From a phage: DNA of 64,000 bases. Both the position numbers and the translations under genes were made by a program. Numbering within the stretch: position 1 is the first letter of the stretch; every line of letters starts with the position of its first letter. The stretch lies in the sequence record PX393110.1, one strand, 5' to 3'. Below are positions 1 through 64,000 of this stretch, piece after piece. The notes beneath the pieces were generated by a model. That model worked only from the letters and a program-made list of their open reading frames with translations. It was not told where the DNA came from and searched no databases.

Positions 1-1675
1 CCAGCTCAGGAGCATGGATGAGGAAGATTGAACTGATGAGATTACTGATGTGCTGACCATCCACATCCAGGTCAGTCATAATGATGACCTTACCGTAGCG
101 TGCTTTATCCAGGTCGAACATAGAACCCATGCCGCAGCCGATAGTGTTAATGATCGCCAGCAGTTCTGGGTTATTCACGAACTCCATAATATCCATGGAA
201 GCCGAGTTACGCATCTTACCACGGAGCGGAAGCACCGACTGATACTCGTTACGCAGTTTGATGATGTTACCCGAAGCAGACGGACCCTCTGTGATGAACA
301 GTTCACGAAGATCCCAGCGGTCAGACGGAGATTCGTAGATCTTCGCCATGTCTCCGTCCATAGCGGCCTTACGATGATCGTCACCCATCACCAGCTTGGA
401 TTTAATGAAGTCCATGTTGGAGAGTTTATTCAGGCTGGCTTTGTAAGCCAGGATCTTGGCAATCAGAGCATCGAAGAACTGCTTATTCTGCTCATAAACC
501 AGGCTGAAGTAGAATGTGAGCTGACTAAGGCATTCTTTCTCATAGAAGAAGTACTCGCCATAATAGTCGTAATCATTGATCTGCTCATCATCCAGCATCA
601 GCTGATTCTTGGCATAGATTTCCCAGTCGCTCCAGGACATACCGAGACCAGTCAGCTTCTCCTTAGTCTGGGAGGAGAATGCAGTACGGTAGCTGGAGAA
701 GACGTTAGTGAACACGATCAGACCCAGCTTAGCATCACCAACAGTGATGGCCGAGTTGATTTTATTCAGCATGCCGCCGAGCGCTCTCGTGACCAATTTC
801 TCATGCAGACCACCATGCGGGTTATTGATCAAGTTGATCATGTCCACGTGGGAGTAAGACATATTCTTATCAGAATAGCCCAGCTCTCCGGAGAATGTCA
901 GACGATCGTTGAACGAGAACTCATACTTAACAGTAGAGTCCAGGAACAGCTTCTCATTTTCGGCAACATCCGCACGGAAGTCCCAGGTAGCCAGAGCTTC
1001 ACCATTTACGGTGATAGTGGCATCTCGACCAATCAGGGAGATCTTCAGAGGAACCGTGTCCACATCAGACCAGATGCTGCGGTACAGAGTAGCATCAGGA
1101 ACCAGGAAGACTGCTGTAGAGAAGTCAGTAGCCTTTAAGGTCTCCAGCACTTCATCCGGAATACCGTCATCGTGAAGATCGTTCAGATCATTGATTACGG
1201 CATCAATCTGCATGATACCACGACGGAAGCCAAGCACGTAGAACTGACCAGGCTCCATAGGGATGTGTGCCTTATCACCCTGCATAACACGGCGAATCAC
1301 GATAAAGCGCTCAGACACTGCGTTAACAGCAGAGCTACCTACACCGTGAGTACCGGAAGTGATTTCGCGGTTATCACCCAGCTTGGAACCTGCGTGAAGA
1401 TCTGTTACAGTAGAGAACAGGATTGACTTAGTCGGATCTTCCGGATCAGCGTAGATAGGAATGCCGCGACCGTTGTCGGTAACCAATTTATAGGATTCAC
1501 GGTTAATGATCTGCACCAGGTTGGCATGACCATTAAGCAGCTCATCCTCCGCGTTATTGATTATTTCCTGGAGAGGATGAGTGTAGTTAATCGGGTCGCC
1601 CAGATACATCGACACGTTCTGACGAACGTTATCAGGGTAACGCAATCTTGTGATTTCAATAGCATGTTCTGACAT
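1..1675 (-). CDS. DNA topoisomerase II ATPase/Toprim subunit (GyrB / T4 gp39-like); 3' end lies outside the window
   Basis: Minus-strand ORF open to the window edge, so absent from the ORF track. ATG at 1675-1673 preceded by GGAGAA. Translation MSEHAIEITRLRYPDNVRQNVSMYLGDPINYTHPLQEII... verified by hand at both ends; contains DNGRGIP (GHKL ATPase), EGPSASG (Toprim), PLRGKMRN and IMTDLDVDGQHI motifs. Confidence 0.8.
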   Translation of the reverse strand, partial: MSEHAIEITRLRYPDNVRQNVSMYLGDPINYTHPLQEIINNAEDELLNGHANLVQIINRESYKLVTDNGRGIPIYADPEDPTKSILFSTVTDLHAGSKLGDNREITSGTHGVGSSAVNAVSERFIVIRRVMQGDKAHIPMEPGQFYVLGFRRGIMQIDAVINDLNDLHDDGIPDEVLETLKATDFSTAVFLVPDATLYRSIWSDVDTVPLKISLIGRDATITVNGEALATWDFRADVAENEKLFLDSTVKYEFSFNDRLTFSGELGYSDKNMSYSHVDMINLINNPHGGLHEKLVTRALGGMLNKINSAITVGDAKLGLIVFTNVFSSYRTAFSSQTKEKLTGLGMSWSDWEIYAKNQLMLDDEQINDYDYYGEYFFYEKECLSQLTFYFSLVYEQNKQFFDALIAKILAYKASLNKLSNMDFIKSKLVMGDDHRKAAMDGDMAKIYESPSDRWDLRELFITEGPSASGNIIKLRNEYQSVLPLRGKMRNSASMDIMEFVNNPELLAIINTIGCGMGSMFDLDKARYGKVIIMTDLDVDGQHISNLISSIFLIHAPEL

Positions 1676-1710
1676 AGTTTCTCCGGTCAGGTTTAAATAA
1701 GCTCGCACAG

Positions 1711-1742
1711 TTTAACAGCCTTTGGAGGGCTCAAAGGAGCGG
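1711..1742 (-). promoter_or_regulatory. Conserved promoter-like motif, copy 1 (TTTAACAGCC...AAAGGAGCGG on plus strand)
   Basis: About 35 nt upstream of the topoisomerase ATG at 1675; on the minus strand reads TGTTAAACT, an extended -10-like element. Confidence 0.5.
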
Positions 1743-1994
1743 TTCTGGAAGAGCGTACCAACCAGACAGCTCAAAGAACTCATCCAGAGTTCCATTAAAG
1801 AAGGAGTCCAACTCCTTAGCCATTTCCCTGGCGAAGCGACCAGATTCGGTCGACATAACCACACGAGCTTCCTTCATGGGCTCCTTAACCACTTCGTACT
1901 GATCCTGGTTAGGGTAATATACAATGGCGCATTTCAGGTTTACCGACATAACCACCACCGTATTGAATTTAGTGACTTCGAGAAGCTTAACCAT
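1731..1994 (-). CDS. hypothetical protein (87 aa)
   Basis: ORF track; co-oriented with neighbours, abuts the next ORF; no recognisable motif. Confidence 0.4.
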   Translation of the reverse strand: MVKLLEVTKFNTVVVMSVNLKCAIVYYPNQDQYEVVKEPMKEARVVMSTESGRFAREMAKELDSFFNGTLDEFFELSGWYALPEPLL

Positions 1995-2236
1995 TATGCA
2001 GCTTCCCCTGTGACTTTCAGGAACTCGGCCACTTCTTCTGCATCAAATTTGCAGGAAAACTTAGCGCATTCCATAACCGCTTCGAACAGGGTATTGAAGC
2101 TGGAGTCATAACCACCGATTTGGCTAGAGAAGTGAACATTGAACTTTGTATCGAGGCCTGGGGTGTGCTGAATTTCAGCAGAGTTAGCGATTGCAACCAG
2201 AACAGCACCACCACGTGAACTTTTGATTATAGCCAT
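1994..2236 (-). CDS. hypothetical protein (80 aa)
   Basis: ORF track; co-oriented; start/stop overlap with the downstream ORF at 1994. Confidence 0.4.
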   Translation of the reverse strand: MAIIKSSRGGAVLVAIANSAEIQHTPGLDTKFNVHFSSQIGGYDSSFNTLFEAVMECAKFSCKFDAEEVAEFLKVTGEAA

Positions 2237-2354
2237 GATTTTATCCCAAATTAGAAGAGCCGCAGCGGGAACGCCCCGCCACCCAAAAGAACGGGCTTAA
2301 AGACGGCTCATAAATCGTTTTATTTTTCATTATTTGAAAAATAAAATAATCTAC

Positions 2355-2378
2355 ACAAAAATGGGGTCCGAAGACCCC
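2355..2378 (-). terminator. Rho-independent terminator (GGGGTC-loop-GACCCC with T-run on minus strand)
   Basis: Perfect 6-bp GC-rich stem 2363-2368/2373-2378 with a 4-nt loop, followed on the minus strand by ATTTTTG; lies directly 3' of the 921-aa gene. Confidence 0.6.
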
Positions 2379-2384
2379 ATCTAA

Positions 2385-5150
2385 CTACTCTTCCATAAAC
2401 GTAGTTACGTTATTGGAAAGGTAGGCACCGATTTTAGTATTATATCTCTGGAACGTAGGTACATGAGTAACCAGGATGATGTGATTAACCGGAATGTCCT
2501 GGAGAGCATCGATAGCTATGTCCAGAGTATTCACATCCAGATTCTTCAACGACTCATCCAGAATCAGGCATCCAGCACCTTTACTAAGGCTAATCAGCTT
2601 ACCGATGAACAGTACGTCCACCAGGTTCTGCTGACCACCAGAGAGATCAGAATACGGAATCAGGAACTCACCGACTTTGTATTGAACATCAAAGTCAATC
2701 TTGATATTTCCATTAGCCTGTTCACGAACGGTAGAGATGACCATATCACCACCAGTCATCATCGCAGCCACTTCCTTAAAGATAGAAGCAGTTACGTCAC
2801 CGCTATTAGTGAACAGATTCTGATACTCCACCAGCTTCTGATACTTAGGCTGAAGAGTAGCCAGCTCAGAGTTAGCCTTATCCAGCTTCGTCTGAGCATC
2901 GTCCATACGAGACTTAAGACTACGAAGAGTAGCCATAGCTCCGATAGTGGAGTTAATCTCGATAAGCTCTTGTTCCAGCTTAGCGACTTCCTCTTCCAGA
3001 ACTTGCACGGAGGAATAGGACTTAGTCTTATTCTTAAGCACTTCCACATCGCTATTGACGGTATGAATCTTCTGGCGAAGAGTGGCCACATCGTTTAGCA
3101 GACCGGACTTACGACGGAGTTCGACTAATTCGTTATTCTTAAGAGCCAGCTTCTGTCGGATTTCATCAGACTTAGGAGCCTTACTTATCTCAGCTTCCAC
3201 AGCATCCAACTTAGACACAGATACAGATCCCTGTGTCTCGAGCTCATCCATCTTACTTCTGATAGAGCTCTGTACCTGCTTAATGTCCTCTTCCTTAAGA
3301 GACTGTTTACAGGTAGGACAGGTAGTGGGAATATTCCGCATTTCTGTCTCTAACTTAGTCAACTCCTGTTCCAGACGAGTCAACTCCTTAGTTAGAGATT
3401 CGCTCTGGTTATGGAGCGAACGAATATTCCCTTCTACTTCCGACACTTCGGCATCTAGCAGAGTAATTTCGCCACGGACATTAGCGAGTGCGGAGTTAAC
3501 CTCTTCTTCGCTAAAGTCTATATTGAACGCAGCCAGCGAGTCTTCCAACATCTGAAGACTCTGTAGCTTACTATCCAAATTACCCAGCTCCCGGATCTTC
3601 TGACGAATATCATCAATCTGAGGAAGGATTCGGGATTTAGCCTCTTCCAGATCACTTACGTCCTTGAGTCTGGAGAAATCGTGATCCTCCATCGTCTTAA
3701 GGACTTCTTCCTGAGCAGTAACCTGAGTCTGGAGATTACCGATCTCTACCTTACAGTTCTTAGCCGAGGCCTTTGCGACAGCTTCGTACTGGTTAATTAC
3801 GGTAAGACCAAGCATCTTCGTTATCAGGTTGATACGCTCGTTGAATCCGAACTGGCTAAGGAACGGAGGACTGTTCTGGGAGCGGTACAGAAGATCGAAG
3901 TGTTCGAGGAATGGCAGCATCTCCCAGAGCTTAGCTTCACGCTCACGAATACTTCCGCCATCCATCTCATCGCCATCAATCCAGACTCGGAACGTCTGAC
4001 CACCAGCCCAATGGCGACTGATCAGGAATTCACGACCACCATACTCCAGCATCACTTCTACCAGAAGATGGTCCTGACCGAGTCTCACCACGTTACGAGG
4101 ACTGTCGCTACCAGTTAAGCAGTAGTTCAGAGCTCGTAACAGCGAGGATTTACCATTACCGGTTTCGCCGTAGAGATAAGTCAGACCTTTCTTAAAGTCC
4201 AGCTCCAACTTATCGATGCTACGGAAGTTCTCTACCTTAATGCTATTTAAGGTAAAGTTGAGGTCGAATACCGACTCGGAACGATCAACGTGGGTAGACA
4301 TCTCATCATGGATATCTTTAAGACCTTTAGCCCGAACGACTTTATCGATAACTTCTTCGACATCAATAGACTTAACCGAGATGCGTGAAGCATCCATCAT
4401 CTGAGCTCGTTCACGAACTACCAGATGTGGGTAATTGTCCAATCCGACAGGAACCTCATCTTCCCAGTACATCTTTAAGTACTTAAAGGAATCAGACTCT
4501 ACCGGAACCCGCTGCCAGGAAAGATCTTTGAGATCCAGCAGTACCAGACTGCCTTCCTGACTATCACCCATCCCATGAGGAATAGGCACGTTCACCGAGT
4601 GAGTATGACCGATGCTGATAGGACGGTGGATGTCACCCGCAAATCCCAGATCGTACTTAGTATCGTCGAACTCCTGACCGAACATCGAGGACAGGGTAAT
4701 ATGGCCGATTAGGACATCTACTTTATCCTGGATGAAGCTAAAGTCCTGAGTCGGACGCCAGTCGCTGAAGGCGACCTTACGGCCACCTAAGTTCAGGATC
4801 TTACCATCGACATACTCCGCCTTACCAGCCAGGATCGGCACCAGCGAGTTCTGATAGTGATCAGCATCTACCGATTTGGAGTTAATGTCGTGGTTACCCA
4901 GAATGTAGTAAATCTCGGAGAACTGCTCACCGAGGATGTCCATAAACTGGGAAGTAGCATGTGCAATCTTAGGCTCGTGCTGAGCCTTATGCACCAAGTC
5001 GCCAGCGATAGATAGGCAAGTAACTTTATGTTCCTTACCCATCTCCACCATACGATGAGCCAATCTGATAAACTGCTTTAGCCGAAACCCTTCCGAGTTA
5101 TGTTGCTGAAACTCATGAATATGAATATCAGCAGCAATTAACATTTTCAT
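2385..5150 (-). CDS. Fused Mre11/SbcD-like nuclease and Rad50/SbcC-like ATPase (single 921-aa polypeptide)
   Basis: N-terminal calcineurin-like phosphoesterase motifs (DIHIHE, GDLVH, GNHD, GDIHRP, GHTH); then Walker A GETGNGKSS, a long heptad-rich region with a CPTC zinc-hook, ABC signature LSGGQQ, Walker B CLILDE and H-loop VTHV. RBS GGAG before the ATG at 5150. Confidence 0.75.
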   Translation of the reverse strand: MKMLIAADIHIHEFQQHNSEGFRLKQFIRLAHRMVEMGKEHKVTCLSIAGDLVHKAQHEPKIAHATSQFMDILGEQFSEIYYILGNHDINSKSVDADHYQNSLVPILAGKAEYVDGKILNLGGRKVAFSDWRPTQDFSFIQDKVDVLIGHITLSSMFGQEFDDTKYDLGFAGDIHRPISIGHTHSVNVPIPHGMGDSQEGSLVLLDLKDLSWQRVPVESDSFKYLKMYWEDEVPVGLDNYPHLVVRERAQMMDASRISVKSIDVEEVIDKVVRAKGLKDIHDEMSTHVDRSESVFDLNFTLNSIKVENFRSIDKLELDFKKGLTYLYGETGNGKSSLLRALNYCLTGSDSPRNVVRLGQDHLLVEVMLEYGGREFLISRHWAGGQTFRVWIDGDEMDGGSIREREAKLWEMLPFLEHFDLLYRSQNSPPFLSQFGFNERINLITKMLGLTVINQYEAVAKASAKNCKVEIGNLQTQVTAQEEVLKTMEDHDFSRLKDVSDLEEAKSRILPQIDDIRQKIRELGNLDSKLQSLQMLEDSLAAFNIDFSEEEVNSALANVRGEITLLDAEVSEVEGNIRSLHNQSESLTKELTRLEQELTKLETEMRNIPTTCPTCKQSLKEEDIKQVQSSIRSKMDELETQGSVSVSKLDAVEAEISKAPKSDEIRQKLALKNNELVELRRKSGLLNDVATLRQKIHTVNSDVEVLKNKTKSYSSVQVLEEEVAKLEQELIEINSTIGAMATLRSLKSRMDDAQTKLDKANSELATLQPKYQKLVEYQNLFTNSGDVTASIFKEVAAMMTGGDMVISTVREQANGNIKIDFDVQYKVGEFLIPYSDLSGGQQNLVDVLFIGKLISLSKGAGCLILDESLKNLDVNTLDIAIDALQDIPVNHIILVTHVPTFQRYNTKIGAYLSNNVTTFMEE

Positions 5151-6004
5151 GCCGACTCCAGTATCTTAGCCGTAACGCATCTGTTGTACTTACCCAGTAC
5201 ACCATGGAAATACGGAGGAAATCTGTGACCTGGACAGAACTCTTCCAGAGTCGGTAAGATACGCTGTTGCATCTGTACCTTAGACTCCTGCTCCTTAATG
5301 ATGTTGTGGACTTCGGTATCAGTCAGAATCCTGTCGAGTCGCATTAGCTCCATATTGGAACGAACACGGAACTCTACCGATTGGCTTAGCGAACCATCTT
5401 TGTAAGCGTTAATCGCTTCCTTAACAGTCTTCAAGCCAGTAGCCACTCCTGGAATGTTGTCGGAGCCGTCCCCGACGATGGCTTTGTAGATGAGGTAATC
5501 CTTATGATCATCCAGATCGTAGGTCTTCATCAACCAGGGAAGATCTACTAAACCATCATCCGGATTCAGGACACAAGTATTCTCATTAATGGATAAGTAC
5601 CAGTCTCGGTCTCGTGAGTGTAACATGACCGGACGACCAGAATGAGCATAGTAGTAGCCTAAATCATCGGCTTCCACACCAGACACCTGGATACATTTAA
5701 TACCCAGCGACGGGAAGATCTGCTCGTGAAGAACATTCATAGCAGCCCACAATGCTTCGAAACTCTCGTCGTACTCACGATTGGCCTTATACTCTGGATT
5801 CTTATCCTTAGGTCTGTATCGCCACTTACCCCGATCGTACAGCATGATTAGTTCGGAGCTATATCCGTCTTCCTTAATCAACTTCGCTACACTACCGATA
5901 GTAGAGGCGACTGTAGGACCTAAATCCTGAGACTTACCGGCTGCGAACCAGTTACGAAGCGTCAACCACTGACAATCGACTGGTATTAACGGTATATCAT
6001 TCAT
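5147..6004 (-). CDS. 5'-3' exonuclease / flap endonuclease (RNase H-like, FEN family)
   Basis: GVEADDLGYY and GDGSDNIPGV motifs typical of Pol I-type 5' nucleases (T4 RNase H / T5 D15 class). Confidence 0.75.
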   Translation of the reverse strand: MNDIPLIPVDCQWLTLRNWFAAGKSQDLGPTVASTIGSVAKLIKEDGYSSELIMLYDRGKWRYRPKDKNPEYKANREYDESFEALWAAMNVLHEQIFPSLGIKCIQVSGVEADDLGYYYAHSGRPVMLHSRDRDWYLSINENTCVLNPDDGLVDLPWLMKTYDLDDHKDYLIYKAIVGDGSDNIPGVATGLKTVKEAINAYKDGSLSQSVEFRVRSNMELMRLDRILTDTEVHNIIKEQESKVQMQQRILPTLEEFCPGHRFPPYFHGVLGKYNRCVTAKILESA

Positions 6005-6020
6005 AGTCTACCTAGAGCGT

Positions 6021-6047
6021 CAAAAATAAAGGGACCGAAGTCCCTTT
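6021..6047 (-). terminator. Rho-independent terminator (AAAGGGAC-loop-GTCCCTTT)
   Basis: Hairpin 6028-6047 with a 4-nt loop; T-run on the minus strand; directly 3' of the 6061-7095 gene. Confidence 0.6.
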
Positions 6048-6060
6048 ATTAGTTAATTAA

Positions 6061-7095
6061 TTATTTACGGAATTTGGCGAAGCGAGAGGCAGCACCACCT
6101 TCTTCTTTGTCTTCGTCAGACTTATCGTCGCCGGCATCTTCAGTTTTATCTTCAGATTTGGCGTCAGATTTGTCGTCAGCAGCGTCTTCTTTAGACTCGC
6201 CTTTATCTTCAGACTTATCTTCGGCAGAGCTCGCGTCGGACTTAACATCAGACTTAGCGTCAGATTTGTCGTCGGCTTTCTGATCACCGGACTCTTCCTT
6301 AGATTCTTCGGCCTTAGCCTCTTCTTCAGCTTTAAGCTCTTCGAAGCCATCTTCGCCAACCAGCGGCAGACCTTTAGCCTTACGCTGGGAACGAATTTCG
6401 TCCAGATCTTTACGGACACGCTTGACCAGACCTACGTATTTGTCTTTGTCGAAGCCTTCACGGATGTACGCCTGAGCCAGCGGCTGGTAGGTCTGATCTG
6501 CAACTACCGGATCAGCTTTGCTGAACAGCGGAGTGAAGGTTACAGAACCCTGATTACCACGTACTACGGTAATCTTAACCGGAGAGCCTTTGATGTCTTT
6601 ATCCAGCATACCTTCCAGAACTTCCGGAGAGTCTTCCGCCAGCGCCGTAATGAAGTCGGTCAGTGCGTTAGCCACCTTACCGTTACCGATCACCGCATAC
6701 AGAGTATTCGGCTTCCAGTTATCAGACGGAGTGTCGGTTTTCTGCAGGAAGAAGTAGAACAGGATGTTGTACTTCAGACCGTATTTCCAGTGATTGTATT
6801 CGTTCAGCTCGTCGAGCATGTCATCCAGCTCGGCATAGTTGAAGTTTTCCGGCAGATCTTCACAGTCGGACGGAGTCTGAATACCATAGCTGAAGTAACC
6901 GTGAGTACGGACTTCACGATACAGGTTACCGACGGGGTCAGTTATGATACGACCCTGATGGCTACCTTCCGGAAGGAAAGTCGCGTTAGGGAAGTTACCG
7001 GTACCACCGGATTTCTCTTTACGCTCTTTCATTTTACCTGCGAGGGCTTTGATACCAGCTACGTCTAACTTCTTAACTTGAACTTGTTCAGTCAT
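6061..7095 (-). CDS. Putative ssDNA-binding protein with a long acidic K/D/S/E low-complexity C-terminal tail
   Basis: 344 aa; position between nuclease and helicase genes; C-terminal 90 aa is a repetitive KSD/KSE acidic tract like SSB tails. No zinc-binding motif seen, so function is inferred. Confidence 0.35.
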   Translation of the reverse strand: MTEQVQVKKLDVAGIKALAGKMKERKEKSGGTGNFPNATFLPEGSHQGRIITDPVGNLYREVRTHGYFSYGIQTPSDCEDLPENFNYAELDDMLDELNEYNHWKYGLKYNILFYFFLQKTDTPSDNWKPNTLYAVIGNGKVANALTDFITALAEDSPEVLEGMLDKDIKGSPVKITVVRGNQGSVTFTPLFSKADPVVADQTYQPLAQAYIREGFDKDKYVGLVKRVRKDLDEIRSQRKAKGLPLVGEDGFEELKAEEEAKAEESKEESGDQKADDKSDAKSDVKSDASSAEDKSEDKGESKEDAADDKSDAKSEDKTEDAGDDKSDEDKEEGGAASRFAKFRK

Positions 7096-7154
7096 CTTTG
7101 TGATCTCTATTTAAACAATGTTTTAACAATCTTAATCAGAGTTGCCCTCTGACA

Positions 7155-7187
7155 CCTTAACAGCCTTTCGACCCTCCAAAAGAGCGG
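7155..7187 (-). promoter_or_regulatory. Conserved promoter-like motif, copy 2
   Basis: CCTTAACAGCCTTTCGA...AAAAGAGCGG; intergenic, about 60 nt upstream of the ATG at 7095. Confidence 0.5.
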
Positions 7188-7191
7188 CGGA

Positions 7192-8232
7192 CTACACCTT
7201 ACGCAGTCGGTCTATCATTTTAGCCCGATGCTGCTCTTCTGTATTGATGATCGAGTACATACGAACCAATACTGACGGATCATTATCTACTCGGTTGGCT
7301 AACTTATCCAGAGCACCTAAGTAGATACTGGTCTCTTCCTTGATTACCTTACGAACTGAGTCAGCAAAGGTAAATCCAATACTGTCTGGGTTGAACGTAA
7401 TACCGTCCAGCATCACAGCCAGCATCACATTGTCCTGGAAGATGTCCGATTTAATAGAATCCAGTACACTATTCTTGCGGACTGTTTCCAATATCGAGAC
7501 GACCTTAGACACCTTCGGGAACCCTTTCCGGCCATTCAGTAGTTCCAGGAAGGTAAAGAATTTGCCTATGTCTTTGATAGATGTAAGCAGCAGGAATAGT
7601 TCAGGATGGTGCTCTGCCAGAATCGACAGGAACATCATCTTCTCTGTATTCGTCTTAGGAATCAGATCCTGTATCGCTTTAATATCTACGTCGGTCACGA
7701 TTGCTCCCATATGTTCGAGTATACGAGTCACGATGATCCTGTCTGTCAGATCAAGATGCTCGACCATAACCACTCCCCAGTCTAAATATAGCTGGATGAT
7801 AGGTTTGAATCGGTTAGGGAGGAACTGATTCCAAAGATTAACATAGCGATGGACAGCCACTTCCTGTCTAACGCTGTAACTATTGCCTAACTCCAGAGCC
7901 TTGTAAAAATCTGAGTTCTCGGCTAATTCGGGTTCTAGCATGTCGATCGATACTTGCTTTACTTCTTTCTTAATTATCGACTCGAGATGATCCCGTGTAA
8001 CTTCTTCTGTGGTAGTGAGCAGCATGTAGGTTAAGCTGGTCACTGCAGAAGATAATGCCTCTTCGGTCTGTCCTCTGAATTTATAATAGGTACACACCCG
8101 TCGGACTATGGCTAGTGATAAGGTGAATAGGGTACGAGAATCCCTCTTCACAGAATTGATCTCCCTATTCACCAATTCAACTAGCTTTTCGACGGTAGCG
8201 TTCTCGAGGATCTCTACCATCTCTTTTATCAT
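7192..8232 (-). CDS. hypothetical protein (346 aa), replication-module context
   Basis: ORF track; RBS GGAAGA; no diagnostic motif recognised. Confidence 0.5.
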   Translation of the reverse strand: MIKEMVEILENATVEKLVELVNREINSVKRDSRTLFTLSLAIVRRVCTYYKFRGQTEEALSSAVTSLTYMLLTTTEEVTRDHLESIIKKEVKQVSIDMLEPELAENSDFYKALELGNSYSVRQEVAVHRYVNLWNQFLPNRFKPIIQLYLDWGVVMVEHLDLTDRIIVTRILEHMGAIVTDVDIKAIQDLIPKTNTEKMMFLSILAEHHPELFLLLTSIKDIGKFFTFLELLNGRKGFPKVSKVVSILETVRKNSVLDSIKSDIFQDNVMLAVMLDGITFNPDSIGFTFADSVRKVIKEETSIYLGALDKLANRVDNDPSVLVRMYSIINTEEQHRAKMIDRLRKV

Positions 8233-8456
8233 TTAAATATCTTCCTCAGACCAGCATCCGGATCACCCTCATCCACGAAATCCTGCTTAATGCTAACTGC
8301 ATCGTTGATAGATATTTTGAACTCCTCGTCGGAAACACGAGTAATAGTTCCGTATTTACTCTCTATGGAGTTGCCTGGACTTATGGAACTCAGCACCATA
8401 AATACCATGGCTTCGTTGGGTAGGGTACCTACGATATCGGACAGCTTTACACTCAT
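8229..8456 (-). CDS. hypothetical protein (75 aa)
   Basis: ORF track; overlaps downstream gene by 4 nt; N-terminus MSVKLSDIVG resembles the N-terminus of the helicase at 11818. Confidence 0.4.
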   Translation of the reverse strand: MSVKLSDIVGTLPNEAMVFMVLSSISPGNSIESKYGTITRVSDEEFKISINDAVSIKQDFVDEGDPDAGLRKIFK

Positions 8457-8459
8457 ACA

Positions 8460-8909
8460 TTACCCCATACTTGATAAAGAGATAGACTTTTCGTCTAGTT
8501 CGCATACCTCCGTGATTAAAATCAGGTATTCGTAATTATCTTTATCATTGATTAGTTTATCCATATTCAAGGTGATCGTGAATCGATCATCTATGCTAAT
8601 AGCTTCCTTGACCGCATCTTCCACTGCTTTAATCAGGTTAGATACATCGCGAGTCCAGAATGATTGGCTGAACGAGAATATCATGCGGATATTCAACATC
8701 ACGGACTTACCTTTATATGGCAGAAATGCTTCTCTAGCTCCCTGCATATCTAAGGAGGATTTCACCCACTCCTTAAAGTCCTTGATGCTAGGGTCGAGAT
8801 AGACCCACGATCTTCCTCCACGAGCCCTCCCGACTTTATACATTTCGTTCACGGAGGGGAAATTCCCTCCGTATTGCAGAATGTAGTTATGAGTTCCTAA
8901 TACTTCCAT
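8460..8909 (-). CDS. Possible RusA-like Holliday junction resolvase
   Basis: 149 aa; NEMYK and RDVSNLIKAVEDAVKEA...IDDRF segments resemble RusA catalytic-region motifs, but the D-x-D is D-x-S here. Strong RBS GGAGGAA. Confidence 0.4.
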   Translation of the reverse strand: MEVLGTHNYILQYGGNFPSVNEMYKVGRARGGRSWVYLDPSIKDFKEWVKSSLDMQGAREAFLPYKGKSVMLNIRMIFSFSQSFWTRDVSNLIKAVEDAVKEAISIDDRFTITLNMDKLINDKDNYEYLILITEVCELDEKSISLSSMG

Positions 8910-10168
8910 TAGTTCCTCCGACCACCTCTGCCACCATAAGTCTGTAGGCGAGAATACACATCACGAGTAATCTGTTCGATTTCACCATGAGCTCTCATGA
9001 TCCAAGGTGAGCTAATTCCGTCCTTACCACGACGGCACTTAGCCACTTTAAGAATACCGCAGTGCTTCTCACTACGAGGACTCAGACCGACCGTAACCAT
9101 CATATCTACGTTCTGCTGCTTACGAGCAGATTCACCAGCAGAATCGATATTCAGTTCTTCCTCTCCCCAGTATTGAATCTTAGGCTGAGAGGCAACGAAC
9201 ACCAGGCGAGCAGGTTCGTAGATAGGTTTAGCTATGGAAGTCAGGATGTCATAGATATGACCACCATCGTCATACATACTTCCTGTTTCCGGACGCTTAA
9301 GGTTGGAGTCATAGTCCACTACCAGACAGTCGTAGCGCTTCTTACCTCGACAACTATCCAGGTATTCTTCCAGATCTTCAGCACCGAGACTACGAGAAGG
9401 CACTGTAATCAGGTCGATATAGTTCAGGATCTCACGAACGTCGTCGGTAAGGTGTTTATTCAGTTCGGCGACAACCTTAGCATAAGGAGTACCGGTGATC
9501 ACCGCCGTAGCACGAGATAAGAAGTCGTAGCGAGTTAAGTCGCCAAGAGCTACCCATAAAGTGCGACGACCCTGTGTAGCGAATCCGAGGACTTCCTGTA
9601 GCATGATAGCAGATTTACCACCACCAGGACGACCTACGAACTGAATTACCTGACCAGGAATATAGCCATTAAATACCGAGGCTTCAGTAACCACATCCAG
9701 AGTAGACTGGAATACGCCATCTAAGCCACCGATGTCATGTTCCATTACAGTATCTACATCCAGACCACCCAGAGTATGTACCGGAATAGTCGAAGTCAGA
9801 CTACGTGGAATATCACGAATCAGATCAATCAACATACCGGTATCTTCGGAGTTAGCTTTCATGATCTCTGTCAGTTTACGCTCCTGATAGAATCGGAAGA
9901 AGTTATTCACAATCTTCTCAATTTCTTTAGGATCGTTAACCAGACGGAAATTCTCGGCCAACTCAACAAAGTTAGATATGTCCTCTGCAGGACATACCTC
10001 ACCAAGTATCGAGTGAATTACAGCTGGGGTGGCATCCTGTAACTTAATACCGGACTCCACGAGGGTTCTTGCAATCTCAGTAGACCAGGGAAGATCATTA
10101 ATCGTGAGTCCCATAGACTCTTTGATCTTAGGGTTAAACAAACTTGCTACGTGTGTGATCTCTGACAT
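8909..10168 (-). CDS. DnaB-like replicative DNA helicase
   Basis: Walker A GRPGGGKSAIML, Walker B-like CLVVDYDSNL, RecA-fold C-terminal domain. Confidence 0.7.
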   Translation of the reverse strand: MSEITHVASLFNPKIKESMGLTINDLPWSTEIARTLVESGIKLQDATPAVIHSILGEVCPAEDISNFVELAENFRLVNDPKEIEKIVNNFFRFYQERKLTEIMKANSEDTGMLIDLIRDIPRSLTSTIPVHTLGGLDVDTVMEHDIGGLDGVFQSTLDVVTEASVFNGYIPGQVIQFVGRPGGGKSAIMLQEVLGFATQGRRTLWVALGDLTRYDFLSRATAVITGTPYAKVVAELNKHLTDDVREILNYIDLITVPSRSLGAEDLEEYLDSCRGKKRYDCLVVDYDSNLKRPETGSMYDDGGHIYDILTSIAKPIYEPARLVFVASQPKIQYWGEEELNIDSAGESARKQQNVDMMVTVGLSPRSEKHCGILKVAKCRRGKDGISSPWIMRAHGEIEQITRDVYSRLQTYGGRGGRRN

Positions 10169-10177
10169 TTCTATGTC

Positions 10178-11818
10178 CTATTTGCGAAATGATACCTTAG
10201 TGTGACTGATTACTTTCAGTCTACTTTTAATAGTTTCCATCTTGGACTTCATCTGCTTATTCAGCATATAATTATGCTTATCGAAGAAGAGTCCTACCTT
10301 AACCGCATCACCACGAGCCGAACGACCGATAGTCTGGATTACGCTCTTGTATGACTTGCCAGTTAAGGGTATAATAGAATCTAAGTTAGGGATGTCGATC
10401 CCTTCGGTACCAACGGAAGTAGTGATCAGCACTTTGAATGCTAAATCCTCAGCCAGTTCCTTGAGCTCGTCAAGTCCTAACCCTTCCGCTTCGCCTACAG
10501 GTGTCCAAACTACCGAACTCGAGAAGAATACAGTATCGATACCGATAGCATTCAGATTTCTAGCCATCTGAACACCATCTTCGACCTGAACCATCGGGAT
10601 ATAGGTTATACCTTTACCACCGAATACTTCATTATAAGTTCGTTTAATAGCCTCAGCAGTCATCATGCTACCCATATGCAGGTACAAACTACCTAACATA
10701 TACTCGGGTCGCTCTTTCTGATACTTGGCAATAACAGATCTGTCTTCTGACATCTCAACTAATATTTCGGTTAACTCTACCGGAACAGGTAGGTCATGCT
10801 CGATAATAGATGGTCCACAGTATGCTAATACCGCCATCCCCTTACTCGAAGCACCAAACTTAAATCCCTCGACGAGTAAACTGACGCCCTCCAGAGAATC
10901 CCCAGTGGCCGTAGTTCCCCAGATATACTCGGGATCGATAAGTTCTGTAAGTCTCTGCCAACCAGATGCAGAGAAGTGGTGAGCCTCGTCGGCTATAATA
11001 CAGTTAACCTGATTAAAGAACTCGGAGTACTCACCTTTCTTGTACTTATTGGTTCTCTGGAGTCCCGCCGGATTAATAACGTTAATCGGACTATTTACAT
11101 CCAGATCCCACGGAATAGTTACCCCGTACTTAGCAGCACGTAGAATAATCTCTTCCTTAACTCGGTTAGCGAAAGTATAGATCAACACTTTCTCTGTCAG
11201 ACCCGCTTCCAGTACAGACTCAGCAGTACCGATCAGCAGTTCTGTTTTACCAGCACCCGTATATAACCCGATGATCCCGAACTTAGAGTGACAGATAGCA
11301 TCTGCCGCACTCATCTGAATCTTACCCTTTTCAGGCTTAGGGTGATTTTCGAATACATCCAGCCATTTACGACTGAACTCGAATGCTGGCTCTTCCAGAC
11401 TATTATCGAACTGGGTAGGATCATCAGACGTAGCTATCGCAGTAGCACCAGGAATTACCTGAGCTCCTGAGTTGATCAGCTGATATAACATCTGACCTAC
11501 ACCGAGCTGGCAATTAACTTCACCAGCAAATAGACTCGTATATTTAATCTCTTTACGAGTCGGGAACATCCGTTTCATTCTCCAGTTATATTCCATCACA
11601 TCTTCGATGGCTGTGGAGAACATATGAATCTGTTTCAGTGCTTCCTGATCGTCAGCTGTGATCTTGCACAACATCCGAGACTCACGAGTAAAGTGTATAG
11701 TATACTCTTTACCAGCCGACTCGTTCTGAATCTTGGCTAATTCCATACGAATGGCTTTAGACACATCCGGATTTACCTTAGCCTTCTTCCCTACAAGATC
11801 CTCTAGCTTTACAGACAT
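10178..11818 (-). CDS. SF2 DEAH-box helicase (UvsW-like)
   Basis: Motif I GAGKTE, motif II IIADEAHH, motif III TTATG, motif V TTSVGTEGIDIP, motif VI QTIGRSARG; RBS AAGAGGAG. Confidence 0.75.
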   Translation of the reverse strand: MSVKLEDLVGKKAKVNPDVSKAIRMELAKIQNESAGKEYTIHFTRESRMLCKITADDQEALKQIHMFSTAIEDVMEYNWRMKRMFPTRKEIKYTSLFAGEVNCQLGVGQMLYQLINSGAQVIPGATAIATSDDPTQFDNSLEEPAFEFSRKWLDVFENHPKPEKGKIQMSAADAICHSKFGIIGLYTGAGKTELLIGTAESVLEAGLTEKVLIYTFANRVKEEIILRAAKYGVTIPWDLDVNSPINVINPAGLQRTNKYKKGEYSEFFNQVNCIIADEAHHFSASGWQRLTELIDPEYIWGTTATGDSLEGVSLLVEGFKFGASSKGMAVLAYCGPSIIEHDLPVPVELTEILVEMSEDRSVIAKYQKERPEYMLGSLYLHMGSMMTAEAIKRTYNEVFGGKGITYIPMVQVEDGVQMARNLNAIGIDTVFFSSSVVWTPVGEAEGLGLDELKELAEDLAFKVLITTSVGTEGIDIPNLDSIIPLTGKSYKSVIQTIGRSARGDAVKVGLFFDKHNYMLNKQMKSKMETIKSRLKVISHTKVSFRK

Positions 11819-11820
11819 AA

Positions 11821-12339
11821 TTACTCCTCTTTACTCTGGTAAAGTAACTGGACATCTGCCGCATTCTCGACATATTCCTGAGCTATACGAATAGCCCTAA
11901 CGACCATAGCCTTCTCTCCCCAGCTTAAGAACTCAGGAGTAGCGGCCATCTTAACGATCAACTCACGAGACAGATCTTCGATACACTTAATCTTGTTCGA
12001 GACCTTAGGAAACGCGAGTCTGTTATTGATGGTGATACGATCAGCAGGAATCTGGGTGAAGGTCTCGCCGAACAGTCTATCGAAATCTCCGATGTCGAGT
12101 TCAGTGAAGTAACCCTTACCTTCTTCCGTATCAAATATCCCATGAACTACTACGTTCTGTCGGATAGACACATTTAGTAAGTACTTAGAGTTCAGTAAGA
12201 TAACGTAGATACTCGAATAGCTTCGGAGATCACGTTTCCATGCTGATAACGACTCAGTAGGTGAGCCTTTGTATTCTACTCCCGAATTAAGAAGCATCTT
12301 AGCAAATGGGTCTAGGCTGTTAATTACTACAGTACTCAT
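11821..12339 (-). CDS. hypothetical protein (start refined to the ATG at 12339)
   Basis: Track ORF begins at a GTG at 12360, which would abut the promoter-like motif; the in-frame ATG at 12339 has an AAGGAG RBS 7 nt upstream. Confidence 0.45.
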   Translation of the reverse strand: MSTVVINSLDPFAKMLLNSGVEYKGSPTESLSAWKRDLRSYSSIYVILLNSKYLLNVSIRQNVVVHGIFDTEEGKGYFTELDIGDFDRLFGETFTQIPADRITINNRLAFPKVSNKIKCIEDLSRELIVKMAATPEFLSWGEKAMVVRAIRIAQEYVENAADVQLLYQSKEE

Positions 12340-12362
12340 TGTATTCTCCTTGGGTGCCACAG

Positions 12363-12395
12363 TTTAACAGCCTTTCGACGCTAATTAAAGGTGGT
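12363..12395 (-). promoter_or_regulatory. Conserved promoter-like motif, copy 3 (upstream half degenerate)
   Basis: TTTAACAGCCTTTCGA conserved; the AAAAGAGCGG half is replaced by AAAGGTGG. Confidence 0.4.
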
Positions 12396-12696
12396 CTTTA
12401 ACAGTTCCCAGAATATTATCTCTGGTATGGATTACGCCACTACGATTGGCTTCAATACGTGTGGTAGCTACTATTTCAAATACTTCTAATTGGATAGTAG
12501 GATGAATCATGCAAGTACGGATCAACATAGACAGAGCATCTTCGTAGCTCTGATAACCAGTCGCGTTCTTGTGATTATCCTGCCAAAGTCTATCTGTCGC
12601 CTGAGCTCGCTCCGAGATGTAAGAGATCTTACCATCTTTCATCTGACCAACACAATACTTAGCTTCAGAACTATCTGAAATATGTAACGTTTCCAT
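12385..12696 (-). CDS. hypothetical protein (103 aa)
   Basis: ORF track; co-oriented. Confidence 0.4.
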   Translation of the reverse strand: METLHISDSSEAKYCVGQMKDGKISYISERAQATDRLWQDNHKNATGYQSYEDALSMLIRTCMIHPTIQLEVFEIVATTRIEANRSGVIHTRDNILGTVKDHL

Positions 12697-12739
12697 AATT
12701 TCTCCTAATGGGGAGTTTTACCTCCCCTGAGTAAACATA

Positions 12740-12988
12740 TTAGAATGGGCGGTGACGAGATTCCGTTACCTGAAGACCTTCGAAGATCTTACCAACGAAG
12801 TCAAAGCTTACACCATCTTCTACCGATGTAATCTTGACACTATTGGTATCATCGATCTTCTGACCAGTCGCCAGGAGGCCGTTGGGGAGGACTACGCCTA
12901 CGAATTCACGAGTATCAGGTGGTCTACGGAAGTGTTTCTTCCCAGCAGGTTTCTTGTGTCTCGAGAACGGATTATTATTATAAGGCAT
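12740..12988 (-). CDS. hypothetical protein (82 aa, basic N-terminus)
   Basis: ORF track; co-oriented. Confidence 0.35.
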   Translation of the reverse strand: MPYNNNPFSRHKKPAGKKHFRRPPDTREFVGVVLPNGLLATGQKIDDTNSVKITSVEDGVSFDFVGKIFEGLQVTESRHRPF

Positions 12989-13349
12989 TGTCTAGCTCCT
13001 CTTTTATAGTATGATCTTTGTACATTCTTAAACTATACGGGTTCTCTATCTCTTCGAATTGAAGACCATCGAATCCATGTATCATGTTAGCGAATCGCAT
13101 ATTATACATGGTAATCCTGATCTGCCAAATCATAGAATTAGAGGCTTTACGGAATACTTTACACGGCTCACTAACTACAGCACCCTGGATCTTCTTTAGC
13201 TCGTTAACGATGTTCGACACATCTTCAAGTTCGCAATATGACTGAAAGATCCGTGATGGACATCGTCTTATTTGACTAACGTCTGAACCATACATAATTT
13301 TTACACAACGAGTAGATTGAACACAGAAGGACGTTGGATACGCCTCCAC
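12978..13349 (-). CDS. hypothetical protein (start uncertain)
   Basis: ORF track; the GTG start abuts the promoter-like motif, and an internal ATG at 13295 lacks a clear RBS. Confidence 0.3.
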   Translation of the reverse strand: MEAYPTSFCVQSTRCVKIMYGSDVSQIRRCPSRIFQSYCELEDVSNIVNELKKIQGAVVSEPCKVFRKASNSMIWQIRITMYNMRFANMIHGFDGLQFEEIENPYSLRMYKDHTIKEELDNAL

Positions 13350-13352
13350 CGC

Positions 13353-13383
13353 TTTAACAGCCTTTTAGGTCATTAAAACGGCG
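13353..13383 (-). promoter_or_regulatory. Conserved promoter-like motif, copy 4
   Basis: TTTAACAGCCTTTTAGG...AAAACGGCGG. Confidence 0.45.
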
Positions 13384-13392
13384 GAGTTCAGA

Positions 13393-14184
13393 TCAATACC
13401 GTGGGTCGGTATCCTGATAATCGCGAATCAAGTCATAGACGAGCACATCCAGACGAGTAGCATCTTCACGCTTCATGCGGGTAGGTCTGTACATATGAAT
13501 ACATACACAGTGCTTAGACCATACCTTAGCAGTCTGACGTTCCGTAAGTTCTTTACGGTCGACGATGTACTTCTCGAATGCGTGATAAGAGATAGGCTTT
13601 GATACTTCGATATATTGGCACATATCGAGGAATTGCGGGTAGTCGTCAGTCAGGTAACGACTGAATACATCCTGGTAATAGGAGTAGTTAGGGAACTTAC
13701 CACCATTTTCCAGAGATAAAGCATGAGTCTCTATCTCCTTCAGCATCAGAGACATGAATGCCTGATTATTGCTGGGGGAGGTCCACATGTTGATTTCGCA
13801 GTAGTCTAACCGAGGGGAATAAACGCGTACCTGAGTCTCGTGAGGAGTGTAGGTTTCGTGAGGGCTTCGGATAAAGAGTGTATCAGCATCAACATAGGAG
13901 TAACCACGAAGATCCATCATTACCTGAATCTTGAGTCGCAGGTAATCACATACAGAGGCCATCTTAGCCTTAGTCTTCAGGATATTATACGCTTTCTCCA
14001 TGATAGGATCTCTGGCGAATAAATCCTGGATCATAATGCATCGGCACCCTTCGATAATGTTTTCAGTATTATCGATCACCAGCACATGGTCCTTAGGTCC
14101 ATATTTCTGTAAGGATTTAATGCATTCCCGAACATGGATAGGCATCTTTGGTCCTACCCAAAGCTGGAAATAATTCTGACTCAT
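13393..14184 (-). CDS. Putative glycosyltransferase (GT32 / Gly_transf_sug-like)
   Basis: SVCDYLRLKIQVMMDLRGYSYVDADTLF matches the D-x-x-R-x-x-x-L...G-x-Y-x-D-x-D signature of GT32-type sugar transferases; RBS AGAGGTAA. Confidence 0.5.
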   Translation of the reverse strand: MSQNYFQLWVGPKMPIHVRECIKSLQKYGPKDHVLVIDNTENIIEGCRCIMIQDLFARDPIMEKAYNILKTKAKMASVCDYLRLKIQVMMDLRGYSYVDADTLFIRSPHETYTPHETQVRVYSPRLDYCEINMWTSPSNNQAFMSLMLKEIETHALSLENGGKFPNYSYYQDVFSRYLTDDYPQFLDMCQYIEVSKPISYHAFEKYIVDRKELTERQTAKVWSKHCVCIHMYRPTRMKREDATRLDVLVYDLIRDYQDTDPRY

Positions 14185-14817
14185 AGTTACCTCTATGTTA
14201 TTTATTTTAAACTGGATAGGGACCTAATAGAGTAAATTAGTAAATAAATACTTATTAGTTACCTCTTACCTATGCTAAGGGAAGCGTACTCGAGGAGTAC
14301 AGAGGCTTAGCGAAAGAGCGGAGTAACACCTTTATCCCAATTAGTCAAAGTAGAGAGCGAAGGAGTCGCGCCCGCTTGAGGCGGCGCGACCTCCGCTTCA
14401 CCAATCCTACCGGATGAGCGCCTGCGACCACCCGAGCCTACCCCTGCATCACTCTCTAAAGCCACTTCGGGCTTTACCTCGTTCTGCTACGCGATACGCA
14501 GGCGATAGCTACACTAAGTCCCCTGGAGATGGCTAGTAAGCATCCGCTACCAGTCATATCCAACCTAACATTGGCGAAGCCAGGGACTAGGCACTCCGCG
14601 CCAATAAGCTACATTAGGATTTATGTCCGTATTCGAAGATAGGCCGATCGGTGAGACTATGCATTCATCTCTGCTCAACCAGGAAGCGCCGATTAGGGTA
14701 AATACCCAAACTACCTTCTTAATGTCACTCCTCCCAGACCGCTTCGGGACTTAGCTTAAGTCATATCCGAATAATCTGGCATCTACGACGGACCGTAGTG
14801 TATGGAGCGTACTGCAA

Positions 14818-14849
14818 TTTAACAGCCTTTCGATTCATCAAAAGAGCGT
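14818..14849 (-). promoter_or_regulatory. Conserved promoter-like motif, copy 5
   Basis: TTTAACAGCCTTTCGATTCATCAAAAGAGCG; faces about 600 nt of ORF-free sequence before the glycosyltransferase gene. Confidence 0.5.
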
Positions 14850-14978
14850 AATTAGGGACCCGATTATTCCACTTAGCTGCCATCCGTTCGGGTCAACACA
14901 GATCGTTCCAGGTCTTAGGCATCATACCAGACCGTTTCAGTACACTCGGATTATTAGTTCCCGGTGACCATTTAAAGA

Positions 14979-15054
14979 TGGTGGCCCATACTGGTTTCGA
15001 ACCAGTGACCAATCGATTATGAGTCGACTGCTCTCACCACTGAGCTAATGGGCC
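14979..15054 (-). tRNA. tRNA-Met (anticodon CAT; elongator-type, or Ile2 if lysidinylated), CCA encoded
   Basis: Hand-folded cloverleaf: acceptor GGCCCAT/ATGGGCC, D-stem GCTC/GAGC, anticodon stem GTCGA/TCGAT, loop CTCATAA, T-stem ACTGG/CCAGT, T-loop TTCGAAA, 3' ACCA; 76 nt. Confidence 0.85.
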
Positions 15055-15199
15055 GAACTGGTCGGGACCGTGGCCCACACTAGAGGATTTGCCAAACTCC
15101 CCATTATCATGGCCTAAGCCATCCAGACAGCCGTGACTACCCTGCTCCGGTACATGTGATAATGGGGACGTATCCAAAAATGTGGAGATCCCGTTAAGG

Positions 15200-15276
15200 T
15201 GGTACTCCCTACAGGATTCGAACCTGTGACCAATAGCTTAGAAGGCTACTGCTCTATCCAGCTGAGCTAAGGGAGC
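15200..15276 (-). tRNA. tRNA-Arg (anticodon TCT), CCA encoded
   Basis: Hand-folded cloverleaf: acceptor GCTCCCT/AGGGAGT (G1-U72), D-stem GCTC/GAGC, anticodon stem GTAGC/GCTAT, loop CTTCTAA, T-stem ACAGG/CCTGT, T-loop TTCGAAT; 77 nt. Confidence 0.85.
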
Positions 15277-15457
15277 TTATTAATTCTTCTACCTGCTTAA
15301 CAGATTTATTCATGCCTGTTCCGTGACACTCCCCGCAGACCCAAGTCCGACAGAAGATATCACCAGGCTCAGCATCGTCACACTCTCCTAAACCTCCACA
15401 TTCTGGACATTTAGCTTCATTAACAATACTTCTTAGCTTATGAAAAGTAGTTTCCAT
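15254..15457 (-). CDS. Small zinc-ribbon protein (CPEC...CGEC)
   Basis: 67 aa with two CxxC pairs; RBS GGAGGA before the ATG at 15457; the 3' end overlaps the tRNA-Arg 5' end by 23 nt. Confidence 0.45.
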   Translation of the reverse strand: METTFHKLRSIVNEAKCPECGGLGECDDAEPGDIFCRTWVCGECHGTGMNKSVKQVEELISSLSSAG

Positions 15458-15473
15458 AAATCCTCCATTTTAG

Positions 15474-15541
15474 GATGACCTCTTAGCTTACCATCGCGAA
15501 AAGCTACATGGAGTGTAGTTAACGTGAACTAAGAGGTCATC
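15474..15541 (-). promoter_or_regulatory. Structured element closed by a 13-bp perfect inverted repeat
   Basis: GATGACCTCTTAG (15474-15486) pairs with CTAAGAGGTCATC (15529-15541); the enclosed 42 nt hold two further hairpins (TAGCTT/AAGCTA and CTACA/TGTAG). Lies directly 5' of the RBS of the zinc-ribbon gene. Confidence 0.4.
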
Positions 15542-15547
15542 ATAAAA

Positions 15548-15649
15548 TCAGCTATTGAAAGCTAATATAATACTGTCCCAACCATCTACATAAATTGCGT
15601 TGGCTACATATAATACGAAGAATATAGCAACGACTATTGGATTAATCAT
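15548..15649 (-). CDS. Possible small hydrophobic membrane peptide (33 aa)
   Basis: Track ORF 15548-15757 has an Arg-rich N-terminus with no RBS; the internal ATG at 15649 has AGGAGAG 7 nt upstream and encodes MINPIVVAIFFVLYVANAIYV..., a single predicted TM helix. Confidence 0.3.
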   Translation of the reverse strand: MINPIVVAIFFVLYVANAIYVDGWDSIILAFNS

Positions 15650-15989
15650 CGTACTCTCCTGAGAAATATTATCCTGCTTACTGTTACAGGGACGCCGTTC
15701 GTCGCGCCAGATTACCAATCGGCGATTAAGCCGATCTCGCCAACCGCGTAACGCCATTGGCTGGTATCACATAGGCTTGTAGCCCTCAGTCAACCTGTCC
15801 TGAGGAGGTAGGAAGAGCCATACGCCAAATCCGGGATTGATAGTCCCATATAGCTTCCTACTTTGCCATTCTCGTATGGCCTCGGATACGACTGTCTCTG
15901 GGTAAGGAGTCCCGACAGCTGATACGGTTTAGTTTATTTTTAATTTGAGTCCCACTCATACCTTACAGACTCAAGCACTGCAGACCACC

Positions 15990-16019
15990 GAAAAACCGAC
16001 TGGTACGCTAGCAGTCGGT
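15990..16019 (-). terminator. Rho-independent terminator about 30 nt downstream of promoter-like motif copy 6
   Basis: Stem ACCGACTG/CAGTCGGT (8 bp) with a 9-nt loop, followed on the minus strand by TTTTT. Confidence 0.5.
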
Positions 16020-16049
16020 CCCACGGATCCCATGAACAACTTATGACAA

Positions 16050-16080
16050 TTTAACAGCCTTTCGAGTCATCAAAAGAGTG
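16050..16080 (-). promoter_or_regulatory. Conserved promoter-like motif, copy 6
   Basis: TTTAACAGCCTTTCGAGTCATCAAAAGAGTG; no ORF of 60 aa or more within about 290 nt downstream. Confidence 0.5.
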
Positions 16081-16231
16081 TTAAGTTGCCCGCTCCCTAT
16101 CACCGAGCACTGTGATGATGGGAAATAGGGAGCGAAACGATTCCTAAGTTTTATCTTCTTCTCTAAGTGATTAACCGTTACATACGATATACCTTCTTAG
16201 TTAGATAAGCCGGAATTGGCACTTCGAACAC

Positions 16232-16263
16232 TTTAACAGCCTTTCGACCGTACAAAAGAGCGG
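16232..16263 (-). promoter_or_regulatory. Conserved promoter-like motif, copy 7
   Basis: TTTAACAGCCTTTCGACCGTACAAAAGAGCGG; tandem with copy 8, 58 bp apart. Confidence 0.5.
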
Positions 16264-16268
16264 CGTAA

Positions 16269-16811
16269 TTAGACGCTCGCCTCAGACACTTTAACAGCCT
16301 TTGGAACTGTAAAAAGAGCGGGTTTATACCATTCGGGAGTGCGGTAGAAAGTAATGGTACGACCCTCTTTCTCCCAGATATAGTATTTATCGTTCAGGTA
16401 GTTACGATACTTCTCGTAAACTGTTTCGCCAGGAGCACCTGCCACACACGCATAAGGTGTCATGTCAGTCTCCGGACCGACCTTCAAGTTCTTAGGCAGT
16501 TTGCTGAGTCGCGACAGAATAATATCTGTGGCATGCATACGACCGGTACGTTCATAGAACAGGATACACAGATAGTTAGCCAGCTCTTTAACGAAGTTGT
16601 AGTTACCGGAAGATTCACGGACCCAGCGTGCTGATGGGTGATTTACGTGAGTCTGTTTGTAAATACCCTCGATAGCTTGATCGCCATCCAGAACATGATG
16701 AGCTGTGGACAACAGCTGAGCACATTCGATAATCATTTTATTCTGGTGCATTGGCATACAATGGTCCATAGCACATTCTAACGCATCTTCGTGAGTACGG
16801 AAAATATTCAC
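16269..16811 (-). CDS. hypothetical protein (180 aa; GTG start)
   Basis: ORF track; AGGAG 8 nt upstream of the GTG at 16811. Confidence 0.5.
   Translation of the reverse strand: MNIFRTHEDALECAMDHCMPMHQNKMIIECAQLLSTAHHVLDGDQAIEGIYKQTHVNHPSARWVRESSGNYNFVKELANYLCILFYERTGRMHATDIILSRLSKLPKNLKVGPETDMTPYACVAGAPGETVYEKYRNYLNDKYYIWEKEGRTITFYRTPEWYKPALFTVPKAVKVSEASV
16290..16321 (-). promoter_or_regulatory. Conserved promoter-like motif, copy 8 (overlaps the 3' end of the upstream CDS)
   Basis: TTTAACAGCCTTTGGAACTGTAAAAAGAGCGG; the last codons of the 16269-16811 ORF read through it. Confidence 0.45.
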
Positions 16812-16896
16812 TATAATTACTCCTAACGTGGTTTGCTTACTTTAAGTCTCTCGTAAAAGATTTAGAGTAAGCATCGGAGGTAACCACCTCCGACAC

Positions 16897-16928
16897 TTTA
16901 ACAGCCTTTCGACGGTACAAAAGAGCGG
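16897..16928 (-). promoter_or_regulatory. Conserved promoter-like motif, copy 9, followed by a 5' hairpin GGAGGTGGTTACCTCC
   Basis: TTTAACAGCCTTTCGACGGTACAAAAGAGCGG; the hairpin at 16876-16891 would sit at the predicted 5' end of the transcript. Confidence 0.5.
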
Positions 16929-16930
16929 TT

Positions 16931-17086
16931 TTAAATCTTACATGCGTCCCCGCAGTCGTCGTCACCAGGCTGGCTGATAACTTCGTCTACGTTAACCATG
17001 CGATCTTCGACACGCTTAGATGCTTCGTCGAGTTCTTCCTGAGAAGGAATATTATTGAAGTCCAACTCTTCAGCAGATTTGCTCAT
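16931..17086 (-). CDS. Small acidic protein (51 aa; start refined)
   Basis: The track ORF 16931-17299 overlaps the neighbouring gene in another frame; the ATG at 17086 has GAGGAA upstream; product MSKSAEELDFNN...DDDCGDACKI. Confidence 0.4.
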   Translation of the reverse strand: MSKSAEELDFNNIPSQEELDEASKRVEDRMVNVDEVISQPGDDDCGDACKI

Positions 17087-17093
17087 AGTTTCC

Positions 17094-17429
17094 TCATAAG
17101 AACATTTTGACAAGATGTTTAGTACCGTTGATAGCAGCTTTCTTAGCAGCCGACTTAACATGAGCTTTAACTTTCTTATGTAAAGTCTTGGACTTAGCCT
17201 TATTTTTAAGGAGTCGTCCGGCAGCTTTAGCCCTACGCTTGATTCTGTTAGCTGATTCGGAAATAGCAATACCTTCCTCATCAGTAACATCATCAACATT
17301 AGACGAAGCTATCATCAGTAACTGATCATCGGTTAAACCAGCTGCTATGGTTTTGACGAATATTCCTTCATCGACATCACCAACAGCATTAAGGAGATCC
17401 TGTGATTTTGACATAATCTTCCCATACAT
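17094..17429 (-). CDS. hypothetical protein (111 aa, lysine-rich C-terminus)
   Basis: ORF track; AAGGAAG 7 nt upstream of the ATG at 17429. Confidence 0.45.
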   Translation of the reverse strand: MYGKIMSKSQDLLNAVGDVDEGIFVKTIAAGLTDDQLLMIASSNVDDVTDEEGIAISESANRIKRRAKAAGRLLKNKAKSKTLHKKVKAHVKSAAKKAAINGTKHLVKMFL

Positions 17430-17883
17430 TAATTACTTCCTTACCCAGAGATTTAGCATGGGTTACACAGTTACCTGTACCACCCTTGCTGCCATCCCAT
17501 AAGGCTAATCCCTTCTGACTACGGTTAACCATGTAACGGTTACGCACCATCATCTTGAAAGAATCATACCCAGGCTCGGAAACTATAATTGTGCGACGAC
17601 TTCTCCTGCAGAGCTCAGTCCATTTTTCTACATCTGCAGATCGCCACATCTTGGGCTGGTCAATCATAGGGACTGCTGCGAAATATGGTATTCCGAGGTT
17701 AGCACATGCTTGAGCACATGCCATGTCCCATCCTAAAGCCATACCCACGAACCAGCAGTCGACCTTATTTTCTTCGGTCAACCTCTGGATATGATGTTCG
17801 GCAAACTGGGTAAGCTGATCATGGCTAAAGATATCCCAGCCACCCAGTTTATCTGGCCTATGACCAGTGACGAACATAAACAT
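17389..17883 (-). CDS. Possible SLOG/YpsA-like Rossmann-fold protein
   Basis: 164 aa; TGHRP near the N-terminus and WDGSKGGTGN near the C-terminus, recalled as typical of YpsA/DUF1273-type SLOG domains; assignment from memory only. Confidence 0.3.
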   Translation of the reverse strand: MFMFVTGHRPDKLGGWDIFSHDQLTQFAEHHIQRLTEENKVDCWFVGMALGWDMACAQACANLGIPYFAAVPMIDQPKMWRSADVEKWTELCRRSRRTIIVSEPGYDSFKMMVRNRYMVNRSQKGLALWDGSKGGTGNCVTHAKSLGKEVINVWEDYVKITGSP

Positions 17884-18224
17884 TACTTCTTCTCTATCTT
17901 GGCCTGCTTAGCCTTAACTAAAGCCAATGCGTTAGCCAGTTTAGCAGAAGTATCCTGCGGACCATCTTCTTCGAGCTGTTTCTTCAGGGACTCCATACGA
18001 TCGGTAGTCCCTTTAGTATCCATCTCGATTAATTCGTTGATGGTCGACCCGCCGACGTTAGGTAACTTGCCGAGTTGCGACAAATCCTTAACTTCGGGGA
18101 TCTTAACGTGAAGTTGAATAGACTGGGATGCTCTCGCGAATGACCCAGCACGACGATTGTCTCCTACCTTATTATATAGGGAAGATAGGTTACCCAGGAA
18201 CGTAATGATATCAGCAGTTTTCAT
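17883..18224 (-). CDS. hypothetical protein with a helix-hairpin-helix-like motif (start refined)
   Basis: Track start at 18239 is a TTG; the ATG at 18224 has GGAGGA 6 nt upstream; LGKLPNVGGSTINELIE is HhH-like. Confidence 0.45.
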   Translation of the reverse strand: MKTADIITFLGNLSSLYNKVGDNRRAGSFARASQSIQLHVKIPEVKDLSQLGKLPNVGGSTINELIEMDTKGTTDRMESLKKQLEEDGPQDTSAKLANALALVKAKQAKIEKK

Positions 18225-18242
18225 ATTTGATTCCTCCAACGG

Positions 18243-18274
18243 TTTAACAGCCTTTGGACCTTACAAAAGAGCGG
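18243..18274 (-). promoter_or_regulatory. Conserved promoter-like motif, copy 10 (at the strand-switch region)
   Basis: TTTAACAGCCTTTGGACCTTACAAAAGAGCGG, about 20 nt upstream of the ATG at 18224. Confidence 0.5.
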
Positions 18275-18420
18275 TTTTTATTCAAAAAGAGTGTTAAAAT
18301 TAGGTTTTTGAGCTTTACAGGACGCCCCTGCGCTCTAAAGATAGGCCTCAAAAGGGTGTTTTTGTGAAGGTTGTCCGAGCCCCGTCCGGGACGTCTTCAA
18401 CTATAAACAGGAGAAATACA

Positions 18421-18894
18421 ATGGGCGAGTTAGCTAAGCAAAACTTAAGTACTATTCAAAAGGGTCTTTCCTTAGTTAATTCGGAGGGTTCTGAATCCGT
18501 TAACGTCAAAGCCCTACAAGGTAAAGAGATAGGCTTACAGATTCTCCAGCTAGGTCTGGCTGAGTCTGAGGCTAACCGAGTAGCCAAGCTTAACGGGATT
18601 ATCGAGATCCTCGAAAAGAAAATCTTTGATCCTGAGCGTCTGGACAGACTCACCGAGAAGGAGCAGATCGAGAGATATCAACTGGCATTAGCTAGTGCAT
18701 CTCAGTCGGCAGCATTCGTTAAATCGACCATTGGTTCGATTAACTGGACAGCTATCGAAGTATCTCTGCTGAGTCTGGCTTCCGCCATAGAGACTGCCAA
18801 TGAAGGTCAGTCTCCTAAGGATCGTAAAGATATGTCTACTATCGCCAATAACTTGATTAAGCAATTGGCGGAAGGCATTGGTCCTAAGGGGTAA
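18421..18894 (+). CDS. Putative terminase small subunit (by position)
   Basis: First gene of the plus-strand block, immediately upstream of the large terminase; ATG at 18421 with AGGAGA RBS (the track start at 18364 lacks an RBS). Confidence 0.35.
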   Translation: MGELAKQNLSTIQKGLSLVNSEGSESVNVKALQGKEIGLQILQLGLAESEANRVAKLNGIIEILEKKIFDPERLDRLTEKEQIERYQLALASASQSAAFVKSTIGSINWTAIEVSLLSLASAIETANEGQSPKDRKDMSTIANNLIKQLAEGIGPKG

Positions 18895-18897
18895 ACC

Positions 18898-20724
18898 ATG
18901 ACTGATGCATTAGATGAGTTTATTGAAGCATGTGGCTCTAGACTCGAAGCTATGCATCAGTTAGCGTTGATGAGTGGCTACGAGGAGCGGGTTCCGACGA
19001 TCCAGGATTTCATAATGGATCCGTACTACCTGGGTAAGTCTCTGGTAGATGCTGACGGTGTCTGCTCGGTCTATCCTATATGGATGGATGCTCTAGCTAA
19101 GATTTACCCTACTCCTTACACTTCACCAGCTGTAGAGATTTATCTAACTGGTGGTATCGGTCTGGGTAAGTCAACTGCTGCTAAGATTATCACTCTCTAC
19201 GACCTGTGCAAATTGCTATGTCTTAGAGATCCTCGCGCTCATTTTAAACTTCTGCCATCCACAGTAATTCGTTGGATGTTGATGAACGCCACTAAAGGTC
19301 TATCCTACGATGTACTCTACGCAGAGATCATCGAGTGGATAGAGAACAGTCCATTCTTCAAAGGTAAGATGACTGGTGGTAAGAATCCTCGTACTTTGTT
19401 CATTAAGAATGTGGACTTAGGATTCGGTTCTCGTGGTCAGGATGCTCTGGGGCAGGCTACCGTAGGTGCTATCTTCTCAGAGATAAACGACATGACCGTA
19501 GTTCATGGTCAGGCAGAAGATAACTTCGACACCATCTATACTCGTATGAACTCTCGTTTCGGGGGTAAAGGGGTAGAGATGATTGGCCACTTGATTCTAG
19601 ACTCTTCGAATAAGGGAAACCGTTCCTTTATCGATGTTCGTCTAGAGGATAAAGCCAAGAAAGGAATTAACGACTATCTGTTATTCAGATATGCCCACTG
19701 GGAAGCTAAATGGCACCTCGGAGGGTATTCTGGGGAAATGTTCTACGTCTATGCTGGTGACCAGTATCGAGATCCGTTTATCTTTGATGAGAATACTCTC
19801 AAGATTAAAGACGGTCTGGAGCCATCTCGTATTATCTCTGTACCTGTTGAACATAGACAGGAATTCGAGACTAACATTGTTAAGTCTCTCAGGGATCTTG
19901 CTGGTGTGTCTACATTCGGTACATGGTCGTTCATCTCGTCCTACGAGGTGCTTAACCGAGCAGCTGACCACATTAACCCTACTGAATCTAACGTGGTAGT
20001 TCTGGACTTCTTCGATAAGGAGCAGACTCTTCACCAGACTATAGATGTCCCCAGACTTGCCTTCCTTAATAAGAAGGATCGGTTCATCCATATTGACTTG
20101 GGTCTTAAGAACGACTCAACTGGTATAGCCTGTTCTTATCTCGATGGTTATGTAGACCAAGAGACCTATGATCCTCTGACCAGTACTCGCATGGTTACTC
20201 GTGAACCTAAGATTGTTACTGAGTGGGCATTAGAAATTACCTGCCAGCCTGGTCAGGAAGTCCCTATCTACAAGATTAAGAACTTCTTAATAGAAGCATC
20301 TCAGCAAGGTTACCCAATTAAAATGGTAACCACAGATGGATACCAATCCACGAACTTACGTCAGGATTTAACTCTGGCTGGGTTCGAGACTGCTCTGCTA
20401 TCTGTAGACCGGACTAAAGACCCGTATAACTACTTAAGAAACTCGATTCTCGAAGGTCGCAGCACTATTCCTGCTGTACCTAAACTGATCAAGGAGCTTA
20501 AAGAGTTGGAGGAAGGAGAAGGTAAGTTCGACCACCCTCCGTCGGGGAGTAAAGATATCGCGGATGCTGTCTGCGGATCTCAGTGGTCAGTTAAAGAGAA
20601 TATCCATAAGATAGGGTCTACTGCCACGGTTGAAGATCTTCAAGTTGCACTCCACGAACTTAATAAGTCTAGGGATGCGAAGGAGATGTTTCGGAACATT
20701 ATTAAGCAACGAGTGGGTGGCTAA
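18898..20724 (+). CDS. terL: Terminase large subunit
   Basis: 608 aa; Walker A GGIGLGKST in the N-terminal ATPase domain; C-terminal nuclease-like domain with conserved acidic residues (HIDLGLKNDSTG, VTTDGYQS). Confidence 0.8.
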   Translation: MTDALDEFIEACGSRLEAMHQLALMSGYEERVPTIQDFIMDPYYLGKSLVDADGVCSVYPIWMDALAKIYPTPYTSPAVEIYLTGGIGLGKSTAAKIITLYDLCKLLCLRDPRAHFKLLPSTVIRWMLMNATKGLSYDVLYAEIIEWIENSPFFKGKMTGGKNPRTLFIKNVDLGFGSRGQDALGQATVGAIFSEINDMTVVHGQAEDNFDTIYTRMNSRFGGKGVEMIGHLILDSSNKGNRSFIDVRLEDKAKKGINDYLLFRYAHWEAKWHLGGYSGEMFYVYAGDQYRDPFIFDENTLKIKDGLEPSRIISVPVEHRQEFETNIVKSLRDLAGVSTFGTWSFISSYEVLNRAADHINPTESNVVVLDFFDKEQTLHQTIDVPRLAFLNKKDRFIHIDLGLKNDSTGIACSYLDGYVDQETYDPLTSTRMVTREPKIVTEWALEITCQPGQEVPIYKIKNFLIEASQQGYPIKMVTTDGYQSTNLRQDLTLAGFETALLSVDRTKDPYNYLRNSILEGRSTIPAVPKLIKELKELEEGEGKFDHPPSGSKDIADAVCGSQWSVKENIHKIGSTATVEDLQVALHELNKSRDAKEMFRNIIKQRVGG

Positions 20725-22302
20725 ATGGCAGAAAACGAAGTGGTCTCTAAGCAAGACTTAGATGACAAACCTGGTTCTCGCCAGGAGGTCTTAGCAAAGT
20801 TGCTAGACGATACCATCACTATGAAGCATAGCGATGGATTGTTGGGCACGGTACAGGCTTACCTTACCGATCGCCTTACCAATATGGTAACCACTCGTGA
20901 AAAGTATTTCAACGAGCTGGCGAGATTTCGCTATAACTATATCACAGCTGGTATCTATGATATCATCTGTAATGACGTGCTCACCAATACGGATGATGGT
21001 GGATTCGTCATAGAAATTGAAGGTGATGAAGAACTGACTCGGGAGGCAAATGAGCTAATTAAAGCTCTAGCTATCCCAGACTTCCTCACTTCCATTTTGC
21101 CGGAGTTACTGCATTATGGATCATACCCCTTAAGACCGTCACTGGAAGATGGCGAGGGATTGATTGGGTTGGTGGATGATTTTGATCCTCGTGATGTTAT
21201 CGCAGTAACTGATTCATCCGGCCTTCCTATTTTCTTCTTCGTAAACTATACGACGAAGGATGCTGGGTATATAGACTATGAGTCTCGTCAGAAAATGGAG
21301 TATCTAGGCCCTCAAGAGGTATCTTACCTCTCTCTGGATCAGAACTTCATTAAGCTGCCGATTCCCGATAAAGTCACTGCCCAGATGAAGCGTAAAATCA
21401 CGGAAGAGCTGGGTGAAGATGAACCCATGGTTAAGCTCATGGGTAAGTCGATTAAAATTCGTTCGTCCTTATCATTCTTATGGGGATCTCTGGATAAGCT
21501 CAAGAATATCTTGATGCTGGATAAGGTTAACGTCTATAAGACGCTGGCTAACCTCCTAAGTCCGTCTGTAATCGGTGTTCCTCTTCCGAACAATAACGAC
21601 ATTAAGCAGATGAAGTCTATAGTCAACGACTATGACCAAATCATTAACAGTACTAACCTGTTTGCTGCTGATATGAGTAACCTCCAGTTTAATCTGCAGG
21701 ATATCGTATCAGTTAAAGTCGTTCCTATCTCTGGAGATCGGTCTGTACCTCAGATCCTGGATACTGGTAAGTCGGATAACACTATCGATCCGGAGAAGAT
21801 CAGATCCGAGTTAGAGGTTCTGTTACAGTCCTATGGTATTCCTCTGGAATTATTCCTTGGAAGCCTTTCCTCTAAGGATAACCTAAGGACGAATATTCGT
21901 TACGCTAAGAAGATCAAGCGCATCGGTAAGAGTCTGTGTAAATGGCTGCAGTATCTGCTGCTGTTACACTTCGGCTTTAAATACGAAAATCTGGATCTAG
22001 AGTTATCTGAAATTAAGGTAACCCTGAAGTCCTCGATTAACGTAGATGCTCTTGAGAATATGGAGACTCAAGATCTTCTTATCACAAGTATTAATGGTAT
22101 GACTGGAATGCTGGATTCTCTGAAGAACGAGATCGAGAACTCCAATTATACTATTGATAACGATGCTCTGCTTAAGGTAGTCGCGGATACTCTCGCAGAT
22201 ATAGGCTCTCCGTTCCATGGAGTAATTAAGCTTAAGTCTGAGGTACCAGTAACCCAGCAGACTCCTCCTGCTCCCCCAGAAGATGGTGAAGAGAATGAAT
22301 AA
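20725..22302 (+). CDS. Portal protein
   Basis: 525 aa, directly downstream of the large terminase with start/stop overlap; acidic C-terminus; assignment by size and synteny. Confidence 0.6.
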   Translation: MAENEVVSKQDLDDKPGSRQEVLAKLLDDTITMKHSDGLLGTVQAYLTDRLTNMVTTREKYFNELARFRYNYITAGIYDIICNDVLTNTDDGGFVIEIEGDEELTREANELIKALAIPDFLTSILPELLHYGSYPLRPSLEDGEGLIGLVDDFDPRDVIAVTDSSGLPIFFFVNYTTKDAGYIDYESRQKMEYLGPQEVSYLSLDQNFIKLPIPDKVTAQMKRKITEELGEDEPMVKLMGKSIKIRSSLSFLWGSLDKLKNILMLDKVNVYKTLANLLSPSVIGVPLPNNNDIKQMKSIVNDYDQIINSTNLFAADMSNLQFNLQDIVSVKVVPISGDRSVPQILDTGKSDNTIDPEKIRSELEVLLQSYGIPLELFLGSLSSKDNLRTNIRYAKKIKRIGKSLCKWLQYLLLLHFGFKYENLDLELSEIKVTLKSSINVDALENMETQDLLITSINGMTGMLDSLKNEIENSNYTIDNDALLKVVADTLADIGSPFHGVIKLKSEVPVTQQTPPAPPEDGEENE

Positions 22303-22549
22303 ATCTGAGCTGCTTATGCAAGCTGTTGATGAGTCTGCTGCTACTACGTACACGCTGACTCGCCTTGCAAAAGATAACAGCGATACCGTAAATGGTGTGC
22401 TGGATAACTTCCTCCGTGACGTGCAGATCCACGATGCTGGCGCTACTGCATCTATCGATGACAATGGCGATCTCATAGTAACTACTCGCCTCGGCGATGG
22501 TCTGACTTATATCATGGAAAAGTACGGCTTCGGCTACACTAAGTCGTAA
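22295..22549 (+). CDS. hypothetical protein (84 aa; start refined)
   Basis: ATG at 22295 overlaps the portal stop; the track ORF begins upstream inside the portal gene. Confidence 0.4.
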   Translation: MNKSELLMQAVDESAATTYTLTRLAKDNSDTVNGVLDNFLRDVQIHDAGATASIDDNGDLIVTTRLGDGLTYIMEKYGFGYTKS

Positions 22550-22561
22550 TAAGGAACCGCT

Positions 22562-23998
22562 ATGGAAGTAGTAGACTCGGTCAATGCTGTTGACTTAGTT
22601 GAGGTATCCGAGGCAGTCCAATTCGACGTAGTTGAAAATGCATCCGAAGTTGATGGAAAATACGTCCTAGCTAAAGCCGTAGGTCCTGCGTTCTTTCCTG
22701 GTCAAACCTCTGGTAATAAAGTTTATTACCCAGAGGCGCTCTGGGAAAAAGTGCTGGCTGATGGGGACGTTAATTCCCGGCTGCAAAACCGTACCATGTT
22801 TGGTACGATTGGTCACGACATTGAAGATATCAATGACGAGGTCATCCGTCGAGGCGAACTGTCTCATATCGTAACTAAACTTTTTGTAGATGATGCTGGT
22901 GTAGGTCGAGCTGAGTATCTGGTAGTCAATACCCCGACTGGTCAGATTCTCAACACGCTACTCCGAGCAGGCTCTAAGCTGCGGGTGTCTACAAAGGCTA
23001 AGGGAGCGCTATCCCATCCAGATGAGAATGGGGTCAAAACTCTCAGAAGCTACTATCTTAAAAGGATAGACTTCGTACTTACCCCCGGATTCGAGCAGGC
23101 ACTGCCCGAAGTAGCAGAGTCTCTGAACAAAATCCGTAACCAACTACCAGATCCCGTCGAGGAGAGTAAAATGGAACAGAACGAATTCATTGAGCACCTT
23201 AAGACTGAGAATGCTCAGCTGAAGGCTCAGGTTGATGAATCTAAACAGGCCAATACGGTCCTGAAAACTCAGCTGGAAGAAGCGAAGACCCAACTGGCTA
23301 CCGCTACCACCCAGCTGGCCGAAGTTAGCGAGTCCCTGGCTAAATACCAGACTCTGGGCACCTTCGAGCAGGTAGATGAGGCATTGACTAAAGGTGCTGA
23401 AACTATCACTTCTCTGAAAGAATCTCTGAACGAGACTATTGAAGAGTCTGCTCACGACATCCACGATCTGGAAGTCGTAGAAGAAGCTCTGGAGAAATAT
23501 AAAGAGCTGGGTACTCCAGAAGAGATCTCTGAAGCTATCGCCACCCTGAATGGACTGATCGAAGAGAAAGAGACCCAGGTCTGCGAATCTCTGGCCAAGA
23601 AATTCAAACGTAGCCCTAACATGATTAAAACCATGCAGACTGCGTTGGGTGGTCTGGATAAAGTCGAAGAAGCTCTGTTAGCCGAAGCTGCTGAACTGGG
23701 CATCAAAATCGACGAATCCGACGATGGCGAAGATAAAGGCGACGGTAAAGACGATAAGGGTGATGACAAATCCGACAAGAAAGATGGTGGGGATGACAAA
23801 GGCGACGACGCTGATGAATCCAAGAAAACTCCATCTAAAGTCGAAGAGTCTCTGAATCGCGTAAATCGCCTGGGTTCTCTGATGTCTACCAGACAGATCC
23901 GTACCAATCTGATTAATACTCAGAAAGTAGACGAGTCTGCCGGTAAAACTGCCGACGCACCTCAATCTCGTGCCGGTAAACTGATGTCTCGTCGATAA
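22562..23998 (+). CDS. Prohead protease / scaffold protein (N-terminal protease-like domain, C-terminal coiled-coil and acidic repeats)
   Basis: 478 aa; position between portal and capsid; central heptad-rich helical region; D/G/K-rich repeat DKGDGKDDKGDDKSDKKDGGDDKGDD. Confidence 0.5.
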   Translation: MEVVDSVNAVDLVEVSEAVQFDVVENASEVDGKYVLAKAVGPAFFPGQTSGNKVYYPEALWEKVLADGDVNSRLQNRTMFGTIGHDIEDINDEVIRRGELSHIVTKLFVDDAGVGRAEYLVVNTPTGQILNTLLRAGSKLRVSTKAKGALSHPDENGVKTLRSYYLKRIDFVLTPGFEQALPEVAESLNKIRNQLPDPVEESKMEQNEFIEHLKTENAQLKAQVDESKQANTVLKTQLEEAKTQLATATTQLAEVSESLAKYQTLGTFEQVDEALTKGAETITSLKESLNETIEESAHDIHDLEVVEEALEKYKELGTPEEISEAIATLNGLIEEKETQVCESLAKKFKRSPNMIKTMQTALGGLDKVEEALLAEAAELGIKIDESDDGEDKGDGKDDKGDDKSDKKDGGDDKGDDADESKKTPSKVEESLNRVNRLGSLMSTRQIRTNLINTQKVDESAGKTADAPQSRAGKLMSRR

Positions 23999-24053
23999 CA
24001 GACTCAGTATCCGTAAGTGTAATTTGACTTTCCATGATTAAGGACTAATTTTC

Positions 24054-25481
24054 ATGACTAAGCAGAATATCGTGCTGTCTAACGTCGACGAGGCTTCCGC
24101 AGATGTAATGGCTAACGCCTACTTCGACAAATACAGCGAACAAATGGATGCATACGCATCTAACTCCATCCTGGCTCGCGTTAACGAAAGCCTGTCTCCG
24201 TTCGAAATGATCGCTGTAGGTCAGACTCTGGACCAGTACCAAGGTTACCAGAAGTATGTCAACGAATCCATGAGCGGCCTGGCATCTATGGGTGCTATTC
24301 CGGCAATCGCTCTGGATGTTATCACCGCATCTGTCGGTAACTCTATCCTGCCTCTGGTCTGCTCTATCCAGCCGATCCCTGAAGAGCATGGTATTGTTTA
24401 CTATCGCCAGATTAAAGCATCCCAGACCTCCGGCGGTTACACTGCAGGCGACGTGATCCGTGATCCGCTGTCTCGTGATAATCCTGGTGAAGGTACCCTG
24501 GGTGCCCAGCGTCGTCAGCAGGTAATTGGTACCGGTAACGGCAGCGAAACTAACTTCGCCGCTACTCTGGAACTGTATCCGGTTCGTCCGAACATGGTCT
24601 TCGTCAACATCCCTGGTGTTGGTAACGGTCAGGACGACGGTAACGGTAAGATCCTGGGCTTCGGCTTCGATGGTACCATCAACTACAAAACTGGCGCGAT
24701 CACTATCGCAGCTAAAGCAGCTGTTCCTAACACTGCTCAGGTTGCTGTTCGCTTCGACGTTGATGTTGATCTGCTGGATAACCTGGATAAAATCCAGGCT
24801 GGCCTGATCTCCAAAGATATCCGTGCGGAAATCTGGACCCTGGCTGCTGATATCGGTACCTTCGCTAACTTCGCCTTCCAGAACCGCTTCGGTCGTTCTG
24901 CAGAAGATGAAGTCGCATCCGATCTGTCCAACGAAATCACTAACGTTCTGAACGTTCGTGCTATCAAACAGATCGCTGCGATGGCTATCGGCGAAACTAT
25001 CTGGGATCAGACTCCTCCTGCTGGTGTTTCCTATGCGGAACACAAACTGACTCTGGTTGATACCTTCGCTCGTGCTGAATCCGTGTTGCACAACAACGCT
25101 GGTGTAGGCTCGGTGAACCGTATCATCTGCGGTCGCTCTGCTGCTGCGGTATTCCGTGGTATGCCTGAGTTCACCCCAGCAGGTCAGTCTGTCGGTACTT
25201 CCGTATCTCTGTATGGCTTCTACGACGGCGTGCCGGTAATTCGTGCAACTGGTGTTATCGAAGATAACGCTGCTTATCTGATCTGCAACCCGGACGGTTA
25301 TTTCAACTGCCCGCTGGCATACTCTCCGTTCATGCCGCTGATCGTTACCGATACCATCCAGAACCCGAACAACCCGTTCCGCGGTACTAAAGCTGCTGGC
25401 GTTTGGGCTGGTATGACCCAGCTGAACCCGAACCTGGTAACCAAACTGACCTTCAAACTGGCTAACTTCTCTGGTAGCTAA
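24054..25481 (+). CDS. Major capsid protein
   Basis: 475 aa immediately after the scaffold and followed by a strong terminator; codon usage biased toward a highly expressed gene. Confidence 0.7.
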   Translation: MTKQNIVLSNVDEASADVMANAYFDKYSEQMDAYASNSILARVNESLSPFEMIAVGQTLDQYQGYQKYVNESMSGLASMGAIPAIALDVITASVGNSILPLVCSIQPIPEEHGIVYYRQIKASQTSGGYTAGDVIRDPLSRDNPGEGTLGAQRRQQVIGTGNGSETNFAATLELYPVRPNMVFVNIPGVGNGQDDGNGKILGFGFDGTINYKTGAITIAAKAAVPNTAQVAVRFDVDVDLLDNLDKIQAGLISKDIRAEIWTLAADIGTFANFAFQNRFGRSAEDEVASDLSNEITNVLNVRAIKQIAAMAIGETIWDQTPPAGVSYAEHKLTLVDTFARAESVLHNNAGVGSVNRIICGRSAAAVFRGMPEFTPAGQSVGTSVSLYGFYDGVPVIRATGVIEDNAAYLICNPDGYFNCPLAYSPFMPLIVTDTIQNPNNPFRGTKAAGVWAGMTQLNPNLVTKLTFKLANFSGS

Positions 25482-25507
25482 GATTTGATGCGTTAAGTTG
25501 GCATTAG

Positions 25508-25537
25508 CTACGGCCTCTTATTGAGGCCGTAGTTTTT
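25508..25537 (+). terminator. Rho-independent terminator after the capsid gene
   Basis: Stem CTACGGCCTC / GAGGCCGTAG (10 bp), loop TTATT, followed by TTTTT. Confidence 0.75.
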
Positions 25538-25630
25538 CTTGTTTTAATTTACTTTGACATATCTCGATTAGTCAAACTAAATTTAGTCAGGACGACACAC
25601 TAGCACTAACCACCAACCAAAGAGGTAGAT

Positions 25631-26341
25631 ATGTATAAGGTAACTAATAAGTCCGAGTACACTGTTCAAGCTAACCTGTCCGCAGACGGTCCGGTAAGCA
25701 TCGCTCCTAAAGAGAGTCTGACCATTCGTAACCCGTCTCGCGATTTCGTTAAAGAGATCGGTCGCGTATCTAACCTGCTTTCCTATACGGAAGTAAGTGG
25801 TGATGCGTCTGGCGATCAGACCGATAAAGACGAAGTGGTCGCAGCTGAGCCTGAACATCCGAACTCTCTGGACAAAGAGCCAGGTACTGTTATCCAGGGT
25901 ACTGCTCTGACCAAAGAAGAAATTAACACTGCTGCTGAGCGCTCTGATCATAAGATCAATGACAAAGTGCCCGATACTGCGGTAGTTGGCGCTAACCAGG
26001 ATGCTGCTGCACCTAAAACTGGTGGCGAGTCTAACGTCGCTCCTAAAGAAGTGACCGACGCAGAATTAAATAACGCTGGCGCTGCTGCTGGTGGTGAAGA
26101 TCAGGGTGCTGGTAATGCGGAAGATGCTTCTGCAGATAAATCCGACTCTGGCATCCGTCAGTTTACCGGTGAAGAACCCACCAAATCTGAAGAAGATGGC
26201 GAAGGTGAGCAGTACACTCGCGAAGAGCTGGAATCTACTCACTGGGCCACCGTTAAGAGCATCGCGGAATCTAACGGTATTGATTACACCAACAAAGGTG
26301 AAGCGATCACCGCTATTCTGGATGCTAAAGTAACCAAGTAA
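25631..26341 (+). CDS. Acidic low-complexity structural protein, possibly capsid-associated
   Basis: 236 aa; Ala/Asp/Glu-rich; C-terminal ELESTHWATVKSIAESNGIDYTNKGEAITAIL resembles a small helical Rho-N/SAP-like module. Confidence 0.35.
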   Translation: MYKVTNKSEYTVQANLSADGPVSIAPKESLTIRNPSRDFVKEIGRVSNLLSYTEVSGDASGDQTDKDEVVAAEPEHPNSLDKEPGTVIQGTALTKEEINTAAERSDHKINDKVPDTAVVGANQDAAAPKTGGESNVAPKEVTDAELNNAGAAAGGEDQGAGNAEDASADKSDSGIRQFTGEEPTKSEEDGEGEQYTREELESTHWATVKSIAESNGIDYTNKGEAITAILDAKVTK

Positions 26342-26374
26342 TAGCTAAAATTCAACGAGCCTACGGAGCATAGT

Positions 26375-26911
26375 ATGGATATTCGCAGTTTAGTTCTCCA
26401 GGGAACAGATACTCTCAGGAAGAATCAATATCCTACTGGTAAAGTAGGCTCGTTCGATTTTAACTATGTTATGAGAAATAAACAGCTCATCGTTAAATCT
26501 CAGGCACGCCCTTCCAGTGGTGAATCGTATTCGGCATATCAGTCCCAGATTGTATTCTCTGGAGTAGGTTATTCTGATGTTCCGTCTCCTGATTTCCCTC
26601 TGACGTACAATTCTCCTAACGGGAAGATTTATCTTCAGAAGCCTACCACTCGGAATACTGTCCAGATCAGATGTTCTTGTAAGGACGATTATTTCATGTG
26701 GCAGTACCCTAATAAGTCTAAGGGTGCTCTCCTGGGTAGATTTAAGCCGTATGTACGTAAAACAACGGATCGTCCTCCTAGAAACCCAGGCAACGTACCA
26801 GGAATGTGTAAACATGCTCTGGCTCTCGTGAAGAATCTGTTTTCTATGGGAGTTCTCCAGCCTGATTCTCAGGTACAAGAGTACTTATCAAGACCAACTA
26901 GGAGTATATAA
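26375..26911 (+). CDS. hypothetical structural protein (178 aa)
   Basis: ORF track; RBS; head-to-tail packing with neighbours. Confidence 0.45.
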   Translation: MDIRSLVLQGTDTLRKNQYPTGKVGSFDFNYVMRNKQLIVKSQARPSSGESYSAYQSQIVFSGVGYSDVPSPDFPLTYNSPNGKIYLQKPTTRNTVQIRCSCKDDYFMWQYPNKSKGALLGRFKPYVRKTTDRPPRNPGNVPGMCKHALALVKNLFSMGVLQPDSQVQEYLSRPTRSI

Positions 26912-27198
26912 TGGTAACTGCAGCAGAAGTTCTTTCGTCTGTTGACGAAGCCACTTATACGATCAAGCGCATCAAACAGATTCGTGACGGTCGTCTGGTG
27001 ATTCGTCAGAAGCGTCAGTACGCTGGTCCGGCACCTAAGCCAGGATTTAAGCGTAATCCTCAGACTGGCAACATCGAGAAGATGACAGCTACTGAGCACC
27101 GTAAGCGTTCTAAAGCTGTCCGTAAGGTACAGCGTAAGGCCACGGTTAAGCTGAAACGCGCTAAATCAATTCGTCGCAGAGAGGCTATGGGGTTATGA
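26911..27198 (+). CDS. hypothetical protein (95 aa, basic)
   Basis: ORF track; start/stop overlaps on both sides. Confidence 0.45.
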   Translation: MVTAAEVLSSVDEATYTIKRIKQIRDGRLVIRQKRQYAGPAPKPGFKRNPQTGNIEKMTATEHRKRSKAVRKVQRKATVKLKRAKSIRRREAMGL

Positions 27199-27824
27199 GT
27201 CTGAGCTATGATGAACTCGTTGAATCGTTCCTGTTAGAATCAGGGCAATTTATTCTGGATAGTCTGGATGATACTGCTCTTACGCAGGACCGAGTGGAGC
27301 TTATCATAGCTAAAGAGCTGGCCACCTACTCCAGATATAAACCTAATCTGGTTACTGGAGCTTTGAATCTCTGGAATAACCGAAGATTTACTGGTAAGGA
27401 TGAGCACGGTAATCCTGAGCCCATCCCTATCGTAATTCACCGACTATTCGTTAATGGTGGTTTTACTCGCTTGATCACCAACAATAGATTCGGTACCATC
27501 TCCCAGAACTACTGGCGCTTCGATAACGGGGTGTTCAATATGTATATGGAAGATGGGCAGTACTTGTGTGAGTATGCAGTAGCGCACGCCTATAATAAAG
27601 AAACTAAGTTAATCGACTCCTTAGACTTAACAGCAACTACGTTCATGAGCATGGTTCATGGTAAGATGATGCAAGTCTTAGGCAGGTCCCGACGAGCCTT
27701 CCAGATTAGTGATAGTCCTATACTGATGGATGGTGATGCACTAATAGCGGACGGCCAACAGATGTATGATCAGGCTATGGAAGATCTTAAAACCCAGAGC
27801 GATTACATGTTGGCTTCTATGTAA
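27195..27824 (+). CDS. hypothetical structural protein (head-tail connector region)
   Basis: ORF track; ATGA overlap with the upstream gene. Confidence 0.45.
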   Translation: MSLSYDELVESFLLESGQFILDSLDDTALTQDRVELIIAKELATYSRYKPNLVTGALNLWNNRRFTGKDEHGNPEPIPIVIHRLFVNGGFTRLITNNRFGTISQNYWRFDNGVFNMYMEDGQYLCEYAVAHAYNKETKLIDSLDLTATTFMSMVHGKMMQVLGRSRRAFQISDSPILMDGDALIADGQQMYDQAMEDLKTQSDYMLASM

Positions 27825-27833
27825 GAGGCTTTT

Positions 27834-28397
27834 ATGGAGAAGAGAACTCACCAGGATAGACTGGAGGAGGCTTCCCGCAAGTTCGCATTAGTTCAAATAC
27901 CGTTAGCAGTGAAAACTGCTGGTATATATTGTCGGTTGTACCGTAAAGTCAACGACCTACGTGATGAGGTCTACGGCAATTACGGCGGAGTCGACGAACT
28001 AATCCCCATTACAGCGAACTCGGTGTATTCTGGCATGGATAATGCCGTTGCATCGGCATCAGGTTCGTCGCTGGACTTATCCAGCTTGGGTACTTTAGAG
28101 GACGGTGCGCTAGCTCAGAACGAAATAGACGTCTCTTCTGGCTACGAAGTAGAAGACGAGTTCCGAGTACTGCTTACCGCATCTCAATGGCGAATAGTAG
28201 CGGGCTATGAGGGAGGCTTCCTCGAGGATAGCGGATATGCTTTTGCTCTTACCTCAAAGGACTTAAAGACAGGTGATGTCGTAGAGTTCGATAGGAAAGA
28301 CGGAGCTCTCGCGAGATTCCGAGTAATTAAGCCGGTATCTCTTGGTCGTAAGGTGGATATCGTAACCAGATTTCAATTATCGAACATAGGGGATTGA
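27834..28397 (+). CDS. hypothetical structural protein
   Basis: ORF track; RBS AAGAGG. Confidence 0.45.
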   Translation: MEKRTHQDRLEEASRKFALVQIPLAVKTAGIYCRLYRKVNDLRDEVYGNYGGVDELIPITANSVYSGMDNAVASASGSSLDLSSLGTLEDGALAQNEIDVSSGYEVEDEFRVLLTASQWRIVAGYEGGFLEDSGYAFALTSKDLKTGDVVEFDRKDGALARFRVIKPVSLGRKVDIVTRFQLSNIGD

Positions 28398-28398
28398 T

Positions 28399-29064
28399 AT
28401 GTCTAGCTTGTCAATTACCCCAGCTGATGTAGTGGCTGCTCTTAATAAGTGGATAGCTTTAAACTATAAAACTGTTAGGAGTATTGTGTTCGATCCTATG
28501 GCTGGTTACGAGACTTCCATAGAGAATGTAAGGTCCACGAGTGTCCAGCTGAATAAATATCGTGAACCTAAATCCACGATGCCTATTCTGTCGTGGAACC
28601 GGACGCCCTTCCGCAGAGGAGATATGGGTAAGACCATAACTCAGAAGATGAAAGGTGCCGATGGCAAATGGTACAACGTAACTGTAGCCATGATGAAGAT
28701 GGACTACAGATTCGTATTCTTCGCCACGAATATGAAAGATGTTGAGCAGTTTGAGGTTGACTGGTTAACGCAGCGTGGGTTAAACGGGATTACGAATGCT
28801 ACAGTGAACATGGGGCAGTCGCTAGGTGAATTTACCTTCGCCTTAAACTGGGGCATGTCTCTGGAAGATATAACCTTTAATCTGGAGACTAATTACTACA
28901 AAGCCTTAACTGGCTCTGCGGAGATTAGTGGACCGGTTATATCAGCCACGGAACTGGGTGAGGATGACCTCAATAACCTTATCGAGGTGGTTGAGTTCCA
29001 ACTCCAGTCCTGTAATGGCGGAGTACTTCCGGATAAGTTTACAATTACAGATCTCGGAGATTAA
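28399..29064 (+). CDS. hypothetical structural protein (neck / tail completion region)
   Basis: ORF track; RBS AGGGGA. Confidence 0.45.
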   Translation: MSSLSITPADVVAALNKWIALNYKTVRSIVFDPMAGYETSIENVRSTSVQLNKYREPKSTMPILSWNRTPFRRGDMGKTITQKMKGADGKWYNVTVAMMKMDYRFVFFATNMKDVEQFEVDWLTQRGLNGITNATVNMGQSLGEFTFALNWGMSLEDITFNLETNYYKALTGSAEISGPVISATELGEDDLNNLIEVVEFQLQSCNGGVLPDKFTITDLGD

Positions 29065-29066
29065 GA

Positions 29067-29257
29067 TGTCTGAACAAAATAAAACCGACGCCCCAGTTAG
29101 CGAAAAGGTTCGCCTGTTCTCTATTGTGGATCATGACGTCGAGATCACCATTAAAGGTGGTCAAACTATCCTCGTTCCTCCGAAGGGCATCCTGAAAGAT
29201 GTTCCTAAAGAGTGGCTGGAAGATGTCAAACTTCCCGCTGGCGTTAAGATGAAATAA
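29067..29257 (+). CDS. hypothetical small protein (63 aa; start refined)
   Basis: The track ORF begins inside the upstream gene; the ATG at 29067 follows the upstream stop and has a GGAGA RBS. Confidence 0.4.
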
Positions 29258-29267
29258 GGAGATTTAA

Positions 29268-31067
29268 ATGTCTGCACCACGCGTAAGCTATGCGGAGCGC
29301 GATCTGAGTGCGTACGTTCCTGCTACTGAGACTATTTATGCGGCTATCGTAGTTGATGCTGTTAAAGGTCCGGTAGAGAAACCGATCGTGCCTGGCAATG
29401 CTCCCAACTTCCTGAAAATCTTTACGCCAAATGAGCAAATCGACATCGGTATGTCTACTGCGCACTTCTCTGCGCTGACCGTGTTGGAGAAATACTCCAG
29501 CGTGGTAGTAGTCCGTGCTGCCTCTGCTGATGCTCGCTATTCCGGCGCTCTGGTAAATAACGACGGTACCGTCGTTACCGCCAGTGATATTAAAGATCCG
29601 TCTGCAGTGGATATGGACGATGAGTCCTTCCTGATTGCCGCAGCTAACCAGGGTCTTTGGGGTGATGAACTCCGCTTCCAGGTACTCGGCTATAAAGCTA
29701 CTGAGACTGTCTCTGTAACTGGCGGTATTCTTAAGTCTACCCAGAAATGGGGTGCTGGTTATCCGGTTAAGTTGGCTGGGTCTAACCTGCCTGCTGAAGT
29801 AAATGATTATACCACTTACTTCGCAGTTCCGGCTACCGGTGGTATTAAACTGGCTACCAGCCGAGCTAATGCTACTGCATCTACTCCGGTCACACTGACC
29901 GTGTCCGATGCCACTGGCGTTATCGTATCTCCGGCTGTGGAGTACACCAAGACTCCTAATACCTTCAATCTGCGGGTATTTAAAGCAGACGATCTGGTTA
30001 ATCCGGTGCTGGATGTAATCGGTTCTAAGATCAATGGTCTTAAGGATCCGGACAATAAGTCTCTGTACATCGAAGATGTTACTGCCGACAATATCTATGC
30101 TCAGGTGTTTAACAACCCTCTGAATACTGATCCGGTAGCCGACATCGTTATCCCAGCAGCATTGGGTGGTGGTTCTAACGGATCTCCGGTTACCGATGGC
30201 GACTGTATTCGTGCTCTGAACAAGCTCAACAACCCTCGTGAATTCGCCATTAAAGTGATCATGAACGGTGGCCGTACTTCTCAGGCTTACGGTTCGGCAA
30301 TCATCGCTCTGGCAGAGTCCCGTGCTGACTGCGTCGGTATTACCTCGGTTCCTCTGACTGCACAGGGTGGCGTATCTCCTGCTCAGTCTATGGTTAACTA
30401 TCGTAAGCACGACACTAACTGGGATACCAGTTATGCTGCCATGTATGCGCCTCACGTTAAGATCTACGATCGTTACAACGACCGTAATCTGTGGGTATCT
30501 CCGGACGGTGTTGCGACGAAGGCTATCTTCGATACTGCGTCTAACTTCGAGATCTGGTACCCAGTTGGTGGTAACAAGCGCGGTGTGGTTAACGTGCTGG
30601 ATACGTACGTACACCTGCTCGATTCTGACCAGGATCTTCTGTATGATGCGGGTATTAACCCTATCGTATTCGAAGAAGGCGAAGGTATCAAGATCTGGGG
30701 TCAGAAGACTCTTCAGTATGCCAGCTCCATGCTGGATCGTCTGAACGTCCGACTCCTGCTGGTTACCATCGGTCCGGCTATCCGTAAACTGTTGGCGAAC
30801 TTCCTGTTCGAATTCAACGATGCGGATACTCGTGCACTGGCTAAAGGTATGGTCGATACCTATATGGATTCGATCATGGCTCGTCGTGGTGTTACTAAGT
30901 ACGTCACTATCTGTGATGATACCAACAACACTGCAAGCGATGTGGATAACCATATCCTGAGAGTAAGCCTGCTGGTTTGCCCGAATAATTCGACCGAATA
31001 CATCCCTCTGACTATTGGTATTACCAATAACAGTGTGGACTTCGATCTGGCCGCGGAAGCACTGTAA
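29268..31067 (+). CDS. Tail sheath protein
   Basis: 599 aa, strong RBS AAGGAG, immediately upstream of a 174-aa tube-sized protein; myovirus synteny. Confidence 0.6.
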   Translation: MSAPRVSYAERDLSAYVPATETIYAAIVVDAVKGPVEKPIVPGNAPNFLKIFTPNEQIDIGMSTAHFSALTVLEKYSSVVVVRAASADARYSGALVNNDGTVVTASDIKDPSAVDMDDESFLIAAANQGLWGDELRFQVLGYKATETVSVTGGILKSTQKWGAGYPVKLAGSNLPAEVNDYTTYFAVPATGGIKLATSRANATASTPVTLTVSDATGVIVSPAVEYTKTPNTFNLRVFKADDLVNPVLDVIGSKINGLKDPDNKSLYIEDVTADNIYAQVFNNPLNTDPVADIVIPAALGGGSNGSPVTDGDCIRALNKLNNPREFAIKVIMNGGRTSQAYGSAIIALAESRADCVGITSVPLTAQGGVSPAQSMVNYRKHDTNWDTSYAAMYAPHVKIYDRYNDRNLWVSPDGVATKAIFDTASNFEIWYPVGGNKRGVVNVLDTYVHLLDSDQDLLYDAGINPIVFEEGEGIKIWGQKTLQYASSMLDRLNVRLLLVTIGPAIRKLLANFLFEFNDADTRALAKGMVDTYMDSIMARRGVTKYVTICDDTNNTASDVDNHILRVSLLVCPNNSTEYIPLTIGITNNSVDFDLAAEAL

Positions 31068-31077
31068 GGAGATCAGG

Positions 31078-31602
31078 ATGCCGCCTATTACTTTGGATCA
31101 AGTCCGCAATCTGGGAGACTTCGCCACGATCGTCGACTGGGAATTACAGTTCATCACTGTACCTTCCGGCCTGAATAATCTGTCGGATGCAGTCTTCCTG
31201 CGTTGCGAATCTTCGGATATTCCGAAAAAGACTGGTACTTCCACATCTATCCAGATTCGTGGTCTGGTACCGGTTAAACAGCCTGGGATTTACGCTCCTC
31301 CGCAGACTCTTACACTCACCTGTAACGAAACTGTGGATAACGCAATCGCTCAGCAGATTGCTAACTGGCGTGAAATGTGCTATCAGACTGGTACTGGCGT
31401 TGCTGGTCGTACTCAGGATGTTAAGGCGAAACTGCGTCTTAAACGTCTGAATCGTCAGAAAGTCGGTATCTGGTATTATGATCTCGAAGGTGTATTCCTG
31501 GAAGATTATGATGCTGGTGGCCAGCTGGGCTCTACTTCGGCTGACGTACTGAAACCAGTCCTGACGTTGTCCTACGACGACTTCAAGGAAGGAGCTCTTT
31601 AA
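31078..31602 (+). CDS. Tail tube protein
   Basis: 174 aa from the ATG at 31078 (RBS AGGAGA); the track start at 31015 lies inside the sheath gene. Confidence 0.5.
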   Translation: MPPITLDQVRNLGDFATIVDWELQFITVPSGLNNLSDAVFLRCESSDIPKKTGTSTSIQIRGLVPVKQPGIYAPPQTLTLTCNETVDNAIAQQIANWREMCYQTGTGVAGRTQDVKAKLRLKRLNRQKVGIWYYDLEGVFLEDYDAGGQLGSTSADVLKPVLTLSYDDFKEGAL

Positions 31603-31616
31603 TAGAGAGGTAGACC

Positions 31617-32093
31617 GTGTTTTTGAATAATGTTCAACAAGTACGGTCTATCGAATGGGGACAAATGCACTTATGGGATGTAAGATTCCCTGATGCTCCG
31701 TCCCCATTCTCCGACTGGTTTCCTGCTACGGATTATCAGTTGAACTCAGTAACTGGGCTAGCTATGTCTCAGCAGTTTTACATGCGAGATTTTAAGTTCC
31801 CCCAGAGTAAAGGATCTCCGGATTTAACTTTCCAGGTATTGGACGATGAGAAGATGACACTCCACGAGTGGTATCATCATTGGTTCGACGAAATATACCA
31901 GGAGTCTTCCGGAGTACTTACTTTAGCTGAGTGCGTTAGACCAGTTATAGTAGCTACCCTAAATCGTCAGAGACAGAGAGTGTTGTTAGAGACATTCTAT
32001 GTATTCCCAGACGGTGCGGTAAATAGAAGTGGCTCGTCCAATTCGGACCAAGTCAACTTCACAATGAACTTCATCATAGCAGGTAAGAACTAA
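31617..32093 (+). CDS. hypothetical protein, possible tail assembly chaperone (GTG start)
   Basis: Position between tube and tape measure. Confidence 0.35.
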   Translation: MFLNNVQQVRSIEWGQMHLWDVRFPDAPSPFSDWFPATDYQLNSVTGLAMSQQFYMRDFKFPQSKGSPDLTFQVLDDEKMTLHEWYHHWFDEIYQESSGVLTLAECVRPVIVATLNRQRQRVLLETFYVFPDGAVNRSGSSNSDQVNFTMNFIIAGKN

Positions 32094-32099
32094 GGATCA

Positions 32100-32930
32100 A
32101 TGATGGAAACTGTATCTCGTGAAGAATTAGCGTCCCAGAAGGCTTCCGAGGAAGTCGTTGCTGCGACTCCTGTAGTCGATCCGGCTACGTCAGACTCTAC
32201 TGGTATTCTGATTACCGCGGAACAGCTTCCGTCTAGGTTCTTAGCTTACCCTGCTGGTACCACTATTTCGTATAAGCCCTACAGCTTCGGCGAAGTAGAA
32301 AGATGGTCCCACGGTAAGATGACTCTTGAGCAGAAGATTGAACTAACCTTCGCCAACATCGAAACTCGCGGTATCACTAAGGGACAGATCGTATTCGAAG
32401 ATCTCCTCCTTATTATGGTACTCCGTAAGTTAACCACGTTTTCTAAGAACGAGTGGCGTCTTTCCTACACATGCCCAGGTTGCCAGGAATATATCTCCTC
32501 TAGCCGTAGCTTAAGCGAGATTATCTTCCAGGACTTAACCGAAATAGAAGAATTGCCTATTATCCTCGATCTTCCTAATGGGGATACTCTGGAATTCACT
32601 CCGTTTACTGTTGATGATATGATGGTGTGCCGTCGTATCTCTCCAGAGCGCTCTGCGGAAGTAGAGTTGCCTAAGATGGTCCGTAATAAGACCTACGAAG
32701 AAGCCAAGAAGATTATCCTCGAGAATAAAGACTCTGATGTAATTCAGGCTCTCCAGATGATCGACGAAATTCTTGACTTTGGTCGCCAGTATATCGAATG
32801 TGCTTGCCCTAAGTGTGGACATAAGGCCGAAGTAACGGTCAAGGGGGTAAGCCAGCTGGCGGAACCGTTTCGTAGAGATGAAGTCTCTATTAAACATCTC
32901 ATCTCTTTTGGCAAGAAGAAACATGGTTGA
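32100..32930 (+). CDS. Zinc-ribbon-containing protein, possible tail assembly chaperone
   Basis: CPGC and CPKCGH pairs; position immediately upstream of the tape measure. Confidence 0.35.
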   Translation: MMETVSREELASQKASEEVVAATPVVDPATSDSTGILITAEQLPSRFLAYPAGTTISYKPYSFGEVERWSHGKMTLEQKIELTFANIETRGITKGQIVFEDLLLIMVLRKLTTFSKNEWRLSYTCPGCQEYISSSRSLSEIIFQDLTEIEELPIILDLPNGDTLEFTPFTVDDMMVCRRISPERSAEVELPKMVRNKTYEEAKKIILENKDSDVIQALQMIDEILDFGRQYIECACPKCGHKAEVTVKGVSQLAEPFRRDEVSIKHLISFGKKKHG

Positions 32931-33008
32931 TCTTTACCACGTGAAAAGGATGGACTTTTCCGAGGCATTCCACCATTATCAAGAAATAGTTGCTGCGGAG
33001 AGTAAATA

Positions 33009-35930
33009 ATGGTTAGCATAGTTAGAGGCATATCTGGGATTGCTCGTACAGAAGCTACCGATCCGGTTAAGGATGCCTCTGATTACGAGCATGCCAGGTC
33101 TAAATTGGAAGAAGATCTTATCGGGATTCGTTCTACTGTTAAGATACTCTCCAGCAACGATGTAGATGTAGGTCTTAGCTCTGATGAAGTTAAGACCCTG
33201 AATACACTGATGGGTAAGTTTTATGGTAGGGCTAAGTTCTCTACCCAGGAAGCTGAGCAGCTGATCTCCTTAAGAGATAAAGTCGGCCAGGTTGCGGATA
33301 TGTACGCTACTGCCGAGGATCAAAAGGCCATCGCTGCAGAATCTTTACTCGACACCTATCAGTCAATACTGAATGACTCTAGACTTACTCGTGGCGTCCG
33401 TATGACTGCTATGAGAGAACTGAGTGGGTTACTTCGGGTACTTAACGTATCCAATTCCTCACTCAGTACTATCAATATGCGGAAGAATAACCGCATTATT
33501 GAGCAAGCTAGAGCCGAGTTAGCCAACCAGAACGTAAAGATTAAGTATTCTGATACGGTAAAAGTTGCTAACTTAACGAACAGGAGTAAGGATGAGAGGG
33601 ATACTCTTGACAGATTTAACATACGTCAAACTGGCCGTAATTTAAGGGACTCGTTCCTTAATACCCCATCGCAGTTTTCCGTAGGTTCTGTCCGCAAGGA
33701 AGCACTCTCATCTGGTCTAGGTGCCCTAGGTTTAGGAGACCTGGATAGTGTATTCGGTATATCTGATAAATTGGATGGTGCTATATCATCCATGTTCCGT
33801 AAAAGGAAAGATGAACCGGATACTACTGACGAAGAATTAAAGGCCATATCTCGAGAGATTCTTAAATCGGAAAATAAGCCCGATGGAGAATCTTCCACTG
33901 AGGCCTCTGCTAAAGTTGACGGTAAAGAGACTAAGGTCGAGATTACCACTCCAGATGCTACTGTAAATCCAAAACCCAGTTTCGGCCCTACTCCAGAAGA
34001 GGAGCAGAATCAGAAGCTGGATGAGATTAACAATAGCATTCGAGAGTTAATTAATGAGACTAGGTCTGGTCAGGACGAAATGTCCCGTAAGCAGACTCAG
34101 CTAATTAATGGTCAGTCTACTTTGGTGGATATCGACGAGCAATTGGTGTCGGTAACCAGAGCTAATGGAAGAGCTAACCATGAAGAAATTGATCCTTTCG
34201 CTAACGAACAGAAGCAGGGTGCTGCTGATTCTATCTTTGATGATCTTCTCGGTGGTGATGAGCGTGGCCGTAGAGGTAGAAGAGGTCGTGGAAGAAGAGG
34301 CAGGACTCGTCTCGGTCGTGGACTCAGTAAGTTCGGTAGACTCGGTAGGATGGCAGGCGGAGCAGTCGACGCAGCTGCCACCGGAGGACTTGCGAGAGGT
34401 GCTGCTCGTGGAGGCGGCGCGCTTCTGAGAGCTGGTCTTAAGGGAGCTAAGTTCATCCCAGGAATAGGGTTAGCCGTAACTGCTGGTATGGGAGTTTACG
34501 ATGCTGTCTCTGGATGGGATGGAGATAAGGCTAAAGAGCTATTCGGTAGGGACGATAACTGGGCTAAGGCTGGCTCGTCGGCAGCTTCATTAGCGTCTGG
34601 GTTAACTTTCGGGTTAGCATCTCCAGAGGATGTGGTGAATGTCGCTAAGTCTGCTGTAGATACTGTACAGAAGACATACGAAGGTGCGGTTAATATTGCA
34701 AATAACCTGACGGCATCATTCTCGGGGATGTATAAGAATGCATCTGACTGGCTTTCCCAGACCGCCTCCGATACATCTAAGTGGTTCTCCGATAAGTATA
34801 ATGATTCAGCTAACTGGTTATCCAGTAAGATGGATGATACGACTAAATGGTTTTCCGATAGTTACGATTCGGTAACCAAGTCCATAACAGGAGAAATCAG
34901 TGAATTATCTAACTTGGTTACAGAATTTATCAATGACCCTATGAAGTCTATAGGCGAGGGTATTGGTGGATTGTTCGACTGGCTATCAGACTTACCAGTA
35001 GTCGGTGACTTCTTTAAAGGACTTAAGAAAGGAGCTGCTGCGGTATCCAATGGGATTATCGGAGCAGGTGCCTCCATAGTTAATGGCGCAAGAACTGTTG
35101 GTGGTATAATCTCCAATGGTTATGATAGTGCTGTTGATGCTGGTGGCGGTATCCTACAGTCCGCTATGCAGAATGCCTCTCGATACCTCCCCAGCTCTAA
35201 AGAGCAGACGGAGCGTAAGAATAATCTGGCAGAGTATGCTAAGCAGCAAGGAATCGACGATAAAGAACTGGCTCTATTCATGGGTCAGGTTCAGCACGAA
35301 TCTGGTAACTTCCGTTATAATAAAGAGCTAGCCTCTGGTAGAGCGTACGAAGGTCGTAAAGATCTGGGTAATGTAAATGCTGGTGACGGGGTTCGTTATA
35401 AGGGTCGTGGATGGATACAGCTGACTGGTAGAGCTAATTACCAGAAATATGGTAAGATGCTGGGTATAGATCTCGAGAATAATCCTGAGATGGCCGAAGA
35501 TCCCGAAATCGCCAATAAACTGGCGGTCGCATACTGGAAAGACCGTGTGCAACCTCAGCTGGAGAAGAAAGGAGCTACTGTTGAAGTGGCAACTAAGGCA
35601 GTCAATGGTGGGTATAATGGGTTAGCAGACCGTGCTGCATACACTGCAGAATGGATGAAGAATGGCTCTGATGCTGAGGCATCTAAGTCAGGAGCTACCC
35701 AGGTTGCTCAGAACGTACCTCTCGAGGTTCCTAAAGCTCCTACCCCTACAGACGATGTTAATAAACAACGTCAAGATCAGAATAATCAATTGGCTGCTAT
35801 GGCTGCTGGTTCCACCAGGAACCAGGATCCTGCTGCTACAACTCCTAACGTACCATCAGTGGTTACGGATAAGAGTGACACTATTGATGACTATGGTCTG
35901 GCGTTCTTCAACAAGATGGTGTTCTCATAA
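33009..35930 (+). CDS. Tail tape measure protein with a C-terminal GH19-type lysozyme-like domain
   Basis: 973 aa; long helical region; Arg/Gly tract GRRGRRGRGRRGRTRLGRG; internal repeats (SKWFSDKYNDSANWLSSKMDDTTKWFSDSYDS); C-terminal QVQHESGNF...YKGRGWIQLTGRANY matches the GH19 catalytic region. Confidence 0.65.
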   Translation: MVSIVRGISGIARTEATDPVKDASDYEHARSKLEEDLIGIRSTVKILSSNDVDVGLSSDEVKTLNTLMGKFYGRAKFSTQEAEQLISLRDKVGQVADMYATAEDQKAIAAESLLDTYQSILNDSRLTRGVRMTAMRELSGLLRVLNVSNSSLSTINMRKNNRIIEQARAELANQNVKIKYSDTVKVANLTNRSKDERDTLDRFNIRQTGRNLRDSFLNTPSQFSVGSVRKEALSSGLGALGLGDLDSVFGISDKLDGAISSMFRKRKDEPDTTDEELKAISREILKSENKPDGESSTEASAKVDGKETKVEITTPDATVNPKPSFGPTPEEEQNQKLDEINNSIRELINETRSGQDEMSRKQTQLINGQSTLVDIDEQLVSVTRANGRANHEEIDPFANEQKQGAADSIFDDLLGGDERGRRGRRGRGRRGRTRLGRGLSKFGRLGRMAGGAVDAAATGGLARGAARGGGALLRAGLKGAKFIPGIGLAVTAGMGVYDAVSGWDGDKAKELFGRDDNWAKAGSSAASLASGLTFGLASPEDVVNVAKSAVDTVQKTYEGAVNIANNLTASFSGMYKNASDWLSQTASDTSKWFSDKYNDSANWLSSKMDDTTKWFSDSYDSVTKSITGEISELSNLVTEFINDPMKSIGEGIGGLFDWLSDLPVVGDFFKGLKKGAAAVSNGIIGAGASIVNGARTVGGIISNGYDSAVDAGGGILQSAMQNASRYLPSSKEQTERKNNLAEYAKQQGIDDKELALFMGQVQHESGNFRYNKELASGRAYEGRKDLGNVNAGDGVRYKGRGWIQLTGRANYQKYGKMLGIDLENNPEMAEDPEIANKLAVAYWKDRVQPQLEKKGATVEVATKAVNGGYNGLADRAAYTAEWMKNGSDAEASKSGATQVAQNVPLEVPKAPTPTDDVNKQRQDQNNQLAAMAAGSTRNQDPAATTPNVPSVVTDKSDTIDDYGLAFFNKMVFS

Positions 35931-36565
35931 TGGCAGTATTAGACATCGAGAAGCTATACGCGAATCCAGATGCTAGAATTGTCTTAGTCCATCCTGGTAA
36001 CAAAGCCCGTACTGTAGGTCTGATAGAGACGGATTTCGGATTCGATATTTCGTCTCTGTTTGAATCTGGTGAGAACCTGATGGCTGGCACCTTAACTCGT
36101 GGTGCTAATGCGGTAGCTAATACCGTAGGTATGGATCAGATGGTTATACGAAATATTCGTGAGACCATCGCTCAGTGGCGTGGGAGTACTAAACCGGTAT
36201 TCCCTATACCTCTGACAATTATCTCATACAATCCATCCATCAGACCTCTGGACATAGTTAAAGAGTTCCTGGCTGGGGTAACTTACACCACCAGGAACGG
36301 ACTTATGTTCGGAGCTCCTAATGGGTACTCTGTAACCAAGGCGACTGGTAATTTCAATCCGGATACCGCTATAACAGGTACATGGACTCTGCAGATCGGC
36401 CAGTGGTTCAGGGCAACTAGCCTTATACTCGTGAACGTGTCGACTCAGTACAGCAAGGAAATAGCTCGCTCTACTGGTCAGCCGTTATGGGCTAAGGTTC
36501 AACTGTCCTTTACCCCAGCATATCTGCCGGATGAGGATCATGTAAGATCCTGGTTTATTAAATAG
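35930..36565 (+). CDS. hypothetical baseplate/tail protein
   Basis: ORF track; start overlaps the tape measure stop. Confidence 0.45.
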   Translation: MAVLDIEKLYANPDARIVLVHPGNKARTVGLIETDFGFDISSLFESGENLMAGTLTRGANAVANTVGMDQMVIRNIRETIAQWRGSTKPVFPIPLTIISYNPSIRPLDIVKEFLAGVTYTTRNGLMFGAPNGYSVTKATGNFNPDTAITGTWTLQIGQWFRATSLILVNVSTQYSKEIARSTGQPLWAKVQLSFTPAYLPDEDHVRSWFIK

Positions 36566-36572
36566 GTGACTT

Positions 36573-36950
36573 ATGTTCAAGATAGACTCAGACAAATTGG
36601 CTCAGAGATATGATATCTCTAAATTCATGTCTAATGAGAATGGGTCTATCTTGGACTCTGTCGATTCTGAATTTATGTACAAACTGAAGAATCTTTCTCG
36701 GTATGGTACATATACAGTGATCTCAGAAGTGGGTAGACCCGACCTCCTCTCAGAACGAATCTATGGTGCTGGATTGACTCAGTACTGGTGGATTCTTATG
36801 ATGGTGAATGAGTTGCGGTTCCCATGGGACTTAACCATGAACTTAGTTCTGAGATATCCACTGATTGACGATCTGGAAGATATTTACTTCTCGCTAACTC
36901 CAGATGTGTCATCTGTCTCCGCTACTGCTAAAGTGGAGAGCTTATCATGA
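36573..36950 (+). CDS. Possible LysM-like tail protein (P2 gpX-like)
   Basis: YTVISEVGRPDLLSERIYGAGLTQYWWILMMVNEL resembles a LysM fold segment; baseplate synteny. Confidence 0.3.
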   Translation: MFKIDSDKLAQRYDISKFMSNENGSILDSVDSEFMYKLKNLSRYGTYTVISEVGRPDLLSERIYGAGLTQYWWILMMVNELRFPWDLTMNLVLRYPLIDDLEDIYFSLTPDVSSVSATAKVESLS

Positions 36951-38071
36951 TAGGTGTAAAAGGTCAATATGTTGCCATGTTCAAGATTGGCGACTTTAAA
37001 GACTTCATCGGCCCTAGAGATCTTATCCAGTTTAAGATCATCGAAGAGGCTGGTAACGTTATGCCTACATATGAGCTAGTTTTCGAGTGCCGAGATGAGC
37101 AAATAGTTTCGGTACTTAAGGAAGGTAACTTCATTTATGCTAGTTTCGGTCGTAACGAAGCCAGCATGATTAACGTTAAGTTAGCTATCCTAAAACGTCA
37201 GAAAACTAATTTCGGCGTAGGGTCTCAAATCCTCAGAGTCCTGGGAGTCTTCGGAGCTGTTCCGTACAGAATAGATTCCCAGGCAGCAAGTCATACTGGT
37301 ACCTCGATAGAGGTAATGAAGTCTATAGTCTCTAAGTATTTTAAGGCTGACTTCAACTGCCCAGCATCTGATAACAAGATGAACTGGTTGCAGAATAACA
37401 TTAACGATCGAGATTTCGTTAACCAGTTATGGCTTCACAGTAATTTAAACTCCGATACGCCATTGGTGGGTATTACTACCGATGGTTTGTTTAGGGTCCG
37501 GTCTATCTCTACAGCAGTGGACAGGAATAATCCTAACTGGAAGTTAACTTCCCTAGAGACCAAAGATGCTGGTGCTATCTATTATGACAAGCCACCTAAC
37601 ATCTATAGCGATTCAGGGGCAGTAAATGCTCTTGGTGGCTATGCCAAATCCAGGATTGTTCACAATCAGAGCGACAATCAGTCGTTCTACTCCACTCCTC
37701 AGGGATCCCCTATCCTATCAGTATCGAGTAATCAGGAAGTCTCGGATACGGGACGGCGTCTGGGAGGAGTGTCTATCCTTAATGAGAATGTACATTCTTC
37801 CTACCATTCGTCCTTCGATTACAACATCCGAAACCTCCTCCGATTATCCATGATGAAAGCTAAAGTCGAGATTACTGGGTATTATTTCAACATCCGAGTT
37901 CTCGATTCTGTATTACTTAAAGAAGACTCCGATGCTCGTCGTAAGGAAGCCAACATGGATTCGTCAGGTCTTTGGCTAACCCAGAAGGTGTGCAGGATCT
38001 TCACTAATAAAGACTTATGTACCGTCCTTACGTTGTGCAGAGATGGGATGAATAATTCCAGAGAGGTTTAA
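36947..38071 (+). CDS. Baseplate hub / late-control-D-like tail protein
   Basis: 374 aa; located between the gpX-like and gpV-like genes as in P2-type baseplate clusters. Confidence 0.35.
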   Translation: MIGVKGQYVAMFKIGDFKDFIGPRDLIQFKIIEEAGNVMPTYELVFECRDEQIVSVLKEGNFIYASFGRNEASMINVKLAILKRQKTNFGVGSQILRVLGVFGAVPYRIDSQAASHTGTSIEVMKSIVSKYFKADFNCPASDNKMNWLQNNINDRDFVNQLWLHSNLNSDTPLVGITTDGLFRVRSISTAVDRNNPNWKLTSLETKDAGAIYYDKPPNIYSDSGAVNALGGYAKSRIVHNQSDNQSFYSTPQGSPILSVSSNQEVSDTGRRLGGVSILNENVHSSYHSSFDYNIRNLLRLSMMKAKVEITGYYFNIRVLDSVLLKEDSDARRKEANMDSSGLWLTQKVCRIFTNKDLCTVLTLCRDGMNNSREV

Positions 38072-38073
38072 GT

Positions 38074-38733
38074 ATGATAAATATGATAGACCTCATGCGC
38101 AATGGTCAGGATCCTCTGAAGGCCATCCATAAGGGAGTAGTCGTTGATAATAACGATCCTGCCCAAAAGTGTAGAGTAAAGGTTAGGGTTCCTGGGGTAC
38201 TCGATGGCGAGGGTATCCCATGGGCCATGCCTATTGCATCTGCATTCCTGGGGGATGGGGAATCTGACCGTGTGGAAATACCAGAAGTAGGTACCGAGGT
38301 ATCTGTATCGTTCCCCACGGGAGATCAGCATTTCCCATTCTACACTGGGAGATGGCACTCTAAGGAAGTGCCAGAAGAGTTTAAAGAGAATTATCCTAAC
38401 AGGTACGGATTTAAGGATTCTACCGGCACTGTATTCTATATAGATAAAGTGTCTAAGGAAGTTCATTTTAAGCACTGTTCTGGATTTCAGTTCGATATTG
38501 ACCAAGAGGCTAATTGGACTCTCACCACTCCAGGAGGAGGTAAGGTCGATATCGCTAAAGCTCTGGAGATAATCGCCAAAGAGCATATCAAACTGGATAC
38601 TCCTCTTGTCGATGGAACAGGAGAGATCAAGGACAAGGTTCGCAAGATGTCGGAAGATCGCGCTATCTACAACGGTCACGATCATGTTGGCGATAGTGGT
38701 GGTAGCACATCTCCGCCTAACTCTAAACAGTAG
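38074..38733 (+). CDS. Baseplate spike protein (gpV / gp5 OB-fold-like)
   Basis: N-terminal GVVVDNNDPAQKCRVKVRVPGVLDGEGIPWAMP matches the conserved gpV/Mu gp45 spike N-terminus. Confidence 0.55.
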   Translation: MINMIDLMRNGQDPLKAIHKGVVVDNNDPAQKCRVKVRVPGVLDGEGIPWAMPIASAFLGDGESDRVEIPEVGTEVSVSFPTGDQHFPFYTGRWHSKEVPEEFKENYPNRYGFKDSTGTVFYIDKVSKEVHFKHCSGFQFDIDQEANWTLTTPGGGKVDIAKALEIIAKEHIKLDTPLVDGTGEIKDKVRKMSEDRAIYNGHDHVGDSGGSTSPPNSKQ

Positions 38734-38737
38734 GTTC

Positions 38738-39109
38738 ATGATGGTTCAGCCAATTTATCGAGATATAGACCAGACTCTTAAGCGTAACTCGCTTAAGGAT
38801 GGTGATGCAGTATTTCAGTCCATAGTTAATGTACTGAAGACTCGCAAAGGTACCAGAATGTTTAATATGGAGTTTGGTTCTAATCTCGAAGATATCATCA
38901 TGGAACCATGCGACGATATAACTGGTCTGCAGGTTTACGCAGAGGTGGTCGACGCTGTTACGAGATGGGAGCCAAGAGCCCTGTTAGACAGAGGTAAAAC
39001 TAAGGTTACTCCTGATCCGGATAATCACATATTCTGGGTAGACTTATGGTTCTCTGTTAAAGGAATCGATGGTCAAGAATTTAACTATGAGGTGGGTCTG
39101 AAACGATGA
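38738..39109 (+). CDS. Baseplate wedge protein (gp25 / gpW-like)
   Basis: 123 aa from the ATG at 38738; KGTRMFNMEFGSNLEDIIMEP resembles the GPW/gp25 core motif; the track start lies inside the upstream gene. Confidence 0.5.
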   Translation: MMVQPIYRDIDQTLKRNSLKDGDAVFQSIVNVLKTRKGTRMFNMEFGSNLEDIIMEPCDDITGLQVYAEVVDAVTRWEPRALLDRGKTKVTPDPDNHIFWVDLWFSVKGIDGQEFNYEVGLKR

Positions 39110-40479
39110 ACATAATTCAAGATTCCTCTCTATCCTTCGACCAGATCAGAACGGATTTAGAGAACTATATTAAGTCTCTGCCAGATTATGAGACTAAGTG
39201 GAAGGACTTCTACGAAGCTGGTGCTGGTGAAACGGTACTTAATACTGGTGCTGGTATTACCGCATTCCTGGCCTATGCTGCCTATATGAACCGCCGAGAT
39301 TCATTACTGGATTTCGGCAACATGACTTCGACCATCGTGTCGATTGGTTCAGCATTAGGTTATGTATATAATCGTAAATCTGCTCCTCTTCTCCAGATTA
39401 CGTTCACATCTACGGAGCAAGTTTACTGGGATAAGGAAGATCCCATCGGTAACTACATGGGCCGCTCCATGGTTCTCACCAGCTCTACCCAAATAGAAGT
39501 CGGTGTGAATACTATTGTAGTTGCTATCGGTGATTGGGTCTCTCAAGAGATAACCATCACAGATGCTAAGGATTTTAAAGGTATCAACGTACCTATCCAG
39601 CCTGATAACAACCTGGTTAACCTGTATATTGATGGAGAGAAGATCTCCTACACTACAGCTGCTGAAGATATGGATTCGGATAATGTCCTAATTCGTTCTT
39701 ACTTCTCGGGAATATTCATTATCTTCGGGAACGGCGCACTGGGCAGGAAGGCTGCTGTTAACCAGGTACTTAAGATAGAGTACGTTGCTCCTGCTGATAA
39801 ATTAGATGGGTTAACTCTGGATCCTACCAAGATTCAGTTATACGTTGAAAATACGAGTAACTCATCTGAAGTTAAATACCCTGGATCAGATCCTGATAGT
39901 CCTGAGAAAATCGTCGCTATTGCTCCTGGTTATTATTCAGCCAAGAGACGTCTGGTTACTCTGGACGATTACGCCTCGATAGGTGCTTCTTATCAGGGTG
40001 TGGTAAGTGCTAACGCTGCTCTTCCGACTACTTCTTGCTGCTCGGTTAACGTCTCGTACCTACGAGCCGACGAATTAACCATGAATGATGCTATGAAGGC
40101 AGATTTCGAGAAGTACATGCTTCAGTACGCCATGTTGGGTTCTAATATAAATGTTATAGACCCTATCAGGATCATGGTCGATGTTAAGATGCGAGTGGTT
40201 ATTGATTCCGGAGCTGATACGGACGCCATTACCAAGAAGATTCGCGAAACCATCAATAAAAAGTGCATGACTAGCGGTGCATTCTTTACGGTTAACGATA
40301 TGACTCTGCCAGAGTCTCTTCGCGTTAGACGTATCTACATTAAGCAGCCTATTCTCGACAGACAGGCTAAGTACAATGAGTACTATAAGCTCCGCAAACT
40401 GGAGATAAGTTATACGGAAGATCGAACTCTGGTAGATTCCGGAGGCACAGATAAGAATGCGGGGTATGAGTATGGCTAA
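39106..40479 (+). CDS. Baseplate wedge protein (gpJ / gp6-like)
   Basis: 457 aa directly after the gp25-like gene with ATGA overlap. Confidence 0.45.
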   Translation: MNIIQDSSLSFDQIRTDLENYIKSLPDYETKWKDFYEAGAGETVLNTGAGITAFLAYAAYMNRRDSLLDFGNMTSTIVSIGSALGYVYNRKSAPLLQITFTSTEQVYWDKEDPIGNYMGRSMVLTSSTQIEVGVNTIVVAIGDWVSQEITITDAKDFKGINVPIQPDNNLVNLYIDGEKISYTTAAEDMDSDNVLIRSYFSGIFIIFGNGALGRKAAVNQVLKIEYVAPADKLDGLTLDPTKIQLYVENTSNSSEVKYPGSDPDSPEKIVAIAPGYYSAKRRLVTLDDYASIGASYQGVVSANAALPTTSCCSVNVSYLRADELTMNDAMKADFEKYMLQYAMLGSNINVIDPIRIMVDVKMRVVIDSGADTDAITKKIRETINKKCMTSGAFFTVNDMTLPESLRVRRIYIKQPILDRQAKYNEYYKLRKLEISYTEDRTLVDSGGTDKNAGYEYG

Positions 40480-41950
40480 GTTCAACACTCTAGATTACTT
40501 CTCTCCTAACCTTAGAGGGAACGAGTTATATAAGTTCTTCTCGCAGGTGCTGGATCATGGTCTAGAGACTGTTGTCTTTCCGGAGATGGATAAAAATACG
40601 GCGATTTATGATCCTAGTAAACCGTCGTATGATCCGATTTACATCCTGGAGCTACTGGGTCAACCAGACTTAGCAGATCTCATAACTACCGAGGTAGACC
40701 AGAACTCAGTATCTGTACTCCTCCCAAGTATCCTAGATAATAAGGGTATGAAGGATGGGGTTGATCTTATCTTTAAACTGATAAATGTAGAGATAGACGA
40801 GATCCTGTATCAGAAGACTCCGGAAGGGTGCTCACTAGCAACCATCCTGCTTCCTAAGAACGTGATCTTGTCTACTCGACAAATTAAGCTAATTGATCGT
40901 CTGTCGCGTAAGGTATTTCCGATATGCGTCAGACTTACCGGTATCGCTAACTGTCTTCCAGATGGTGTTGAGTCTCTCGGAAGCGCCTCGCTGGACACCA
41001 GCTGGTTGTTGGACACATCAATCCTGGATGGTTCGGTAGGTATACGAGTACCTGATATTTCAGATACTCTATGGTTAAGATTCTGTCTCGACATTATGTC
41101 AGAGATGGAAGTACCTCTTGAAGTGCTGATTGATCGCTTCTCGGATCGTCTGATTAACTCTTATCTGACCGTATTCGACAGAAGAACTATCAGATTGGAT
41201 AATGGTCTTATTCTGGACATGGGTACGTACTATGATCTCCAGAATACTGACACTACTCATAGCAGGCTTTATAGCTCATTAGCTGAGTTTAATGTCGATT
41301 TAAGCACCGACTCTAGAACTACCGAGATTGAGTCCTTACTGGACTTATCAGACCTGGTAGCTGGTCTGGAGTTTAAGTCCTCTATGCTGCGTGAGATCTT
41401 CCTATTCTTGGATATCGACCTCTCAGAGTTCGGATTCGGGAATTACATGGATAGGAAGATAGAGCACTTATCCAAGGGGATAGAGCAAGTAAATTACGGC
41501 TATGAGGGTGGTAATTACGCTGATGGTTACGATTTAACTAACTATCAGAGTTTCGAATACGAGAACTTATACGTAATCCAATCTCATCATGATGGCCAAA
41601 CTCAGCGTAGCGGGATGGCTTATTACGGATTGCCGGAAATAGACTGGCTACACTTCGAAGGTATGGACTTCATTAATGGGTCTTACCTGCTGGATGGTAC
41701 TCGCTATCTTCACCAGGAGTTCATTAAAAAGATCAAAGTGTACGATTGGTATACTCATTGGTCTAGCTACCGAGAAGCTATGTTCCTAACCACTCATAAG
41801 ACCGAAAGACTCTTAGAGAAACGGGATGGGACTATTCTCCATGACGGAACTTATAATCGCGGTGAGAAAGTAACTCGTTACGGATTCGAACCTCTGTACA
41901 ACGACGTTATTAGTCACGATGATACTTACTATCGCGATGCCAATCTATAG
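40457..41950 (+). CDS. Baseplate/tail fibre-associated protein (start uncertain among ATGs at 40457, 40466, 40472)
   Basis: 497 aa; position between baseplate genes and fibre genes. Confidence 0.4.
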   Translation: MRGMSMAKFNTLDYFSPNLRGNELYKFFSQVLDHGLETVVFPEMDKNTAIYDPSKPSYDPIYILELLGQPDLADLITTEVDQNSVSVLLPSILDNKGMKDGVDLIFKLINVEIDEILYQKTPEGCSLATILLPKNVILSTRQIKLIDRLSRKVFPICVRLTGIANCLPDGVESLGSASLDTSWLLDTSILDGSVGIRVPDISDTLWLRFCLDIMSEMEVPLEVLIDRFSDRLINSYLTVFDRRTIRLDNGLILDMGTYYDLQNTDTTHSRLYSSLAEFNVDLSTDSRTTEIESLLDLSDLVAGLEFKSSMLREIFLFLDIDLSEFGFGNYMDRKIEHLSKGIEQVNYGYEGGNYADGYDLTNYQSFEYENLYVIQSHHDGQTQRSGMAYYGLPEIDWLHFEGMDFINGSYLLDGTRYLHQEFIKKIKVYDWYTHWSSYREAMFLTTHKTERLLEKRDGTILHDGTYNRGEKVTRYGFEPLYNDVISHDDTYYRDANL

Positions 41951-41958
41951 GTGATTAG

Positions 41959-42726
41959 ATGAGCAATTATACTGGGGCATTTAACTTCCCTGCTCAGGTG
42001 TACCAATTTGAAGAGAGTGATGTGGTTAAAGGTGGTCCGGACGGCGTTGATAACGTGCCTCTTACCCAGCTTTCCGACCGTACGTTTTATCTTAAGGCTC
42101 TTGCAGATTTCACATTCCTTAAGCTGTTCAATCTGAACCCTCTCGGATCATTCAAAGAAGGATTCCAGATTAACGTGGCTGGGTATGCAGTCTTCGACGA
42201 GGCCTCCGGTAAGTGGTTTAAGTGGACAGGATCTCTGCCTAAAGTGGTGGTTAAGTCTTCTAAGCCCGAAACTACTGGCGGTATCTATGATCCGGTCACT
42301 AATCCGAGCGGTAAGTGGGTGGCTATTGACTTCAGTGTTCTAGACCTTGGCGCTGGGGTTAAGATCCCTACAGCAGCTGCTCTTGGTAATCTGTATAGCG
42401 GTAAGTACAATCCTGCCTTCGTTAAGATTGAGAATGTCTCCAATCTGGACATAGCAGAAGCTACATATACCCGACTCGGGAATGTAGTTACTGTTAATGG
42501 CAAGATCACTGCTTCTGCTACTGATGCTGGAGAAGTAATGAAAATCGGAATTGGCTTACCTATTAACTCTACCTTCTCAGATGACTCAAGTCTCTCAGGA
42601 GTTGGTGTTGGTGTAGTAGCTGGTCAGATTTATGCCGATGTGGACAGTAGCGTGGCTGTTCTTGAGATTAATCAGGGTAGTACAGACGAGCTGTCTCTGA
42701 GATACACGTTCTCTTACACTGTATAA
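41959..42726 (+). CDS. Tail fibre protein carrying the shared N-terminal module
   Basis: N-terminal segment (GGPDGVDNVPLTQLSDRTFYL...SGKWFKWTGSLPKVVVKSSKPETTGGIYDP) is shared with the 42739 protein. Confidence 0.55.
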   Translation: MSNYTGAFNFPAQVYQFEESDVVKGGPDGVDNVPLTQLSDRTFYLKALADFTFLKLFNLNPLGSFKEGFQINVAGYAVFDEASGKWFKWTGSLPKVVVKSSKPETTGGIYDPVTNPSGKWVAIDFSVLDLGAGVKIPTAAALGNLYSGKYNPAFVKIENVSNLDIAEATYTRLGNVVTVNGKITASATDAGEVMKIGIGLPINSTFSDDSSLSGVGVGVVAGQIYADVDSSVAVLEINQGSTDELSLRYTFSYTV

Positions 42727-42738
42727 TAGGATATCGAA

Positions 42739-45648
42739 ATGGGTGCTTATCAGGGTAAAAATCAGTACGTAGAGGACATCTATACCTTCGAACGTACTGA
42801 CAAAGTGTCGGGTGGAGATGACGGTATTGATAACGTACCCATTAAGAATCTCACCGACAGAACTACATATCTCCGTAGTTTAGCATTGAATTCATTCCTG
42901 GATATCTATGGGGTTAATCCTGTAGGTACTTTCGGAATAGGGTTTGATCTTCAGGAATCTGGGGACGGAGTGTACGATGAGGTATCTGGCAAATGGTATT
43001 ACTGGCTGGGCTCCTTCCCCAAATCTGTTGCCGAGAACTCATCTCCGGAAGATACTGGAGGTATTTTCGACCCAGAAAGTAATCCTGATGGGTTATGGAC
43101 TGAGGTAATTCCGGTAAACCAGCGTCAGGTGGACATGATAGCTCGGGCATTCAGAGTTAAGACAGAGGAAGTCCAGTTCATGAAAGTAGGTCGTCCTCTC
43201 GACGGCTTTCGTGTACTGTATGACTTAACTTCTCAGGAAGCCTATCGTTTGCCGATGGATATTCCAGAAGGATCAACTGTCGTCAGTCTAACAGCTGGTG
43301 GATGGCTCGTACACAGCAATGGTGGGGTGGACTTATCTGCCTATGCTGTTGAATTAGAAGAGTACAAGCACTTTACTGGGGGAGACTTCAGTACTGGCTT
43401 TACTCTACGTCAGAACCACTGCGTAGTTATGTATGACGGTGTTATGTATCGCTGGGATGGGGATTTTCCTAAAACAGTAAATGACAACAGTACTCCCGAA
43501 GAAGATGGTATCGGTGAAGGTAAATGGGTGGCGGTGGGTCCAAATTCCAAATTGCTTTATAACATTACCTGGGATGGATCATATCCAGATCAACCAGTTA
43601 TGGACGACCGCACCCAGAGATTAAATCTACCACTACCGGTTCAAACTAATAAACTGGTGGATGACGTTGTACGTCTGCGCGAGACCATTTCAACTCTGGA
43701 CGAGAAGGTGGCTACCGTTGGAAACGATGGTAAGATCCCGGTCGAGCAGATCCCAGCAGTAGCTATAACTGAAACATTTCCTGTCTCGAGCCAGGATGAG
43801 ATGTTGGCTCTCAATGCCCAGAAGGGAGACATTGCCATCCGTGACGACAATAGCCTGAGCTACATTCTGATGAATGAGCCAGCTTCCACGTTGGAAAACT
43901 GGAAGAAGTTCAAGAATGACGCTCTGGTGCAGTTAGGTAAGAACGGCGGTGTGAATCTGGTTAGTGGAGCTATCCATGCAGCCACGGATCAGGATTCACT
44001 TACTTTCGAGAACATAACAATTTCCGGTGAAGTATATAGTCACGACCCTAGCATATCTGGATTGGTTGAAGGATTCTCTGTCTATAACGGTAATTTATAT
44101 CTCACTCGCAATCAGATATCTTACAAGCTGTTGTCCAAAAGAAATAAGTTGCGCTGGCCTGGTCTGTACCTCTCTGGTGTAACTGATATGAAATCTTCGA
44201 TTGAGGCCATTATGAGCCATGGCCTCCACGTTGATCTTGATGGGAATGCTATCAGCGTATCTACCTTAAATATCACCAAAAATCTTTATAATGGTGAAAT
44301 CATTGCTACTGGAGATACCGGCTCGTTCATTACTGTGAACTCGTGCAAGCTGCTTAGAACCAGGATCAACTGTAACAATAAGGCTATACGCCGTGCTGTG
44401 CATCTGAAAACTGGTTCAATCCGTCCTACTTTGAAAAACACTGAGATTTTTGACAGTTCCGGAGCTACTAATGCAAATGGTGTCTTTATTGACGCGAATA
44501 ACATCACCGATTTCCTAGTAGAGGGCGTGTATGTCCATAATCTCACCTCTGTAGCTAATGGATCACAGGGAGATGCAGATGGTCCGTGCCGTGGGATTAT
44601 CGTTGGCACGGCTCTTGACCCAGCGCCATCTGAGGCCACGGTATCTAGCGGAGAAATTAATAATGTACGTATCCGCGACTTGGCACCTTTCGAGGACTGC
44701 GATGGTGTTGTGGTTCAGATTTACGATGCCTCGTCTGTAATGCTTAGAGCATCTAAAATCCGCGTCAAAAACGTTGATACTCACAATGTCAGGAAGAGAG
44801 CCGTCAAGATTCAGGCGAACGATGTCACCGTGAGCAACGTCTATGCTTATTGCGATACAACCGATACAGCAATGTATTCAATCGTCAGTCTATATGGTGA
44901 TAATGGGTATGCTGAGAATGTCACCGGACGAGGACGCATCAGTAATGGCATAGATTGCGCTTACGGCTTCAACAGAGTTAGCACACTTCACCTTAAAACC
45001 GAACGCACGGGTGCCGATACCCTTGCTGGGATTGGAGCAGGGTTGCTTATCAACTCCGGGCAAGTGGAAGCCAGTGGTATCTATTCCGAAGGTGCGGAAT
45101 ATGTTCTTGCTATCAGGGATGCCCTTGGCGTGACACCTTACGTCAAAGTCTCTGGTCTTCGCGGGCAGGGTTACAGCGGAGTGGCTCGTTTCCAGATACG
45201 AGCCGGAAACTCTATCGGCAGCGTTTACATTGACGACGTTTCGGCAAATTCCTCGGCAACAAATAAATCGGCGATATCCGTAGACATAACGTCCAATGGA
45301 ATAGGACTGGTAAATATCTCGGACGTGAAACGACTAAGTCAGCCATTCACCGGAGCAGACATTAATATGTCTGGGGCTGTCACGGAGGCAATTTTCCGCG
45401 ATTGTATTCTAAATTCTGGAAGCTCTACTGTTGGTATTTCCATGGCAACAGGAAAACTGACTGTTGAGAATATCAGTGCCCCTAGTAAGACGTATGCAGT
45501 TCAAGCTGTTCAGACGAGTAATTCATGGCTGAATAATATCGACGGAATAGTGCGTCTTGAGAATACGGCGAACACCAGACTTGGCCTCTATCGCGGAGTT
45601 TCTTCAGCTGGCACAAACACTGGTCTTCTCACGTTGAATTATGCGTAA
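42739..45648 (+). CDS. Tailspike protein (969 aa) with shared N-terminal module and beta-helix-like C-terminal region
   Basis: N-terminus GGDDGIDNVPIKNLTDRTTYL...SGKWYYWLGSFPKSVAENSSPEDTGGIFDP; long repetitive region consistent with a depolymerase-type spike. Confidence 0.55.
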   Translation: MGAYQGKNQYVEDIYTFERTDKVSGGDDGIDNVPIKNLTDRTTYLRSLALNSFLDIYGVNPVGTFGIGFDLQESGDGVYDEVSGKWYYWLGSFPKSVAENSSPEDTGGIFDPESNPDGLWTEVIPVNQRQVDMIARAFRVKTEEVQFMKVGRPLDGFRVLYDLTSQEAYRLPMDIPEGSTVVSLTAGGWLVHSNGGVDLSAYAVELEEYKHFTGGDFSTGFTLRQNHCVVMYDGVMYRWDGDFPKTVNDNSTPEEDGIGEGKWVAVGPNSKLLYNITWDGSYPDQPVMDDRTQRLNLPLPVQTNKLVDDVVRLRETISTLDEKVATVGNDGKIPVEQIPAVAITETFPVSSQDEMLALNAQKGDIAIRDDNSLSYILMNEPASTLENWKKFKNDALVQLGKNGGVNLVSGAIHAATDQDSLTFENITISGEVYSHDPSISGLVEGFSVYNGNLYLTRNQISYKLLSKRNKLRWPGLYLSGVTDMKSSIEAIMSHGLHVDLDGNAISVSTLNITKNLYNGEIIATGDTGSFITVNSCKLLRTRINCNNKAIRRAVHLKTGSIRPTLKNTEIFDSSGATNANGVFIDANNITDFLVEGVYVHNLTSVANGSQGDADGPCRGIIVGTALDPAPSEATVSSGEINNVRIRDLAPFEDCDGVVVQIYDASSVMLRASKIRVKNVDTHNVRKRAVKIQANDVTVSNVYAYCDTTDTAMYSIVSLYGDNGYAENVTGRGRISNGIDCAYGFNRVSTLHLKTERTGADTLAGIGAGLLINSGQVEASGIYSEGAEYVLAIRDALGVTPYVKVSGLRGQGYSGVARFQIRAGNSIGSVYIDDVSANSSATNKSAISVDITSNGIGLVNISDVKRLSQPFTGADINMSGAVTEAIFRDCILNSGSSTVGISMATGKLTVENISAPSKTYAVQAVQTSNSWLNNIDGIVRLENTANTRLGLYRGVSSAGTNTGLLTLNYA

Positions 45649-45653
45649 CAGTG

Positions 45654-45673
45654 CCCCCGCTGCTTGGCGGGGT
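45654..45673 (+). terminator. Possible terminator or structural hairpin after the tailspike gene
   Basis: CCCGC-TGCTTG-GCGGG hairpin immediately after the stop; no clear U-run. Confidence 0.3.
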
Positions 45674-45863
45674 CCCACCAACCGGAGGTCAACTACACTT
45701 ATGAATAAGGTATCCATAAAGTTTAGTAGCCTGATTTATGGCAGGTTCACGCTATCTACAAAAAGTGAAAATCATAGTCATAATGTAGGTGATTATGATT
45801 TTAACCAAGAGGAACTTACTCTCTGGTTTGGGAATTAGTATATAATATATTATAGGTGAATAA

Positions 45864-48848
45864 ATGTCTTATAATCCGATCTTAGAAGGATCAACCTGGC
45901 CGGAGACTATTCGTCGCTTAGAAAAGACGGATAGGGCGGAAGGTGGGCCACTAGTTACTAATTCTGAGGATGAACCAGTATCTGGACATATTAATCATCC
46001 AATAACTCAGTTAGCTACCAGAACTTCCATTTTAAAAAAGTATAATTTATCGATAATTAATAACACTAAAGAACAGTGGAAATTATTACTCGGTGACTTA
46101 GGACTAACTCTTGTTGGTACTTTTGAAGAAGGCGCTACTACTAACAGCAAGACTGATGCTGTTTGGCATATTGCTGGTGGTCAGTGTTACGTGTGGGGTG
46201 GTTTACTCCCTAAGACTGTATATGCTAACTCCACACCGCTAACTACTGGTGGTATCTCTGCTGATGCTTGGGTTAGTATTGGTGATGCCGCACTGCGAGG
46301 GCAAATATCAGACCCGGACGGTGCGACAAAATACCCTGAATTGCAGATTGCTAGATGGCGTGACACTTTTGACCCTCGCGGTTGGGGAGCTAAAGGTGAT
46401 GGATTAGTTGATGATACTGTGGCTCTTAATAATCTGTTAAACGCTGCGCCAGTGGGTCAGAAAATTAATGGTAACGGTAGAACCTATAAAGTATCTGTGC
46501 TTCCAGATATTAGCCGATTCGTCAACACTCGTTTCGTTTATGAGCGTATTCCTGGCCAGACGCTTTATTATGTGTCTGACGAGTTTGTTCAGGGTGAGTT
46601 AATTAAAATAACCGACACGCCTTATTACAATGCCTGGCCGCAGGATAAAGCGTTCGTTTACGACGATGTTATTTACTGTCCGTTCATGGCTAGCGATCGG
46701 CACGGGGTTAGCAGGCTGCATGTATCCTGGGTTCGCTCAGGTGATGACGGACAGACCTGGACGACCCCGGAGTGGCTAACCGACCTGCACCCTAATTACC
46801 CGACAGTTAACTATCACTGTATGAGTATGGGTGTGATGCGCAACCGCCTATTTGCGATGATTGAAACCCGTACATTGGCATCTAACGCACTGGTGACTTG
46901 CGAGTTATGGGATCGGCCCATGTCCCGTAACTACCATCCGACAGGTGGCATCACAAAAGCCGCCAACCAGCCTGTGGCTGTAATTACCATCCCTGAACAC
47001 GGTCTTTTTGCTGGGGATTTTGTTAACTTCTCAAACTCTGGGGTGACTGGCGTTTCAGGGAATATGACTGTAACTTCAGTTATTGACCGCAACACGTTTA
47101 CAGTTACCACGCCAAATCAACAAGCATTCGACCAAAATAACTCTACCAGCCGCTGGCATATGGGGACATCGTTCCATCAGTCACCATGGCGTAAAACCAG
47201 CCTTGGATTGATCCCCATGGTTACCGAGGTTCACAGTTTTACCGCCATCAATAACGATTCATTCATGATGGGATATCACCAGGGTGATGTTGCTCCGCGT
47301 GAAGTCGGTATGTTGTATTTTCCGGATGCGTTCAACAATCCTGGGCTTTATCAGAAACGGCATATTCCTGCTGAATATGAGCCAGATGCGGCAGAACCCT
47401 GCGTTAAGTATTTTGACGGTGTTCTTTATGTTGTAACCCGTGGAACCAGGTCTGATCGTCTTGGTAGTTCTCTGCATCGCAGTAGCGACCTGGGGATTAC
47501 CTGGCAATCACTGAGGTTTCCGAATAACGTCCACCACTCTACCCTGCCATTCGCTAAGGTAGGAAACGAACTGATTCTTTTCGGCACCGAACGCGCCGAC
47601 AACGAGTGGGAAGCAAACGCACCGGATCAACGATATTTCAGTTCTTACCCACGGACGTTCTACACGAGAGTGAACCTCGACACCTGGAACCTGAATAATA
47701 CTCAGTGGGTAAATATCACTGATCAGATTTATCAGGGTGGTATTGTTAACTCTGGCGTCGGTGTCGGATCGGTCGTCGTGAAAGATAGTTATATCTATTA
47801 CATGTTCGGTGGGGAAGACCATCTGAACCCATGGACATATGGAGATAACTTAGAGAAAGACCCATTCAAATCAGACGGTCATCCCTCAGATTTGTATTGT
47901 TACAAAATGCAGATCGGTCCAGACAATCGTGTTTCTCGTGATTTCAGGTACGGTGCTGTACCTGACAGAGCGGTTCCAGTGTTTTTTGATACGAATGGAA
48001 TTCGCACTGTTCCTGCGCCTATGGAGTTCACCGGTGATTTAGGGTTAGGTCATGTGACCATTAGAGCCAGCACCAGTAATAACGTTCGCTCTGAAGTTTT
48101 AATGGAAGGTGAGTATGGGTTTATTGGGAAATCTGTACCTACTAATAACCCAGCAGGACAGCGCACCATATTTTGCGGTGGCGAAGGAACCAGTTCTTCT
48201 ACTGGTGCACAGATTACGCTTTATGGTGCTAATAACACAGCTTCTCGCAGGATAGTTTACAACGGAGCTGAGCATCTGTTCCAGACTGCTGACGTTAAGC
48301 CTTATAACGATAACGCGATTGCGCTCGGTGGGCCTAGCAACCGATTCACTACTGCATACCTCGGAAGCAACCCTATTGTTACTTCTAACGGGGAGAAGAA
48401 AACAGAGCCGGTATTTTTTGACGATGCTTTTTTAGATGCTTGGGGCGACGTTCATTACATCATGTACCAGTGGTTGGATTCTGTACACTTGAAAGGAAAT
48501 GACGCTAGAATTCATTTTGGCGTAATTGCTCAGCAGATCCGCGATGTATTCATTGCTCACGGTCTGATGGATGAGAATAGCACGGATTGCCGCTATGCCG
48601 TTCTGTGTTACGACAAATATCCTCGCATGACAGACATGGTGTTCTCTCACAATGAAATCGTTGAACACACTGACGAGGAGGGTAATGTAACTACCACGGA
48701 AGAACCTGTATACACCGAGGTGGTTATTCACGAAGAGGGTGAGGAGTGGGGTGTGCGGCCTGATGGAATTTTCTTTGCTGAGGCAGCATTCCAGAGAAGA
48801 AGACTGGAGAGAATCGAAGCCAGACTTTCCGATCTTGAAAAGAAATAG
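45864..48848 (+). CDS. Endosialidase-like tailspike with C-terminal intramolecular chaperone domain
   Basis: 994 aa; N-terminal W-G-P-K module variant (GQCYVWGGLLPKTVYANSTPLTTGG); two Asp-box (BNR) repeats SGDDGQTW and SSDLGITW; C-terminal DDAFLDAWGDVHYIMYQW...IHFGVIAQQIRDVFIAHGL typical of peptidase S74-type chaperone domains. Confidence 0.65.
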   Translation: MSYNPILEGSTWPETIRRLEKTDRAEGGPLVTNSEDEPVSGHINHPITQLATRTSILKKYNLSIINNTKEQWKLLLGDLGLTLVGTFEEGATTNSKTDAVWHIAGGQCYVWGGLLPKTVYANSTPLTTGGISADAWVSIGDAALRGQISDPDGATKYPELQIARWRDTFDPRGWGAKGDGLVDDTVALNNLLNAAPVGQKINGNGRTYKVSVLPDISRFVNTRFVYERIPGQTLYYVSDEFVQGELIKITDTPYYNAWPQDKAFVYDDVIYCPFMASDRHGVSRLHVSWVRSGDDGQTWTTPEWLTDLHPNYPTVNYHCMSMGVMRNRLFAMIETRTLASNALVTCELWDRPMSRNYHPTGGITKAANQPVAVITIPEHGLFAGDFVNFSNSGVTGVSGNMTVTSVIDRNTFTVTTPNQQAFDQNNSTSRWHMGTSFHQSPWRKTSLGLIPMVTEVHSFTAINNDSFMMGYHQGDVAPREVGMLYFPDAFNNPGLYQKRHIPAEYEPDAAEPCVKYFDGVLYVVTRGTRSDRLGSSLHRSSDLGITWQSLRFPNNVHHSTLPFAKVGNELILFGTERADNEWEANAPDQRYFSSYPRTFYTRVNLDTWNLNNTQWVNITDQIYQGGIVNSGVGVGSVVVKDSYIYYMFGGEDHLNPWTYGDNLEKDPFKSDGHPSDLYCYKMQIGPDNRVSRDFRYGAVPDRAVPVFFDTNGIRTVPAPMEFTGDLGLGHVTIRASTSNNVRSEVLMEGEYGFIGKSVPTNNPAGQRTIFCGGEGTSSSTGAQITLYGANNTASRRIVYNGAEHLFQTADVKPYNDNAIALGGPSNRFTTAYLGSNPIVTSNGEKKTEPVFFDDAFLDAWGDVHYIMYQWLDSVHLKGNDARIHFGVIAQQIRDVFIAHGLMDENSTDCRYAVLCYDKYPRMTDMVFSHNEIVEHTDEEGNVTTTEEPVYTEVVIHEEGEEWGVRPDGIFFAEAAFQRRRLERIEARLSDLEKK

Positions 48849-48968
48849 TAAATAAAGCTTTTTTACCGTAGGTAGGGGGGCTTCAATTTAAGATTTAACT
48901 TAAACCAATTACCACTCTAAAGTTACTAAGTATTTGTACATCATGTAATATTTTTATGGAGATCACCA

Positions 48969-51590
48969 ATGGGCGGTCGTTCTAGGTTATTTAGCGAACT
49001 GGGCGGAGCTCCTCTTAATACTTATCAGCATGATAATCAGACTCTCGATATTCGCGAGTTAGAGAGTCAGCAGAAAGTATTAGACGAGACTCTTGCCGAA
49101 ACAATCGGCGATGTTAGCGAACTACAGCAGACTGCTGGACAGTCTATGTATATCCTCGGTAACTACGCTGCTGGAATGGTGATCGAGAACGACCGCCAGT
49201 ACGTCAGACATGAGAATCTGCTGTACTACTGGACTGGTCCTGTACCGTTTACCACTACTGGTAACTTCTACGAAGAATCCTACTGGACTGGTGGGGTGCA
49301 GAGTGGTATCGAATGGAGCTACGAAGTACAGGAAGATGGTGAGTTTGAGTTTGAAGTACCATACTCCTTCACCAGCGTACGCCTGTTCGTGGGTGGCGCT
49401 CGCCTTACTCGCGTAGAAGATTACACTATCGATGTGATTAATCGCAAGATCACTCTGACTAAGATTAAACTGTCGAAGGGCGTCCTGGTAACTGCCGAGC
49501 TGAATTCTCGTGATGCTCTCAGCGTTACCCAGGATCGCATCGATAGCCTTACCAGAGAGATCTCAGAGAAAGTAGGCTTTGTTAACTACAAACTTACTGA
49601 TCTGTCGGAAGGTCAGAGCCTTACCCTAACTACCAGAGTTCAGACTGTAAGCTTCTCACTAAATGGGGAGTATTACAAATGGGATGGTGTTCTTCCTAAA
49701 GTCGTTAACTATGGAGATCCGGAACCAGCTCAATCTGAGCAGGGTACTGGTAAGTGGATTCCTGTAGGTTCTGGCGCCTTGAAATCAGAACTGGGCAAAG
49801 TCAGCGACACTACTGGAGCGGTTCTTGTAGCTCTACCACAAGGCGGTAACGTGGCGAACGGTATTCGCTATGTAACTCCCGAAATGGCTGGTGCTAAAGG
49901 AGATGGTACCACTGATGACACCACAGCCGTTCGTAACGTTGTAGCTCTCGCCAAATTAACTGGTCTTAAAATCACCGGTGGAGCGAACTATAAGATCTCG
50001 AATGCTTCAATCGATATCTCTGGTACTGTCATTGAGAACCTACGTCTTAAAGGAAGTGGGTCTAGCTCTATACTGCTAGTTAATGGCAATACTGCCATAT
50101 CTAATCTAACCCTAAATAGGGTAGGTATTAGACACACTAACGGTATCTTAAACCTGGACAAATTTGAGATCAATGACTGTAGTGCTACTGCGGCTATTTT
50201 AAGCCTTCAGCTAACATCACCTGGACAAATATTTCTCACCAATGGTGTTATGCGTCGTTGTAATTACGGTTACCTTCGTCAGGGATCTCCAGCTTCTTCC
50301 CAGCCGCTGACTACTTCATTACTTCGGAATTTACAATTCTTCGATATGAAGGGTGATCCAATCGAGATCAATCTGGCGATAGCTGATACCAACACTACTA
50401 TCGATCAAATAACCATAGATAACGTGGACTCCACAGCTACCGGGAATACTAACTGGGGTATTGCTATAGGCTTAGCTGGGATGGGTAACTACTCACCCAC
50501 TGCCGCAGACTCAGAGTACATGTCTGATGTAACCATAAGTAATATTAAGATTACCGGAGCCAAACAGTGTCTGCACTTGGAGAAATGCAGAAACATTAGA
50601 ATCAGAAATATCGACATACATCCGGATTCCACTAAGTCAACCGGAGTTGGGTTGGATACTGGTGGTTTCATAGCTTATGGATGTAAAGAGATATACGTGG
50701 ATGGTGTAACTGGGTCTCCAACCAACGGAACGGAAGATATGATTCGTTTCGCTTGGGGATCTGTTAACAATGCGTTTACCTTCGCTCATCGAAATGTGCA
50801 CTTAAGAAACGTCAATGTAACAGGTACTGTTAAAGTGGAGGTTAGCTGTTCTGATACCCTAGCTTCGACTGTAGAGATGAGAAATATCAATGCAACAACG
50901 ATATCTCTCCAAGGCATGGCGTCTGAATACCAGCTGTCAGATTGGTCCGCTGAGAAGATGGTGTTGGATTTCAGATATGTTAGCGGAGATGCTAGAGATA
51001 ATTACCGTAGAAATGCGTGGTCAATTGCTACCATCAGTAATTTGAAATGCCTGAATTCTAACACTGGCGCTCCTGAGGTTACTGTACAGAACATCACTGT
51101 GGATACATTGGAAGTTTCTGGGTGTAACTTCCCTATCCAGAAGACTTTAACTGCTACCCATTGGAGAGGAACTCCTGCATGGCGGCAGAATGGTATTATT
51201 TACCACTCTAAGACCGGAACTCCTTATGGCATGGCTCTTCTTGCTGGTGACACTATCGTTGCTAGTGACGGAACTATGTTCACGGTGACCTCCCCTGGAG
51301 CTCTGTTCTACTCAAACGAAACTGTTGCGGCCGCTACTGCTGGGTCTAACGCTATTCGTTCTAAAACTAACCTTAACTGGACTGGTCAGTATTATAAGAC
51401 TGCTGGGTGTAAGGTTAAAATAGCAGGAGGTGGAGGTGCTGACGGCTCTGATTACATCGGTACTATTGTCCGCAGTGGTTATATTAACAGTGGTAATTAC
51501 TACTTTGATGTTTACCCACCACTTCAGTCTAACGTACCTGATGGCGCAGTATTAACTTCCGTAGAAGTACCAGCCTTTAAAACAGTTTAA
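48969..51590 (+). CDS. Tailspike / tail fibre protein (873 aa), beta-helix-like
   Basis: W-G-P-K motif (YYKWDGVLPKVVNYGDPEP); repeated short beta-rung-like segments. Confidence 0.5.
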   Translation: MGGRSRLFSELGGAPLNTYQHDNQTLDIRELESQQKVLDETLAETIGDVSELQQTAGQSMYILGNYAAGMVIENDRQYVRHENLLYYWTGPVPFTTTGNFYEESYWTGGVQSGIEWSYEVQEDGEFEFEVPYSFTSVRLFVGGARLTRVEDYTIDVINRKITLTKIKLSKGVLVTAELNSRDALSVTQDRIDSLTREISEKVGFVNYKLTDLSEGQSLTLTTRVQTVSFSLNGEYYKWDGVLPKVVNYGDPEPAQSEQGTGKWIPVGSGALKSELGKVSDTTGAVLVALPQGGNVANGIRYVTPEMAGAKGDGTTDDTTAVRNVVALAKLTGLKITGGANYKISNASIDISGTVIENLRLKGSGSSSILLVNGNTAISNLTLNRVGIRHTNGILNLDKFEINDCSATAAILSLQLTSPGQIFLTNGVMRRCNYGYLRQGSPASSQPLTTSLLRNLQFFDMKGDPIEINLAIADTNTTIDQITIDNVDSTATGNTNWGIAIGLAGMGNYSPTAADSEYMSDVTISNIKITGAKQCLHLEKCRNIRIRNIDIHPDSTKSTGVGLDTGGFIAYGCKEIYVDGVTGSPTNGTEDMIRFAWGSVNNAFTFAHRNVHLRNVNVTGTVKVEVSCSDTLASTVEMRNINATTISLQGMASEYQLSDWSAEKMVLDFRYVSGDARDNYRRNAWSIATISNLKCLNSNTGAPEVTVQNITVDTLEVSGCNFPIQKTLTATHWRGTPAWRQNGIIYHSKTGTPYGMALLAGDTIVASDGTMFTVTSPGALFYSNETVAAATAGSNAIRSKTNLNWTGQYYKTAGCKVKIAGGGGADGSDYIGTIVRSGYINSGNYYFDVYPPLQSNVPDGAVLTSVEVPAFKTV

Positions 51591-51614
51591 TAGATTAAAC
51601 TGAGGAGATTATTG

Positions 51615-53066
51615 ATGTCCACCCAATTGCCAGATAGTCTGCAGCCAAGCAGCCTTAAGTATAAAGGTGACTATGCGGCTGGTATTTACCTTAACGGAAA
51701 CCACTGCATCCTTCGCTTTGTACGCACTGATGGTAAGAAGGTGTTGGTTAAGTGGGTGGGGGAAGTCCCCCACACCACCGACGGCGAGACTCCGTATACC
51801 GATACCGACCAAACTACTCTTAAAGCTGGTTACGAGCTCTTCTCCCAGACGAATGCAGTAGACTTCATTATTTCAATGTTCAGTTCCTCCACATCCTGGC
51901 GCTATATCGGCCAGGTTAACTCTGTGGAAGATCTGAAGACTATCACTCCTAAGGATGGCGATCGAGTGATAGTTAAAGGCTACTTCGGGGAAGGTACTCC
52001 CGGAGGTGGTGAGTTCCGAGTTAAGACTACCAATGACTCTATTCCTTCGGACAGTAAGGATGTAGTCAATGGTTGGGTACGAGTTCGTCGTAGCAAGGAG
52101 TATCACGCTACCGAGTTTGGTGCTGTTCCTGATAAGTTAACTGACTCTACTGGTCAGGTTCAGGATATGCTCACTACTATCACCACTGGTCTGGCTATAA
52201 TTGATCCTGGTGTTAAGTATACCCTAGCTAACTTAACTATCAAGCCTGGCGTCCAGATTCTGGATATGTCTGGATGGGACGGTAGTTCATGGACGGCTGC
52301 AGTGAGATTCATCAGTAACTCTACTGATGGGTTGATAATCTCTTCTGCATCCAATGCTAACCTTAACCTCAACAGTAACAACGGGTTAGCCAGAGCTAAG
52401 GTATCTTACAGCGTAAGCGGAACTAAGATCTGGGAATCGGGTATGAGCGATGACTCTAACCGAGACTGGCATGTTCTTCGAGGATCTGAGTCTCGTTACC
52501 GTGTGGTATCTGCTTCCCAGGCTCACGCATGGAACAGAGATACCATAGTTGAAGGTGTCGATTACCACTACGGTAAGAGAGCATCTGAGAATCATGTTCT
52601 TCGCTACGATGCAGTGAGTACTGGCTATGATATCATTCATACCTATTACCACGGTACCACTCTCACCTCTAAGATAACCCATAAAGGCGATGGATCAGTA
52701 ATCCTGACCCAGAATGGTAAGGATACCATCAAGATAGTAGATGGTGTAATGACTGGTGCCCTGAAGAAGATCATCACGTCTACAGCTAACGTAACTCTTA
52801 CTGCAGCTGATACTGGTGCTATTTGCACTACTGATGGTGCCACTTCTTCGGTTACCATTACCCTGCCAGTAGCTGTTCCTGGTATGACCTATGATGTACT
52901 CGTAGGTGCCAACTACAGCGTATCAGTGAAAACTGGCGGTACAGATCTCTTCCGTAATGGGAACGCTACTGTTTCTAACTCGGATAAGGGATCCTGGTTA
53001 CGCTTAGTTTGCGCTATCTCCGGTTACTGGGAGATGGATACTGTTCAGGGTACCTGGGCAAGTTAA
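51615..53066 (+). CDS. Tail fibre protein (484 aa)
   Basis: ATG at 51615 with GAGGAG RBS (the track begins 3 nt earlier at a TTG); Ser/Thr/Gly-rich fibre-like composition. Confidence 0.45.
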   Translation: MSTQLPDSLQPSSLKYKGDYAAGIYLNGNHCILRFVRTDGKKVLVKWVGEVPHTTDGETPYTDTDQTTLKAGYELFSQTNAVDFIISMFSSSTSWRYIGQVNSVEDLKTITPKDGDRVIVKGYFGEGTPGGGEFRVKTTNDSIPSDSKDVVNGWVRVRRSKEYHATEFGAVPDKLTDSTGQVQDMLTTITTGLAIIDPGVKYTLANLTIKPGVQILDMSGWDGSSWTAAVRFISNSTDGLIISSASNANLNLNSNNGLARAKVSYSVSGTKIWESGMSDDSNRDWHVLRGSESRYRVVSASQAHAWNRDTIVEGVDYHYGKRASENHVLRYDAVSTGYDIIHTYYHGTTLTSKITHKGDGSVILTQNGKDTIKIVDGVMTGALKKIITSTANVTLTAADTGAICTTDGATSSVTITLPVAVPGMTYDVLVGANYSVSVKTGGTDLFRNGNATVSNSDKGSWLRLVCAISGYWEMDTVQGTWAS

Positions 53067-53082
53067 TTAAACGGAGACTACT

Positions 53083-53904
53083 ATGTCCTTTATGGTATTG
53101 GCCGAAAGTGGCCACATAGCTTTAGCTAAAACGGTGCATGATGCAAATCTGCACTTTGCATGGGGCACCATCCCAGATGCTGTAGCTGCTCCAGAAACCA
53201 TGTCTGCCTCCGCGGTAGATGGTGGTACTCTGGATCCTGCCACGTATACTTATGTGGTTACTGCAGCCAACAAATTCGGTGAAACCACCGCATCCATGGC
53301 TGCTACTGCTACTATCGTTGCTTCGGCTTCTCAGCAGTCTATTCAGTTAAACTGGGGTGCATCTGCGAATGCTGAGAAATACATCATCTATCGCCAGGGC
53401 ACCAACTCCTATGATAAAATTGGTGAGTCTACTTCTAATACTTTTACTGATAACGGCAGCACTACTCCAGATAGCTCGGTTAATCCTCCTACGACGAACA
53501 CTACATTCCCGTCTGCATGGACTAAACCAGCACCTAACCCGGACCCGTCGCTACCTGATATGTATGCTGAAGTCGGACGCCGTAAGATCCTCACCAAGGA
53601 ATATGTGAAACAGGATCCTAATGGTACCATCGAGACTTCAGAAGGAAAGTGGTCTATCTCCGATAAGCCAACTAAGCATCTGTATCTGCATGTTCAGTTT
53701 AACTATACTGATGCTCCAGATGACATGATCTACCAGTTCGCTATCTTCATAGGGACTGTACCTACTGATGGTAATGAGAATGCTCTTTACCTCACCCCAG
53801 ATATGATTAAGGAAAAGGGAGAGATGCTCGGAATTGAGAACCATACCCTGATTATTCGTGAGTCCACTACCCGCGAAGGTCATTCCGTCATCCTCACGTT
53901 CTAA
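53083..53904 (+). CDS. Tail fibre-associated protein with an FN3-like segment
   Basis: 273 aa; YTYVVTAANKFGETTAS...QSIQLNWGASANAEKYIIYRQ resembles a fibronectin type III beta-sandwich. Confidence 0.35.
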   Translation: MSFMVLAESGHIALAKTVHDANLHFAWGTIPDAVAAPETMSASAVDGGTLDPATYTYVVTAANKFGETTASMAATATIVASASQQSIQLNWGASANAEKYIIYRQGTNSYDKIGESTSNTFTDNGSTTPDSSVNPPTTNTTFPSAWTKPAPNPDPSLPDMYAEVGRRKILTKEYVKQDPNGTIETSEGKWSISDKPTKHLYLHVQFNYTDAPDDMIYQFAIFIGTVPTDGNENALYLTPDMIKEKGEMLGIENHTLIIRESTTREGHSVILTF

Positions 53905-53915
53905 CGGAGTAATAA

Positions 53916-56900
53916 ATGGCAACTTTACCGTCTGATTACTTTAACAGATTCGCGGCTAAGAAGAACTATGCCAAGCATCTGTTTATCGCGGACAGACCGC
54001 TCCAGAGCTCGGAGCTAAATGAAATTCAGGATCAGCAGCTCAATAACGTCTCTACACTGTCCGGCTTCTTGGTCGGTGATGGTGCCATTACTGATGGGGC
54101 GGATATTTCCGCTCTTGGGGACGGTGTGATCTCTATCACTGAGGGTACGTTAATCTATGCCGGTATGGCTATGAACGTACCCGCTGTTACGGATGCATCG
54201 TTCCCGACTGCTGGAGAGGCTGTTTTAGGTGTATCTATCTCTGATAAGGTAATCACCTATCTCGATGATCCTGAGCTTCTCATGCAGTATCAGAACTCTC
54301 CGAGCTATGGTTCAGCTGGTGCTGACCGTCTCCAGAAGGTGACTACTTGGCTGTTAGCCGATGATGTCCCAGAGGGAGATACCTTCTTCCCAGTATTCTA
54401 CTTCAAGAATGGCGTACTGGTAAAAACCACTAAGTCTCGTAACGATCTCGACCAGTTCTCTGGTCTTCTGGGTCGCTACGACTCTGATACCCATGGTAAC
54501 TACGTACTGGATGGCCTTACTCTGTCCTATGCAGGTATCGATGGTTCCACCCAGCAGATCATGTTGAACATGGCTGCGGGCAAGGCTCGTGTACTTGGCA
54601 ACGAAGCACTGTTCGCCTATGAAAGTACCGTGCGTCTGGACCCTATCAACGATACCGGTAACGTAGCTTCCGAGCCGTATGTGTTTACAGCAGGTACTTA
54701 TACCTATCAATTGCGCTACTCTGTAATTGATCAGGTAACTGCTGTTTCTGGTACTAAGCAGGTAACTCGTACGGTAACTCATGGCTCCGCAACGGGTTCG
54801 TCTGACTTACTTCCGGATACTCCTGTTCTGCAGATTATTTCTGTGCAGCAGGGTGGTACTGTCTACGTTAAAGGTAGTGACTATGTACAGAACGGGGACT
54901 CTGTAGACTGGTCACCTACTGGTAACGAACCATCTCCTGGTTCTACTTATCAGGTTACGTACCAGTACATTGACCAGTTCATCCCGACCTGGAACGATAC
55001 CTCTATCACTATTTCCACCAGTGATGCTCTGGTATCTGGGTCTACGTTCTACGTAACCTACTCTTACTTCCTGTCTCGCTATGACCGTGTATCTATCGAT
55101 GCCTCCGGCGCGGTGCAGATTACTAAGGGTATTCCAGCAATCCTGGCGAATGCTCAGTTGCCAGGTACTTCCGCTACGTTGCTGTCCATTGCAACTATTC
55201 GTCTGACTAAAGGTCAGGATCCGGTCATCAACAATGATCGTATCGAAGTAGTTACTTATAATGAGCTGAAAGATCTGATGTCTCTGGTAAGCGACATGCA
55301 GTACAACATCGCCCAGCTTTCGCTTCGTGATGAAACTCGCTCTACCGATCCGACTACGACTAAGAAAGGTGTGGTAGTTGACTCTCTGCTTAACGGTAAC
55401 ATGCGTGATGATGGTCTTACCAACAACGCCATCGTTGATGAAGGTCAGCTGTTCATCGGAGCATCTTTCTCTCGTCAGTCTAGCCTGGCTCCTGATGGTC
55501 TTATGTTATCGTTTACCGATACCGTAATTCAGTCTCAGGAATTCCGTACCAAGGATACTCGCATCAACCCGTATGCTGGTTCCGGCCAGGTACCTCAGGC
55601 GATGATCTCTGTGTCTCCAGCTAAGATCGATACTCGTGGCTTCTGGTCGTACTTCCATGGTGGATTCCTGCCAGTGGATACTACGATTACGATTAAGCTG
55701 TCTGGGTATGCTGCTAATGAGCAGATTGATCTTACGTTCCGTAACCTCGCAGTGGTTACCTTGGTTGCGGATGACAACGGTACAGCACAGTATGCTCATA
55801 TGCTATCTGGTGGCTTGATTAACGGTACGTATCAGTATGTTGCTACCGGTAAGACTACTAAGGCTGTGACTCGCGGTACAGTAACCATCTACAACTCCGG
55901 TAGGGTCGACTACGGTCAGAACTGGACTGGTGGTGCTGTGCCATGGGGTTACGACCCAGTAGCTCAGACTTTCACTATCCAGGCTACTCGTGATATTAAC
56001 GCAGTGTCTATCTACCTAACTGAACTGCCTACTAACACGCTCCAGATTAAACTGGTTCCGACTAAGGTCGGTATTCCGGACTCTACCCAGCTTTACGGCT
56101 TCGGTGAAGTTCCGGCTAATAAATGCGTGCTGGGATGGAACAAGATCAATCTTCGTTATCCAGTAACGGTAACTGGCGGTACTGAGTACTCCATCATCGT
56201 CGCTACGGCTAACTATCAGGGTAAGGTGGCTACAGCTAAGATTAACGGGTACGATACCGATAAGAAACAGTATGTAGTGAATCAGCCAGCGCAGGGTGTA
56301 CTGTTAACTTCTGCGAACGAATCTACCTGGTCTCCGGTTCAGGATGAAGACTTGATGTATCGTCTCCATGCCACTAACTATGGCTCTACCCGTACCGTGA
56401 ACTTAGGTTCTGTAACAGTAGCTAGCAATACCAACAGTCTGTCACTGACTGCTGATATTGAGACTCCGGCAAATACCTCCGTGAGATTCTACCTCACTAA
56501 CGGTACTGATAACATTAACCTCAACGTTAACTCTGAAACGTACACTGAGAACTTCTCTGGTACTTTCAGTCTGATGGCAGAGTTTAATACTGGTGATCCT
56601 ACTGTATCTCCGAAGGTCTTCGGTGGCGTCATCTTCCGTTCTGGCACTACTGATACTCCTGGGGTATATACCCAGCGTCAGTTCAGTATTCCTAACGGTA
56701 ACGTTACTCCGGTAACGCTTAACGTCATCCTGGATCAGTATGTGCCATCTGGTGCCAGCGTAACTGTTCAGTACCAGAATGGTAGTAACTGGGTAGCCTT
56801 GACTGGGGGCACCGGAACCGCTCTGGGAGATGGGTGGTATACCGTACCTTACAAACTGTCAGGAGTCAATGTGGCTAATACCCGCATCCGTATCATCCTG

Positions 56901-56960
56901 TCTCTGTCTAACCCAGTTAACCGTCCGTTCGTTAAGAACGTTCGCGCATACTTTAGCTAA
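53916..56960 (+). CDS. Large tail fibre / tailspike protein (1014 aa)
   Basis: Largest ORF of the fibre cluster; Thr/Ser/Gly/Val-rich beta-type composition. Confidence 0.5.
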   Translation: MATLPSDYFNRFAAKKNYAKHLFIADRPLQSSELNEIQDQQLNNVSTLSGFLVGDGAITDGADISALGDGVISITEGTLIYAGMAMNVPAVTDASFPTAGEAVLGVSISDKVITYLDDPELLMQYQNSPSYGSAGADRLQKVTTWLLADDVPEGDTFFPVFYFKNGVLVKTTKSRNDLDQFSGLLGRYDSDTHGNYVLDGLTLSYAGIDGSTQQIMLNMAAGKARVLGNEALFAYESTVRLDPINDTGNVASEPYVFTAGTYTYQLRYSVIDQVTAVSGTKQVTRTVTHGSATGSSDLLPDTPVLQIISVQQGGTVYVKGSDYVQNGDSVDWSPTGNEPSPGSTYQVTYQYIDQFIPTWNDTSITISTSDALVSGSTFYVTYSYFLSRYDRVSIDASGAVQITKGIPAILANAQLPGTSATLLSIATIRLTKGQDPVINNDRIEVVTYNELKDLMSLVSDMQYNIAQLSLRDETRSTDPTTTKKGVVVDSLLNGNMRDDGLTNNAIVDEGQLFIGASFSRQSSLAPDGLMLSFTDTVIQSQEFRTKDTRINPYAGSGQVPQAMISVSPAKIDTRGFWSYFHGGFLPVDTTITIKLSGYAANEQIDLTFRNLAVVTLVADDNGTAQYAHMLSGGLINGTYQYVATGKTTKAVTRGTVTIYNSGRVDYGQNWTGGAVPWGYDPVAQTFTIQATRDINAVSIYLTELPTNTLQIKLVPTKVGIPDSTQLYGFGEVPANKCVLGWNKINLRYPVTVTGGTEYSIIVATANYQGKVATAKINGYDTDKKQYVVNQPAQGVLLTSANESTWSPVQDEDLMYRLHATNYGSTRTVNLGSVTVASNTNSLSLTADIETPANTSVRFYLTNGTDNINLNVNSETYTENFSGTFSLMAEFNTGDPTVSPKVFGGVIFRSGTTDTPGVYTQRQFSIPNGNVTPVTLNVILDQYVPSGASVTVQYQNGSNWVALTGGTGTALGDGWYTVPYKLSGVNVANTRIRIILSLSNPVNRPFVKNVRAYFS

Positions 56961-56969
56961 GGAGTAAAC

Positions 56970-57146
56970 ATGTCTAGCAACGAACCATGGTTCAAGACTG
57001 GATTCGAAACCGAGATACCGGCCGTAGCGCCGGTAAACTCAATCTTCCAGTCCTTACAGGGTAAAAGATGGAGATTTGATGGCCAGGGATGGGTCGAAAT
57101 AGAGTCTCTACAGGCGGCTCTCCAGAGAAAACAGGCTCAGAAATGA
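56970..57146 (+). CDS. Small protein (58 aa), below the ORF-track threshold
   Basis: ATG at 56970 preceded by AAGGAGTAAAC; translation MSSNEPWFKTGFETEIPAVAPVNSIFQSLQGKRWRFDGQGWVEIESLQAALQRKQAQK; fills the gap between the fibre and endolysin genes. Confidence 0.4.
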   Translation: MSSNEPWFKTGFETEIPAVAPVNSIFQSLQGKRWRFDGQGWVEIESLQAALQRKQAQK

Positions 57147-57170
57147 GTCTTAACTAGGTAGGGGTATAAT

Positions 57171-57818
57171 ATGGGCGTTACACTTGACCAGCTGAAGAAG
57201 TTCCTCCCAACGACTTCAACGGAAGTACTGGAAAAGCTACTGCCTGCCATTAATACTACTATCGAGCGTTACGGTATCAATACCAATCGTCGTCTGCGCT
57301 ATTTTATGGCGCAGACTGCTTTTGAAACTCGGGACTACACTAAATTTGTGGAGTCCCTGTATTATACCACTGCGTCTCGTCTGGTAGATGTATGGCCGAG
57401 CAGATTTACTCTTCGTGGCGAGCCTGGGAAGCTTAATGCGACTGCTTATATACGCGATTCAGAGAAATTGGCTAATCAGGTATATGCTAATCGCATGGGT
57501 AACGGGAATCCGGCCAGTGGTGATGGGTACAAGTACATTGGTCGTGGCGCGATGCATCTAACTGGCAAAGCAAACTATCGTGAAGCCTCATTGGATATCT
57601 TCGGCGATGACCGTTTGGTAGAAGACCCAGAGTTAGTCGCGACGGATTTCGAGACGATCATGCTTACTGCAGGATGGTTCTGGGATAAAAATAAATTAAA
57701 TCAATTAGCAGATCAGGACGCATTCACCAAAGTAACCCAGAAGATAAATGGGTCTGCTGCGACCGTACCTGACCGACTGCCTGTACTACGCAGAGCAAAT
57801 CAGACTTTAACTCTTTAA
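57171..57818 (+). CDS. Endolysin, GH19-type (chitinase-class lysozyme)
   Basis: FMAQTAFETRDY and GDGYKYIGRGAMHLTGKANY match the GH19 catalytic core. Confidence 0.7.
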   Translation: MGVTLDQLKKFLPTTSTEVLEKLLPAINTTIERYGINTNRRLRYFMAQTAFETRDYTKFVESLYYTTASRLVDVWPSRFTLRGEPGKLNATAYIRDSEKLANQVYANRMGNGNPASGDGYKYIGRGAMHLTGKANYREASLDIFGDDRLVEDPELVATDFETIMLTAGWFWDKNKLNQLADQDAFTKVTQKINGSAATVPDRLPVLRRANQTLTL

Positions 57819-57832
57819 TATGGTGATCAATA

Positions 57833-58249
57833 ATGGACAATATCCTGGATGTAATTGATGGCACCAAGATCGATGATTACATCGCTCTTGCACTAGCCAT
57901 CATCGGCTTCGCATCAGTGCTGGTGCAAGCTCTGGAGAAGATCGCTAAGATCACTCCTAATACTAAAGACGACGAATACATTGGGGTAATTAAGAAATAC
58001 CTCGGTTATGCATCGTCCATCTTAAACTTCGTCGCTCTGAACTTGCCTAAATCAGCTGCCAGGGTAGATAAGAAAGCTGCCGCTCAGGATGAGCAGAAAG
58101 TGCAGACCATGGATAAAGCTAAGCAGGTTCTTTCCGACGTAGTCCAAACTCAGGATGATCCGCACCTAGTGAGTAAGGCTACCCAGGCTATTGATGCCCT
58201 TGATTACGGTAAGTCTCTGATCAAAAATCCAGAGGGTAAAAAGGAGTAA
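57833..58249 (+). CDS. Membrane protein, holin candidate
   Basis: 138 aa with one hydrophobic segment (YIALALAIIGFASVLVQAL); directly downstream of the endolysin. Confidence 0.35.
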   Translation: MDNILDVIDGTKIDDYIALALAIIGFASVLVQALEKIAKITPNTKDDEYIGVIKKYLGYASSILNFVALNLPKSAARVDKKAAAQDEQKVQTMDKAKQVLSDVVQTQDDPHLVSKATQAIDALDYGKSLIKNPEGKKE

Positions 58250-58252
58250 GGT

Positions 58253-58483
58253 ATGAAAGCTCTTACTCTTATTCTTCAGCTTATTACCCTACTCGTATCT
58301 GCTATGCAGACTCGCTCTCGGGAGAAGAAAGATGAAGAAATTAAAAATGACCCTACTGGTGCTTGGGAGTCTAAGTTTGGTAAGCTGCAACAGCCTACCG
58401 GTACAGATGCAGACGCCGAAGGTAAGGTGCGACCGTCCACCGATAGCAGCGATAGCGGAAAAAGACGGGATCAGGATTCCTAA
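58253..58483 (+). CDS. Putative i-spanin (N-terminal TM segment)
   Basis: 76 aa; N-terminal hydrophobic helix ALTLILQLITLLVSAM; strong RBS AAGGAG; overlaps the lipoprotein ORF in another frame. Confidence 0.4.
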   Translation: MKALTLILQLITLLVSAMQTRSREKKDEEIKNDPTGAWESKFGKLQQPTGTDADAEGKVRPSTDSSDSGKRRDQDS

Positions 58484-58541
58484 CGCTGAATTAGCTAAAT
58501 TGGTATCTTATATAGATTGCCTAGAGAGCAATCAGAAGTGA
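58332..58541 (+). CDS. Putative o-spanin (lipoprotein, lipobox LVSC)
   Basis: 69 aa; signal peptide MKKLKMTLLVLGSLSLVSC with lipobox cysteine; starts inside the i-spanin candidate in the +1 frame and extends beyond it. Confidence 0.45.
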   Translation: MKKLKMTLLVLGSLSLVSCNSLPVQMQTPKVRCDRPPIAAIAEKDGIRIPNAELAKLVSYIDCLESNQK

Positions 58542-58551
58542 GGAATCTTGT

Positions 58552-58884
58552 ATGCGCGAGAGGGAAGAGTCTGAGTTCGGTGGACACCAACTCGATAGGC
58601 TAGCGAGACTTGAATCTAACCAGAAGTTTCAGGGAGTAATCCTTGATCAACTTATGGAGTCTTCTCGTAAGCAGACGGAGATATTAGCGGATATCCGTGA
58701 GCTAGTCGTTGCACAGAATTTCATGTCTAAGAAGATTTCTGACCTTGAAGATGAGCAGGATGATCTAAGGAAGGAGATTAAGGAAGTAAATGACAAGATT
58801 AAATTCTGGAGTGGTGCGTTAGCAATTATTAGTGTACTGGTAGGATTGTTTAACGACGCCATCATCGGCATCTTTAAGCACTAA
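58552..58884 (+). CDS. Coiled-coil protein with C-terminal transmembrane anchor (lysis-associated?)
   Basis: 110 aa; heptad-rich N-terminal region, C-terminal hydrophobic segment WSGALAIISVLVGLF; last gene of the plus-strand block. Confidence 0.35.
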   Translation: MREREESEFGGHQLDRLARLESNQKFQGVILDQLMESSRKQTEILADIRELVVAQNFMSKKISDLEDEQDDLRKEIKEVNDKIKFWSGALAIISVLVGLFNDAIIGIFKH

Positions 58885-58890
58885 ATAAAT

Positions 58891-58925
58891 GGGACTCACT
58901 CGTGATAGAGTGAGTCCCATTTTTG
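58891..58925. terminator. Bidirectional rho-independent terminator at the convergent junction
   Basis: 11-bp stem GGGACTCACTC / GAGTGAGTCCC with a 7-nt loop; TTTTT on the plus side and an A-rich run on the other side. Confidence 0.7.
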
Positions 58926-58936
58926 TGTAGATTAAT

Positions 58937-59179
58937 TTAGTTATGACGATTCCACATCTCGACCATAAGCCCCAGCTCACGATCAGCAACTGCTTCATCT
59001 TCCATATCTAAATCAGTAACCACTTCATGGTCGTCCCATTTACAGTTAGGACACTCCAGATGTAAGTGGTTATTCTCGTCAAGACGTAGAGTGGGGTGCT
59101 CTTTACAGTTATAGCATACCTTCACTATCCCTGCCTTACACACTCCCTCTAGTTTGATGTTTAATTTCATCAAGTCCAT
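58937..59179 (-). CDS. Small zinc-ribbon protein
   Basis: 80 aa; CYNC...CPNC pairs. Confidence 0.45.
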   Translation of the reverse strand: MDLMKLNIKLEGVCKAGIVKVCYNCKEHPTLRLDENNHLHLECPNCKWDDHEVVTDLDMEDEAVADRELGLMVEMWNRHN

Positions 59180-59733
59180 CAGATACTCCGTACAAATAAT
59201 TCCCGGAATGGTTTAATTACCTTCTCTACTTCAGCATCCATCTTGGTTTCTGACTTACCAGATAAGATATTGAAAAGAGATACACGAACGGCCTCCCGAA
59301 CCGACTCTTGAGTCATATCGACCTTGCCTTCATACGCTGAATAAATAGTCTGGCAGTTGCTAAGTAAAAATACTAGCTCTACCGCCTGATGAACGACTTC
59401 TTGATACTGCTGGTCGCGCTCGATAGCTTCGTTCATCTTAGGAGTGTGTGGATTATCGCAGATTTCCCAGGTCTTTACGATATCAGGATTAGCGAATACA
59501 TCGGACGATTTAATACCTATCGACACTTTAAGTAGACGGTGCTTAATACCGTTATTGGTAATAGTCAGATCGTGCATAGCATGACGAAGAGCTTGCTCGA
59601 ATTCAAAGCTAGACTCTCGGACTACTATATCATAGCTCTCAGCCTGGTCGATAGGACGGACTGTTAGAACGAGTACTGCTGTACCTCCCAACATACCGAT
59701 TAGGTTGTCTATATCCATATTACTCAAAGTCAT
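59179..59733 (-). CDS. hypothetical protein (184 aa)
   Basis: ORF track; start/stop overlaps with neighbours. Confidence 0.45.
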   Translation of the reverse strand: MTLSNMDIDNLIGMLGGTAVLVLTVRPIDQAESYDIVVRESSFEFEQALRHAMHDLTITNNGIKHRLLKVSIGIKSSDVFANPDIVKTWEICDNPHTPKMNEAIERDQQYQEVVHQAVELVFLLSNCQTIYSAYEGKVDMTQESVREAVRVSLFNILSGKSETKMDAEVEKVIKPFRELFVRSI

Positions 59734-60092
59734 TTCTTTACCTTCTTATAGAACTTGTGGTCGCCTATTCTGGCTGTCATTCTATAGCCCTTCCAGTTAG
59801 GCCTAACCTTTACATTATGAAAGTGAGTAGCCCCGAATGTGGGATCTTCACTGTATTTAACTCTTGCCGCAATATGAATAGCAGATGCCTTAGATTTAGG
59901 ATCTTTCATATTCTGGTAAGAGATGTGACGGTACCACGGAAAGGTATTCCTGTTTTTAACTACCTTACATGGGCTTATACCGTATTTCTTCGCTCGGTTG
60001 AGTACCACGTGGGCTACAGCTAACTGCCCACGTTCCGACTCTCCCCTGGCCTCATAGTAGACGACCATAGCTACGCAATCGGCAGAAGTCAT
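59730..60092 (-). CDS. Cell-wall hydrolase, SleB/CwlJ-like (Hydrolase_2 family)
   Basis: MVVYYEARGESERGQLAVAHVVLNR matches the conserved N-terminal motif of SleB-type hydrolases. Confidence 0.55.
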   Translation of the reverse strand: MTSADCVAMVVYYEARGESERGQLAVAHVVLNRAKKYGISPCKVVKNRNTFPWYRHISYQNMKDPKSKASAIHIAARVKYSEDPTFGATHFHNVKVRPNWKGYRMTARIGDHKFYKKVKK

Positions 60093-60123
60093 AGTTCATT
60101 CCAAATTAATCATCCGTGACGGA

Positions 60124-60501
60124 TTACAGAGATTTCTCTGTGGTGGGCTCTTCCAGTAGCCCACCCAGAGCTGAGAATACCATGTTCACCGAGTCGTCAA
60201 TCTCTTTGATTAACGATTGGAGATTATTGGTATCTGCGACCATGCCTCTGACCTGGTCGCTAATATCAGCCGCACCCAACTTAGTACCTTCACCAGCCAG
60301 ACTGTCGATTAAACGAACTTTGGCCTTATTTAACTGGTCGATTTTATCCTGGATAGCAGCTTTACGCTGATTACATGCCAGAACTATGATTTGTTTTAAA
60401 TCAACCTGGCTAGCATAGCTCTCGCGGAAGCGCTTTACCAGATTAGCTTCGTCGATTACCGGCAGAGCCTCTGGATGAGGTCCGTTGAATGCGTTGTACA
60501 T
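60124..60501 (-). CDS. hypothetical protein (125 aa)
   Basis: ORF track; co-oriented. Confidence 0.4.
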   Translation of the reverse strand: MYNAFNGPHPEALPVIDEANLVKRFRESYASQVDLKQIIVLACNQRKAAIQDKIDQLNKAKVRLIDSLAGEGTKLGAADISDQVRGMVADTNNLQSLIKEIDDSVNMVFSALGGLLEEPTTEKSL

Positions 60502-60513
60502 AATTTCTCCTAA

Positions 60514-61137
60514 TTAGAAACGATCGCGACCTATGATTGGTGCGACTGGTTTAAAGTCAGTCTGGTCGTAACCTTTGTAAAGGTCGTAGCCACCACCAGC
60601 AACCTCAGTAAAGTAAATCTGACCGATGCGCATGTTAGAACGCAGTCGGATAGTGTTAGGGCTTAGGTTAACAATCTCTAGAGTAAATGCTCCCTTGAAT
60701 CCAAAGTCCCCGAAACCTGCACTGACATGGCTCAGTATTCCCAGACGACCCATAGTGCTGCGACCGTCGTAATGCTGACAGAATGCCACACCACGGTCTA
60801 CAGTGCTGTTACGGTATCGTGGGTCATAATGCTCGAACCACTTCTCAGGCAACATGGTAGTACAGTCGATACGTTCAGATGCTGAGCCTAAGATGAACTC
60901 CCCAGGTTTAAGATCGTAGTATAGTGCCTCTACCTCGCGATACTCCGGAAGAGTACATGGTTTATAGGGATCTACTACATGGCCATCAGGCATCTTTTGA
61001 GGAACCAGGAAGAACGGAGCTAAGCGTACATCTACACTATTCTGTCCGATTCGTGGTTCCTGATTGTCCAGATAACTGTGATAGGTCCATAATCCTTGAG
61101 TAATTGCCTGCTCAATATAAGATTTACCAAGGATCAT
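60514..61137 (-). CDS. dcd: dCTP deaminase family protein
   Basis: VDVRLAP and GRSTMGRLGILSHVSAGFGDFGFKGAFTLEIVNLS align with the dCTP deaminase/dUTPase-fold signature. Confidence 0.65.
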   Translation of the reverse strand: MILGKSYIEQAITQGLWTYHSYLDNQEPRIGQNSVDVRLAPFFLVPQKMPDGHVVDPYKPCTLPEYREVEALYYDLKPGEFILGSASERIDCTTMLPEKWFEHYDPRYRNSTVDRGVAFCQHYDGRSTMGRLGILSHVSAGFGDFGFKGAFTLEIVNLSPNTIRLRSNMRIGQIYFTEVAGGGYDLYKGYDQTDFKPVAPIIGRDRF

Positions 61138-61340
61138 TACGGATGCTCCAGCATGTTCTTAACAGATTCTTCATCTGTAGCTTCTACAGTAGCATTATTA
61201 TTATTATTATTATTATTATTCTTGAATGTGCCCCAGATATCATCAGACACGATCATAGTCTTGGGAGCTAAGTGCTCCGAACGAATAACCGTAATCTGGT
61301 TACGATTAAGATCCTTAGTTAGTTGCTCAATATCCATCAT
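61137..61340 (-). CDS. Small protein with a 9-residue poly-Asn tract (start refined)
   Basis: The track ORF begins at a TTG at 61391; ATG-ATG at 61340 has GAGGAA upstream; the poly-N is encoded by (AAT)9. Confidence 0.35.
   Translation of the reverse strand: MMDIEQLTKDLNRNQITVIRSEHLAPKTMIVSDDIWGTFKNNNNNNNNNATVEATDEESVKNMLEHP
61184..61210 (-). repeat. Perfect trinucleotide repeat (AAT)9, i.e. (ATT)9 on the plus strand, inside a CDS
   Basis: 27 bp of uninterrupted ATT units read directly from the sequence. Confidence 0.95.
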
Positions 61341-61422
61341 ATTCCTCGGTTCTATGGTAGAATAACATTGACCTCTCCGCAAAGAGGTCAATAGTAATTA
61401 CCGTAGTCTAACTACCCCAGGA

Positions 61423-61893
61423 TTACTTAATCCCGGAATGGCCAAACCCACCGTCGCCACGTTCAGAAACATCAGAGAATTTATCCACAAGCTGGAGCTC
61501 TGGATGGATAACGGGAAGAAACACCATTTGAGCGATACGGTCGCCGTGGTTAATAACGAAAGATTCGTTACTACGGTTCCACACAGACACCATCAGTTCT
61601 CCTTGATAGCCGGAGTCGATAAGACCAACCAAGTTACCCAGTACGATGCCATTTTTATGGCCGAGGCCGCTGCGGGGAAGAATCACAGAAGCGATGTTCG
61701 GATCGCCGATGTTGATCGCTAGACCGGTAGGGACCAGGATAGTTTCGCCAGGATTTACAGCGATTTTATCGATTTCGTCAGTCTTAATCATCGCACGAAG
61801 ATCAAGACCAGCATCACCAGCTTTAGCGTATTTCGGTAACTCCAGAGAGTCGTCCCAGTTAATAGTTTTCTTTACTTGAACTACGGTCATCAT
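61423..61893 (-). CDS. dut: dUTPase (deoxyuridine 5'-triphosphate nucleotidohydrolase)
   Basis: Canonical motifs [30 protein letters not shown] and C-terminal [10 protein letters not shown]. Confidence 0.9.
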
Positions 61894-62270
61894 GATGCCC
61901 TTTTGTACTGTTTAATGAATGCTGCGCAGATGCTGGTGAAGAGGTGATCTTTGACTCGATGCTCTTCCGGCAACCGTGAATATGGAACCATACACGGGTG
62001 CGTCTTAGCTGCGAGATCTTTGATTTCTCCATACTTCCAGCCCTGCTCCTTTTTAGTTTTAACCCAGAATTCATGGGACTCTTCTGGGCTGATACGGTTA
62101 TTGTGTAAGCAGTTATACGCTCCATCAATAGCCGACTGTTTTATTTCATCGGATGTTGCTTCCCAGCTTAATTGGGTGAAGTCTCCGATAGAATGGCAGT
62201 ATGCACGATTAGCTTCGTGACACACCTTAGCCACCATCAATACGATTTCTTCTCGGGTCATATGAGACAT
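61890..62270 (-). CDS. hypothetical protein (126 aa)
   Basis: ORF track; ATGA overlaps on both sides. Confidence 0.45.
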
Positions 62271-62494
62271 TATTTACCCTTGTGACGTTGCTTATTAACC
62301 TTACGGCCTTTAGCCTTCTTAGCCGCACGCTTTAATGCAGATGCTGTAGTAGTCTTAGGGCAGCTTACCTTGGTACAGGCGCGACGGAATCCGTCATAGC
62401 CTTTAGCAGACACTGCTGGGGTGGGCCACATATGACCTAATCCAGCCAGAACCATACCGATACCGCTTAACAAACCAATACGACGTGATTGCAT
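62270..62494 (-). CDS. Small basic protein with N-terminal hydrophobic segment
   Basis: 74 aa; RBS AAGGAAA; promoter-like motif directly upstream. Confidence 0.45.
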   Translation of the reverse strand: MQSRRIGLLSGIGMVLAGLGHMWPTPAVSAKGYDGFRRACTKVSCPKTTTASALKRAAKKAKGRKVNKQRHKGK

Positions 62495-62514
62495 AGAGAT
62501 TTCCTTTCCAACAG

Positions 62515-62546
62515 TTTAACAGCCTTTGGAGGCTACGAAAGAGCGG
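62515..62546 (-). promoter_or_regulatory. Conserved promoter-like motif, copy 11
   Basis: TTTAACAGCCTTTGGAGGCTACGAAAGAGCGG; its -10-like element lies about 25 nt upstream of the ATG at 62494. Confidence 0.5.
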
Positions 62547-62856
62547 AATCTTCGTCAGGTAATGAATTAACGAAGTCAGCTATAACTTGAGCATGACATG
62601 GTAACGGTAAGCAGGAGCACCCTAAAGTCTTACCCTTAAGAGTCCGTAAGTAGGAGATGCTTATGTGGCCATCTTTTACTTGCTGGTGGAACCATAGTCT
62701 GTATTTCGCGATGGCTAATGTTCGGGAACCTACGTTAATAGCGTTAGGTAAATCTTTATGGCTCCACTTATTCCCGAATATAGTACCTCTCCCAACATAT
62801 AAATCGTAGTTAGGATTGGTACGTATATTAACCACCCGACAAAGCTTACTCTCCAT
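62533..62856 (-). CDS. Possible DUF4326-like protein (start uncertain: ATG 62856 or TTG 62883)
   Basis: YDLYVGRG...GNKW...LGCSCLPLPCHAQVI pattern recalled from DUF4326-type phage proteins; the 3' end overlaps promoter-like motif copy 11. Confidence 0.3.
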   Translation of the reverse strand: MESKLCRVVNIRTNPNYDLYVGRGTIFGNKWSHKDLPNAINVGSRTLAIAKYRLWFHQQVKDGHISISYLRTLKGKTLGCSCLPLPCHAQVIADFVNSLPDEDSALS

Positions 62857-63559
62857 CTTCCACAGAGTTACCCTGCATAGCAATCATGGTATTCACCTCG
62901 TGCTCCAGATCCTGTAACTCTTTTACACGATTGATGGTGCGAACCCAAGTCTTAGCTTCCAGCATCGCATCGAACAATGCATGGTGATCAGACATAGACT
63001 CGTGCTGGCTACTCAGTTCTTCTTTAATCATGCGACGATCATCGAATGAGATCAGCTGCAGACTAGCCAGAGTGCGGTAATCTCGATTCATCCAGTGTAG
63101 GAACGGGGTCTTACGTCCTTTAGCCTTAAAGTACCAATCCAGGAATCCCTGGTCGAACTCTGGTGCGTTACCGATGAAGTTCAACATCTGGCAACCAGGA
63201 TCCTGTAGTACCTTAGCTACGTACTCTTCGATGATATCCAGAGCTTCGTCAACAGATACTGGATTAGCATATGCAGCATCACGGACGGGTTTCGGGAGAG
63301 TGTTGAGCCATTCAACTACGTTAGGGTCAGACTTCATACCCAGAGCCAGCGACTCTTCTCGATCAATAGTGAAGTAGACGTGGGAGTAGTGATCAGGACC
63401 AACCGTCACCATACCTACAGATAGAACTACCCCAGGCTCTTTAAAATCGAGATACTCGGTCTCGATGTCAATTGCGCAGTGGTAGGAGTCGTGATATGAC
63501 AGGAATCGGTTAAACAGTTTATTCGGAGCCAGATGGTGTGGCATCATCTTAGTAGACAT
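62846..63559 (-). CDS. DEDDh-type 3'-5' exonuclease (DnaQ/RNase T-like)
   Basis: Exo I motif AIDIETE near the N-terminus and Exo III-type HHALFDA near the C-terminus; RBS AAGGATAA. Confidence 0.55.
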   Translation of the reverse strand: MSTKMMPHHLAPNKLFNRFLSYHDSYHCAIDIETEYLDFKEPGVVLSVGMVTVGPDHYSHVYFTIDREESLALGMKSDPNVVEWLNTLPKPVRDAAYANPVSVDEALDIIEEYVAKVLQDPGCQMLNFIGNAPEFDQGFLDWYFKAKGRKTPFLHWMNRDYRTLASLQLISFDDRRMIKEELSSQHESMSDHHALFDAMLEAKTWVRTINRVKELQDLEHEVNTMIAMQGNSVEDGE

Positions 63560-63588
63560 CGGTTATCCTTATCAGTTGAGGTGCAACA

Positions 63589-63620
63589 ATTTAACAGCCT
63601 TTCGAGGGTAAGAAACGGCG
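63589..63620 (-). promoter_or_regulatory. Conserved promoter-like motif, copy 12
   Basis: TTTAACAGCCTTTCGAGGGTAAGAAACGGCGG, about 30 nt upstream of the ATG at 63559. Confidence 0.5.
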
Positions 63621-63623
63621 GAA

Positions 63624-63977
63624 TTAATCCTTATCCACAGTATACCCTAGACTGGTTAATAATGTATCTACTTCAACGGCATCATATACTGGAGATGCCT
63701 TACCTATTGTGATATGATCTGTGTAATGAATTTTAGGGGTAGTTACTTTACGCTCTCTACCCGATAGGAATTTTACTGCATCCTCAACATTACTATTATG
63801 ATCACCAGTCCAGCCATCATCAATAGCCATCTGAATAATACGATGATGCATAGCTCGGTTTTCAGCATTCTCTACTCTAGCCTTACTCAGATTAGCCTTA
63901 GTAGTGTCTAATTCCTGTCGTACTGAGTTATATCGATCTTCCCAGCGTCCGTCATGAATCCCAGTATCTTCAGCCAT
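63624..63977 (-). CDS. hypothetical protein (117 aa)
   Basis: ORF track; RBS AAGAAGG upstream of the ATG at 63977. Confidence 0.45.
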   Translation of the reverse strand: MAEDTGIHDGRWEDRYNSVRQELDTTKANLSKARVENAENRAMHHRIIQMAIDDGWTGDHNSNVEDAVKFLSGRERKVTTPKIHYTDHITIGKASPVYDAVEVDTLLTSLGYTVDKD

Positions 63978-64000
63978 TACGTGCCTTCTTAAGATGCCAT

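Follow-up and report, generated by a model that had tools for sequence, protein, structure and literature searches.

A conserved 40-nt motif ahead of minus-strand non-structural genes as a probable class of phage-specific promoters in a rare Escherichia coli phage

Main finding

The window analysed here, a 64,000-nt stretch of phage record PX393110.1, carries twelve copies of a conserved 40-nt motif (class 1), all of them (12/12) on the minus strand. These repeats are most likely phage-specific promoters of a single class, carried by a rare E. coli phage; they would drive the minus-strand non-structural genes, tRNAs and non-coding RNA. We infer promoter function, and with it the start site and the nature of the polymerase and its factor, from what was directly observed, namely the motif itself, its distribution, its conservation and its counterparts in related phages. 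With moderate confidence, we favour the reading that class-1 sites are promoters read by a phage-modified or phage-encoded polymerase equipped with a specificity factor.

Motif sequence, copy number and statistics

Read on the minus strand, the consensus is CCGCTCTTTTG-N5-TCGAAAGGCTGTTAAA-nTGT-nnGA, or more fully CCGCTCTTTTG-N5-TC(G/C)AAAGGCTGTTAAA-n-TGT-nnG-A, with about 48 bits of information and a GC content of approximately 50%. The motif is bipartite. Box I (CCGCTCTTTT), located at about -40 to -31, is followed ~16 nt downstream by box II (TC(G/C)AAAGGCTGTTAAA), then by TGT and a conserved GA; in the coliphages the two boxes are a constant distance apart, and the spacer contains an invariant AAAGGC. 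The G at motif position 35 is invariant, and an A at position 40 was found at 12/12 window sites and at 44 of the 50 unique sites pooled from three coliphage genomes, i.e. the window and the related phages IME392 and EP_H11.

A position weight matrix (PWM) derived from the twelve window sites scored these at 41–63 bits, compared with a top score of 8.6 bits over 50 shuffled windows. The sole further match in the window (12 bits, plus strand, 16054) corresponds to the partly palindromic upstream half of the site at 16042–16081, reversed. Occurrences of TTTAACAGCC with at most one mismatch numbered 18 versus 2.95 expected. The first-pass annotation of this DNA had listed twelve minus-strand copies of a conserved ~32-bp unit and had proposed a PWM scan of the genome and its relatives as a check. 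All twelve copies are present and the conservation is real, although the unit is 40 nt long; ten of the coordinates given were right and two were off by one (7156 instead of 7155, and 63590 instead of 63589). The scan separated sites from shuffles as described above, and the relatives carry 25 (IME392) and 24 (EP_H11) copies.

Placement relative to genes

The orientation of the motif strictly matches that of the minus-strand genes, and the plus-strand structural block, which spans 40 kb, holds no copy in the window, as had been claimed. In EP_H11, the motif occupies 24 of the 43 intergenic gaps measuring 35 nt or more inside the non-structural block or at its edges, the divergent junction included, and 0/7 internal gaps of the structural block. 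The 5' start of the minus-strand block, at the divergent junction, has a site (18235–18274); the 3' end, at the convergent junction near 58.9 kb, has no motif but a bidirectional terminator in its place. The genome uses canonical hairpin-plus-U terminators, the kind of signal that a host-like polymerase would respond to; this counts against a phage-polymerase reading.

The motif had been described as always lying upstream of a start codon with its ribosome-binding site. This applies to eight of the twelve sites, at distances of 10–77 nt, and fails for the four at 14810–14849, 16042–16081, 16224–16263 and 16282–16321. These are located in an ORF-poor region from 14.2 to 16.3 kb comprising tRNA-Arg, tRNA-Met and apparently non-coding sequence. 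Since sites thus also stand ahead of tRNA and non-coding stretches, the motif is no translation signal. The earlier label of "early genes" was not supported. Most of the genes served act in replication, recombination, nucleotide metabolism or DNA modification, and tRNAs are served as well; the RNA polymerase subunit operons are under a different motif class.

Individual sites

All sites described in this section lie on the minus strand. The site at 1703–1742 (PWM 53.5 bits) lies upstream of a gene resembling topoisomerase II subunit B, with a 27-nt leader to its ATG at 1675; this gene extends past the window start and has orthologous class-1 sites upstream in IME392 and EP_H11. Downstream of site 7148–7187 (56.0 bits), whose 40-mer is identical in IME392 and EP_H11, a 344-aa ORF (6061–7095) starts after 52 nt and is followed by a 5'-3' exonuclease and then a fused SbcD-SbcC (Pfam). 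Site 12355–12394 (45.9 bits) has a 15-nt leader to the ATG at 12339, and the operon behind it goes on to two helicases and RusA. The lowest score of the range (41.0 bits) belongs to site 13345–13384, a CTAAAAGGC variant in which C replaces T at motif position 34; a 105-aa ORF lies ~49 nt downstream according to the EP_H11 annotation.

Within the ORF-poor region, site 14810–14849 (48.5 bits) heads a 626-nt stretch (14185–14810) that precedes a 263-aa ORF (13393–14184); a segment paralogous to this non-coding stretch exists. Site 16042–16081 (51.3 bits) stands ahead of the tRNA-Arg and tRNA-Met region, and a terminator-like hairpin with T5 occurs ~45 nt past it (~15995), delimiting a candidate short RNA. 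Sites 16282–16321 (51.4 bits) and 16224–16263 (60.9 bits) are the upstream and downstream partners, respectively, of a tandem pair 58 nt apart. RNA from the upstream partner could pair with box I of the downstream one, followed by TTTT. The idea that box I generally provides the 3' arm for an intrinsic terminator was discarded, as it holds for this 16282/16224 pair only. The top score of the twelve (62.8 bits) was obtained for site 16889–16928, upstream of a 180-aa ORF (16269–16811), where a perfect 8-bp hairpin begins at motif position 36.

At the divergent junction, site 18235–18274 (58.4 bits) lies ahead of the gene that opens the minus-strand block (ATG at 18224), with no co-oriented gene upstream; we regard it as the key site in favour of a promoter over a terminator. 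A plus-strand copy at 18288–18302 was considered as a late promoter and rejected, as it is not conserved in EP_H11. The two remaining sites are 62507–62546 (60.5 bits), with a 12-nt leader to the ATG at 62494 and an operon encoding a RyR-domain protein, a dUTPase and a dCTP deaminase (Pfam), and 63582–63621 (53.3 bits), with a 22-nt leader to the ATG at 63559 of a 3'-5' exoribonuclease-like gene (Pfam).

Second motif class

A further promoter-like motif (class 2), consisting of AAAGCCCGTTCTTTTGG plus a GC hairpin, has one copy in the window (2258–2345, minus strand, near 2295), which is not among the twelve. Its layout comprises an A/T-rich stretch, then AAAACGATTTATG-N-TTAAGCCCGTTCTTTTGGG and then the hairpin, and the pattern tc.AAAG.C.GTT is common to both classes. 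In EP_H11, six class-2 copies were found heading the operons for the RNA polymerase subunit beta'; the motif also occurs ahead of runs of small ORFs, and analogues are present in Ralstonia phage RP13 and Vibrio phage 1.031.O. As the beta' operons are under this separate class, a cascade from class 2 via beta' to class 1 would be possible without a bootstrap problem.

Conservation and related phages

The window is ~90–96% identical to the coliphages vB_EcoM_IME392 and EP_H11, whose copies are all co-oriented with non-structural genes. Among orthologous sites, identity amounts to 94.7% in box I and 98.4% in box II, compared with 79–86% in the inner spacer and flanks. Purifying selection thus acts on the two boxes and not on spacer or flanks, which agrees with the earlier observation that conservation exceeds what sigma-70 requires. 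Among 50,697 phage records, the motif is carried only by IME392 and EP_H11. Scans of IMG/VR yielded only chance single matches for a 14-base core, with one double match that proved to be a coding repeat, and no match for an 18-base bipartite pattern. No description of promoters or transcription of IME392 or EP_H11 was found in the literature.

Architecturally related motifs, consisting of a CTCT box, ~16 nt and AAAsCTGTT..TGT, occur in phages of Acinetobacter, Ralstonia and Vibrio, where they are all co-oriented with non-structural genes. In Acinetobacter phage Ab1-TPeters, 12 run in gene sense and none antisense (0.09 expected), and RP13 has 11 in gene sense versus 1 antisense (0.35 expected); Vibrio phage 1.031.O carries them as well, in some cases ahead of the same genes, e.g. 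those for topoisomerase II, DNA polymerase and DNA ligase. The CTCT-to-CTGT distance is 15–17 nt in three lineages, and the motif fits a bipartite -35/-10 layout with a ~16–17-bp spacer, as found in phage sigma-dependent promoters. The part retained from lineage to lineage is AAAsC(T)TGT..TGT; a TATAAT-like hexamer is not. The clade, with genomes of 110–170 kb, comprises IME392, EP_H11, Ab1-TPeters, RP13, Vibrio 1.031.O and, at a greater distance, YerA41. Sigma-70 promoters annotated in the YerA41 GenBank record were set aside, as they are generic predictions with no common motif in a phage that is too distant.

Polymerase subunits and specificity factors

The motif-bearing lineages all have a gene for a bacterial-type beta', and a beta was not detectable; the association of motif with beta' is correlative and covers four lineages. 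In the coliphages, beta' is catalytically intact by sequence and encoded by two genes, which in the relatives lie outside the window; the Vibrio phage has it in one piece. The N half shares 31% identity with residues 20–514 of E. coli RpoC and retains an intact zinc-binding Cys4 and NxDxDGD catalytic motif. The best PDB matches of the phage beta' were cellular beta' (E = 4e-51), and 60/60 of the PDB matches listed were cellular beta' or gamma chains. Judged by these matches, the phage beta' is far closer to cellular beta' than to the subunits of phages AR9 or phiKZ. As to beta, E. coli RpoB used as tblastn query on four phage genomes returned nothing at E < 0.5, Pfam searches of the large unknown proteins found none either, and RpoB-like sequence was absent from the matches at E up to 10.

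Homologs of sigma, MotA and AsiA were sought in the coliphage lineage with Pfam, PHROGs, tblastn and PDB profile searches, and none was found. In particular, tblastn with RpoD and with the Vibrio-phage sigma gave no match, no sigma-70-family protein turned up in the coliphages, Ab1 or the window, and no MotA or AsiA Pfam domain occurred in the ~90 proteins scanned from the window and EP_H11. PDB profile searches with p483 and p251, two conserved proteins encoded next to the polymerase genes, gave no match; an AlphaFold model of the p483 family was all-helical with low confidence (pLDDT 56), and its fold search gave no match. The Vibrio relative does encode a sigma-70-family protein (Sigma70_r4, 2e-8; Sigma70_r2, 3e-4), whose regions 2 and 4 fit a bipartite promoter. 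No single-subunit RNA polymerase was found among proteins of at least 500 aa in the window and the EP_H11 non-structural block, all of which were otherwise assigned or without an RNA_pol match. In the structural block, a 1014-aa protein considered as a possible single-subunit or virion polymerase was rejected, as it is a DUF4815 baseplate protein. The phage possesses a thymidine-hypermodification gene set, and the thymines of its DNA are probably hypermodified.

Because a bacterial-type beta' is encoded and no beta is detectable, the most likely reader of class-1 sites would be an RNA polymerase built with the phage beta' and guided by a sigma-like specificity factor, acting on DNA with probably hypermodified thymines. 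Recognition would depend on a determinant carried by the phage lineage rather than on the host sigma-70 consensus, and transcription would probably start at the conserved GA, around motif positions 36–41. A phage-encoded determinant had already been suggested by the first-pass annotation and gains support from the related motifs in phages of three other hosts that share the phage beta'. A more specific version, which we consider rather unlikely as it stands, has the phage beta' halves and a specificity factor replacing host beta' and sigma on the host beta/alpha core. If true, this would be an enzyme redirected to 40-bp promoters built of hypermodified thymines, and a takeover of the host polymerase via replacement of a core subunit, of which no description was found in the literature searched. 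Classes 1 and 2 would then be a code common to a clade infecting Escherichia, Acinetobacter, Ralstonia and Vibrio.

Alternative explanations

The sites might instead be host sigma-70 promoters of the extended -10 type (TGnTAAAnT, no -35) with an additional protein bound to box I and TCGAAAGGC, which we deem clearly less probable than reading by a phage-modified or phage-encoded polymerase, if still a serious contender. The binder would be a phage activator or sigma-appropriation factor comparable with T4 MotA/AsiA, or the alpha C-terminal domain, and the phage beta' would serve elsewhere, e.g. in late transcription or in reading modified DNA. Within the coliphage lineage, the extended -10 element reported earlier stands: like TGnTATAAT promoters without a -35 hexamer, 44/50 unique sites show TGnTAnnnT (as TGnTAAAnT) with a purine 6–7 nt downstream at motif positions 40–41, with A at position 30 in 49/50 and T at position 34 in 45/50, and the host holoenzyme could plausibly use the sites directly. 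Box I is placed around -30 to -40, where a MotA box would sit, and the coliphage lineage yielded no phage sigma. However, at five of the 50 sites the essential -7 position is a C, and these sites are conserved all the same; the A preferred at -8 is avoided (2/50), ~25 further positions are conserved, and the invariant spacer AAAGGC has no role with sigma-70. Beyond the coliphages the element does not hold, as TGnTAnnnT fits only 4/12 sites in Ab1-TPeters, some of which lack the essential A at -11 (e.g. CTGTTTGGTTGT), and the Ralstonia and Vibrio versions likewise lack TAnnnT. Were the -10-like part under selection, it should have survived in the counterparts from related phages with hosts of equal sigma-70 specificity; what the related phages keep is AAAsCTGT..TGT. 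Given the 4/12 fit in the Acinetobacter phage, the sigma-70 -10 element is probably not what is recognised clade-wide. The proteins scanned for MotA and AsiA domains, which contained neither, and the probable hypermodification of the template thymines also speak against host sigma-70, and sigma-70-type promoters are not enriched in window positions 1–20000 (31 versus 33.8 expected).

The remaining alternatives place the function elsewhere than in a minus-strand promoter. An RNA-level element, i.e. a 5'-UTR or intercistronic processing site or 3'-stabilising hairpin in which the dyad GCTCTTTTG...TCGAAAGGC folds in the transcript, is improbable. Although 83.8% of cells of the upstream-half dyad pair, with covariation of 0.124 versus 0.096 in shuffles (1/500) and a native folding energy of -5.0 versus -3.5 kcal/mol for left-arm shuffles (0/300), the hairpin is a weak one, no less stable when read from the opposite strand, and six of the eight dyad pairs are nearly invariant and thus uninformative on pairing. 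A hairpin joining box I to box II likewise gained weak support and lacked strand specificity. Short hairpins do occur just upstream of about half of the Ab1 type-A sites, but the RP13 version has no such complementarity, no upstream transcript is expected at the site at the very start of the block, and Rfam gave no match at the motif with E up to 1, its only matches in the window being the two tRNAs. Still less probable is a reading on the other strand, either as a plus-strand promoter of the AR9 kind (AACA-N6-TA, recognised via the template strand and giving antisense or late transcripts) or as a phage-polymerase terminator. The plus strand does read TTTAACAGCCTTTCGA, with AACA-N6-TA in the CTAAAAGGC variant sites, and the 18243 site faces the late operon; yet most sites have AACA-N6-CG or AACA-N6-GG instead of T then A/G, and any plus-strand transcript would run antisense to genes for helicase, topoisomerase and polymerase. 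Moreover, the plus-strand block that would need such promoters has no copy, nor does the 3' end of the minus-strand block, and the phage beta' is far nearer to cellular beta' than to the AR9/phiKZ subunits. Least plausible of all is a site for a non-transcriptional DNA-binding protein engaged in site-directed thymine modification, replication or genome organisation. It would accord with the thymidine-hypermodification genes and with a motif that is T-rich on one strand and has a dyad, but it leaves unexplained the strictly intergenic placement 10–77 nt before starts, the strict co-orientation with genes and the absence from the 40-kb structural block.

Comparison with known systems

Conserved phage-specific promoters are of a familiar kind, so the motif alone is unsurprising. 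Its value lies in providing a precise, testable handle on transcription in a poorly studied clade that combines probable thymidine hypermodification, a catalytically intact bacterial-like beta' and no detectable beta. The consensus, the second class and the cross-lineage variants make it testable which polymerase reads the sites, whether beta' assembles with host subunits, and whether modified thymines are part of the signal. Should a dedicated factor come to light, the motif could also be used as an orthogonal promoter part.

T4 middle promoters combine a MotA box with a sigma-70 -10 element and are used through sigma appropriation by AsiA and MotA. Class-1 sites resemble them in having a phage-specific upstream box in place of the -35 and a TAnnnT-like -10, in serving replication and nucleotide-metabolism genes, and in the modified pyrimidine of the phage DNA. 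They differ in that the box CCGCTCTTTT lies ~5 nt further upstream than T4's TGCTTtA centred at -30, in the extra invariant TCGAAAGGC in the spacer, in the lack of a detected MotA/AsiA homolog, and in that relatives of this phage retain the motif but lose TAnnnT. The MotA box itself, (a/t)(a/t)(a/t)TGCTTtA centred at -30, is not present in class-1 sites. In the Bacillus phage SPO1, middle and late promoters are read by the phage sigma factors gp28 and gp33/34 on hydroxymethyluracil DNA. The likeness consists of bipartite phage-specific -35/-10 boxes, thymine-replaced DNA and several temporal promoter classes, and extends to the sigma-70-family protein encoded by Vibrio phage 1.031.O; however, no sigma homolog was found in the coliphages, the clade adds beta', and the consensus is unrelated.

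With T7 and N4, class-1 sites share near-identical, long, phage-specific copies before many genes, often with a 5' stem-loop, and with N4 hairpin promoters a weak dyad symmetry. Against this, the large proteins yielded no gene for a single-subunit polymerase, the motif has two parts and a variable spacer in place of one contiguous 23-mer, and the dyad is weak, in contrast to the N4 stem of 5–7 bp with a 3-nt loop. An N4-type test returned an 8-pair dyad containing a bulge; 83.8% of it pairs, two pairs show weak covariation, and the mean energy is only -5 kcal/mol and not strand-specific.

Promoters of the jumbo phages phiKZ and AR9, which have multisubunit RNA polymerases, are AT-rich elements of ~10 nt, centred near -10 in the early class, or the late AR9 type AACA-N6-TA, read on the template strand; these phages encode two full sets of highly diverged beta/beta' pieces, and promoter recognition in AR9 is also tied to a modified pyrimidine (PMC7598289, PMC5449584). 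The present system is similar in having a conserved, bioinformatically findable motif upstream of non-structural operons and in encoding beta'-like proteins. In contrast, the motif here is 40 nt long, bipartite and GC-balanced, and the clade has one bacterial-like beta' and no detectable beta rather than virion and non-virion sets. An AR9-type test located AACA on the opposite strand, with the required T then A/G in the minority variant only.

Identification and distribution of the class-1 element

A search with both halves of the repeated string recovered all twelve copies that the first-pass annotation had placed on a single strand of the window, ten of them at exactly the reported coordinates and two displaced by one nucleotide. 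With at most one mismatch, TTTAACAGCC occurs 18 times against 2.95 expected. The gap-free alignment of the copies spans 40 nt (~48 bits), and the consensus of this promoter-like repeat, hereafter class 1, reads CCGCTCTTTTG-N5-TC(G/C)AAAGGCTGTTAAA-n-TGT-nnG-A in the sense of the minus-strand genes. A weight matrix was derived from the twelve sites, with 50 shuffled windows as the control. The sites scored 41-63 bits, far above the shuffle maximum of 8.6 bits, and the sole additional match in the window (12 bits) corresponded to the partly palindromic upstream half of one site in reversed reading.

Escherichia phages vB_EcoM_IME392 (116 kb) and EP_H11 (111 kb) were the only close relatives of the window among 50,697 phage records, with ~90% identity in the non-structural and ~96% in the structural part. 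The same matrix yielded 25 sites in IME392 and 24 in EP_H11 at a threshold of at least 27 bits, all co-oriented with the ~75-kb non-structural block. None was found in the structural block of either relative or of the window, which bears out the absence noted earlier for the latter. When the whole phage collection was searched with a 46-nt consensus, only IME392 (16 places) and EP_H11 (12 places) were matched; the GenBank records of these two phages do not annotate the motif.

Genomic context

Of the 43 intergenic gaps of EP_H11 that measure 35 nt or more and are inside or adjoin the non-structural block, the divergent junction included, 24 contain a class-1 site, as against none of the seven internal gaps of the structural block; the motif mostly ends 11-76 nt before an annotated start. 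The first-pass annotation had set every copy upstream of a start codon with its ribosome-binding site. This held for eight window sites, located 10-77 nt ahead of such signals, but not for the remaining four (14810, 16042, 16224 and 16282), which fall in an ORF-poor stretch with tRNA-Arg and tRNA-Met. Class 1 heads genes (topoisomerase II B-like, 3'-5' exoribonuclease-like, a 105-aa ORF, a 180-aa ORF and the first gene of the minus-strand block) as well as operons, namely those of a 344-aa ORF with a 5'-3' exonuclease and a fused SbcD-SbcC, of a 172-aa ORF with two helicases and RusA, and of an RyR-domain protein with dUTPase and dCTP deaminase.

The site at 18235-18274 lies within the 124-bp divergent junction and has no co-oriented gene upstream, and the motif is lacking at the convergent junction near 58.9 kb, where a bidirectional terminator is found. 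As the element is thus present at the 5' end of the block, absent from its 3' end and also found before RNA genes, it is best read as a promoter, an assignment we make with high confidence. Pairs of -35 and -10 elements of the sigma-70 type were not enriched in the first 20 kb of the window (31 against 33.8 expected). A degenerate core copy, AAAGAGTGTTAAAAT, faces the first late gene from the divergent junction (18288-18302, plus strand); it is probably not functional, since EP_H11 has GAAACTATTAAAAC there and the copy is unconserved.

Sequence constraint on the motif

The twelve window sites were aligned with their IME392 and EP_H11 counterparts. Identity among orthologous sites reached 94.7% in box I (positions 1-11) and 98.4% in box II (17-32), compared with 79% in the internal spacer (12-16), 83.5% in the 90 nt upstream and 86% in the first 30 nt downstream, which places two separate boxes under constraint. 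The class-1 element is a 40-nt bipartite element under selection, limited to and co-oriented with the non-structural genes.

Box I is partially complementary to the start of box II (GCTCTTTTG against TCGAAAGGC). In the resulting 8-pair helix, 83.8% of cells pair; the covariation score was 0.124 versus 0.096 in shuffles (1/500), with some double changes in the two apical pairs and scarcely any variation in the six basal ones. The native energy of -5.0 kcal/mol was below that of left-arm shuffles (-3.5 kcal/mol; 0/300) and slightly below that of arm swaps (p ~0.03). The helix is weak and no less stable when formed by the opposite strand. Complementarity of this kind is missing from the version in Ralstonia phage RP13, and only about half of the type-A sites of Acinetobacter phage Ab1-TPeters have a hairpin upstream. 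The dyad may stem from a protein contact that is itself symmetric or from a DNA hairpin that forms transiently, or it may have no significance.

Related elements in distant phages

Searches by tblastn with the N-terminal half of the phage RNA polymerase beta' retrieved, among others, Ab1-TPeters (39% identity), RP13 (35%) and Vibrio phage 1.031.O (32%), and homologues of the class-1 element occur in phages sharing this bacterial-type beta'. Ab1-TPeters, which has the same genome architecture as the coliphage lineage, carries two types of intergenic motif, CCTGT(C/T)TCTTAA-N9-AAACCTGTT-N4-TGT followed by a GC hairpin and a short hairpin followed by TCAAAAGCTGTTTAAAGTGT, with 12 copies in gene sense and none antisense (0.09 expected). 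The RP13 motif, ACGACKCTAT-N10-rACCTTGTaAG, is found in 11 copies versus one antisense (0.35 expected), and the versions in 1.031.O are CTCTAAACCTTGCTnTTTGAAT and CCCCTTGCTGTTTGAATTGT. Two metagenomic relatives at intermediate distance keep box II (CTAAAAGGCTGTTAAnTTGTnnGA), with box I decayed to ..CTCTTT... The lineages have in common a CTCT box upstream, a 15-17-nt gap, the AAAsC(T)TGT core and a TGT. In several cases the same gene follows the motif in different lineages (topoisomerase II, DNA polymerase, DNA ligase). Given this shared core without a TATAAT-like part and the identity of the genes headed, recognition appears to follow the phage lineage and not the sigma-70 of the host.

Of the other repeats, long near-identical intergenic palindromes recur in 1.031.O (ACCCGTAAACGCCCTAAC...GTTAGGGCGCTTTCGGGT; e.g. 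5459-5659, 12198-12297, 30201-30290 and 35051-35130). These REP-like hairpins or terminators are without counterpart in the coliphages.

Polymerase genes and proposed recognition of class 1

The IME392 genes labelled RNA polymerase beta and beta' encode the N- and C-terminal halves of a single beta' (Rpb1 domains 1-2 and 3-5, respectively), one half being mislabelled as beta in the record. The split genes are located at 16457-18025 and 19904-21418 in IME392 and at 26582-28096 and 29676-31244 in EP_H11; beta' is unsplit in 1.031.O. The phage protein is far nearer to cellular beta' than to the jumbo-phage enzymes. Its halves share 31% (residues 20-514) and 27% (residues 570-990) identity with E. 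coli RpoC, with E = 4e-51 for the N-terminal half, for which 60/60 among the PDB matches listed were cellular beta' or gamma chains. The protein retains its zinc-binding cysteines, together with an intact NxDxDGD catalytic motif and RxxNLLGKRVDYSGRS segment. A tblastn search of EP_H11, IME392, Ab1-TPeters and the window (E up to 10) detected no RpoB-like sequence, and Pfam found none in any large unassigned protein, including one of 1188 aa from 1.031.O. RpoD-like sequence was not found in the coliphages, whereas 1.031.O has a gene for a sigma-70-family protein with regions 2 and 4. Two proteins adjacent to beta' (483 and 251 aa in EP_H11) are kept in Ab1-TPeters and received no assignment from Pfam, PHROGs, PDB profiles or a low-confidence AlphaFold model.

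The main alternative is that host sigma-70 holoenzyme uses class 1 directly as an extended -10 promoter, aided by a phage activator at box I. The extended -10 reading of the first-pass annotation fits the coliphage lineage, where 44 of 50 unique sites contain TGnTAnnnT with a purine 6-7 nt downstream; only 4 of 12 Ab1-TPeters sites contain TGnTAnnnT. Even among the coliphage sites, five carry C at the essential -7 position despite their conservation, A at -8 is nearly unused (2/50) and the invariant AAAGGC falls in what would be the sigma-70 spacer. The comparative argument is stronger: the TATAAT-like part is not common to the related lineages, and several Ab1-TPeters sites lack any A at -11.

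We therefore prefer recognition by a phage-dependent enzyme. Class 1 would act as a promoter with initiation near motif positions 36-41, a start much further downstream being unlikely because several sites have a stable hairpin or Shine-Dalgarno sequence that starts at positions 36-38. A sigma-like specificity factor on a polymerase containing the phage beta' would contact both boxes, a specific mechanism towards which we lean on balance. Because beta is undetectable and beta' well conserved relative to bacteria, the simplest, speculative model is a hybrid enzyme of phage beta' with host beta, alpha and omega. Phage-specific promoter consensuses are well known as a kind, and our literature search found no paper on transcription in this phage group; new here are the sequence family, its two classes, the conservation across four host genera and the link with a polymerase gene set limited to beta' in phages whose thymines are probably hypermodified.

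At 25503-25583 (plus strand), the major capsid gene is followed by a strong intrinsic terminator (-19 kcal/mol) and a good sigma-70-like promoter (TTGACA, 25554-25559; 18-nt spacer; TAAATT, 25578-25583) upstream of a 236-aa gene at 25631, a hint that host-type signals may serve some late genes.

Probable thymine modification and accessory genes

The lineage encodes a 5-hydroxymethyl-dU DNA kinase (Pfam 4e-35), glycosyltransferases, a PIG-L deacetylase, a thymidylate-synthase homologue, a methyltransferase and a BCCT transporter (EP_H11 12422-13393 and neighbours), and the window has dCTP deaminase and dUTPase genes (60514-61137 and 61423-61893). This thymidine-hypermodification set suggests that the promoter thymines are probably modified. 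Hypermodified thymines in the lineage were independently predicted by others (bioRxiv 10.1101/2025.03.26.645540; PMC12686479). Unusual accessory genes code for the fused SbcD-SbcC (2385-5150; 921 aa, metallophosphatase plus SMC/Rad50 zinc hook), the RyR-domain protein (61890-62270) and a DUF4326 protein (62533-62883); the relatives additionally carry NADAR and Acb1-like (anti-CBASS) genes.

Class-2 elements, terminators and non-coding stretches

A second promoter-like element, class 2, is frequent in intergenic gaps without class 1 and consists of an A/T-rich stretch, AAAACGAnTTnTG-N8-tAAAGCCCGTTCTTTTGGGTGG and a GC-rich hairpin. It has one copy in the window (2258-2345, near 2295, minus strand) and six in EP_H11 (2263, 25019, 25375, 28843, 33058 and 36556), shares tc.AAAG.C.GTT with class 1, and stands at the head of beta'-half operons and runs of small ORFs. 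Clear counterparts, each with a hairpin, are GTTAtTTTGG in RP13, GCGAGTTCTTTTGG in a metagenomic relative and AACCCCTTTCTTTTGTGG in 1.031.O. Its position before the beta' operons makes a temporal cascade possible, in which class 2 would drive beta' synthesis and this in turn class 1.

Directly downstream of a class-1 site, 626 nt (14185-14810, minus strand) lack a convincing ORF and an Rfam match; EP_H11 has a further non-coding stretch (50833-51361) that shares a 76-nt segment with it at 80% identity, and the two may be a pair of structured RNAs. Within 15990-16081 (minus strand), a hairpin with T5 comes ~45 nt after the class-1 site at 16042-16081, which gives a candidate short RNA just upstream of the tRNA-Arg (15200-15276) and tRNA-Met (14979-15054) cluster. 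In the tandem class-1 pair at 16224-16321 (minus strand; 58 nt apart), GAGGCGAGCG in the RNA from the first site could pair with box I of the second (CGCCGCTC), followed by TTTT, an arrangement resembling a terminator, with a possible role in attenuation or insulation. The terminator at the convergent junction (about 58890-58930) is a bidirectional hairpin, GGGACTCAC...GTGAGTCCC, flanked by A and T runs, and cUUCGg tetraloops are present in several other terminators of the lineage (about 2361 and about 6026 in the window).

Follow-up and report, generated by a model that had tools for sequence, protein, structure and literature searches.

Does a phage gene that runs through the motifs of an Mre11/SbcD-type nuclease and then those of a Rad50/SbcC-type ATPase really encode one polypeptide, and what would such a chain do for the phage? 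The question is raised by an open reading frame in a 64,000-nucleotide stretch of DNA from an E. coli-type phage (sequence record PX393110.1), referred to below as the window. According to the ORF list, the frame starts with ATG and occupies positions 2385–5150 of the minus strand without interruption, comprising 921 codons (921 amino acids) and a TAG stop at 2385–2387; all features described below lie on this strand, which the earlier note on this DNA did not mention. The closest sequenced phage, IME392, carries a homologue with 94% amino acid identity (AXY86089.1), labeled "hypothetical protein" in GenBank. Conserved motifs, Pfam matches, and sequence profiles bear out the earlier proposal of a single polypeptide with the nuclease first and the ATPase second, and we consider it likely, at a probability of roughly 85%, that the product of this gene is a true single-chain Mre11-Rad50 (SbcD-SbcC) enzyme and the phage's only complex of that kind.

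Domain organization of the fused protein

The Mre11/SbcD phosphodiesterase core comprises residues 1–216 (positions 4503–5150) and contains DIH at residues 8–10 (D8, H10), GD at 50–51, GNHD at 85–88 (G85, H87, D88), H150, and GDIH at 172–175 (G172, D173, H175). Phosphoesterase motifs I–V and the metal ligands are all present, with 96–100% conservation in an alignment of 115 family members. Pfam Metallophos covers residues 1–184 (E = 1.5e-8), the best PHROG match of this half is phrog_100, "SbcD-like" (E = 3.6e-15), and an N-terminal profile compared with the PDB returned chains of the SbcD/Mre11 clade only (E. coli SbcD, 1.8e-11; Thermotoga maritima Mre11, 3.9e-10; Pyrococcus furiosus Mre11, 4.5e-9); the nuclease half is closer to Mre11/SbcD than to other metallophosphatases. 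The earlier statement that these motifs fill the first ~260 residues was right as to their presence but not as to their extent: they end at residue 175, and the nuclease together with a small beta region behind it ends near residue 249. The string GHTHS at residues 181–184 is no motif and is not conserved in the family. The beta region (residues 217–249; positions 4404–4502) may be a much reduced capping domain, the equivalent region being much larger in solved Mre11/SbcD structures.

A complete Rad50/SbcC ATPase spans residues ~298–921, and every element previously reported for it could be located: Walker A (GETGNGKS, 328–335), the zinc hook (CPTC, 611–614), the signature motif (LSGGQQ, 836–841), Walker B (LILDE, 862–866), and the H-loop (TH, 895–896). 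The N-terminal lobe (residues 298–450; positions 3801–4259), with matches to Rad50 chains in the PDB, includes the Walker A pattern G328-x4-GKS335, in which G331, G333, and K334 are invariant in the family alignment; Pfam AAA_23 (E = 6e-14) and SMC_N (E = 2e-11) match from residue 301. A Q-loop glutamine, Q425 (YRSQ), is present, and just 39 of the 115 members have Q at this alignment position, possibly through misalignment. The C-terminal lobe (residues 779–921; positions 2388–2816) contributes the signature S837-G-G-Q840, Walker B D865-E866, and the H-loop H896; S837 and D865 are invariant, E866 is found in 114, Q840 in 110, and H896 in 102 of 115 members. Residues 294–915 are covered by phrog_77, "SbcC-like" (E = 8e-50), and a profile of the full-length protein placed Rad50/SbcC first (Methanocaldococcus jannaschii Rad50, 7e-37; P. 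furiosus, 4e-33; E. coli SbcC, 8e-31); this half resembles Rad50/SbcC more closely than it does other SMC-like ATPases.

Structure prediction, suggested in the earlier note as a check, gave an AlphaFold monomer model in which two helical arms flank the zinc hook. The ascending arm (residues 451–605; positions 3336–3800) is modeled as helices 451–487, 499–539, and 548–605, and the descending arm (residues 620–778; positions 2817–3293) as helices 620–657, 662–708, and 715–778. Between them, the hook (residues 606–619; positions 3294–3335) presents C611-P-T-C614 (nucleotides 3309–3320) and is matched by Pfam Rad50_zn_hook at residues 609–639 (E = 2.5e-4), a match that scores below the Pfam gathering cut-off; C611 is conserved in all 115 members and C614 in 114. 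An antiparallel coiled coil with a central CxxC hook is the feature that sets Rad50/SbcC apart from SMC, RecN, and RecF. The distance of ~330 residues once given between Walker A and the signature used the wrong landmarks, since 501 residues separate these motifs (335 to 837), but it does describe the coiled-coil region of the model (451–778, ~328 residues).

The junction between nuclease and ATPase

The two halves are joined by a flexible linker (residues 250–263; positions 4362–4403), two short helices (264–285; positions 4296–4361), and a 12-residue junction linker (286–297; positions 4260–4295) that leads from the helix pair to the first Rad50 strand. The flexible linker is the least conserved segment of the protein (mean 0.21), with pLDDT below 50 at residues 250–258. 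In the helix pair, modeled as 264–274 and 278–285, the conserved residues are hydrophobic I268, V272, and L277 (91/115) and H281 (98/115). Based on the order of Mre11 domains (Yoshida et al., 2011; Virol J 8:427, PMC3175470), these helices are a candidate for the Rad50-binding helix-loop-helix of Mre11; their position is where such an element is expected, and their sequence match to the C-terminal region of SbcD was not significant. The start of the Rad50 part is marked by a conserved D296-x-N-F299 (F299 in 107 and D296 in 87 of 115 members), and Rad50 residue 3 pairs with residue 299 in the alignment. The C-terminus of Mre11 lies ~28 Å from the N-terminus of Rad50, a gap for which 9–12 linker residues were estimated to be needed (Yoshida et al., 2011); the junction linker here has 12.

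A fused reading frame could still give two products, if translation began internally, or the chain were cleaved by a protease, near residue 290, so that a Rad50-like protein was freed and the complex were the usual two-subunit one. An in-frame ATG at codon 284 and the low-confidence linker close by are compatible with such a scheme. Met284 is not conserved among relatives, however, and the spacing from H175 to K334 is held to 153–185 residues across the 115 members, as expected of a folded tether. Codons 251, 252, and 284 have no Shine-Dalgarno-like sequence ahead of them, and an internal translation start at the junction was rejected for lack of a start so preceded. We regard a two-product outcome as very unlikely and favor the intact single chain.

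Gene neighborhood and proposed role

Immediately upstream of the fused gene lies a gene for a FEN-like 5'-3' exonuclease (positions 5147–6004; Pfam 5_3_exonuc_N), whose TGA stop overlaps the ATG of the fusion (ATGA), with GGAG 5 nt upstream of that ATG. The same succession of FEN and fusion was found in IME392 and in IMG/VR loci L005–L012 and L135, and the gene order helicase, DnaB, RusA, p344, FEN, fusion, topoisomerase B is kept down to ~31% identity; the fused gene belongs to a conserved, syntenic replication/recombination module. On the downstream side, a terminator-like hairpin (positions 2357–2380; AUGGGGUC-UUCG-GACCCCAU followed by UUUU) begins 5 nt past the stop codon. Its predicted RNA fold has an energy of −16.8 kcal/mol (z = −3.7), and a consensus terminator scan did not list it. 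An HMM search of ORFs of at least 50 amino acids in the window and the whole IME392 genome recovered no second Mre11/Rad50-like gene; a 481-residue ORF matched through its coiled coil, a meaningless hit that aligns with the structural-gene region of IME392. No recombinase was identified within the window.

By analogy with T4 gp46/gp47, the protein would act in recombination-dependent replication. Two chains would dimerize through their Mre11 nuclease domains and, once ATP is bound, through their Rad50 heads, and such a homodimer would therefore reproduce the canonical M2R2 assembly with a fixed 1:1 stoichiometry. The coiled-coil arms of ~155 residues would end in the CxxC hook, where Zn2+ would be shared with the partner chain, and helix pair 264–285 would stand in for the Rad50-binding helix-loop-helix of Mre11. 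As the ATP-bound heads close on a DNA end, the disordered segment 250–263 may leave the nuclease dimer free to move out of its resting position and into one for cutting. Ends and hairpins would then be cut or resected, and in this way the enzyme, like the T4 pair, would initiate recombination-dependent replication and the repair of breaks in the phage genome. Its partners would be the adjoining FEN-like exonuclease, which would be translationally coupled, the RusA resolvase, the helicases, and topoisomerase II.

The same protein might instead serve in conflict, as an effector that pairs an ABC-ATPase with a nuclease in the manner of OLD, Gabija, Lamassu, Wadjet, or Septu, as a counter-defence factor, or as a weapon that degrades host DNA. 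T4 gp46/gp47 also take part in host DNA breakdown, and the Rad50-like heads of Lamassu LmuB, JetC, PtuA, and GajA are among the structural matches, although at lower scores, the top matches being Rad50/SbcC and Mre11/SbcD themselves. The CxxC hook halfway along the antiparallel coil is all but invariant, and the gene sits among FEN, RusA, helicase, and topoisomerase genes in the module that remains syntenic to ~31% identity. It is also the sole Mre11/Rad50-type gene of the phage, as judged from the window and the IME392 genome, and no full-length relative occurred among the best 80 matches from 185,579 cellular genomes. A conflict role thus has a very small chance of being correct when set against the replication and repair function of the single-chain enzyme.

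Slimmer still would be our expectation that the fusion is kept while one half is catalytically dead, for example as a nuclease-inactive scaffold. The argument for this comes from two departures in the nuclease: motif III carries N or Q (64 of the 115 members read GQHD, with Q at N86), and in motif V, canonically GHxH, 110 of 115 have Asp (D173) where the first His would stand, giving GDxH. Asp and Gln are still able to bind metal, however, five of the 115 members retain GHxH, and the remaining metal ligands are invariant or nearly so; the ATPase motifs are likewise invariant. D8, H10, D51, H87, H150, H175, K334, C611, C614, S837, D865, and E866 each occur in at least 113 of the 115 diverse members. 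Nuclease and ATPase modules alike are complete and conserved.

The phage family and its relation to known Mre11-Rad50 systems

The same single-ORF architecture was found in IME392, in ~20 other isolated phages from eight host genera, and in 33 IMG/VR contigs, the latter located with a 10-sequence alignment as query. The frame is also uninterrupted in EP_H11 and in phages of Acinetobacter, Ralstonia, Rhizobium, Vibrio, Cobetia, Thermus, and Yersinia. An exhaustive protein search yielded 215 clusters (50% identity) at E ≤ 1e-30, and 143 of the 154 proteins taken from it are 800–1099 amino acids long. An artificial read-through, in which a sequencing or assembly error erased a stop or frameshift between two genes and which the earlier note had named as what would refute it, is ruled out because hundreds of independently assembled sequences share the fused ORF and the junction, including D296 and F299, is conserved; both alternative frames at the junction are crowded with stop codons, and a script search of the gene printed no homopolymer run of ≥6 A/T or ≥5 G/C. 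The ORF is a genuine fusion.

Comparison of fused and split orthologues, also proposed earlier, turned up no naturally split member of the family. The sole apparent exception, Rhizobium phage RHph_TM39 (three tblastn pieces over 4 kb, annotated as two CDSs), was rejected as a naturally split relative and attributed to misassembly, since its alignment shows a duplicated 5′ portion and an N-run. Some members contain inteins, located inside the Walker A motif or beside nuclease motif V. Three longer matches of 1227–1344 amino acids (P0051, P0146, and P0053) were considered as homologues of Mimivirus R555 and rejected; they are members of the phage family with an intein or homing-endonuclease insertion. 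With a large alignment as query, a word-indexed protein search retrieved SMC proteins for the most part, and no hit was named R555. The fusion is an ancient one, passed down within a large phage lineage.

Far from being sporadic in phages, fusion of the two proteins marks a lineage that comprises at least 215 clusters (50% identity), and recognizing it corrects GenBank labels that read "hypothetical protein" or name one subunit only (SbcC-like, SbcD-like, "coil containing protein," "SMC family ATPase"). The finding leaves understanding of the pathway unchanged. A 921-residue single chain from a coliphage relative, with short coils and a fixed stoichiometry, would nevertheless be handy for structural and single-molecule study of how the Mre11 nuclease is gated when Rad50 binds ATP. 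A broader and doubtful conjecture is that a single very large and deep-branching phage lineage (with YerA41-type family-A DNA polymerases, and several members hypermodifying thymidine) has the fusion as a shared derived trait, that the tether let most of the capping domain be lost there and so left a minimal machine perhaps adapted to modified phage DNA, and that this lineage was perhaps the source of the "R555-like" marine-metagenome fusions of 2011. If true, this would make the protein the smallest natural Mre11-Rad50 in a single chain and a convenient system for studying communication between nuclease and ATPase.

T4 gp47/gp46 (phrog_100/phrog_77) resemble the present protein in being its best PHROG matches, in their short coiled coil, and in their replication/recombination context, but they are two polypeptides from two genes with ~22–24% identity to it. 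Against T4-like and Staphylococcus K-like phages, tblastn matched the Rad50 half only, from residue 290–324 up to 902 at most. E. coli SbcCD and the archaeal and bacterial Mre11-Rad50 complexes (PDB 6s6v, 3av0/5f3w, 3qg5, 1ii7) share nuclease motifs I–V, Walker A and B, the signature, the H-loop, and the CxxC hook. In contrast to the fused chain, they consist of separate subunits joined only by the Mre11 helix-loop-helix on the Rad50 coiled coil, and they have a larger capping domain and GHxH rather than GDxH as motif V; the coiled coils of SbcC (1048 amino acids) are far longer. A survey of jumbo phages likewise handled SbcC and SbcD as separate partners (PMC7824862).

Set against T4, T5, and bacteria, the fusion is indeed architecturally unusual, as the earlier note held, but it does have precedents. 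Yoshida, Claverie and Ogata (2011) were the first to describe natural Mre11→Rad50 fusions, in Mimivirus (R555), Bacillus phage 0305phi8-36, plasmids of Clostridium kluyveri and Deferribacter, and some eukaryotes, together with 249 marine-metagenome homologues with phage-like neighbors; theirs was the only paper found in a literature search for phage-specific descriptions of the fusion. Those fusions are polyphyletic, and the present phage family may therefore have an independent origin. Judged by description, R555 has a coiled coil of about cellular length against arms of ~155 residues here, and the 0305phi8-36 protein is without one ATPase segment and the capping/helix-loop-helix part, whereas the present protein is complete (Yoshida et al., 2011). 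The resemblances are an N-terminal Mre11-like nuclease followed by a Rad50-like ATPase in one ORF conserved in relatives, and a spacer of capping/helix-loop-helix length with a short linker ahead of the Rad50 part. Mimivirus and the Bacillus phage carry the fused version only (Yoshida et al., 2011), as does the present phage, going by the window and IME392. Because natural fusions of this type had already been described, the phage protein adds a poorly annotated member to a known class.

A single reading frame for nuclease and ATPase

The 921-aa polypeptide claimed in the earlier note is encoded by one uninterrupted ORF at 2385..5150, which lies on the minus strand and has an ATG start, 921 codons and a TAG stop. 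All of the nuclease motifs proposed in that note were located (D8-I-H10, G50-D51, G85-N-H87-D88, H150, and G172-D-I-H175), and the same minus-strand frame carries the ATPase motifs: Walker A (G328ETGNGKS335), C611PTC614, L836SGGQQ841, Walker B (L862ILDE866), and T895H896. A "GHTHS" string at 181-184 was rejected as a motif, being unconserved among family members.

An assembly or sequencing artefact as the source of the single ORF, a concern raised with the original reading, is excluded by fused ORFs across independent records. In Escherichia phage vB_EcoM_IME392 (IME392), the closest sequenced phage, the gene is 88.6% identical in nucleotides and likewise forms a 921-aa ORF (94% amino-acid identity), labeled "hypothetical protein" in GenBank. 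With tblastn, 20 phage records reached ≥80% query coverage at 23-38% identity, nearly all in one piece, with hosts including Acinetobacter, Ralstonia, Rhizobium (Kleczkowskaviridae), Vibrio, Cobetia, Thermus, and Yersinia; in T4-like and Staphylococcus K-like phages the match was confined to the Rad50 half. HMMER, run exhaustively against 1.84 billion representative proteins, gave 215 clusters at E≤1e-30; 143 of the 154 proteins taken from this search are 800-1099 aa long, and most of the best 150 matches align to the query full-length as one stretch. In IMG/VR, 33 loci on contigs of 15-350 kb carry the fusion at full length. Stop codons crowd the two alternative reading frames at the junction, and residues D296 and F299, where the Rad50 part begins, are conserved; a homopolymer search of the gene reported no runs. 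Comparison of fused with split orthologues, a check proposed in the earlier note, found a single apparent split relative. The record of this Rhizobium phage, RHph_TM39 (L003, MN988559.1 90216-94229), annotates the fused gene as two CDSs, and was rejected as a natural split since it is misassembled: in alignment the first ∼440 residues are duplicated and an N-run breaks the second copy. The fused ORF is genuine.

Domain anatomy and conservation

Profile searches support the assignment of one polypeptide to an Mre11/SbcD nuclease followed by a Rad50/SbcC ATPase. When 25 diverse members were used to build a profile of residues 1-298, its PDB matches were all chains of the SbcD/Mre11 clade (E. coli SbcD, 1.8e-11; T. 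maritima Mre11, 3.9e-10; P. furiosus Mre11, 4.5e-9), with M. jannaschii Mre11 aligned across profile positions 3-255. For a full-length profile of 115 members, Rad50 ranked first (M. jannaschii, 7e-37; P. furiosus, 4e-33), followed by E. coli SbcC (8e-31), with SMC proteins behind. Pfam places Metallophos at residues 1-184, the start of AAA_23 and SMC_N at residue 301, and a Rad50_zn_hook match, under its gathering score, at 609-639. The N-terminal part matches phrog_100 "SbcD-like" (3.6e-15; Mre11 half on positions 29-305 of 989), and phrog_77 "SbcC-like" spans residues 294-915 (8e-50; Rad50 half on positions 291-949 of 967). Judged from these alignments, both families seem to include fused proteins, though each is named after one subunit, which would account for one-sided GenBank annotations.

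An AlphaFold2 model built from 10 family sequences (mean pLDDT 82; top Foldseek match, C. thermophilum Rad50) was combined with conservation to divide the chain into a nuclease core (aa 1-216), a small beta region, possibly a reduced cap (217-249), a low-confidence, poorly conserved linker (250-263), two short conserved helices (264-285; I268, V272, L277, H281), a 12-residue connector (286-297), the Rad50 N lobe (298-450), coiled-coil arms (451-605 and 620-778) flanking the zinc hook (606-619), and the Rad50 C lobe (779-921). The ∼330 residues previously given between Walker A and the signature motif are incorrect; the distance is 501 residues, and ∼328 residues (451-778) is the modeled length of the coiled-coil region. 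In the model the helix pair appears to occupy the place of the Rad50-binding helix-loop-helix of Mre11 and is a candidate equivalent. The connector length agrees with the 9-12 residues that, by the estimate of Yoshida et al. (PMC3175470), must span the gap from the C-terminus of Mre11 to the N-terminus of Rad50 in the T. maritima complex.

Despite a mean column identity of 23% among the 115 members, H87, H150, G172, H175, G331, G333, K334, C611, S837, and D865 are invariant; D8, H10, G50, D51, G85, and E866 each occur in at least 113, C614 in 114, and Q840 in 110. Purifying selection therefore acts on both active sites and on the zinc hook. Motif III reads GQHD in 64/115 and GNHD in 51/115, and motif V is GDxH in 110/115, vs. 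GHIH in SbcD. Inteins or intein-like insertions occur within catalytic motifs of some family members: in the Rad50 Walker A of P0053 (L135 10001-14035; GNNG|C...VHN|SGKSS), directly after GSNGSGK in P0146 (containing LAGLIDADG, with no intein-domain Pfam match), and directly behind the nuclease "PIQH" in P0051.

Genomic setting and lineage

The FEN-like 5′-3′ exonuclease gene upstream ends in a TGA that shares bases with the ATG of the fused gene (ATGA); GGAG stands 5 nt before this ATG, and a hairpin then a U-run follow the stop codon of the fused gene. Upstream on the same strand lie genes for unknown 344-aa and 346-aa proteins, RusA, a DnaB-like helicase, and an SF2-type helicase; the topoisomerase II large subunit gene lies downstream. 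This order is kept in IMG/VR loci whose fused protein is ∼31% identical, and in part in one metagenomic contig. The 344-aa protein (6061-7095, minus strand), encoded immediately upstream of FEN, has an acidic Asp/Ser/Lys-rich low-complexity tail and neither a Pfam nor a PHROG match; its order with FEN and the fused gene is preserved in distant IMG/VR loci (33-38% identity), and it may serve in single-strand binding or as a partner in recombination. Neither the window nor the complete IME392 genome contains another Mre11/Rad50-like ORF. In a pattern-seeded scan of 185,579 bacterial and archaeal species (one genome per species), none of the best 80 matches spanned both halves, a result that is suggestive only.

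The fusion is present in IME392, RP13, phiLo, RHph_TM30, YerA41, and Carin-5, phages that a study of T-hypermodified genomes (PMC12686479) also groups, by their YerA41-type DNA polymerase; it therefore appears to have been co-inherited with that replication module. IME392 was among the phages examined there for 5-hmdU-derived thymidine hypermodification (PMC12686479). It also has a thymidylate-synthase homologue, and the window has a dCTP deaminase-like gene (60514-61137) and a dUTPase gene (61423-61893), both on the minus strand. Genes for tRNA-Met (CAT) and tRNA-Arg (TCT) lie at 14979-15054 and 15200-15276, minus strand. The stretch at 43530-45846 has no megablast match of ≥800 bases in IME392, where the unmatched stretch holds tail-fibre genes, although both flanks match at 92-95%; it is probably a swapped receptor-binding module. 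The IME392 annotation (L132, 16457-21418) also lists genes for beta-like and beta-prime-like RNA polymerase subunits, a DNA ligase, and a family X polymerase, all outside the genome portion represented by the window. Seven more distant proteins of 1000-1570 aa with Metallophos plus SMC_N or AAA_23 (P0163, P0166, P0167, P0169, P0172, P0177, and P0263), on contigs of up to 375 kb, may by their domain content be further fused lineages.

Proposed function and known fusions

The T4 gp46/gp47 proteins carry out the resection that starts recombination-dependent replication and break repair. A homodimer of the fused protein would recreate the M2R2 Mre11-Rad50 complex with its stoichiometry fixed. ATP would drive the Rad50 heads to engage on a DNA end; in combination with the flexible segment at 250-263, this would allow the nuclease dimer to get to the DNA and cut it. 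By analogy with T4, this would begin resection for the same two processes, together with the adjoining FEN, RusA, helicases, and topoisomerase.

The observation is confirmed and its interpretation as a fusion is supported. Its architecture belongs to a known class, to which the protein adds a member that is new and largely without annotation, within a big phage family; it is of value mainly for correcting annotation and as a compact, single-chain model of Mre11-Rad50 from a coliphage relative. A broad jumbo-phage survey described SbcC and SbcD as partner proteins (PMC7824862), and our search of the literature after 2011 found no paper describing the fusion in tailed phages. Yoshida, Claverie and Ogata (2011; PMC3175470) had reported natural fusions with an identical domain order for Mimivirus R555 and twelve more cases, e.g., Bacillus phage 0305phi8-36 and Clostridium kluyveri and Deferribacter plasmids, together with 249 marine-metagenome homologues on scaffolds with phage-like genes; those authors noted that the fusions are polyphyletic and fall outside the canonical clades. 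By its published description, Mimivirus R555 resembles the phage protein in the same Mre11-then-Rad50 order.

Follow-up and report, generated by a model that had tools for sequence, protein, structure and literature searches.

A near-identical N-terminal decapeptide on a small protein and an SF2 helicase encoded in one replication/recombination operon of an IME392-like Escherichia coli myophage

Within a single replication/recombination operon of an IME392-like E. coli myophage, a protein of 75 residues and an SF2 helicase of 546 residues begin with nearly the same decapeptide, MSVKLSDIVG in the former and MSVKLEDLVG in the latter (8 of 10 residues identical), and the similarity is one at the level of protein. 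Both genes lie on the minus strand of the 64,000-nucleotide stretch of phage DNA analysed here (PX393110.1), referred to below as the window. The sequence-only reading that drew attention to the pair had described near-identical starts on two otherwise unrelated genes, to be explained by coincidence or by duplication of a short translation-initiation segment. The starts themselves are confirmed, with both open reading frames (ORFs) where they had been placed, and since the two peptides go on matching as far as codon 10, the similarity is not confined to the first five codons. Regarding its origin, an ancient partial gene duplication would, judging from the sequences, fit better than a copied ribosome-binding site, and an old partial duplication or fusion relating the small protein to an N-terminal module of the helicase is about as easy to believe as to doubt.

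The features on which the analysis rests are the following.

8229..8456, minus strand: ORF for a small acidic protein of 75 aa starting MSVKLSDIVG, always found between the RusA-like gene and a gene of ~346 aa
8427..8456, minus strand: codons 1-10 of the small ORF (MSVKLSDIVG; ATG AGT GTA AAG CTG TCC GAT ATC GTA GGT)
8460..8909, minus strand: RusA-like Holliday-junction resolvase, 149 aa (Pfam RusA at 1.3e-6, 29.5 bits against a cut-off of 22.8; phrog_140)
8909..10168, minus strand: DnaB-like replicative helicase, 419 aa (phrog_19 at 3.6e-19)
10178..11818, minus strand: SF2 helicase, 546 aa, starting MSVKLEDLVG (ResIII and Helicase_C; phrog_16)
11705..11818, minus strand: N-terminal extension of the helicase, residues 1-38 (~37 residues), MSVKLEDLVGKKAKVNPDVSKAIRMELAKIQNESAGKE, delimited by alignments and missing from most family members
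11789..11818, minus strand: codons 1-10 of the helicase (MSVKLEDLVG; ATG TCT GTA AAG CTA GAG GAT CTT GTA GGG)
11821..12360, minus strand: upstream gene of unknown function, 172-179 aa, from the ORF list
12363..12375, minus strand: promoter-like repeat AAAGGCTGTTAAA, whose next copy (7156-7168) lies downstream of the 346-aa gene

The operon runs from the 172-aa gene of unknown function through the SF2 helicase, the DnaB-like helicase, the RusA-like resolvase and the small 75-aa protein to a 346-aa gene, also of unknown function. The two copies of the promoter-like repeat probably bracket one transcription unit that holds both of the genes of interest. The DnaB-like gene lies in the region separating these two and shares 37-42% identity with its syntenic counterparts in relatives.

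Distribution of the two N-termini

The small protein has no Pfam or PHROG match. A word-indexed protein search gave one near-identical cluster for it, and a profile search with its family reached 11 database proteins. Its gene is kept in all relatives, with the order helicase, DnaB-like, RusA-like, small, and syntenic homologues are present in Ab1-TPeters, RP13, L007, L008, L017, L025 (SRR15882663) and L026 (SRR15882619). In the Escherichia phages IME392 and EP_H11 the protein is 96% identical; its gene has drifted in these phages, mostly at synonymous positions, yet its decapeptide is unchanged. The helicase decapeptide is unchanged in them as well. Since the small protein of the sister lineage L025 starts MSIDLSEVIG, the peptide has been inherited vertically within the small-protein family.

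The helicase is recognized by Pfam ResIII (6e-12, 46.1 bits, cut-off 22.5) and Helicase_C (4e-6, 27.6 bits, cut-off 23.5) and corresponds to phrog_16 at 1.5e-28. Phage homologues align with it from about residue 134-150 on, and from residue 40 in an exhaustive search. The extension that precedes this point is carried only by this E. coli phage clade, P0012 and P0015; it is absent from L007, Ab1-TPeters, RP13, L008, L017, P0013 and P0014 and is patchily distributed across the helicase tree. The upstream gene of 172-179 aa aligns at its C-terminus with the L007 homologue right to its end, and the extension is therefore extra sequence between that gene and the ancestral helicase start. The shared peptide forms the tip of the extension, which is the position expected for an acquired module.

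Nearly all differences that separate the three E. coli phages within the extension are synonymous, which indicates that it is translated; an internal helicase start at M25 was ruled out by this drift together with the homologous extensions in P0012 and P0015. These two informative relatives came from an exhaustive HMMER search. A word-indexed protein search with helicase residues 1-206 returned nothing, IMG/VR held no close relative, and alignment-based scans of IMG/VR and metagenomes gave distant loci only, all without the extension. The counterpart of helicase residues 1-10 is MKGIEDILKK in P0012 and MSIKNLIPVA in P0015. Each N-terminus has passed vertically within its own family and is conserved there over deep divergence (MSIDLSEVIG in the small protein of L025, MSIK.. 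in the helicase of P0015), which indicates selection on the peptides.

Comparison at the DNA level

A recent small duplication or gene conversion in which one gene received the ribosome-binding site and first codons of the other would account for several properties of the two starts. Codons 1-10 are identical at 21 of 30 bases, and of the 7 identical residues compared, 4 are encoded by the same codon where 2.4 would be expected (2.37; p = 0.17), and 5 of 7 in IME392 and EP_H11 (p = 0.04). Moreover, each ATG lies just past the TAA stop of the gene before it (3 nt after that of the RusA-like gene for the small ORF, 2 nt after that of the 172-179-aa gene for the helicase), preceded by a G-rich Shine-Dalgarno box. 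Against such copying, the 40 bases upstream of the starts match at only 9 positions in an ungapped comparison, and codons 11-20 at 9 of 30 bases. What similarity exists upstream is confined to GG(G/A)GTAAT(G)TATG, a Shine-Dalgarno box overlapping the preceding gene's TAA stop, and the GG(G/A)GTAA junction of these two elements is found at 9 of the 71 window genes and is generic for this phage. The longest exact DNA match between the genes is 9 nt, and the Ser2 codons, AGT in the small ORF and TCT in the helicase, belong to different codon families and would require at least two substitutions to interconvert.

The sequence ATGNNNGTAAAGCT is found in these two exact copies only, its near matches not being at gene starts; as no other gene start has an exact copy, it is not an operator serving a whole regulon, and a shared translational operator or regulon motif was rejected on this ground. 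Alignment of the regions around both starts, ribosome-binding sites included, thus leaves the proposed duplication of an initiation region unsupported, with no leader similarity past the generic Shine-Dalgarno box. As each N-terminus already exists in diverged relatives of its own family, nothing recent has happened to them, and copying between the genes by duplication or conversion is highly improbable and was set aside. The Ser2-codon, leader and exact-match comparisons show no DNA copying, and on that basis the decapeptide similarity is protein-level and old.

Rarity of the match

Among the 71 ORF N-termini of the window, a position-specific Poisson-binomial calculation gives 3.2e-4 expected pairs with at least 8 of 10 identities, and none of 5000 column shuffles of the same N-termini reached 8. 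The unusual feature is that both copies lie exactly at residue 2, and not a match of 7/9 as such: 23 pairs of 9-mers at arbitrary positions in different window proteins are at least 7/9 identical, which is the number expected and shows the null to be calibrated. No third gene carries the motif, either among all candidate starts in the window or in the rest of the IME392 genome (a genome of ~116 kb), and the expression [KR]L[SETDA][DEA][ILVM][ILVM]G, applied in six frames, finds these two sites only. A genome-wide N-terminal tag would place the motif on several phage proteins; with two starts only, and no further gene in the window or the remainder of IME392, it was ruled out.

These counts bear directly on coincidence, according to which two N-termini without common origin, having evolved separately in their families, have by chance reached 8 of 10 in this clade while the likeness downstream reflects a generic helix-then-beta-hairpin pattern. 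This is possible, if somewhat doubtful. The abundance of 7/9 matches between unrelated window proteins speaks for it, as do the frequency of MS- starts in the window and the fact that scanning many windows will turn up events of probability 3e-4. The N-termini in L025, moreover, share just a hydrophobic/acidic pattern (MSIDLSEVIG against MKGIEDILKK). Coincidence, already offered in the sequence-only reading, is still live, but only about 3e-4 such pairs are expected per window, and this one falls on a lineage-restricted extension and inside the same operon.

Similarity beyond the decapeptide

A further issue is whether the resemblance continues into the two proteins. Weak collinear similarity extends to about residue 60 in one register, in which residue n of the small protein corresponds to residue n+5 of the helicase. 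BLASTP of the window pair gives 23/65 identities (E = 0.007), and a BLASTP alignment of the window small protein with the whole of P0012 that leaves out the decapeptide pairs residues 22-57 with 27-62 of P0012 (E = 0.008). From residue 11 onward, banded Smith-Waterman alignment of the window pair yields p = 0.02 and unbanded alignment p = 0.06-0.16. In hhalign, the small family matches the extension-bearing helicase N-termini over 44 columns at P = 0.028, with a probability of just 1-2%, and a second comparison gives P = 0.037 with the same 1-2%; earlier, shallower profiles gave E = 0.2-0.3. Among the 474 ORFs of the genome, the small ORF is the best non-self match of the helicase N-terminus HMM as a full profile (E = 8.7e-4), with its first 10 residues masked (E = 0.07), and when P0012 and P0015 are its only sources (E = 0.04).

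Searched in the reverse direction, the HMM of the small family fails to recover the helicase, the resident pair of L025 has no significant similarity (z = 1.0), and the L025 small protein does not match the window helicase. Concerted evolution, assessed from within- versus cross-genome similarity, left no clear excess (mean z 0.9 vs 0.3), the window pair driving the difference. An AF2 model of the small protein (pLDDT 77) has helices at residues 5-9, 12-23 and 66-74 and strands at 30-33, 36-40 and 46-50, and no significant structural match supports an HU/IHF-like fold for it. The predicted order of its helices 5-9 and 12-23 and strands 36-40 and 46-50 is the same in the helicase (helices 5-9 and 18-33, strands 38-43 and 48-54), as given by a single-sequence model of residues 1-165 that is unreliable at pLDDT 41. 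Fold searches returned no helicase N-domains.

All of the tests past the decapeptide are marginal and mutually non-independent. Their marginality, the failure of the small-family HMM to find the helicase and the absence of structural support from fold searches are what coincidence would lead one to expect. Less readily accommodated by it are the separate comparisons without the decapeptide that match in the same register, and the fact that the small ORF ranks first among non-self matches of helicase profiles from which the E. coli clade was left out.

If an old partial duplication or fusion did occur, the first ~60 residues of the helicase would have diverged from a copy of the small protein's N-terminal part. 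In the small protein the copied part would span two helices, the first short and the second longer, and a beta-hairpin; in the helicase it would span the 37-residue extension and the beta-hairpin with which the ancestral N-domain opens. The decapeptide would be the best-preserved remnant of that event, purifying selection since then having kept both N-termini, and the E. coli phage clade would simply happen to retain 8 of the 10 residues. We infer on this basis that the two modules share a common ancestor. By Rosetta-stone logic, in which a module is fused in one protein and free-standing in another, the small protein may work with the helicase N-terminal domain or bind the same partner.

A common docking function

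Functional convergence without common ancestry could also produce the match, were the same N-terminal helix, L-x-D-h-V-G, to dock in both proteins on a shared replication/recombination partner such as the DnaB-like helicase or the 344-aa protein presumed to bind single-stranded DNA. Three phages carry the peptide without change despite synonymous drift of the small ORF, the pattern h-[SE]-[DE]-h-h is kept in both families in L025, and both regions are predicted as a helix at 5-9. The same genome also offers, in the VLS.VDEA of the major capsid protein (MCP) and a 95-aa ORF, an N-terminal motif shared with different codons. No partner is known or predicted, however, the motif is in two genes only, and P0015 retains MSIK but not the acidic pattern; convergence is accordingly unlikely.

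Two short motifs were compared with the peptide by eye, the beta-clamp-binding motif QL[SD]LF and the T4-type protease site L-x-E, and both were judged a poor fit.

It is similarly improbable, though worth stating, that an N-terminal module which some helicases of this family carry in cis has, in the 75-aa protein, a paralogue standing on its own, the conserved helix MS-V-K-L-x-D-h-V-G being a candidate docking peptide that would bring both proteins to the same partner at forks or junctions. The two would then constitute a previously unrecognised helicase/accessory pair specific to the IME392/RP13/YerA41-related phages. These phages have been grouped by DNA polymerase similarity in a paper discussing thymidine hypermodification (PMC12686479).

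Relation to known systems

In its SF2 core (ResIII and Helicase_C) following an N-terminal domain whose predicted first element is a beta-hairpin, the helicase may resemble the phage SF2 recombination/replication helicases of the T4 UvsW type, as may its setting in a replication/recombination module beside DnaB-like, RusA-like, FEN and Mre11/Rad50-like genes. The sole link to UvsW is the annotation of Rhizobium phage homologues as "ATP-dependent RNA-DNA and DNA-DNA helicase." By contrast, a PDB sequence search misses UvsW and finds XPB-type ATPases as its best matches (~5e-5), and the ~37-residue extension of this clade is additional to the UvsW type.

The internal proteins of T4 represent a different paradigm. 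These head proteins, processed by the prohead protease, are otherwise unrelated but share a near-identical N-terminal capsid-targeting peptide of ~10 residues. The present pair is like them in that unrelated proteins of one phage have a near-identical start of about ten residues maintained at the protein level, but unlike them both genes are in the replication module, there are two carriers only, and the protease logic does not apply. The motif common to the MCP and the 95-aa ORF is another N-terminal motif that this genome repeats in register, and that pair fits the internal-protein model better than the helicase and small protein do.

Another type of precedent is the Rosetta-stone-type fusion, a form of domain accretion in mosaic phage genomes, to which the arrangement here corresponds in having a free small gene, a similar module on a nearby enzyme, and the fused form in part of the family. 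It differs in that homology of the modules is weakly supported and every genome keeps the free gene, whether or not it bears the extension.

Implications

Whatever the origin of the match, the helicase carries a lineage-restricted N-terminal extension, documented here. Should the match be coincidental, nothing follows from it, and under either outcome the insight is at the level of annotation, of modest importance and with no new mechanism. If a common origin is true, the fusion-like arrangement predicts that the small protein cooperates or competes with the N-terminal domain of the helicase, and this would offer a first clue to the function of a conserved protein without family assignment that accompanies the helicase, DnaB-like and RusA-like genes in a poorly studied phage group.

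A shared start in a replication module

Two genes of the window begin with the peptide MSVKLxDxVG, as the sequence-only reading had stated:

8229-8456 (-): 75-aa ORF (the small protein), starting MSVKLSDIVG
10178-11818 (-): 546-aa SF2 helicase, starting MSVKLEDLVG

The two decapeptides are identical at 8 of 10 positions, and both differences, S/E and I/L, are conservative or semi-conservative. Both genes sit in a minus-strand replication/recombination module, and the helicase is of the ordinary SF2 type that phages use in replication and recombination. The one link to T4 UvsW is the annotation of homologues, which sequence comparison does not confirm.

Gene order in the module, in the direction of transcription
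1; 172-179-aa gene
2; SF2 helicase (ResIII + Helicase_C)
3; DnaB-like helicase
4; RusA-like resolvase
5; small 75-aa ORF
6; 346-aa gene
7; 344-aa protein with acidic tail
8; 5'-3' exonuclease
9; 921-aa Mre11/Rad50-like protein

The last of these, a single polypeptide (2385-5150 (-)), carries an Mre11/SbcD-type metallophosphatase at residues 1-184 together with a Rad50/SbcC-type ATPase, the latter with a zinc-hook match. At the equivalent position the record of Acinetobacter phage Ab1-TPeters lists two separate genes, an "exonuclease" and next to it an "SbcC-like subunit"; this exonuclease may correspond either to SbcD/Mre11 or to the FEN homologue.

At the DNA level, region 8000-12400 is 90.8% identical to Escherichia phage vB_EcoM_IME392 (116 kb) and 89.6% to EP_H11 (111 kb), and a search of the phage collection with this region returned no match beyond these two. 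The small ORF is unannotated in the IME392 record, where 51193-51420 is a gap between two CDS features, and is hypothetical protein WBU87774.1 in EP_H11. The IME392 record also annotates split RNA polymerase beta and beta' subunits, thymidylate synthase, dCTP deaminase and dUTPase (16457-21418, 31858-32931, 106161-107519). IME392 is listed among phages with a YerA41-like DNA polymerase in a discussion of thymidine hypermodification, and carriage of 5hmdUMP-synthesis genes is tabulated for the phages of that list (PMC12686479).

Rarity of the match

With position-specific residue frequencies taken from the window's 71 ORF N-termini, the expected number of pairs identical at 8 or more of 10 positions is 3.2e-4, and none of 5000 column shuffles of these N-termini reached 8 identities. 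An all-against-all 9-mer scan gave 23 pairs from different proteins that match at 7 or more of 9 positions, in agreement with the null prediction, so that the null model is calibrated; what is rare is the placement of both copies at residue 2. Neither the window nor the other ~52 kb of the IME392 genome has a further start that resembles the decapeptide.

Another pair of minus-strand ORFs, 6061-7095 (-), which starts MTEQVQVKKL, and 61423-61893 (-), has VQVKK in common at residues 5-9 (6/10 identity), a match within the shuffle range, as the column-shuffle maximum reaches 6 in ~23%.

The proposed copying of an initiation region

The sequence-only reading had suggested that a small duplication of a translation-initiation region might account for the match. 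In an alignment of the DNA around both starts, similarity is present through codons 1-10 (21/30 bases), but when ungapped it falls to background on both sides (9/40 upstream, 9/30 downstream). With one gap allowed, the leaders have GG(G/A)GTAAT(G)T in common before the ATG, a generic junction in which a Shine-Dalgarno box overlaps the previous gene's TAA stop, found in 9 of the 71 window genes. Exact DNA matches between the two start regions reach at most 9 nt, and for Ser2 the small ORF has AGT where the helicase has TCT. The same codon is used at 4 of the 7 identical non-Met residues, against 2.4 expected (p = 0.17), and at 5 of 7 in IME392 and EP_H11 (p = 0.04). The suggested duplication is not supported at the DNA level and, because this evidence contradicts it, recent copying of the initiation region is very improbable. 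A shared operator is likewise unlikely, since ATGNNNGTAAAGCT has no further exact copy.

Age and conservation of the two N-termini

Among the three E. coli phages (the window phage, IME392 and EP_H11), helicase codons 1-38 differ almost only at synonymous sites, and codons 1-10 of the small ORF show 3 synonymous changes and no replacements; judged from sequence, both start regions appear to be translated and under purifying selection. The order helicase, DnaB-like, RusA-like, small, ~346-aa gene is kept in Acinetobacter phage Ab1-TPeters, Ralstonia phage RP13, IMG/VR contigs L007 to L012, metagenome contig L017 and Logan contigs L025 and L026. The small protein forms a real family, with a hydrophobic helix ending LS.LP.G and a hairpin YG.ItR.S...FkI.I as its conserved features. 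Its N-terminus is inherited vertically, with MSIDLSEVIG in L025 (49% identical overall) and ..SRLEALLG in L007.

A 105-aa unannotated ORF of IME392 (5792-6106 (-)) is the best non-self match of the small-family HMM among 474 ORFs (E = 0.01-0.02); it could represent the small-protein fold in a remote second copy, or be noise.

Helicases of most relatives start directly at the first beta-hairpin of the N-domain (MISIEF.., MAKLEF.., MLTLSR.., MTTIKF..), and those of the E. coli phage clade have ~37 additional residues ahead of it, with the decapeptide at the tip. Because the gene upstream of the helicase aligns with its L007 homologue to its very end, this extension was added and does not stem from a moved gene boundary. 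Two more helicases whose extension can be aligned and is equally long came from an exhaustive HMMER search, P0012 from L025 (59% core identity, N-terminus MKGIEDILKKISTQNTNSVSKSLSQALSSIK...) and P0015 from L026 (40%, MSIKNLIPVALLNKNPSQELTKELRERL...). In a neighbour-joining tree of helicase cores, P0012 groups with the window clade, sister to the extension-less P0013, and P0015 lies on a deep branch, a distribution of the extension that gain, loss or exchange could each explain. Both N-termini are old within their own families, so that their near-identity in the E. coli phage clade reflects no recent event.

Similarity beyond ten residues

For the window pair BLASTP extends to 65 residues with 23 identities (E = 0.007), a score dominated by the decapeptide. 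Marginal signals that leave out or do not need the decapeptide all fall in one register, in which small-protein residue n corresponds to helicase n+5.

Signals of similarity between the small protein and helicase N-termini
Residues 11 onward, unbanded shuffles; p = 0.06-0.16
The same residues, in a collinear band; p = 0.02
Small protein of the window against full-length P0012 (542 aa); 22-57 to 27-62, ungapped; E = 0.008
hhalign, small family vs extension-bearing helicase N-termini; 44 columns; P = 0.028, probability only 1-2%
hhalign, small family vs extension-less helicase N-termini; hairpin only; P = 0.037, probability only 1-2%
Helicase N-terminal HMM vs 474 genome ORFs (small ORF best non-self match in each case):
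full profile; E = 8.7e-4
first ten residues masked; E = 0.07
P0012 + P0015 only; E = 0.04

Earlier, shallower hhalign profiles gave E = 0.2-0.3. The small-protein model (12-sequence alignment; pLDDT 77, 82-93 over residues 1-50) has a short helix 5-9, a helix 12-23 and three strands; beyond them come a disordered acidic stretch and a helix at the C-terminus. The order of elements is the same in a single-sequence model of helicase residues 1-165 (helix 5-9, helix 18-33, strands 38-43 and 48-54), which is unreliable (pLDDT 41).

Because several weak signals concur, common origin is preferred, and an old partial duplication or fusion is the most likely explanation of the decapeptide, at about even confidence. 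One common ancestor would then have given rise to the helicase extension with its adjoining first hairpin and to the small protein's N-terminal half, and selection would keep both N-terminal helices. The supporting signals (rarity of the match, lineage-restricted extension, same operon, consistent register and top ranks of profiles from outside the clade) are not mutually independent, and none is decisive singly. Against homology, the small-family HMM does not retrieve the helicase from the 474 genome ORFs, the resident small/helicase pair of L025 is not significantly similar, the L025 small protein has no match to the window helicase, and hhalign probabilities are very low; pure coincidence is a realistic, if not a probable, account. 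Convergence on a common docking peptide, with no common ancestry, is unlikely.

Other shared elements in the window

The element AAAGGCTGTTAAA occurs in 12 copies (11 exact) against ~1 expected, all on the minus strand (1711, 7156, 12363, 13353, 14818, 16050, 16232, 16290, 16897, 18243, 62515, 63590) and all intergenic, 20-60 nt ahead of the start of a gene on that strand. Its flanks are conserved too, giving a bipartite element ccGCTCTTTTg-N7-8-tCGAAAGGCTGTTAAA (= ccGCTCTTTTg-N7-8-tCGAAAGGCTGTTAAAnTGt) that looks like a phage-specific promoter of early/replication genes; copies 12363 and 7156 bracket the operon with the small ORF and helicase.

Two further protein pairs have sequence in common:

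24054-25481 (+): putative major capsid protein, MTKQNIVLSNVDEAS...
26911-27198 (+): 95-aa ORF, MVTAAEVLSSVDEAT...
41959-42726 (+) and 42739-45648 (+): adjacent genes with a shared N-terminal domain

The capsid protein and 95-aa ORF share a 9-10-residue motif, (I/E)VLS(N/S)VDEA(S/T), at the same N-terminal offset (residues 6-15) and kept in IME392. Its codons differ between the two genes at nearly all third positions, and BLASTP finds no more similarity outside the motif (E = 0.09). The gene just before that of the capsid protein encodes a head maturation protease (phrog_207), so that the motif may represent a propeptide or cleavage site common to both proteins. The adjacent genes are paralogous in their N-terminal domain (123 residues at 48% identity, E = 1e-40), and the 42739-45648 protein has another, weaker copy of it at residues 215-266; their position and size suggest tail-fibre or tailspike-type modules that share an anchor domain.

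Relation to known systems

The internal proteins of T4 also have an N-terminal peptide in common, but the logic there, head targeting and proteolysis, does not fit the replication genes of the window. Mosaic phage genomes are known to accrete domains from neighbouring genes; the decapeptide pair would be at best a new instance of this, and the result is of interest at the level of annotation.
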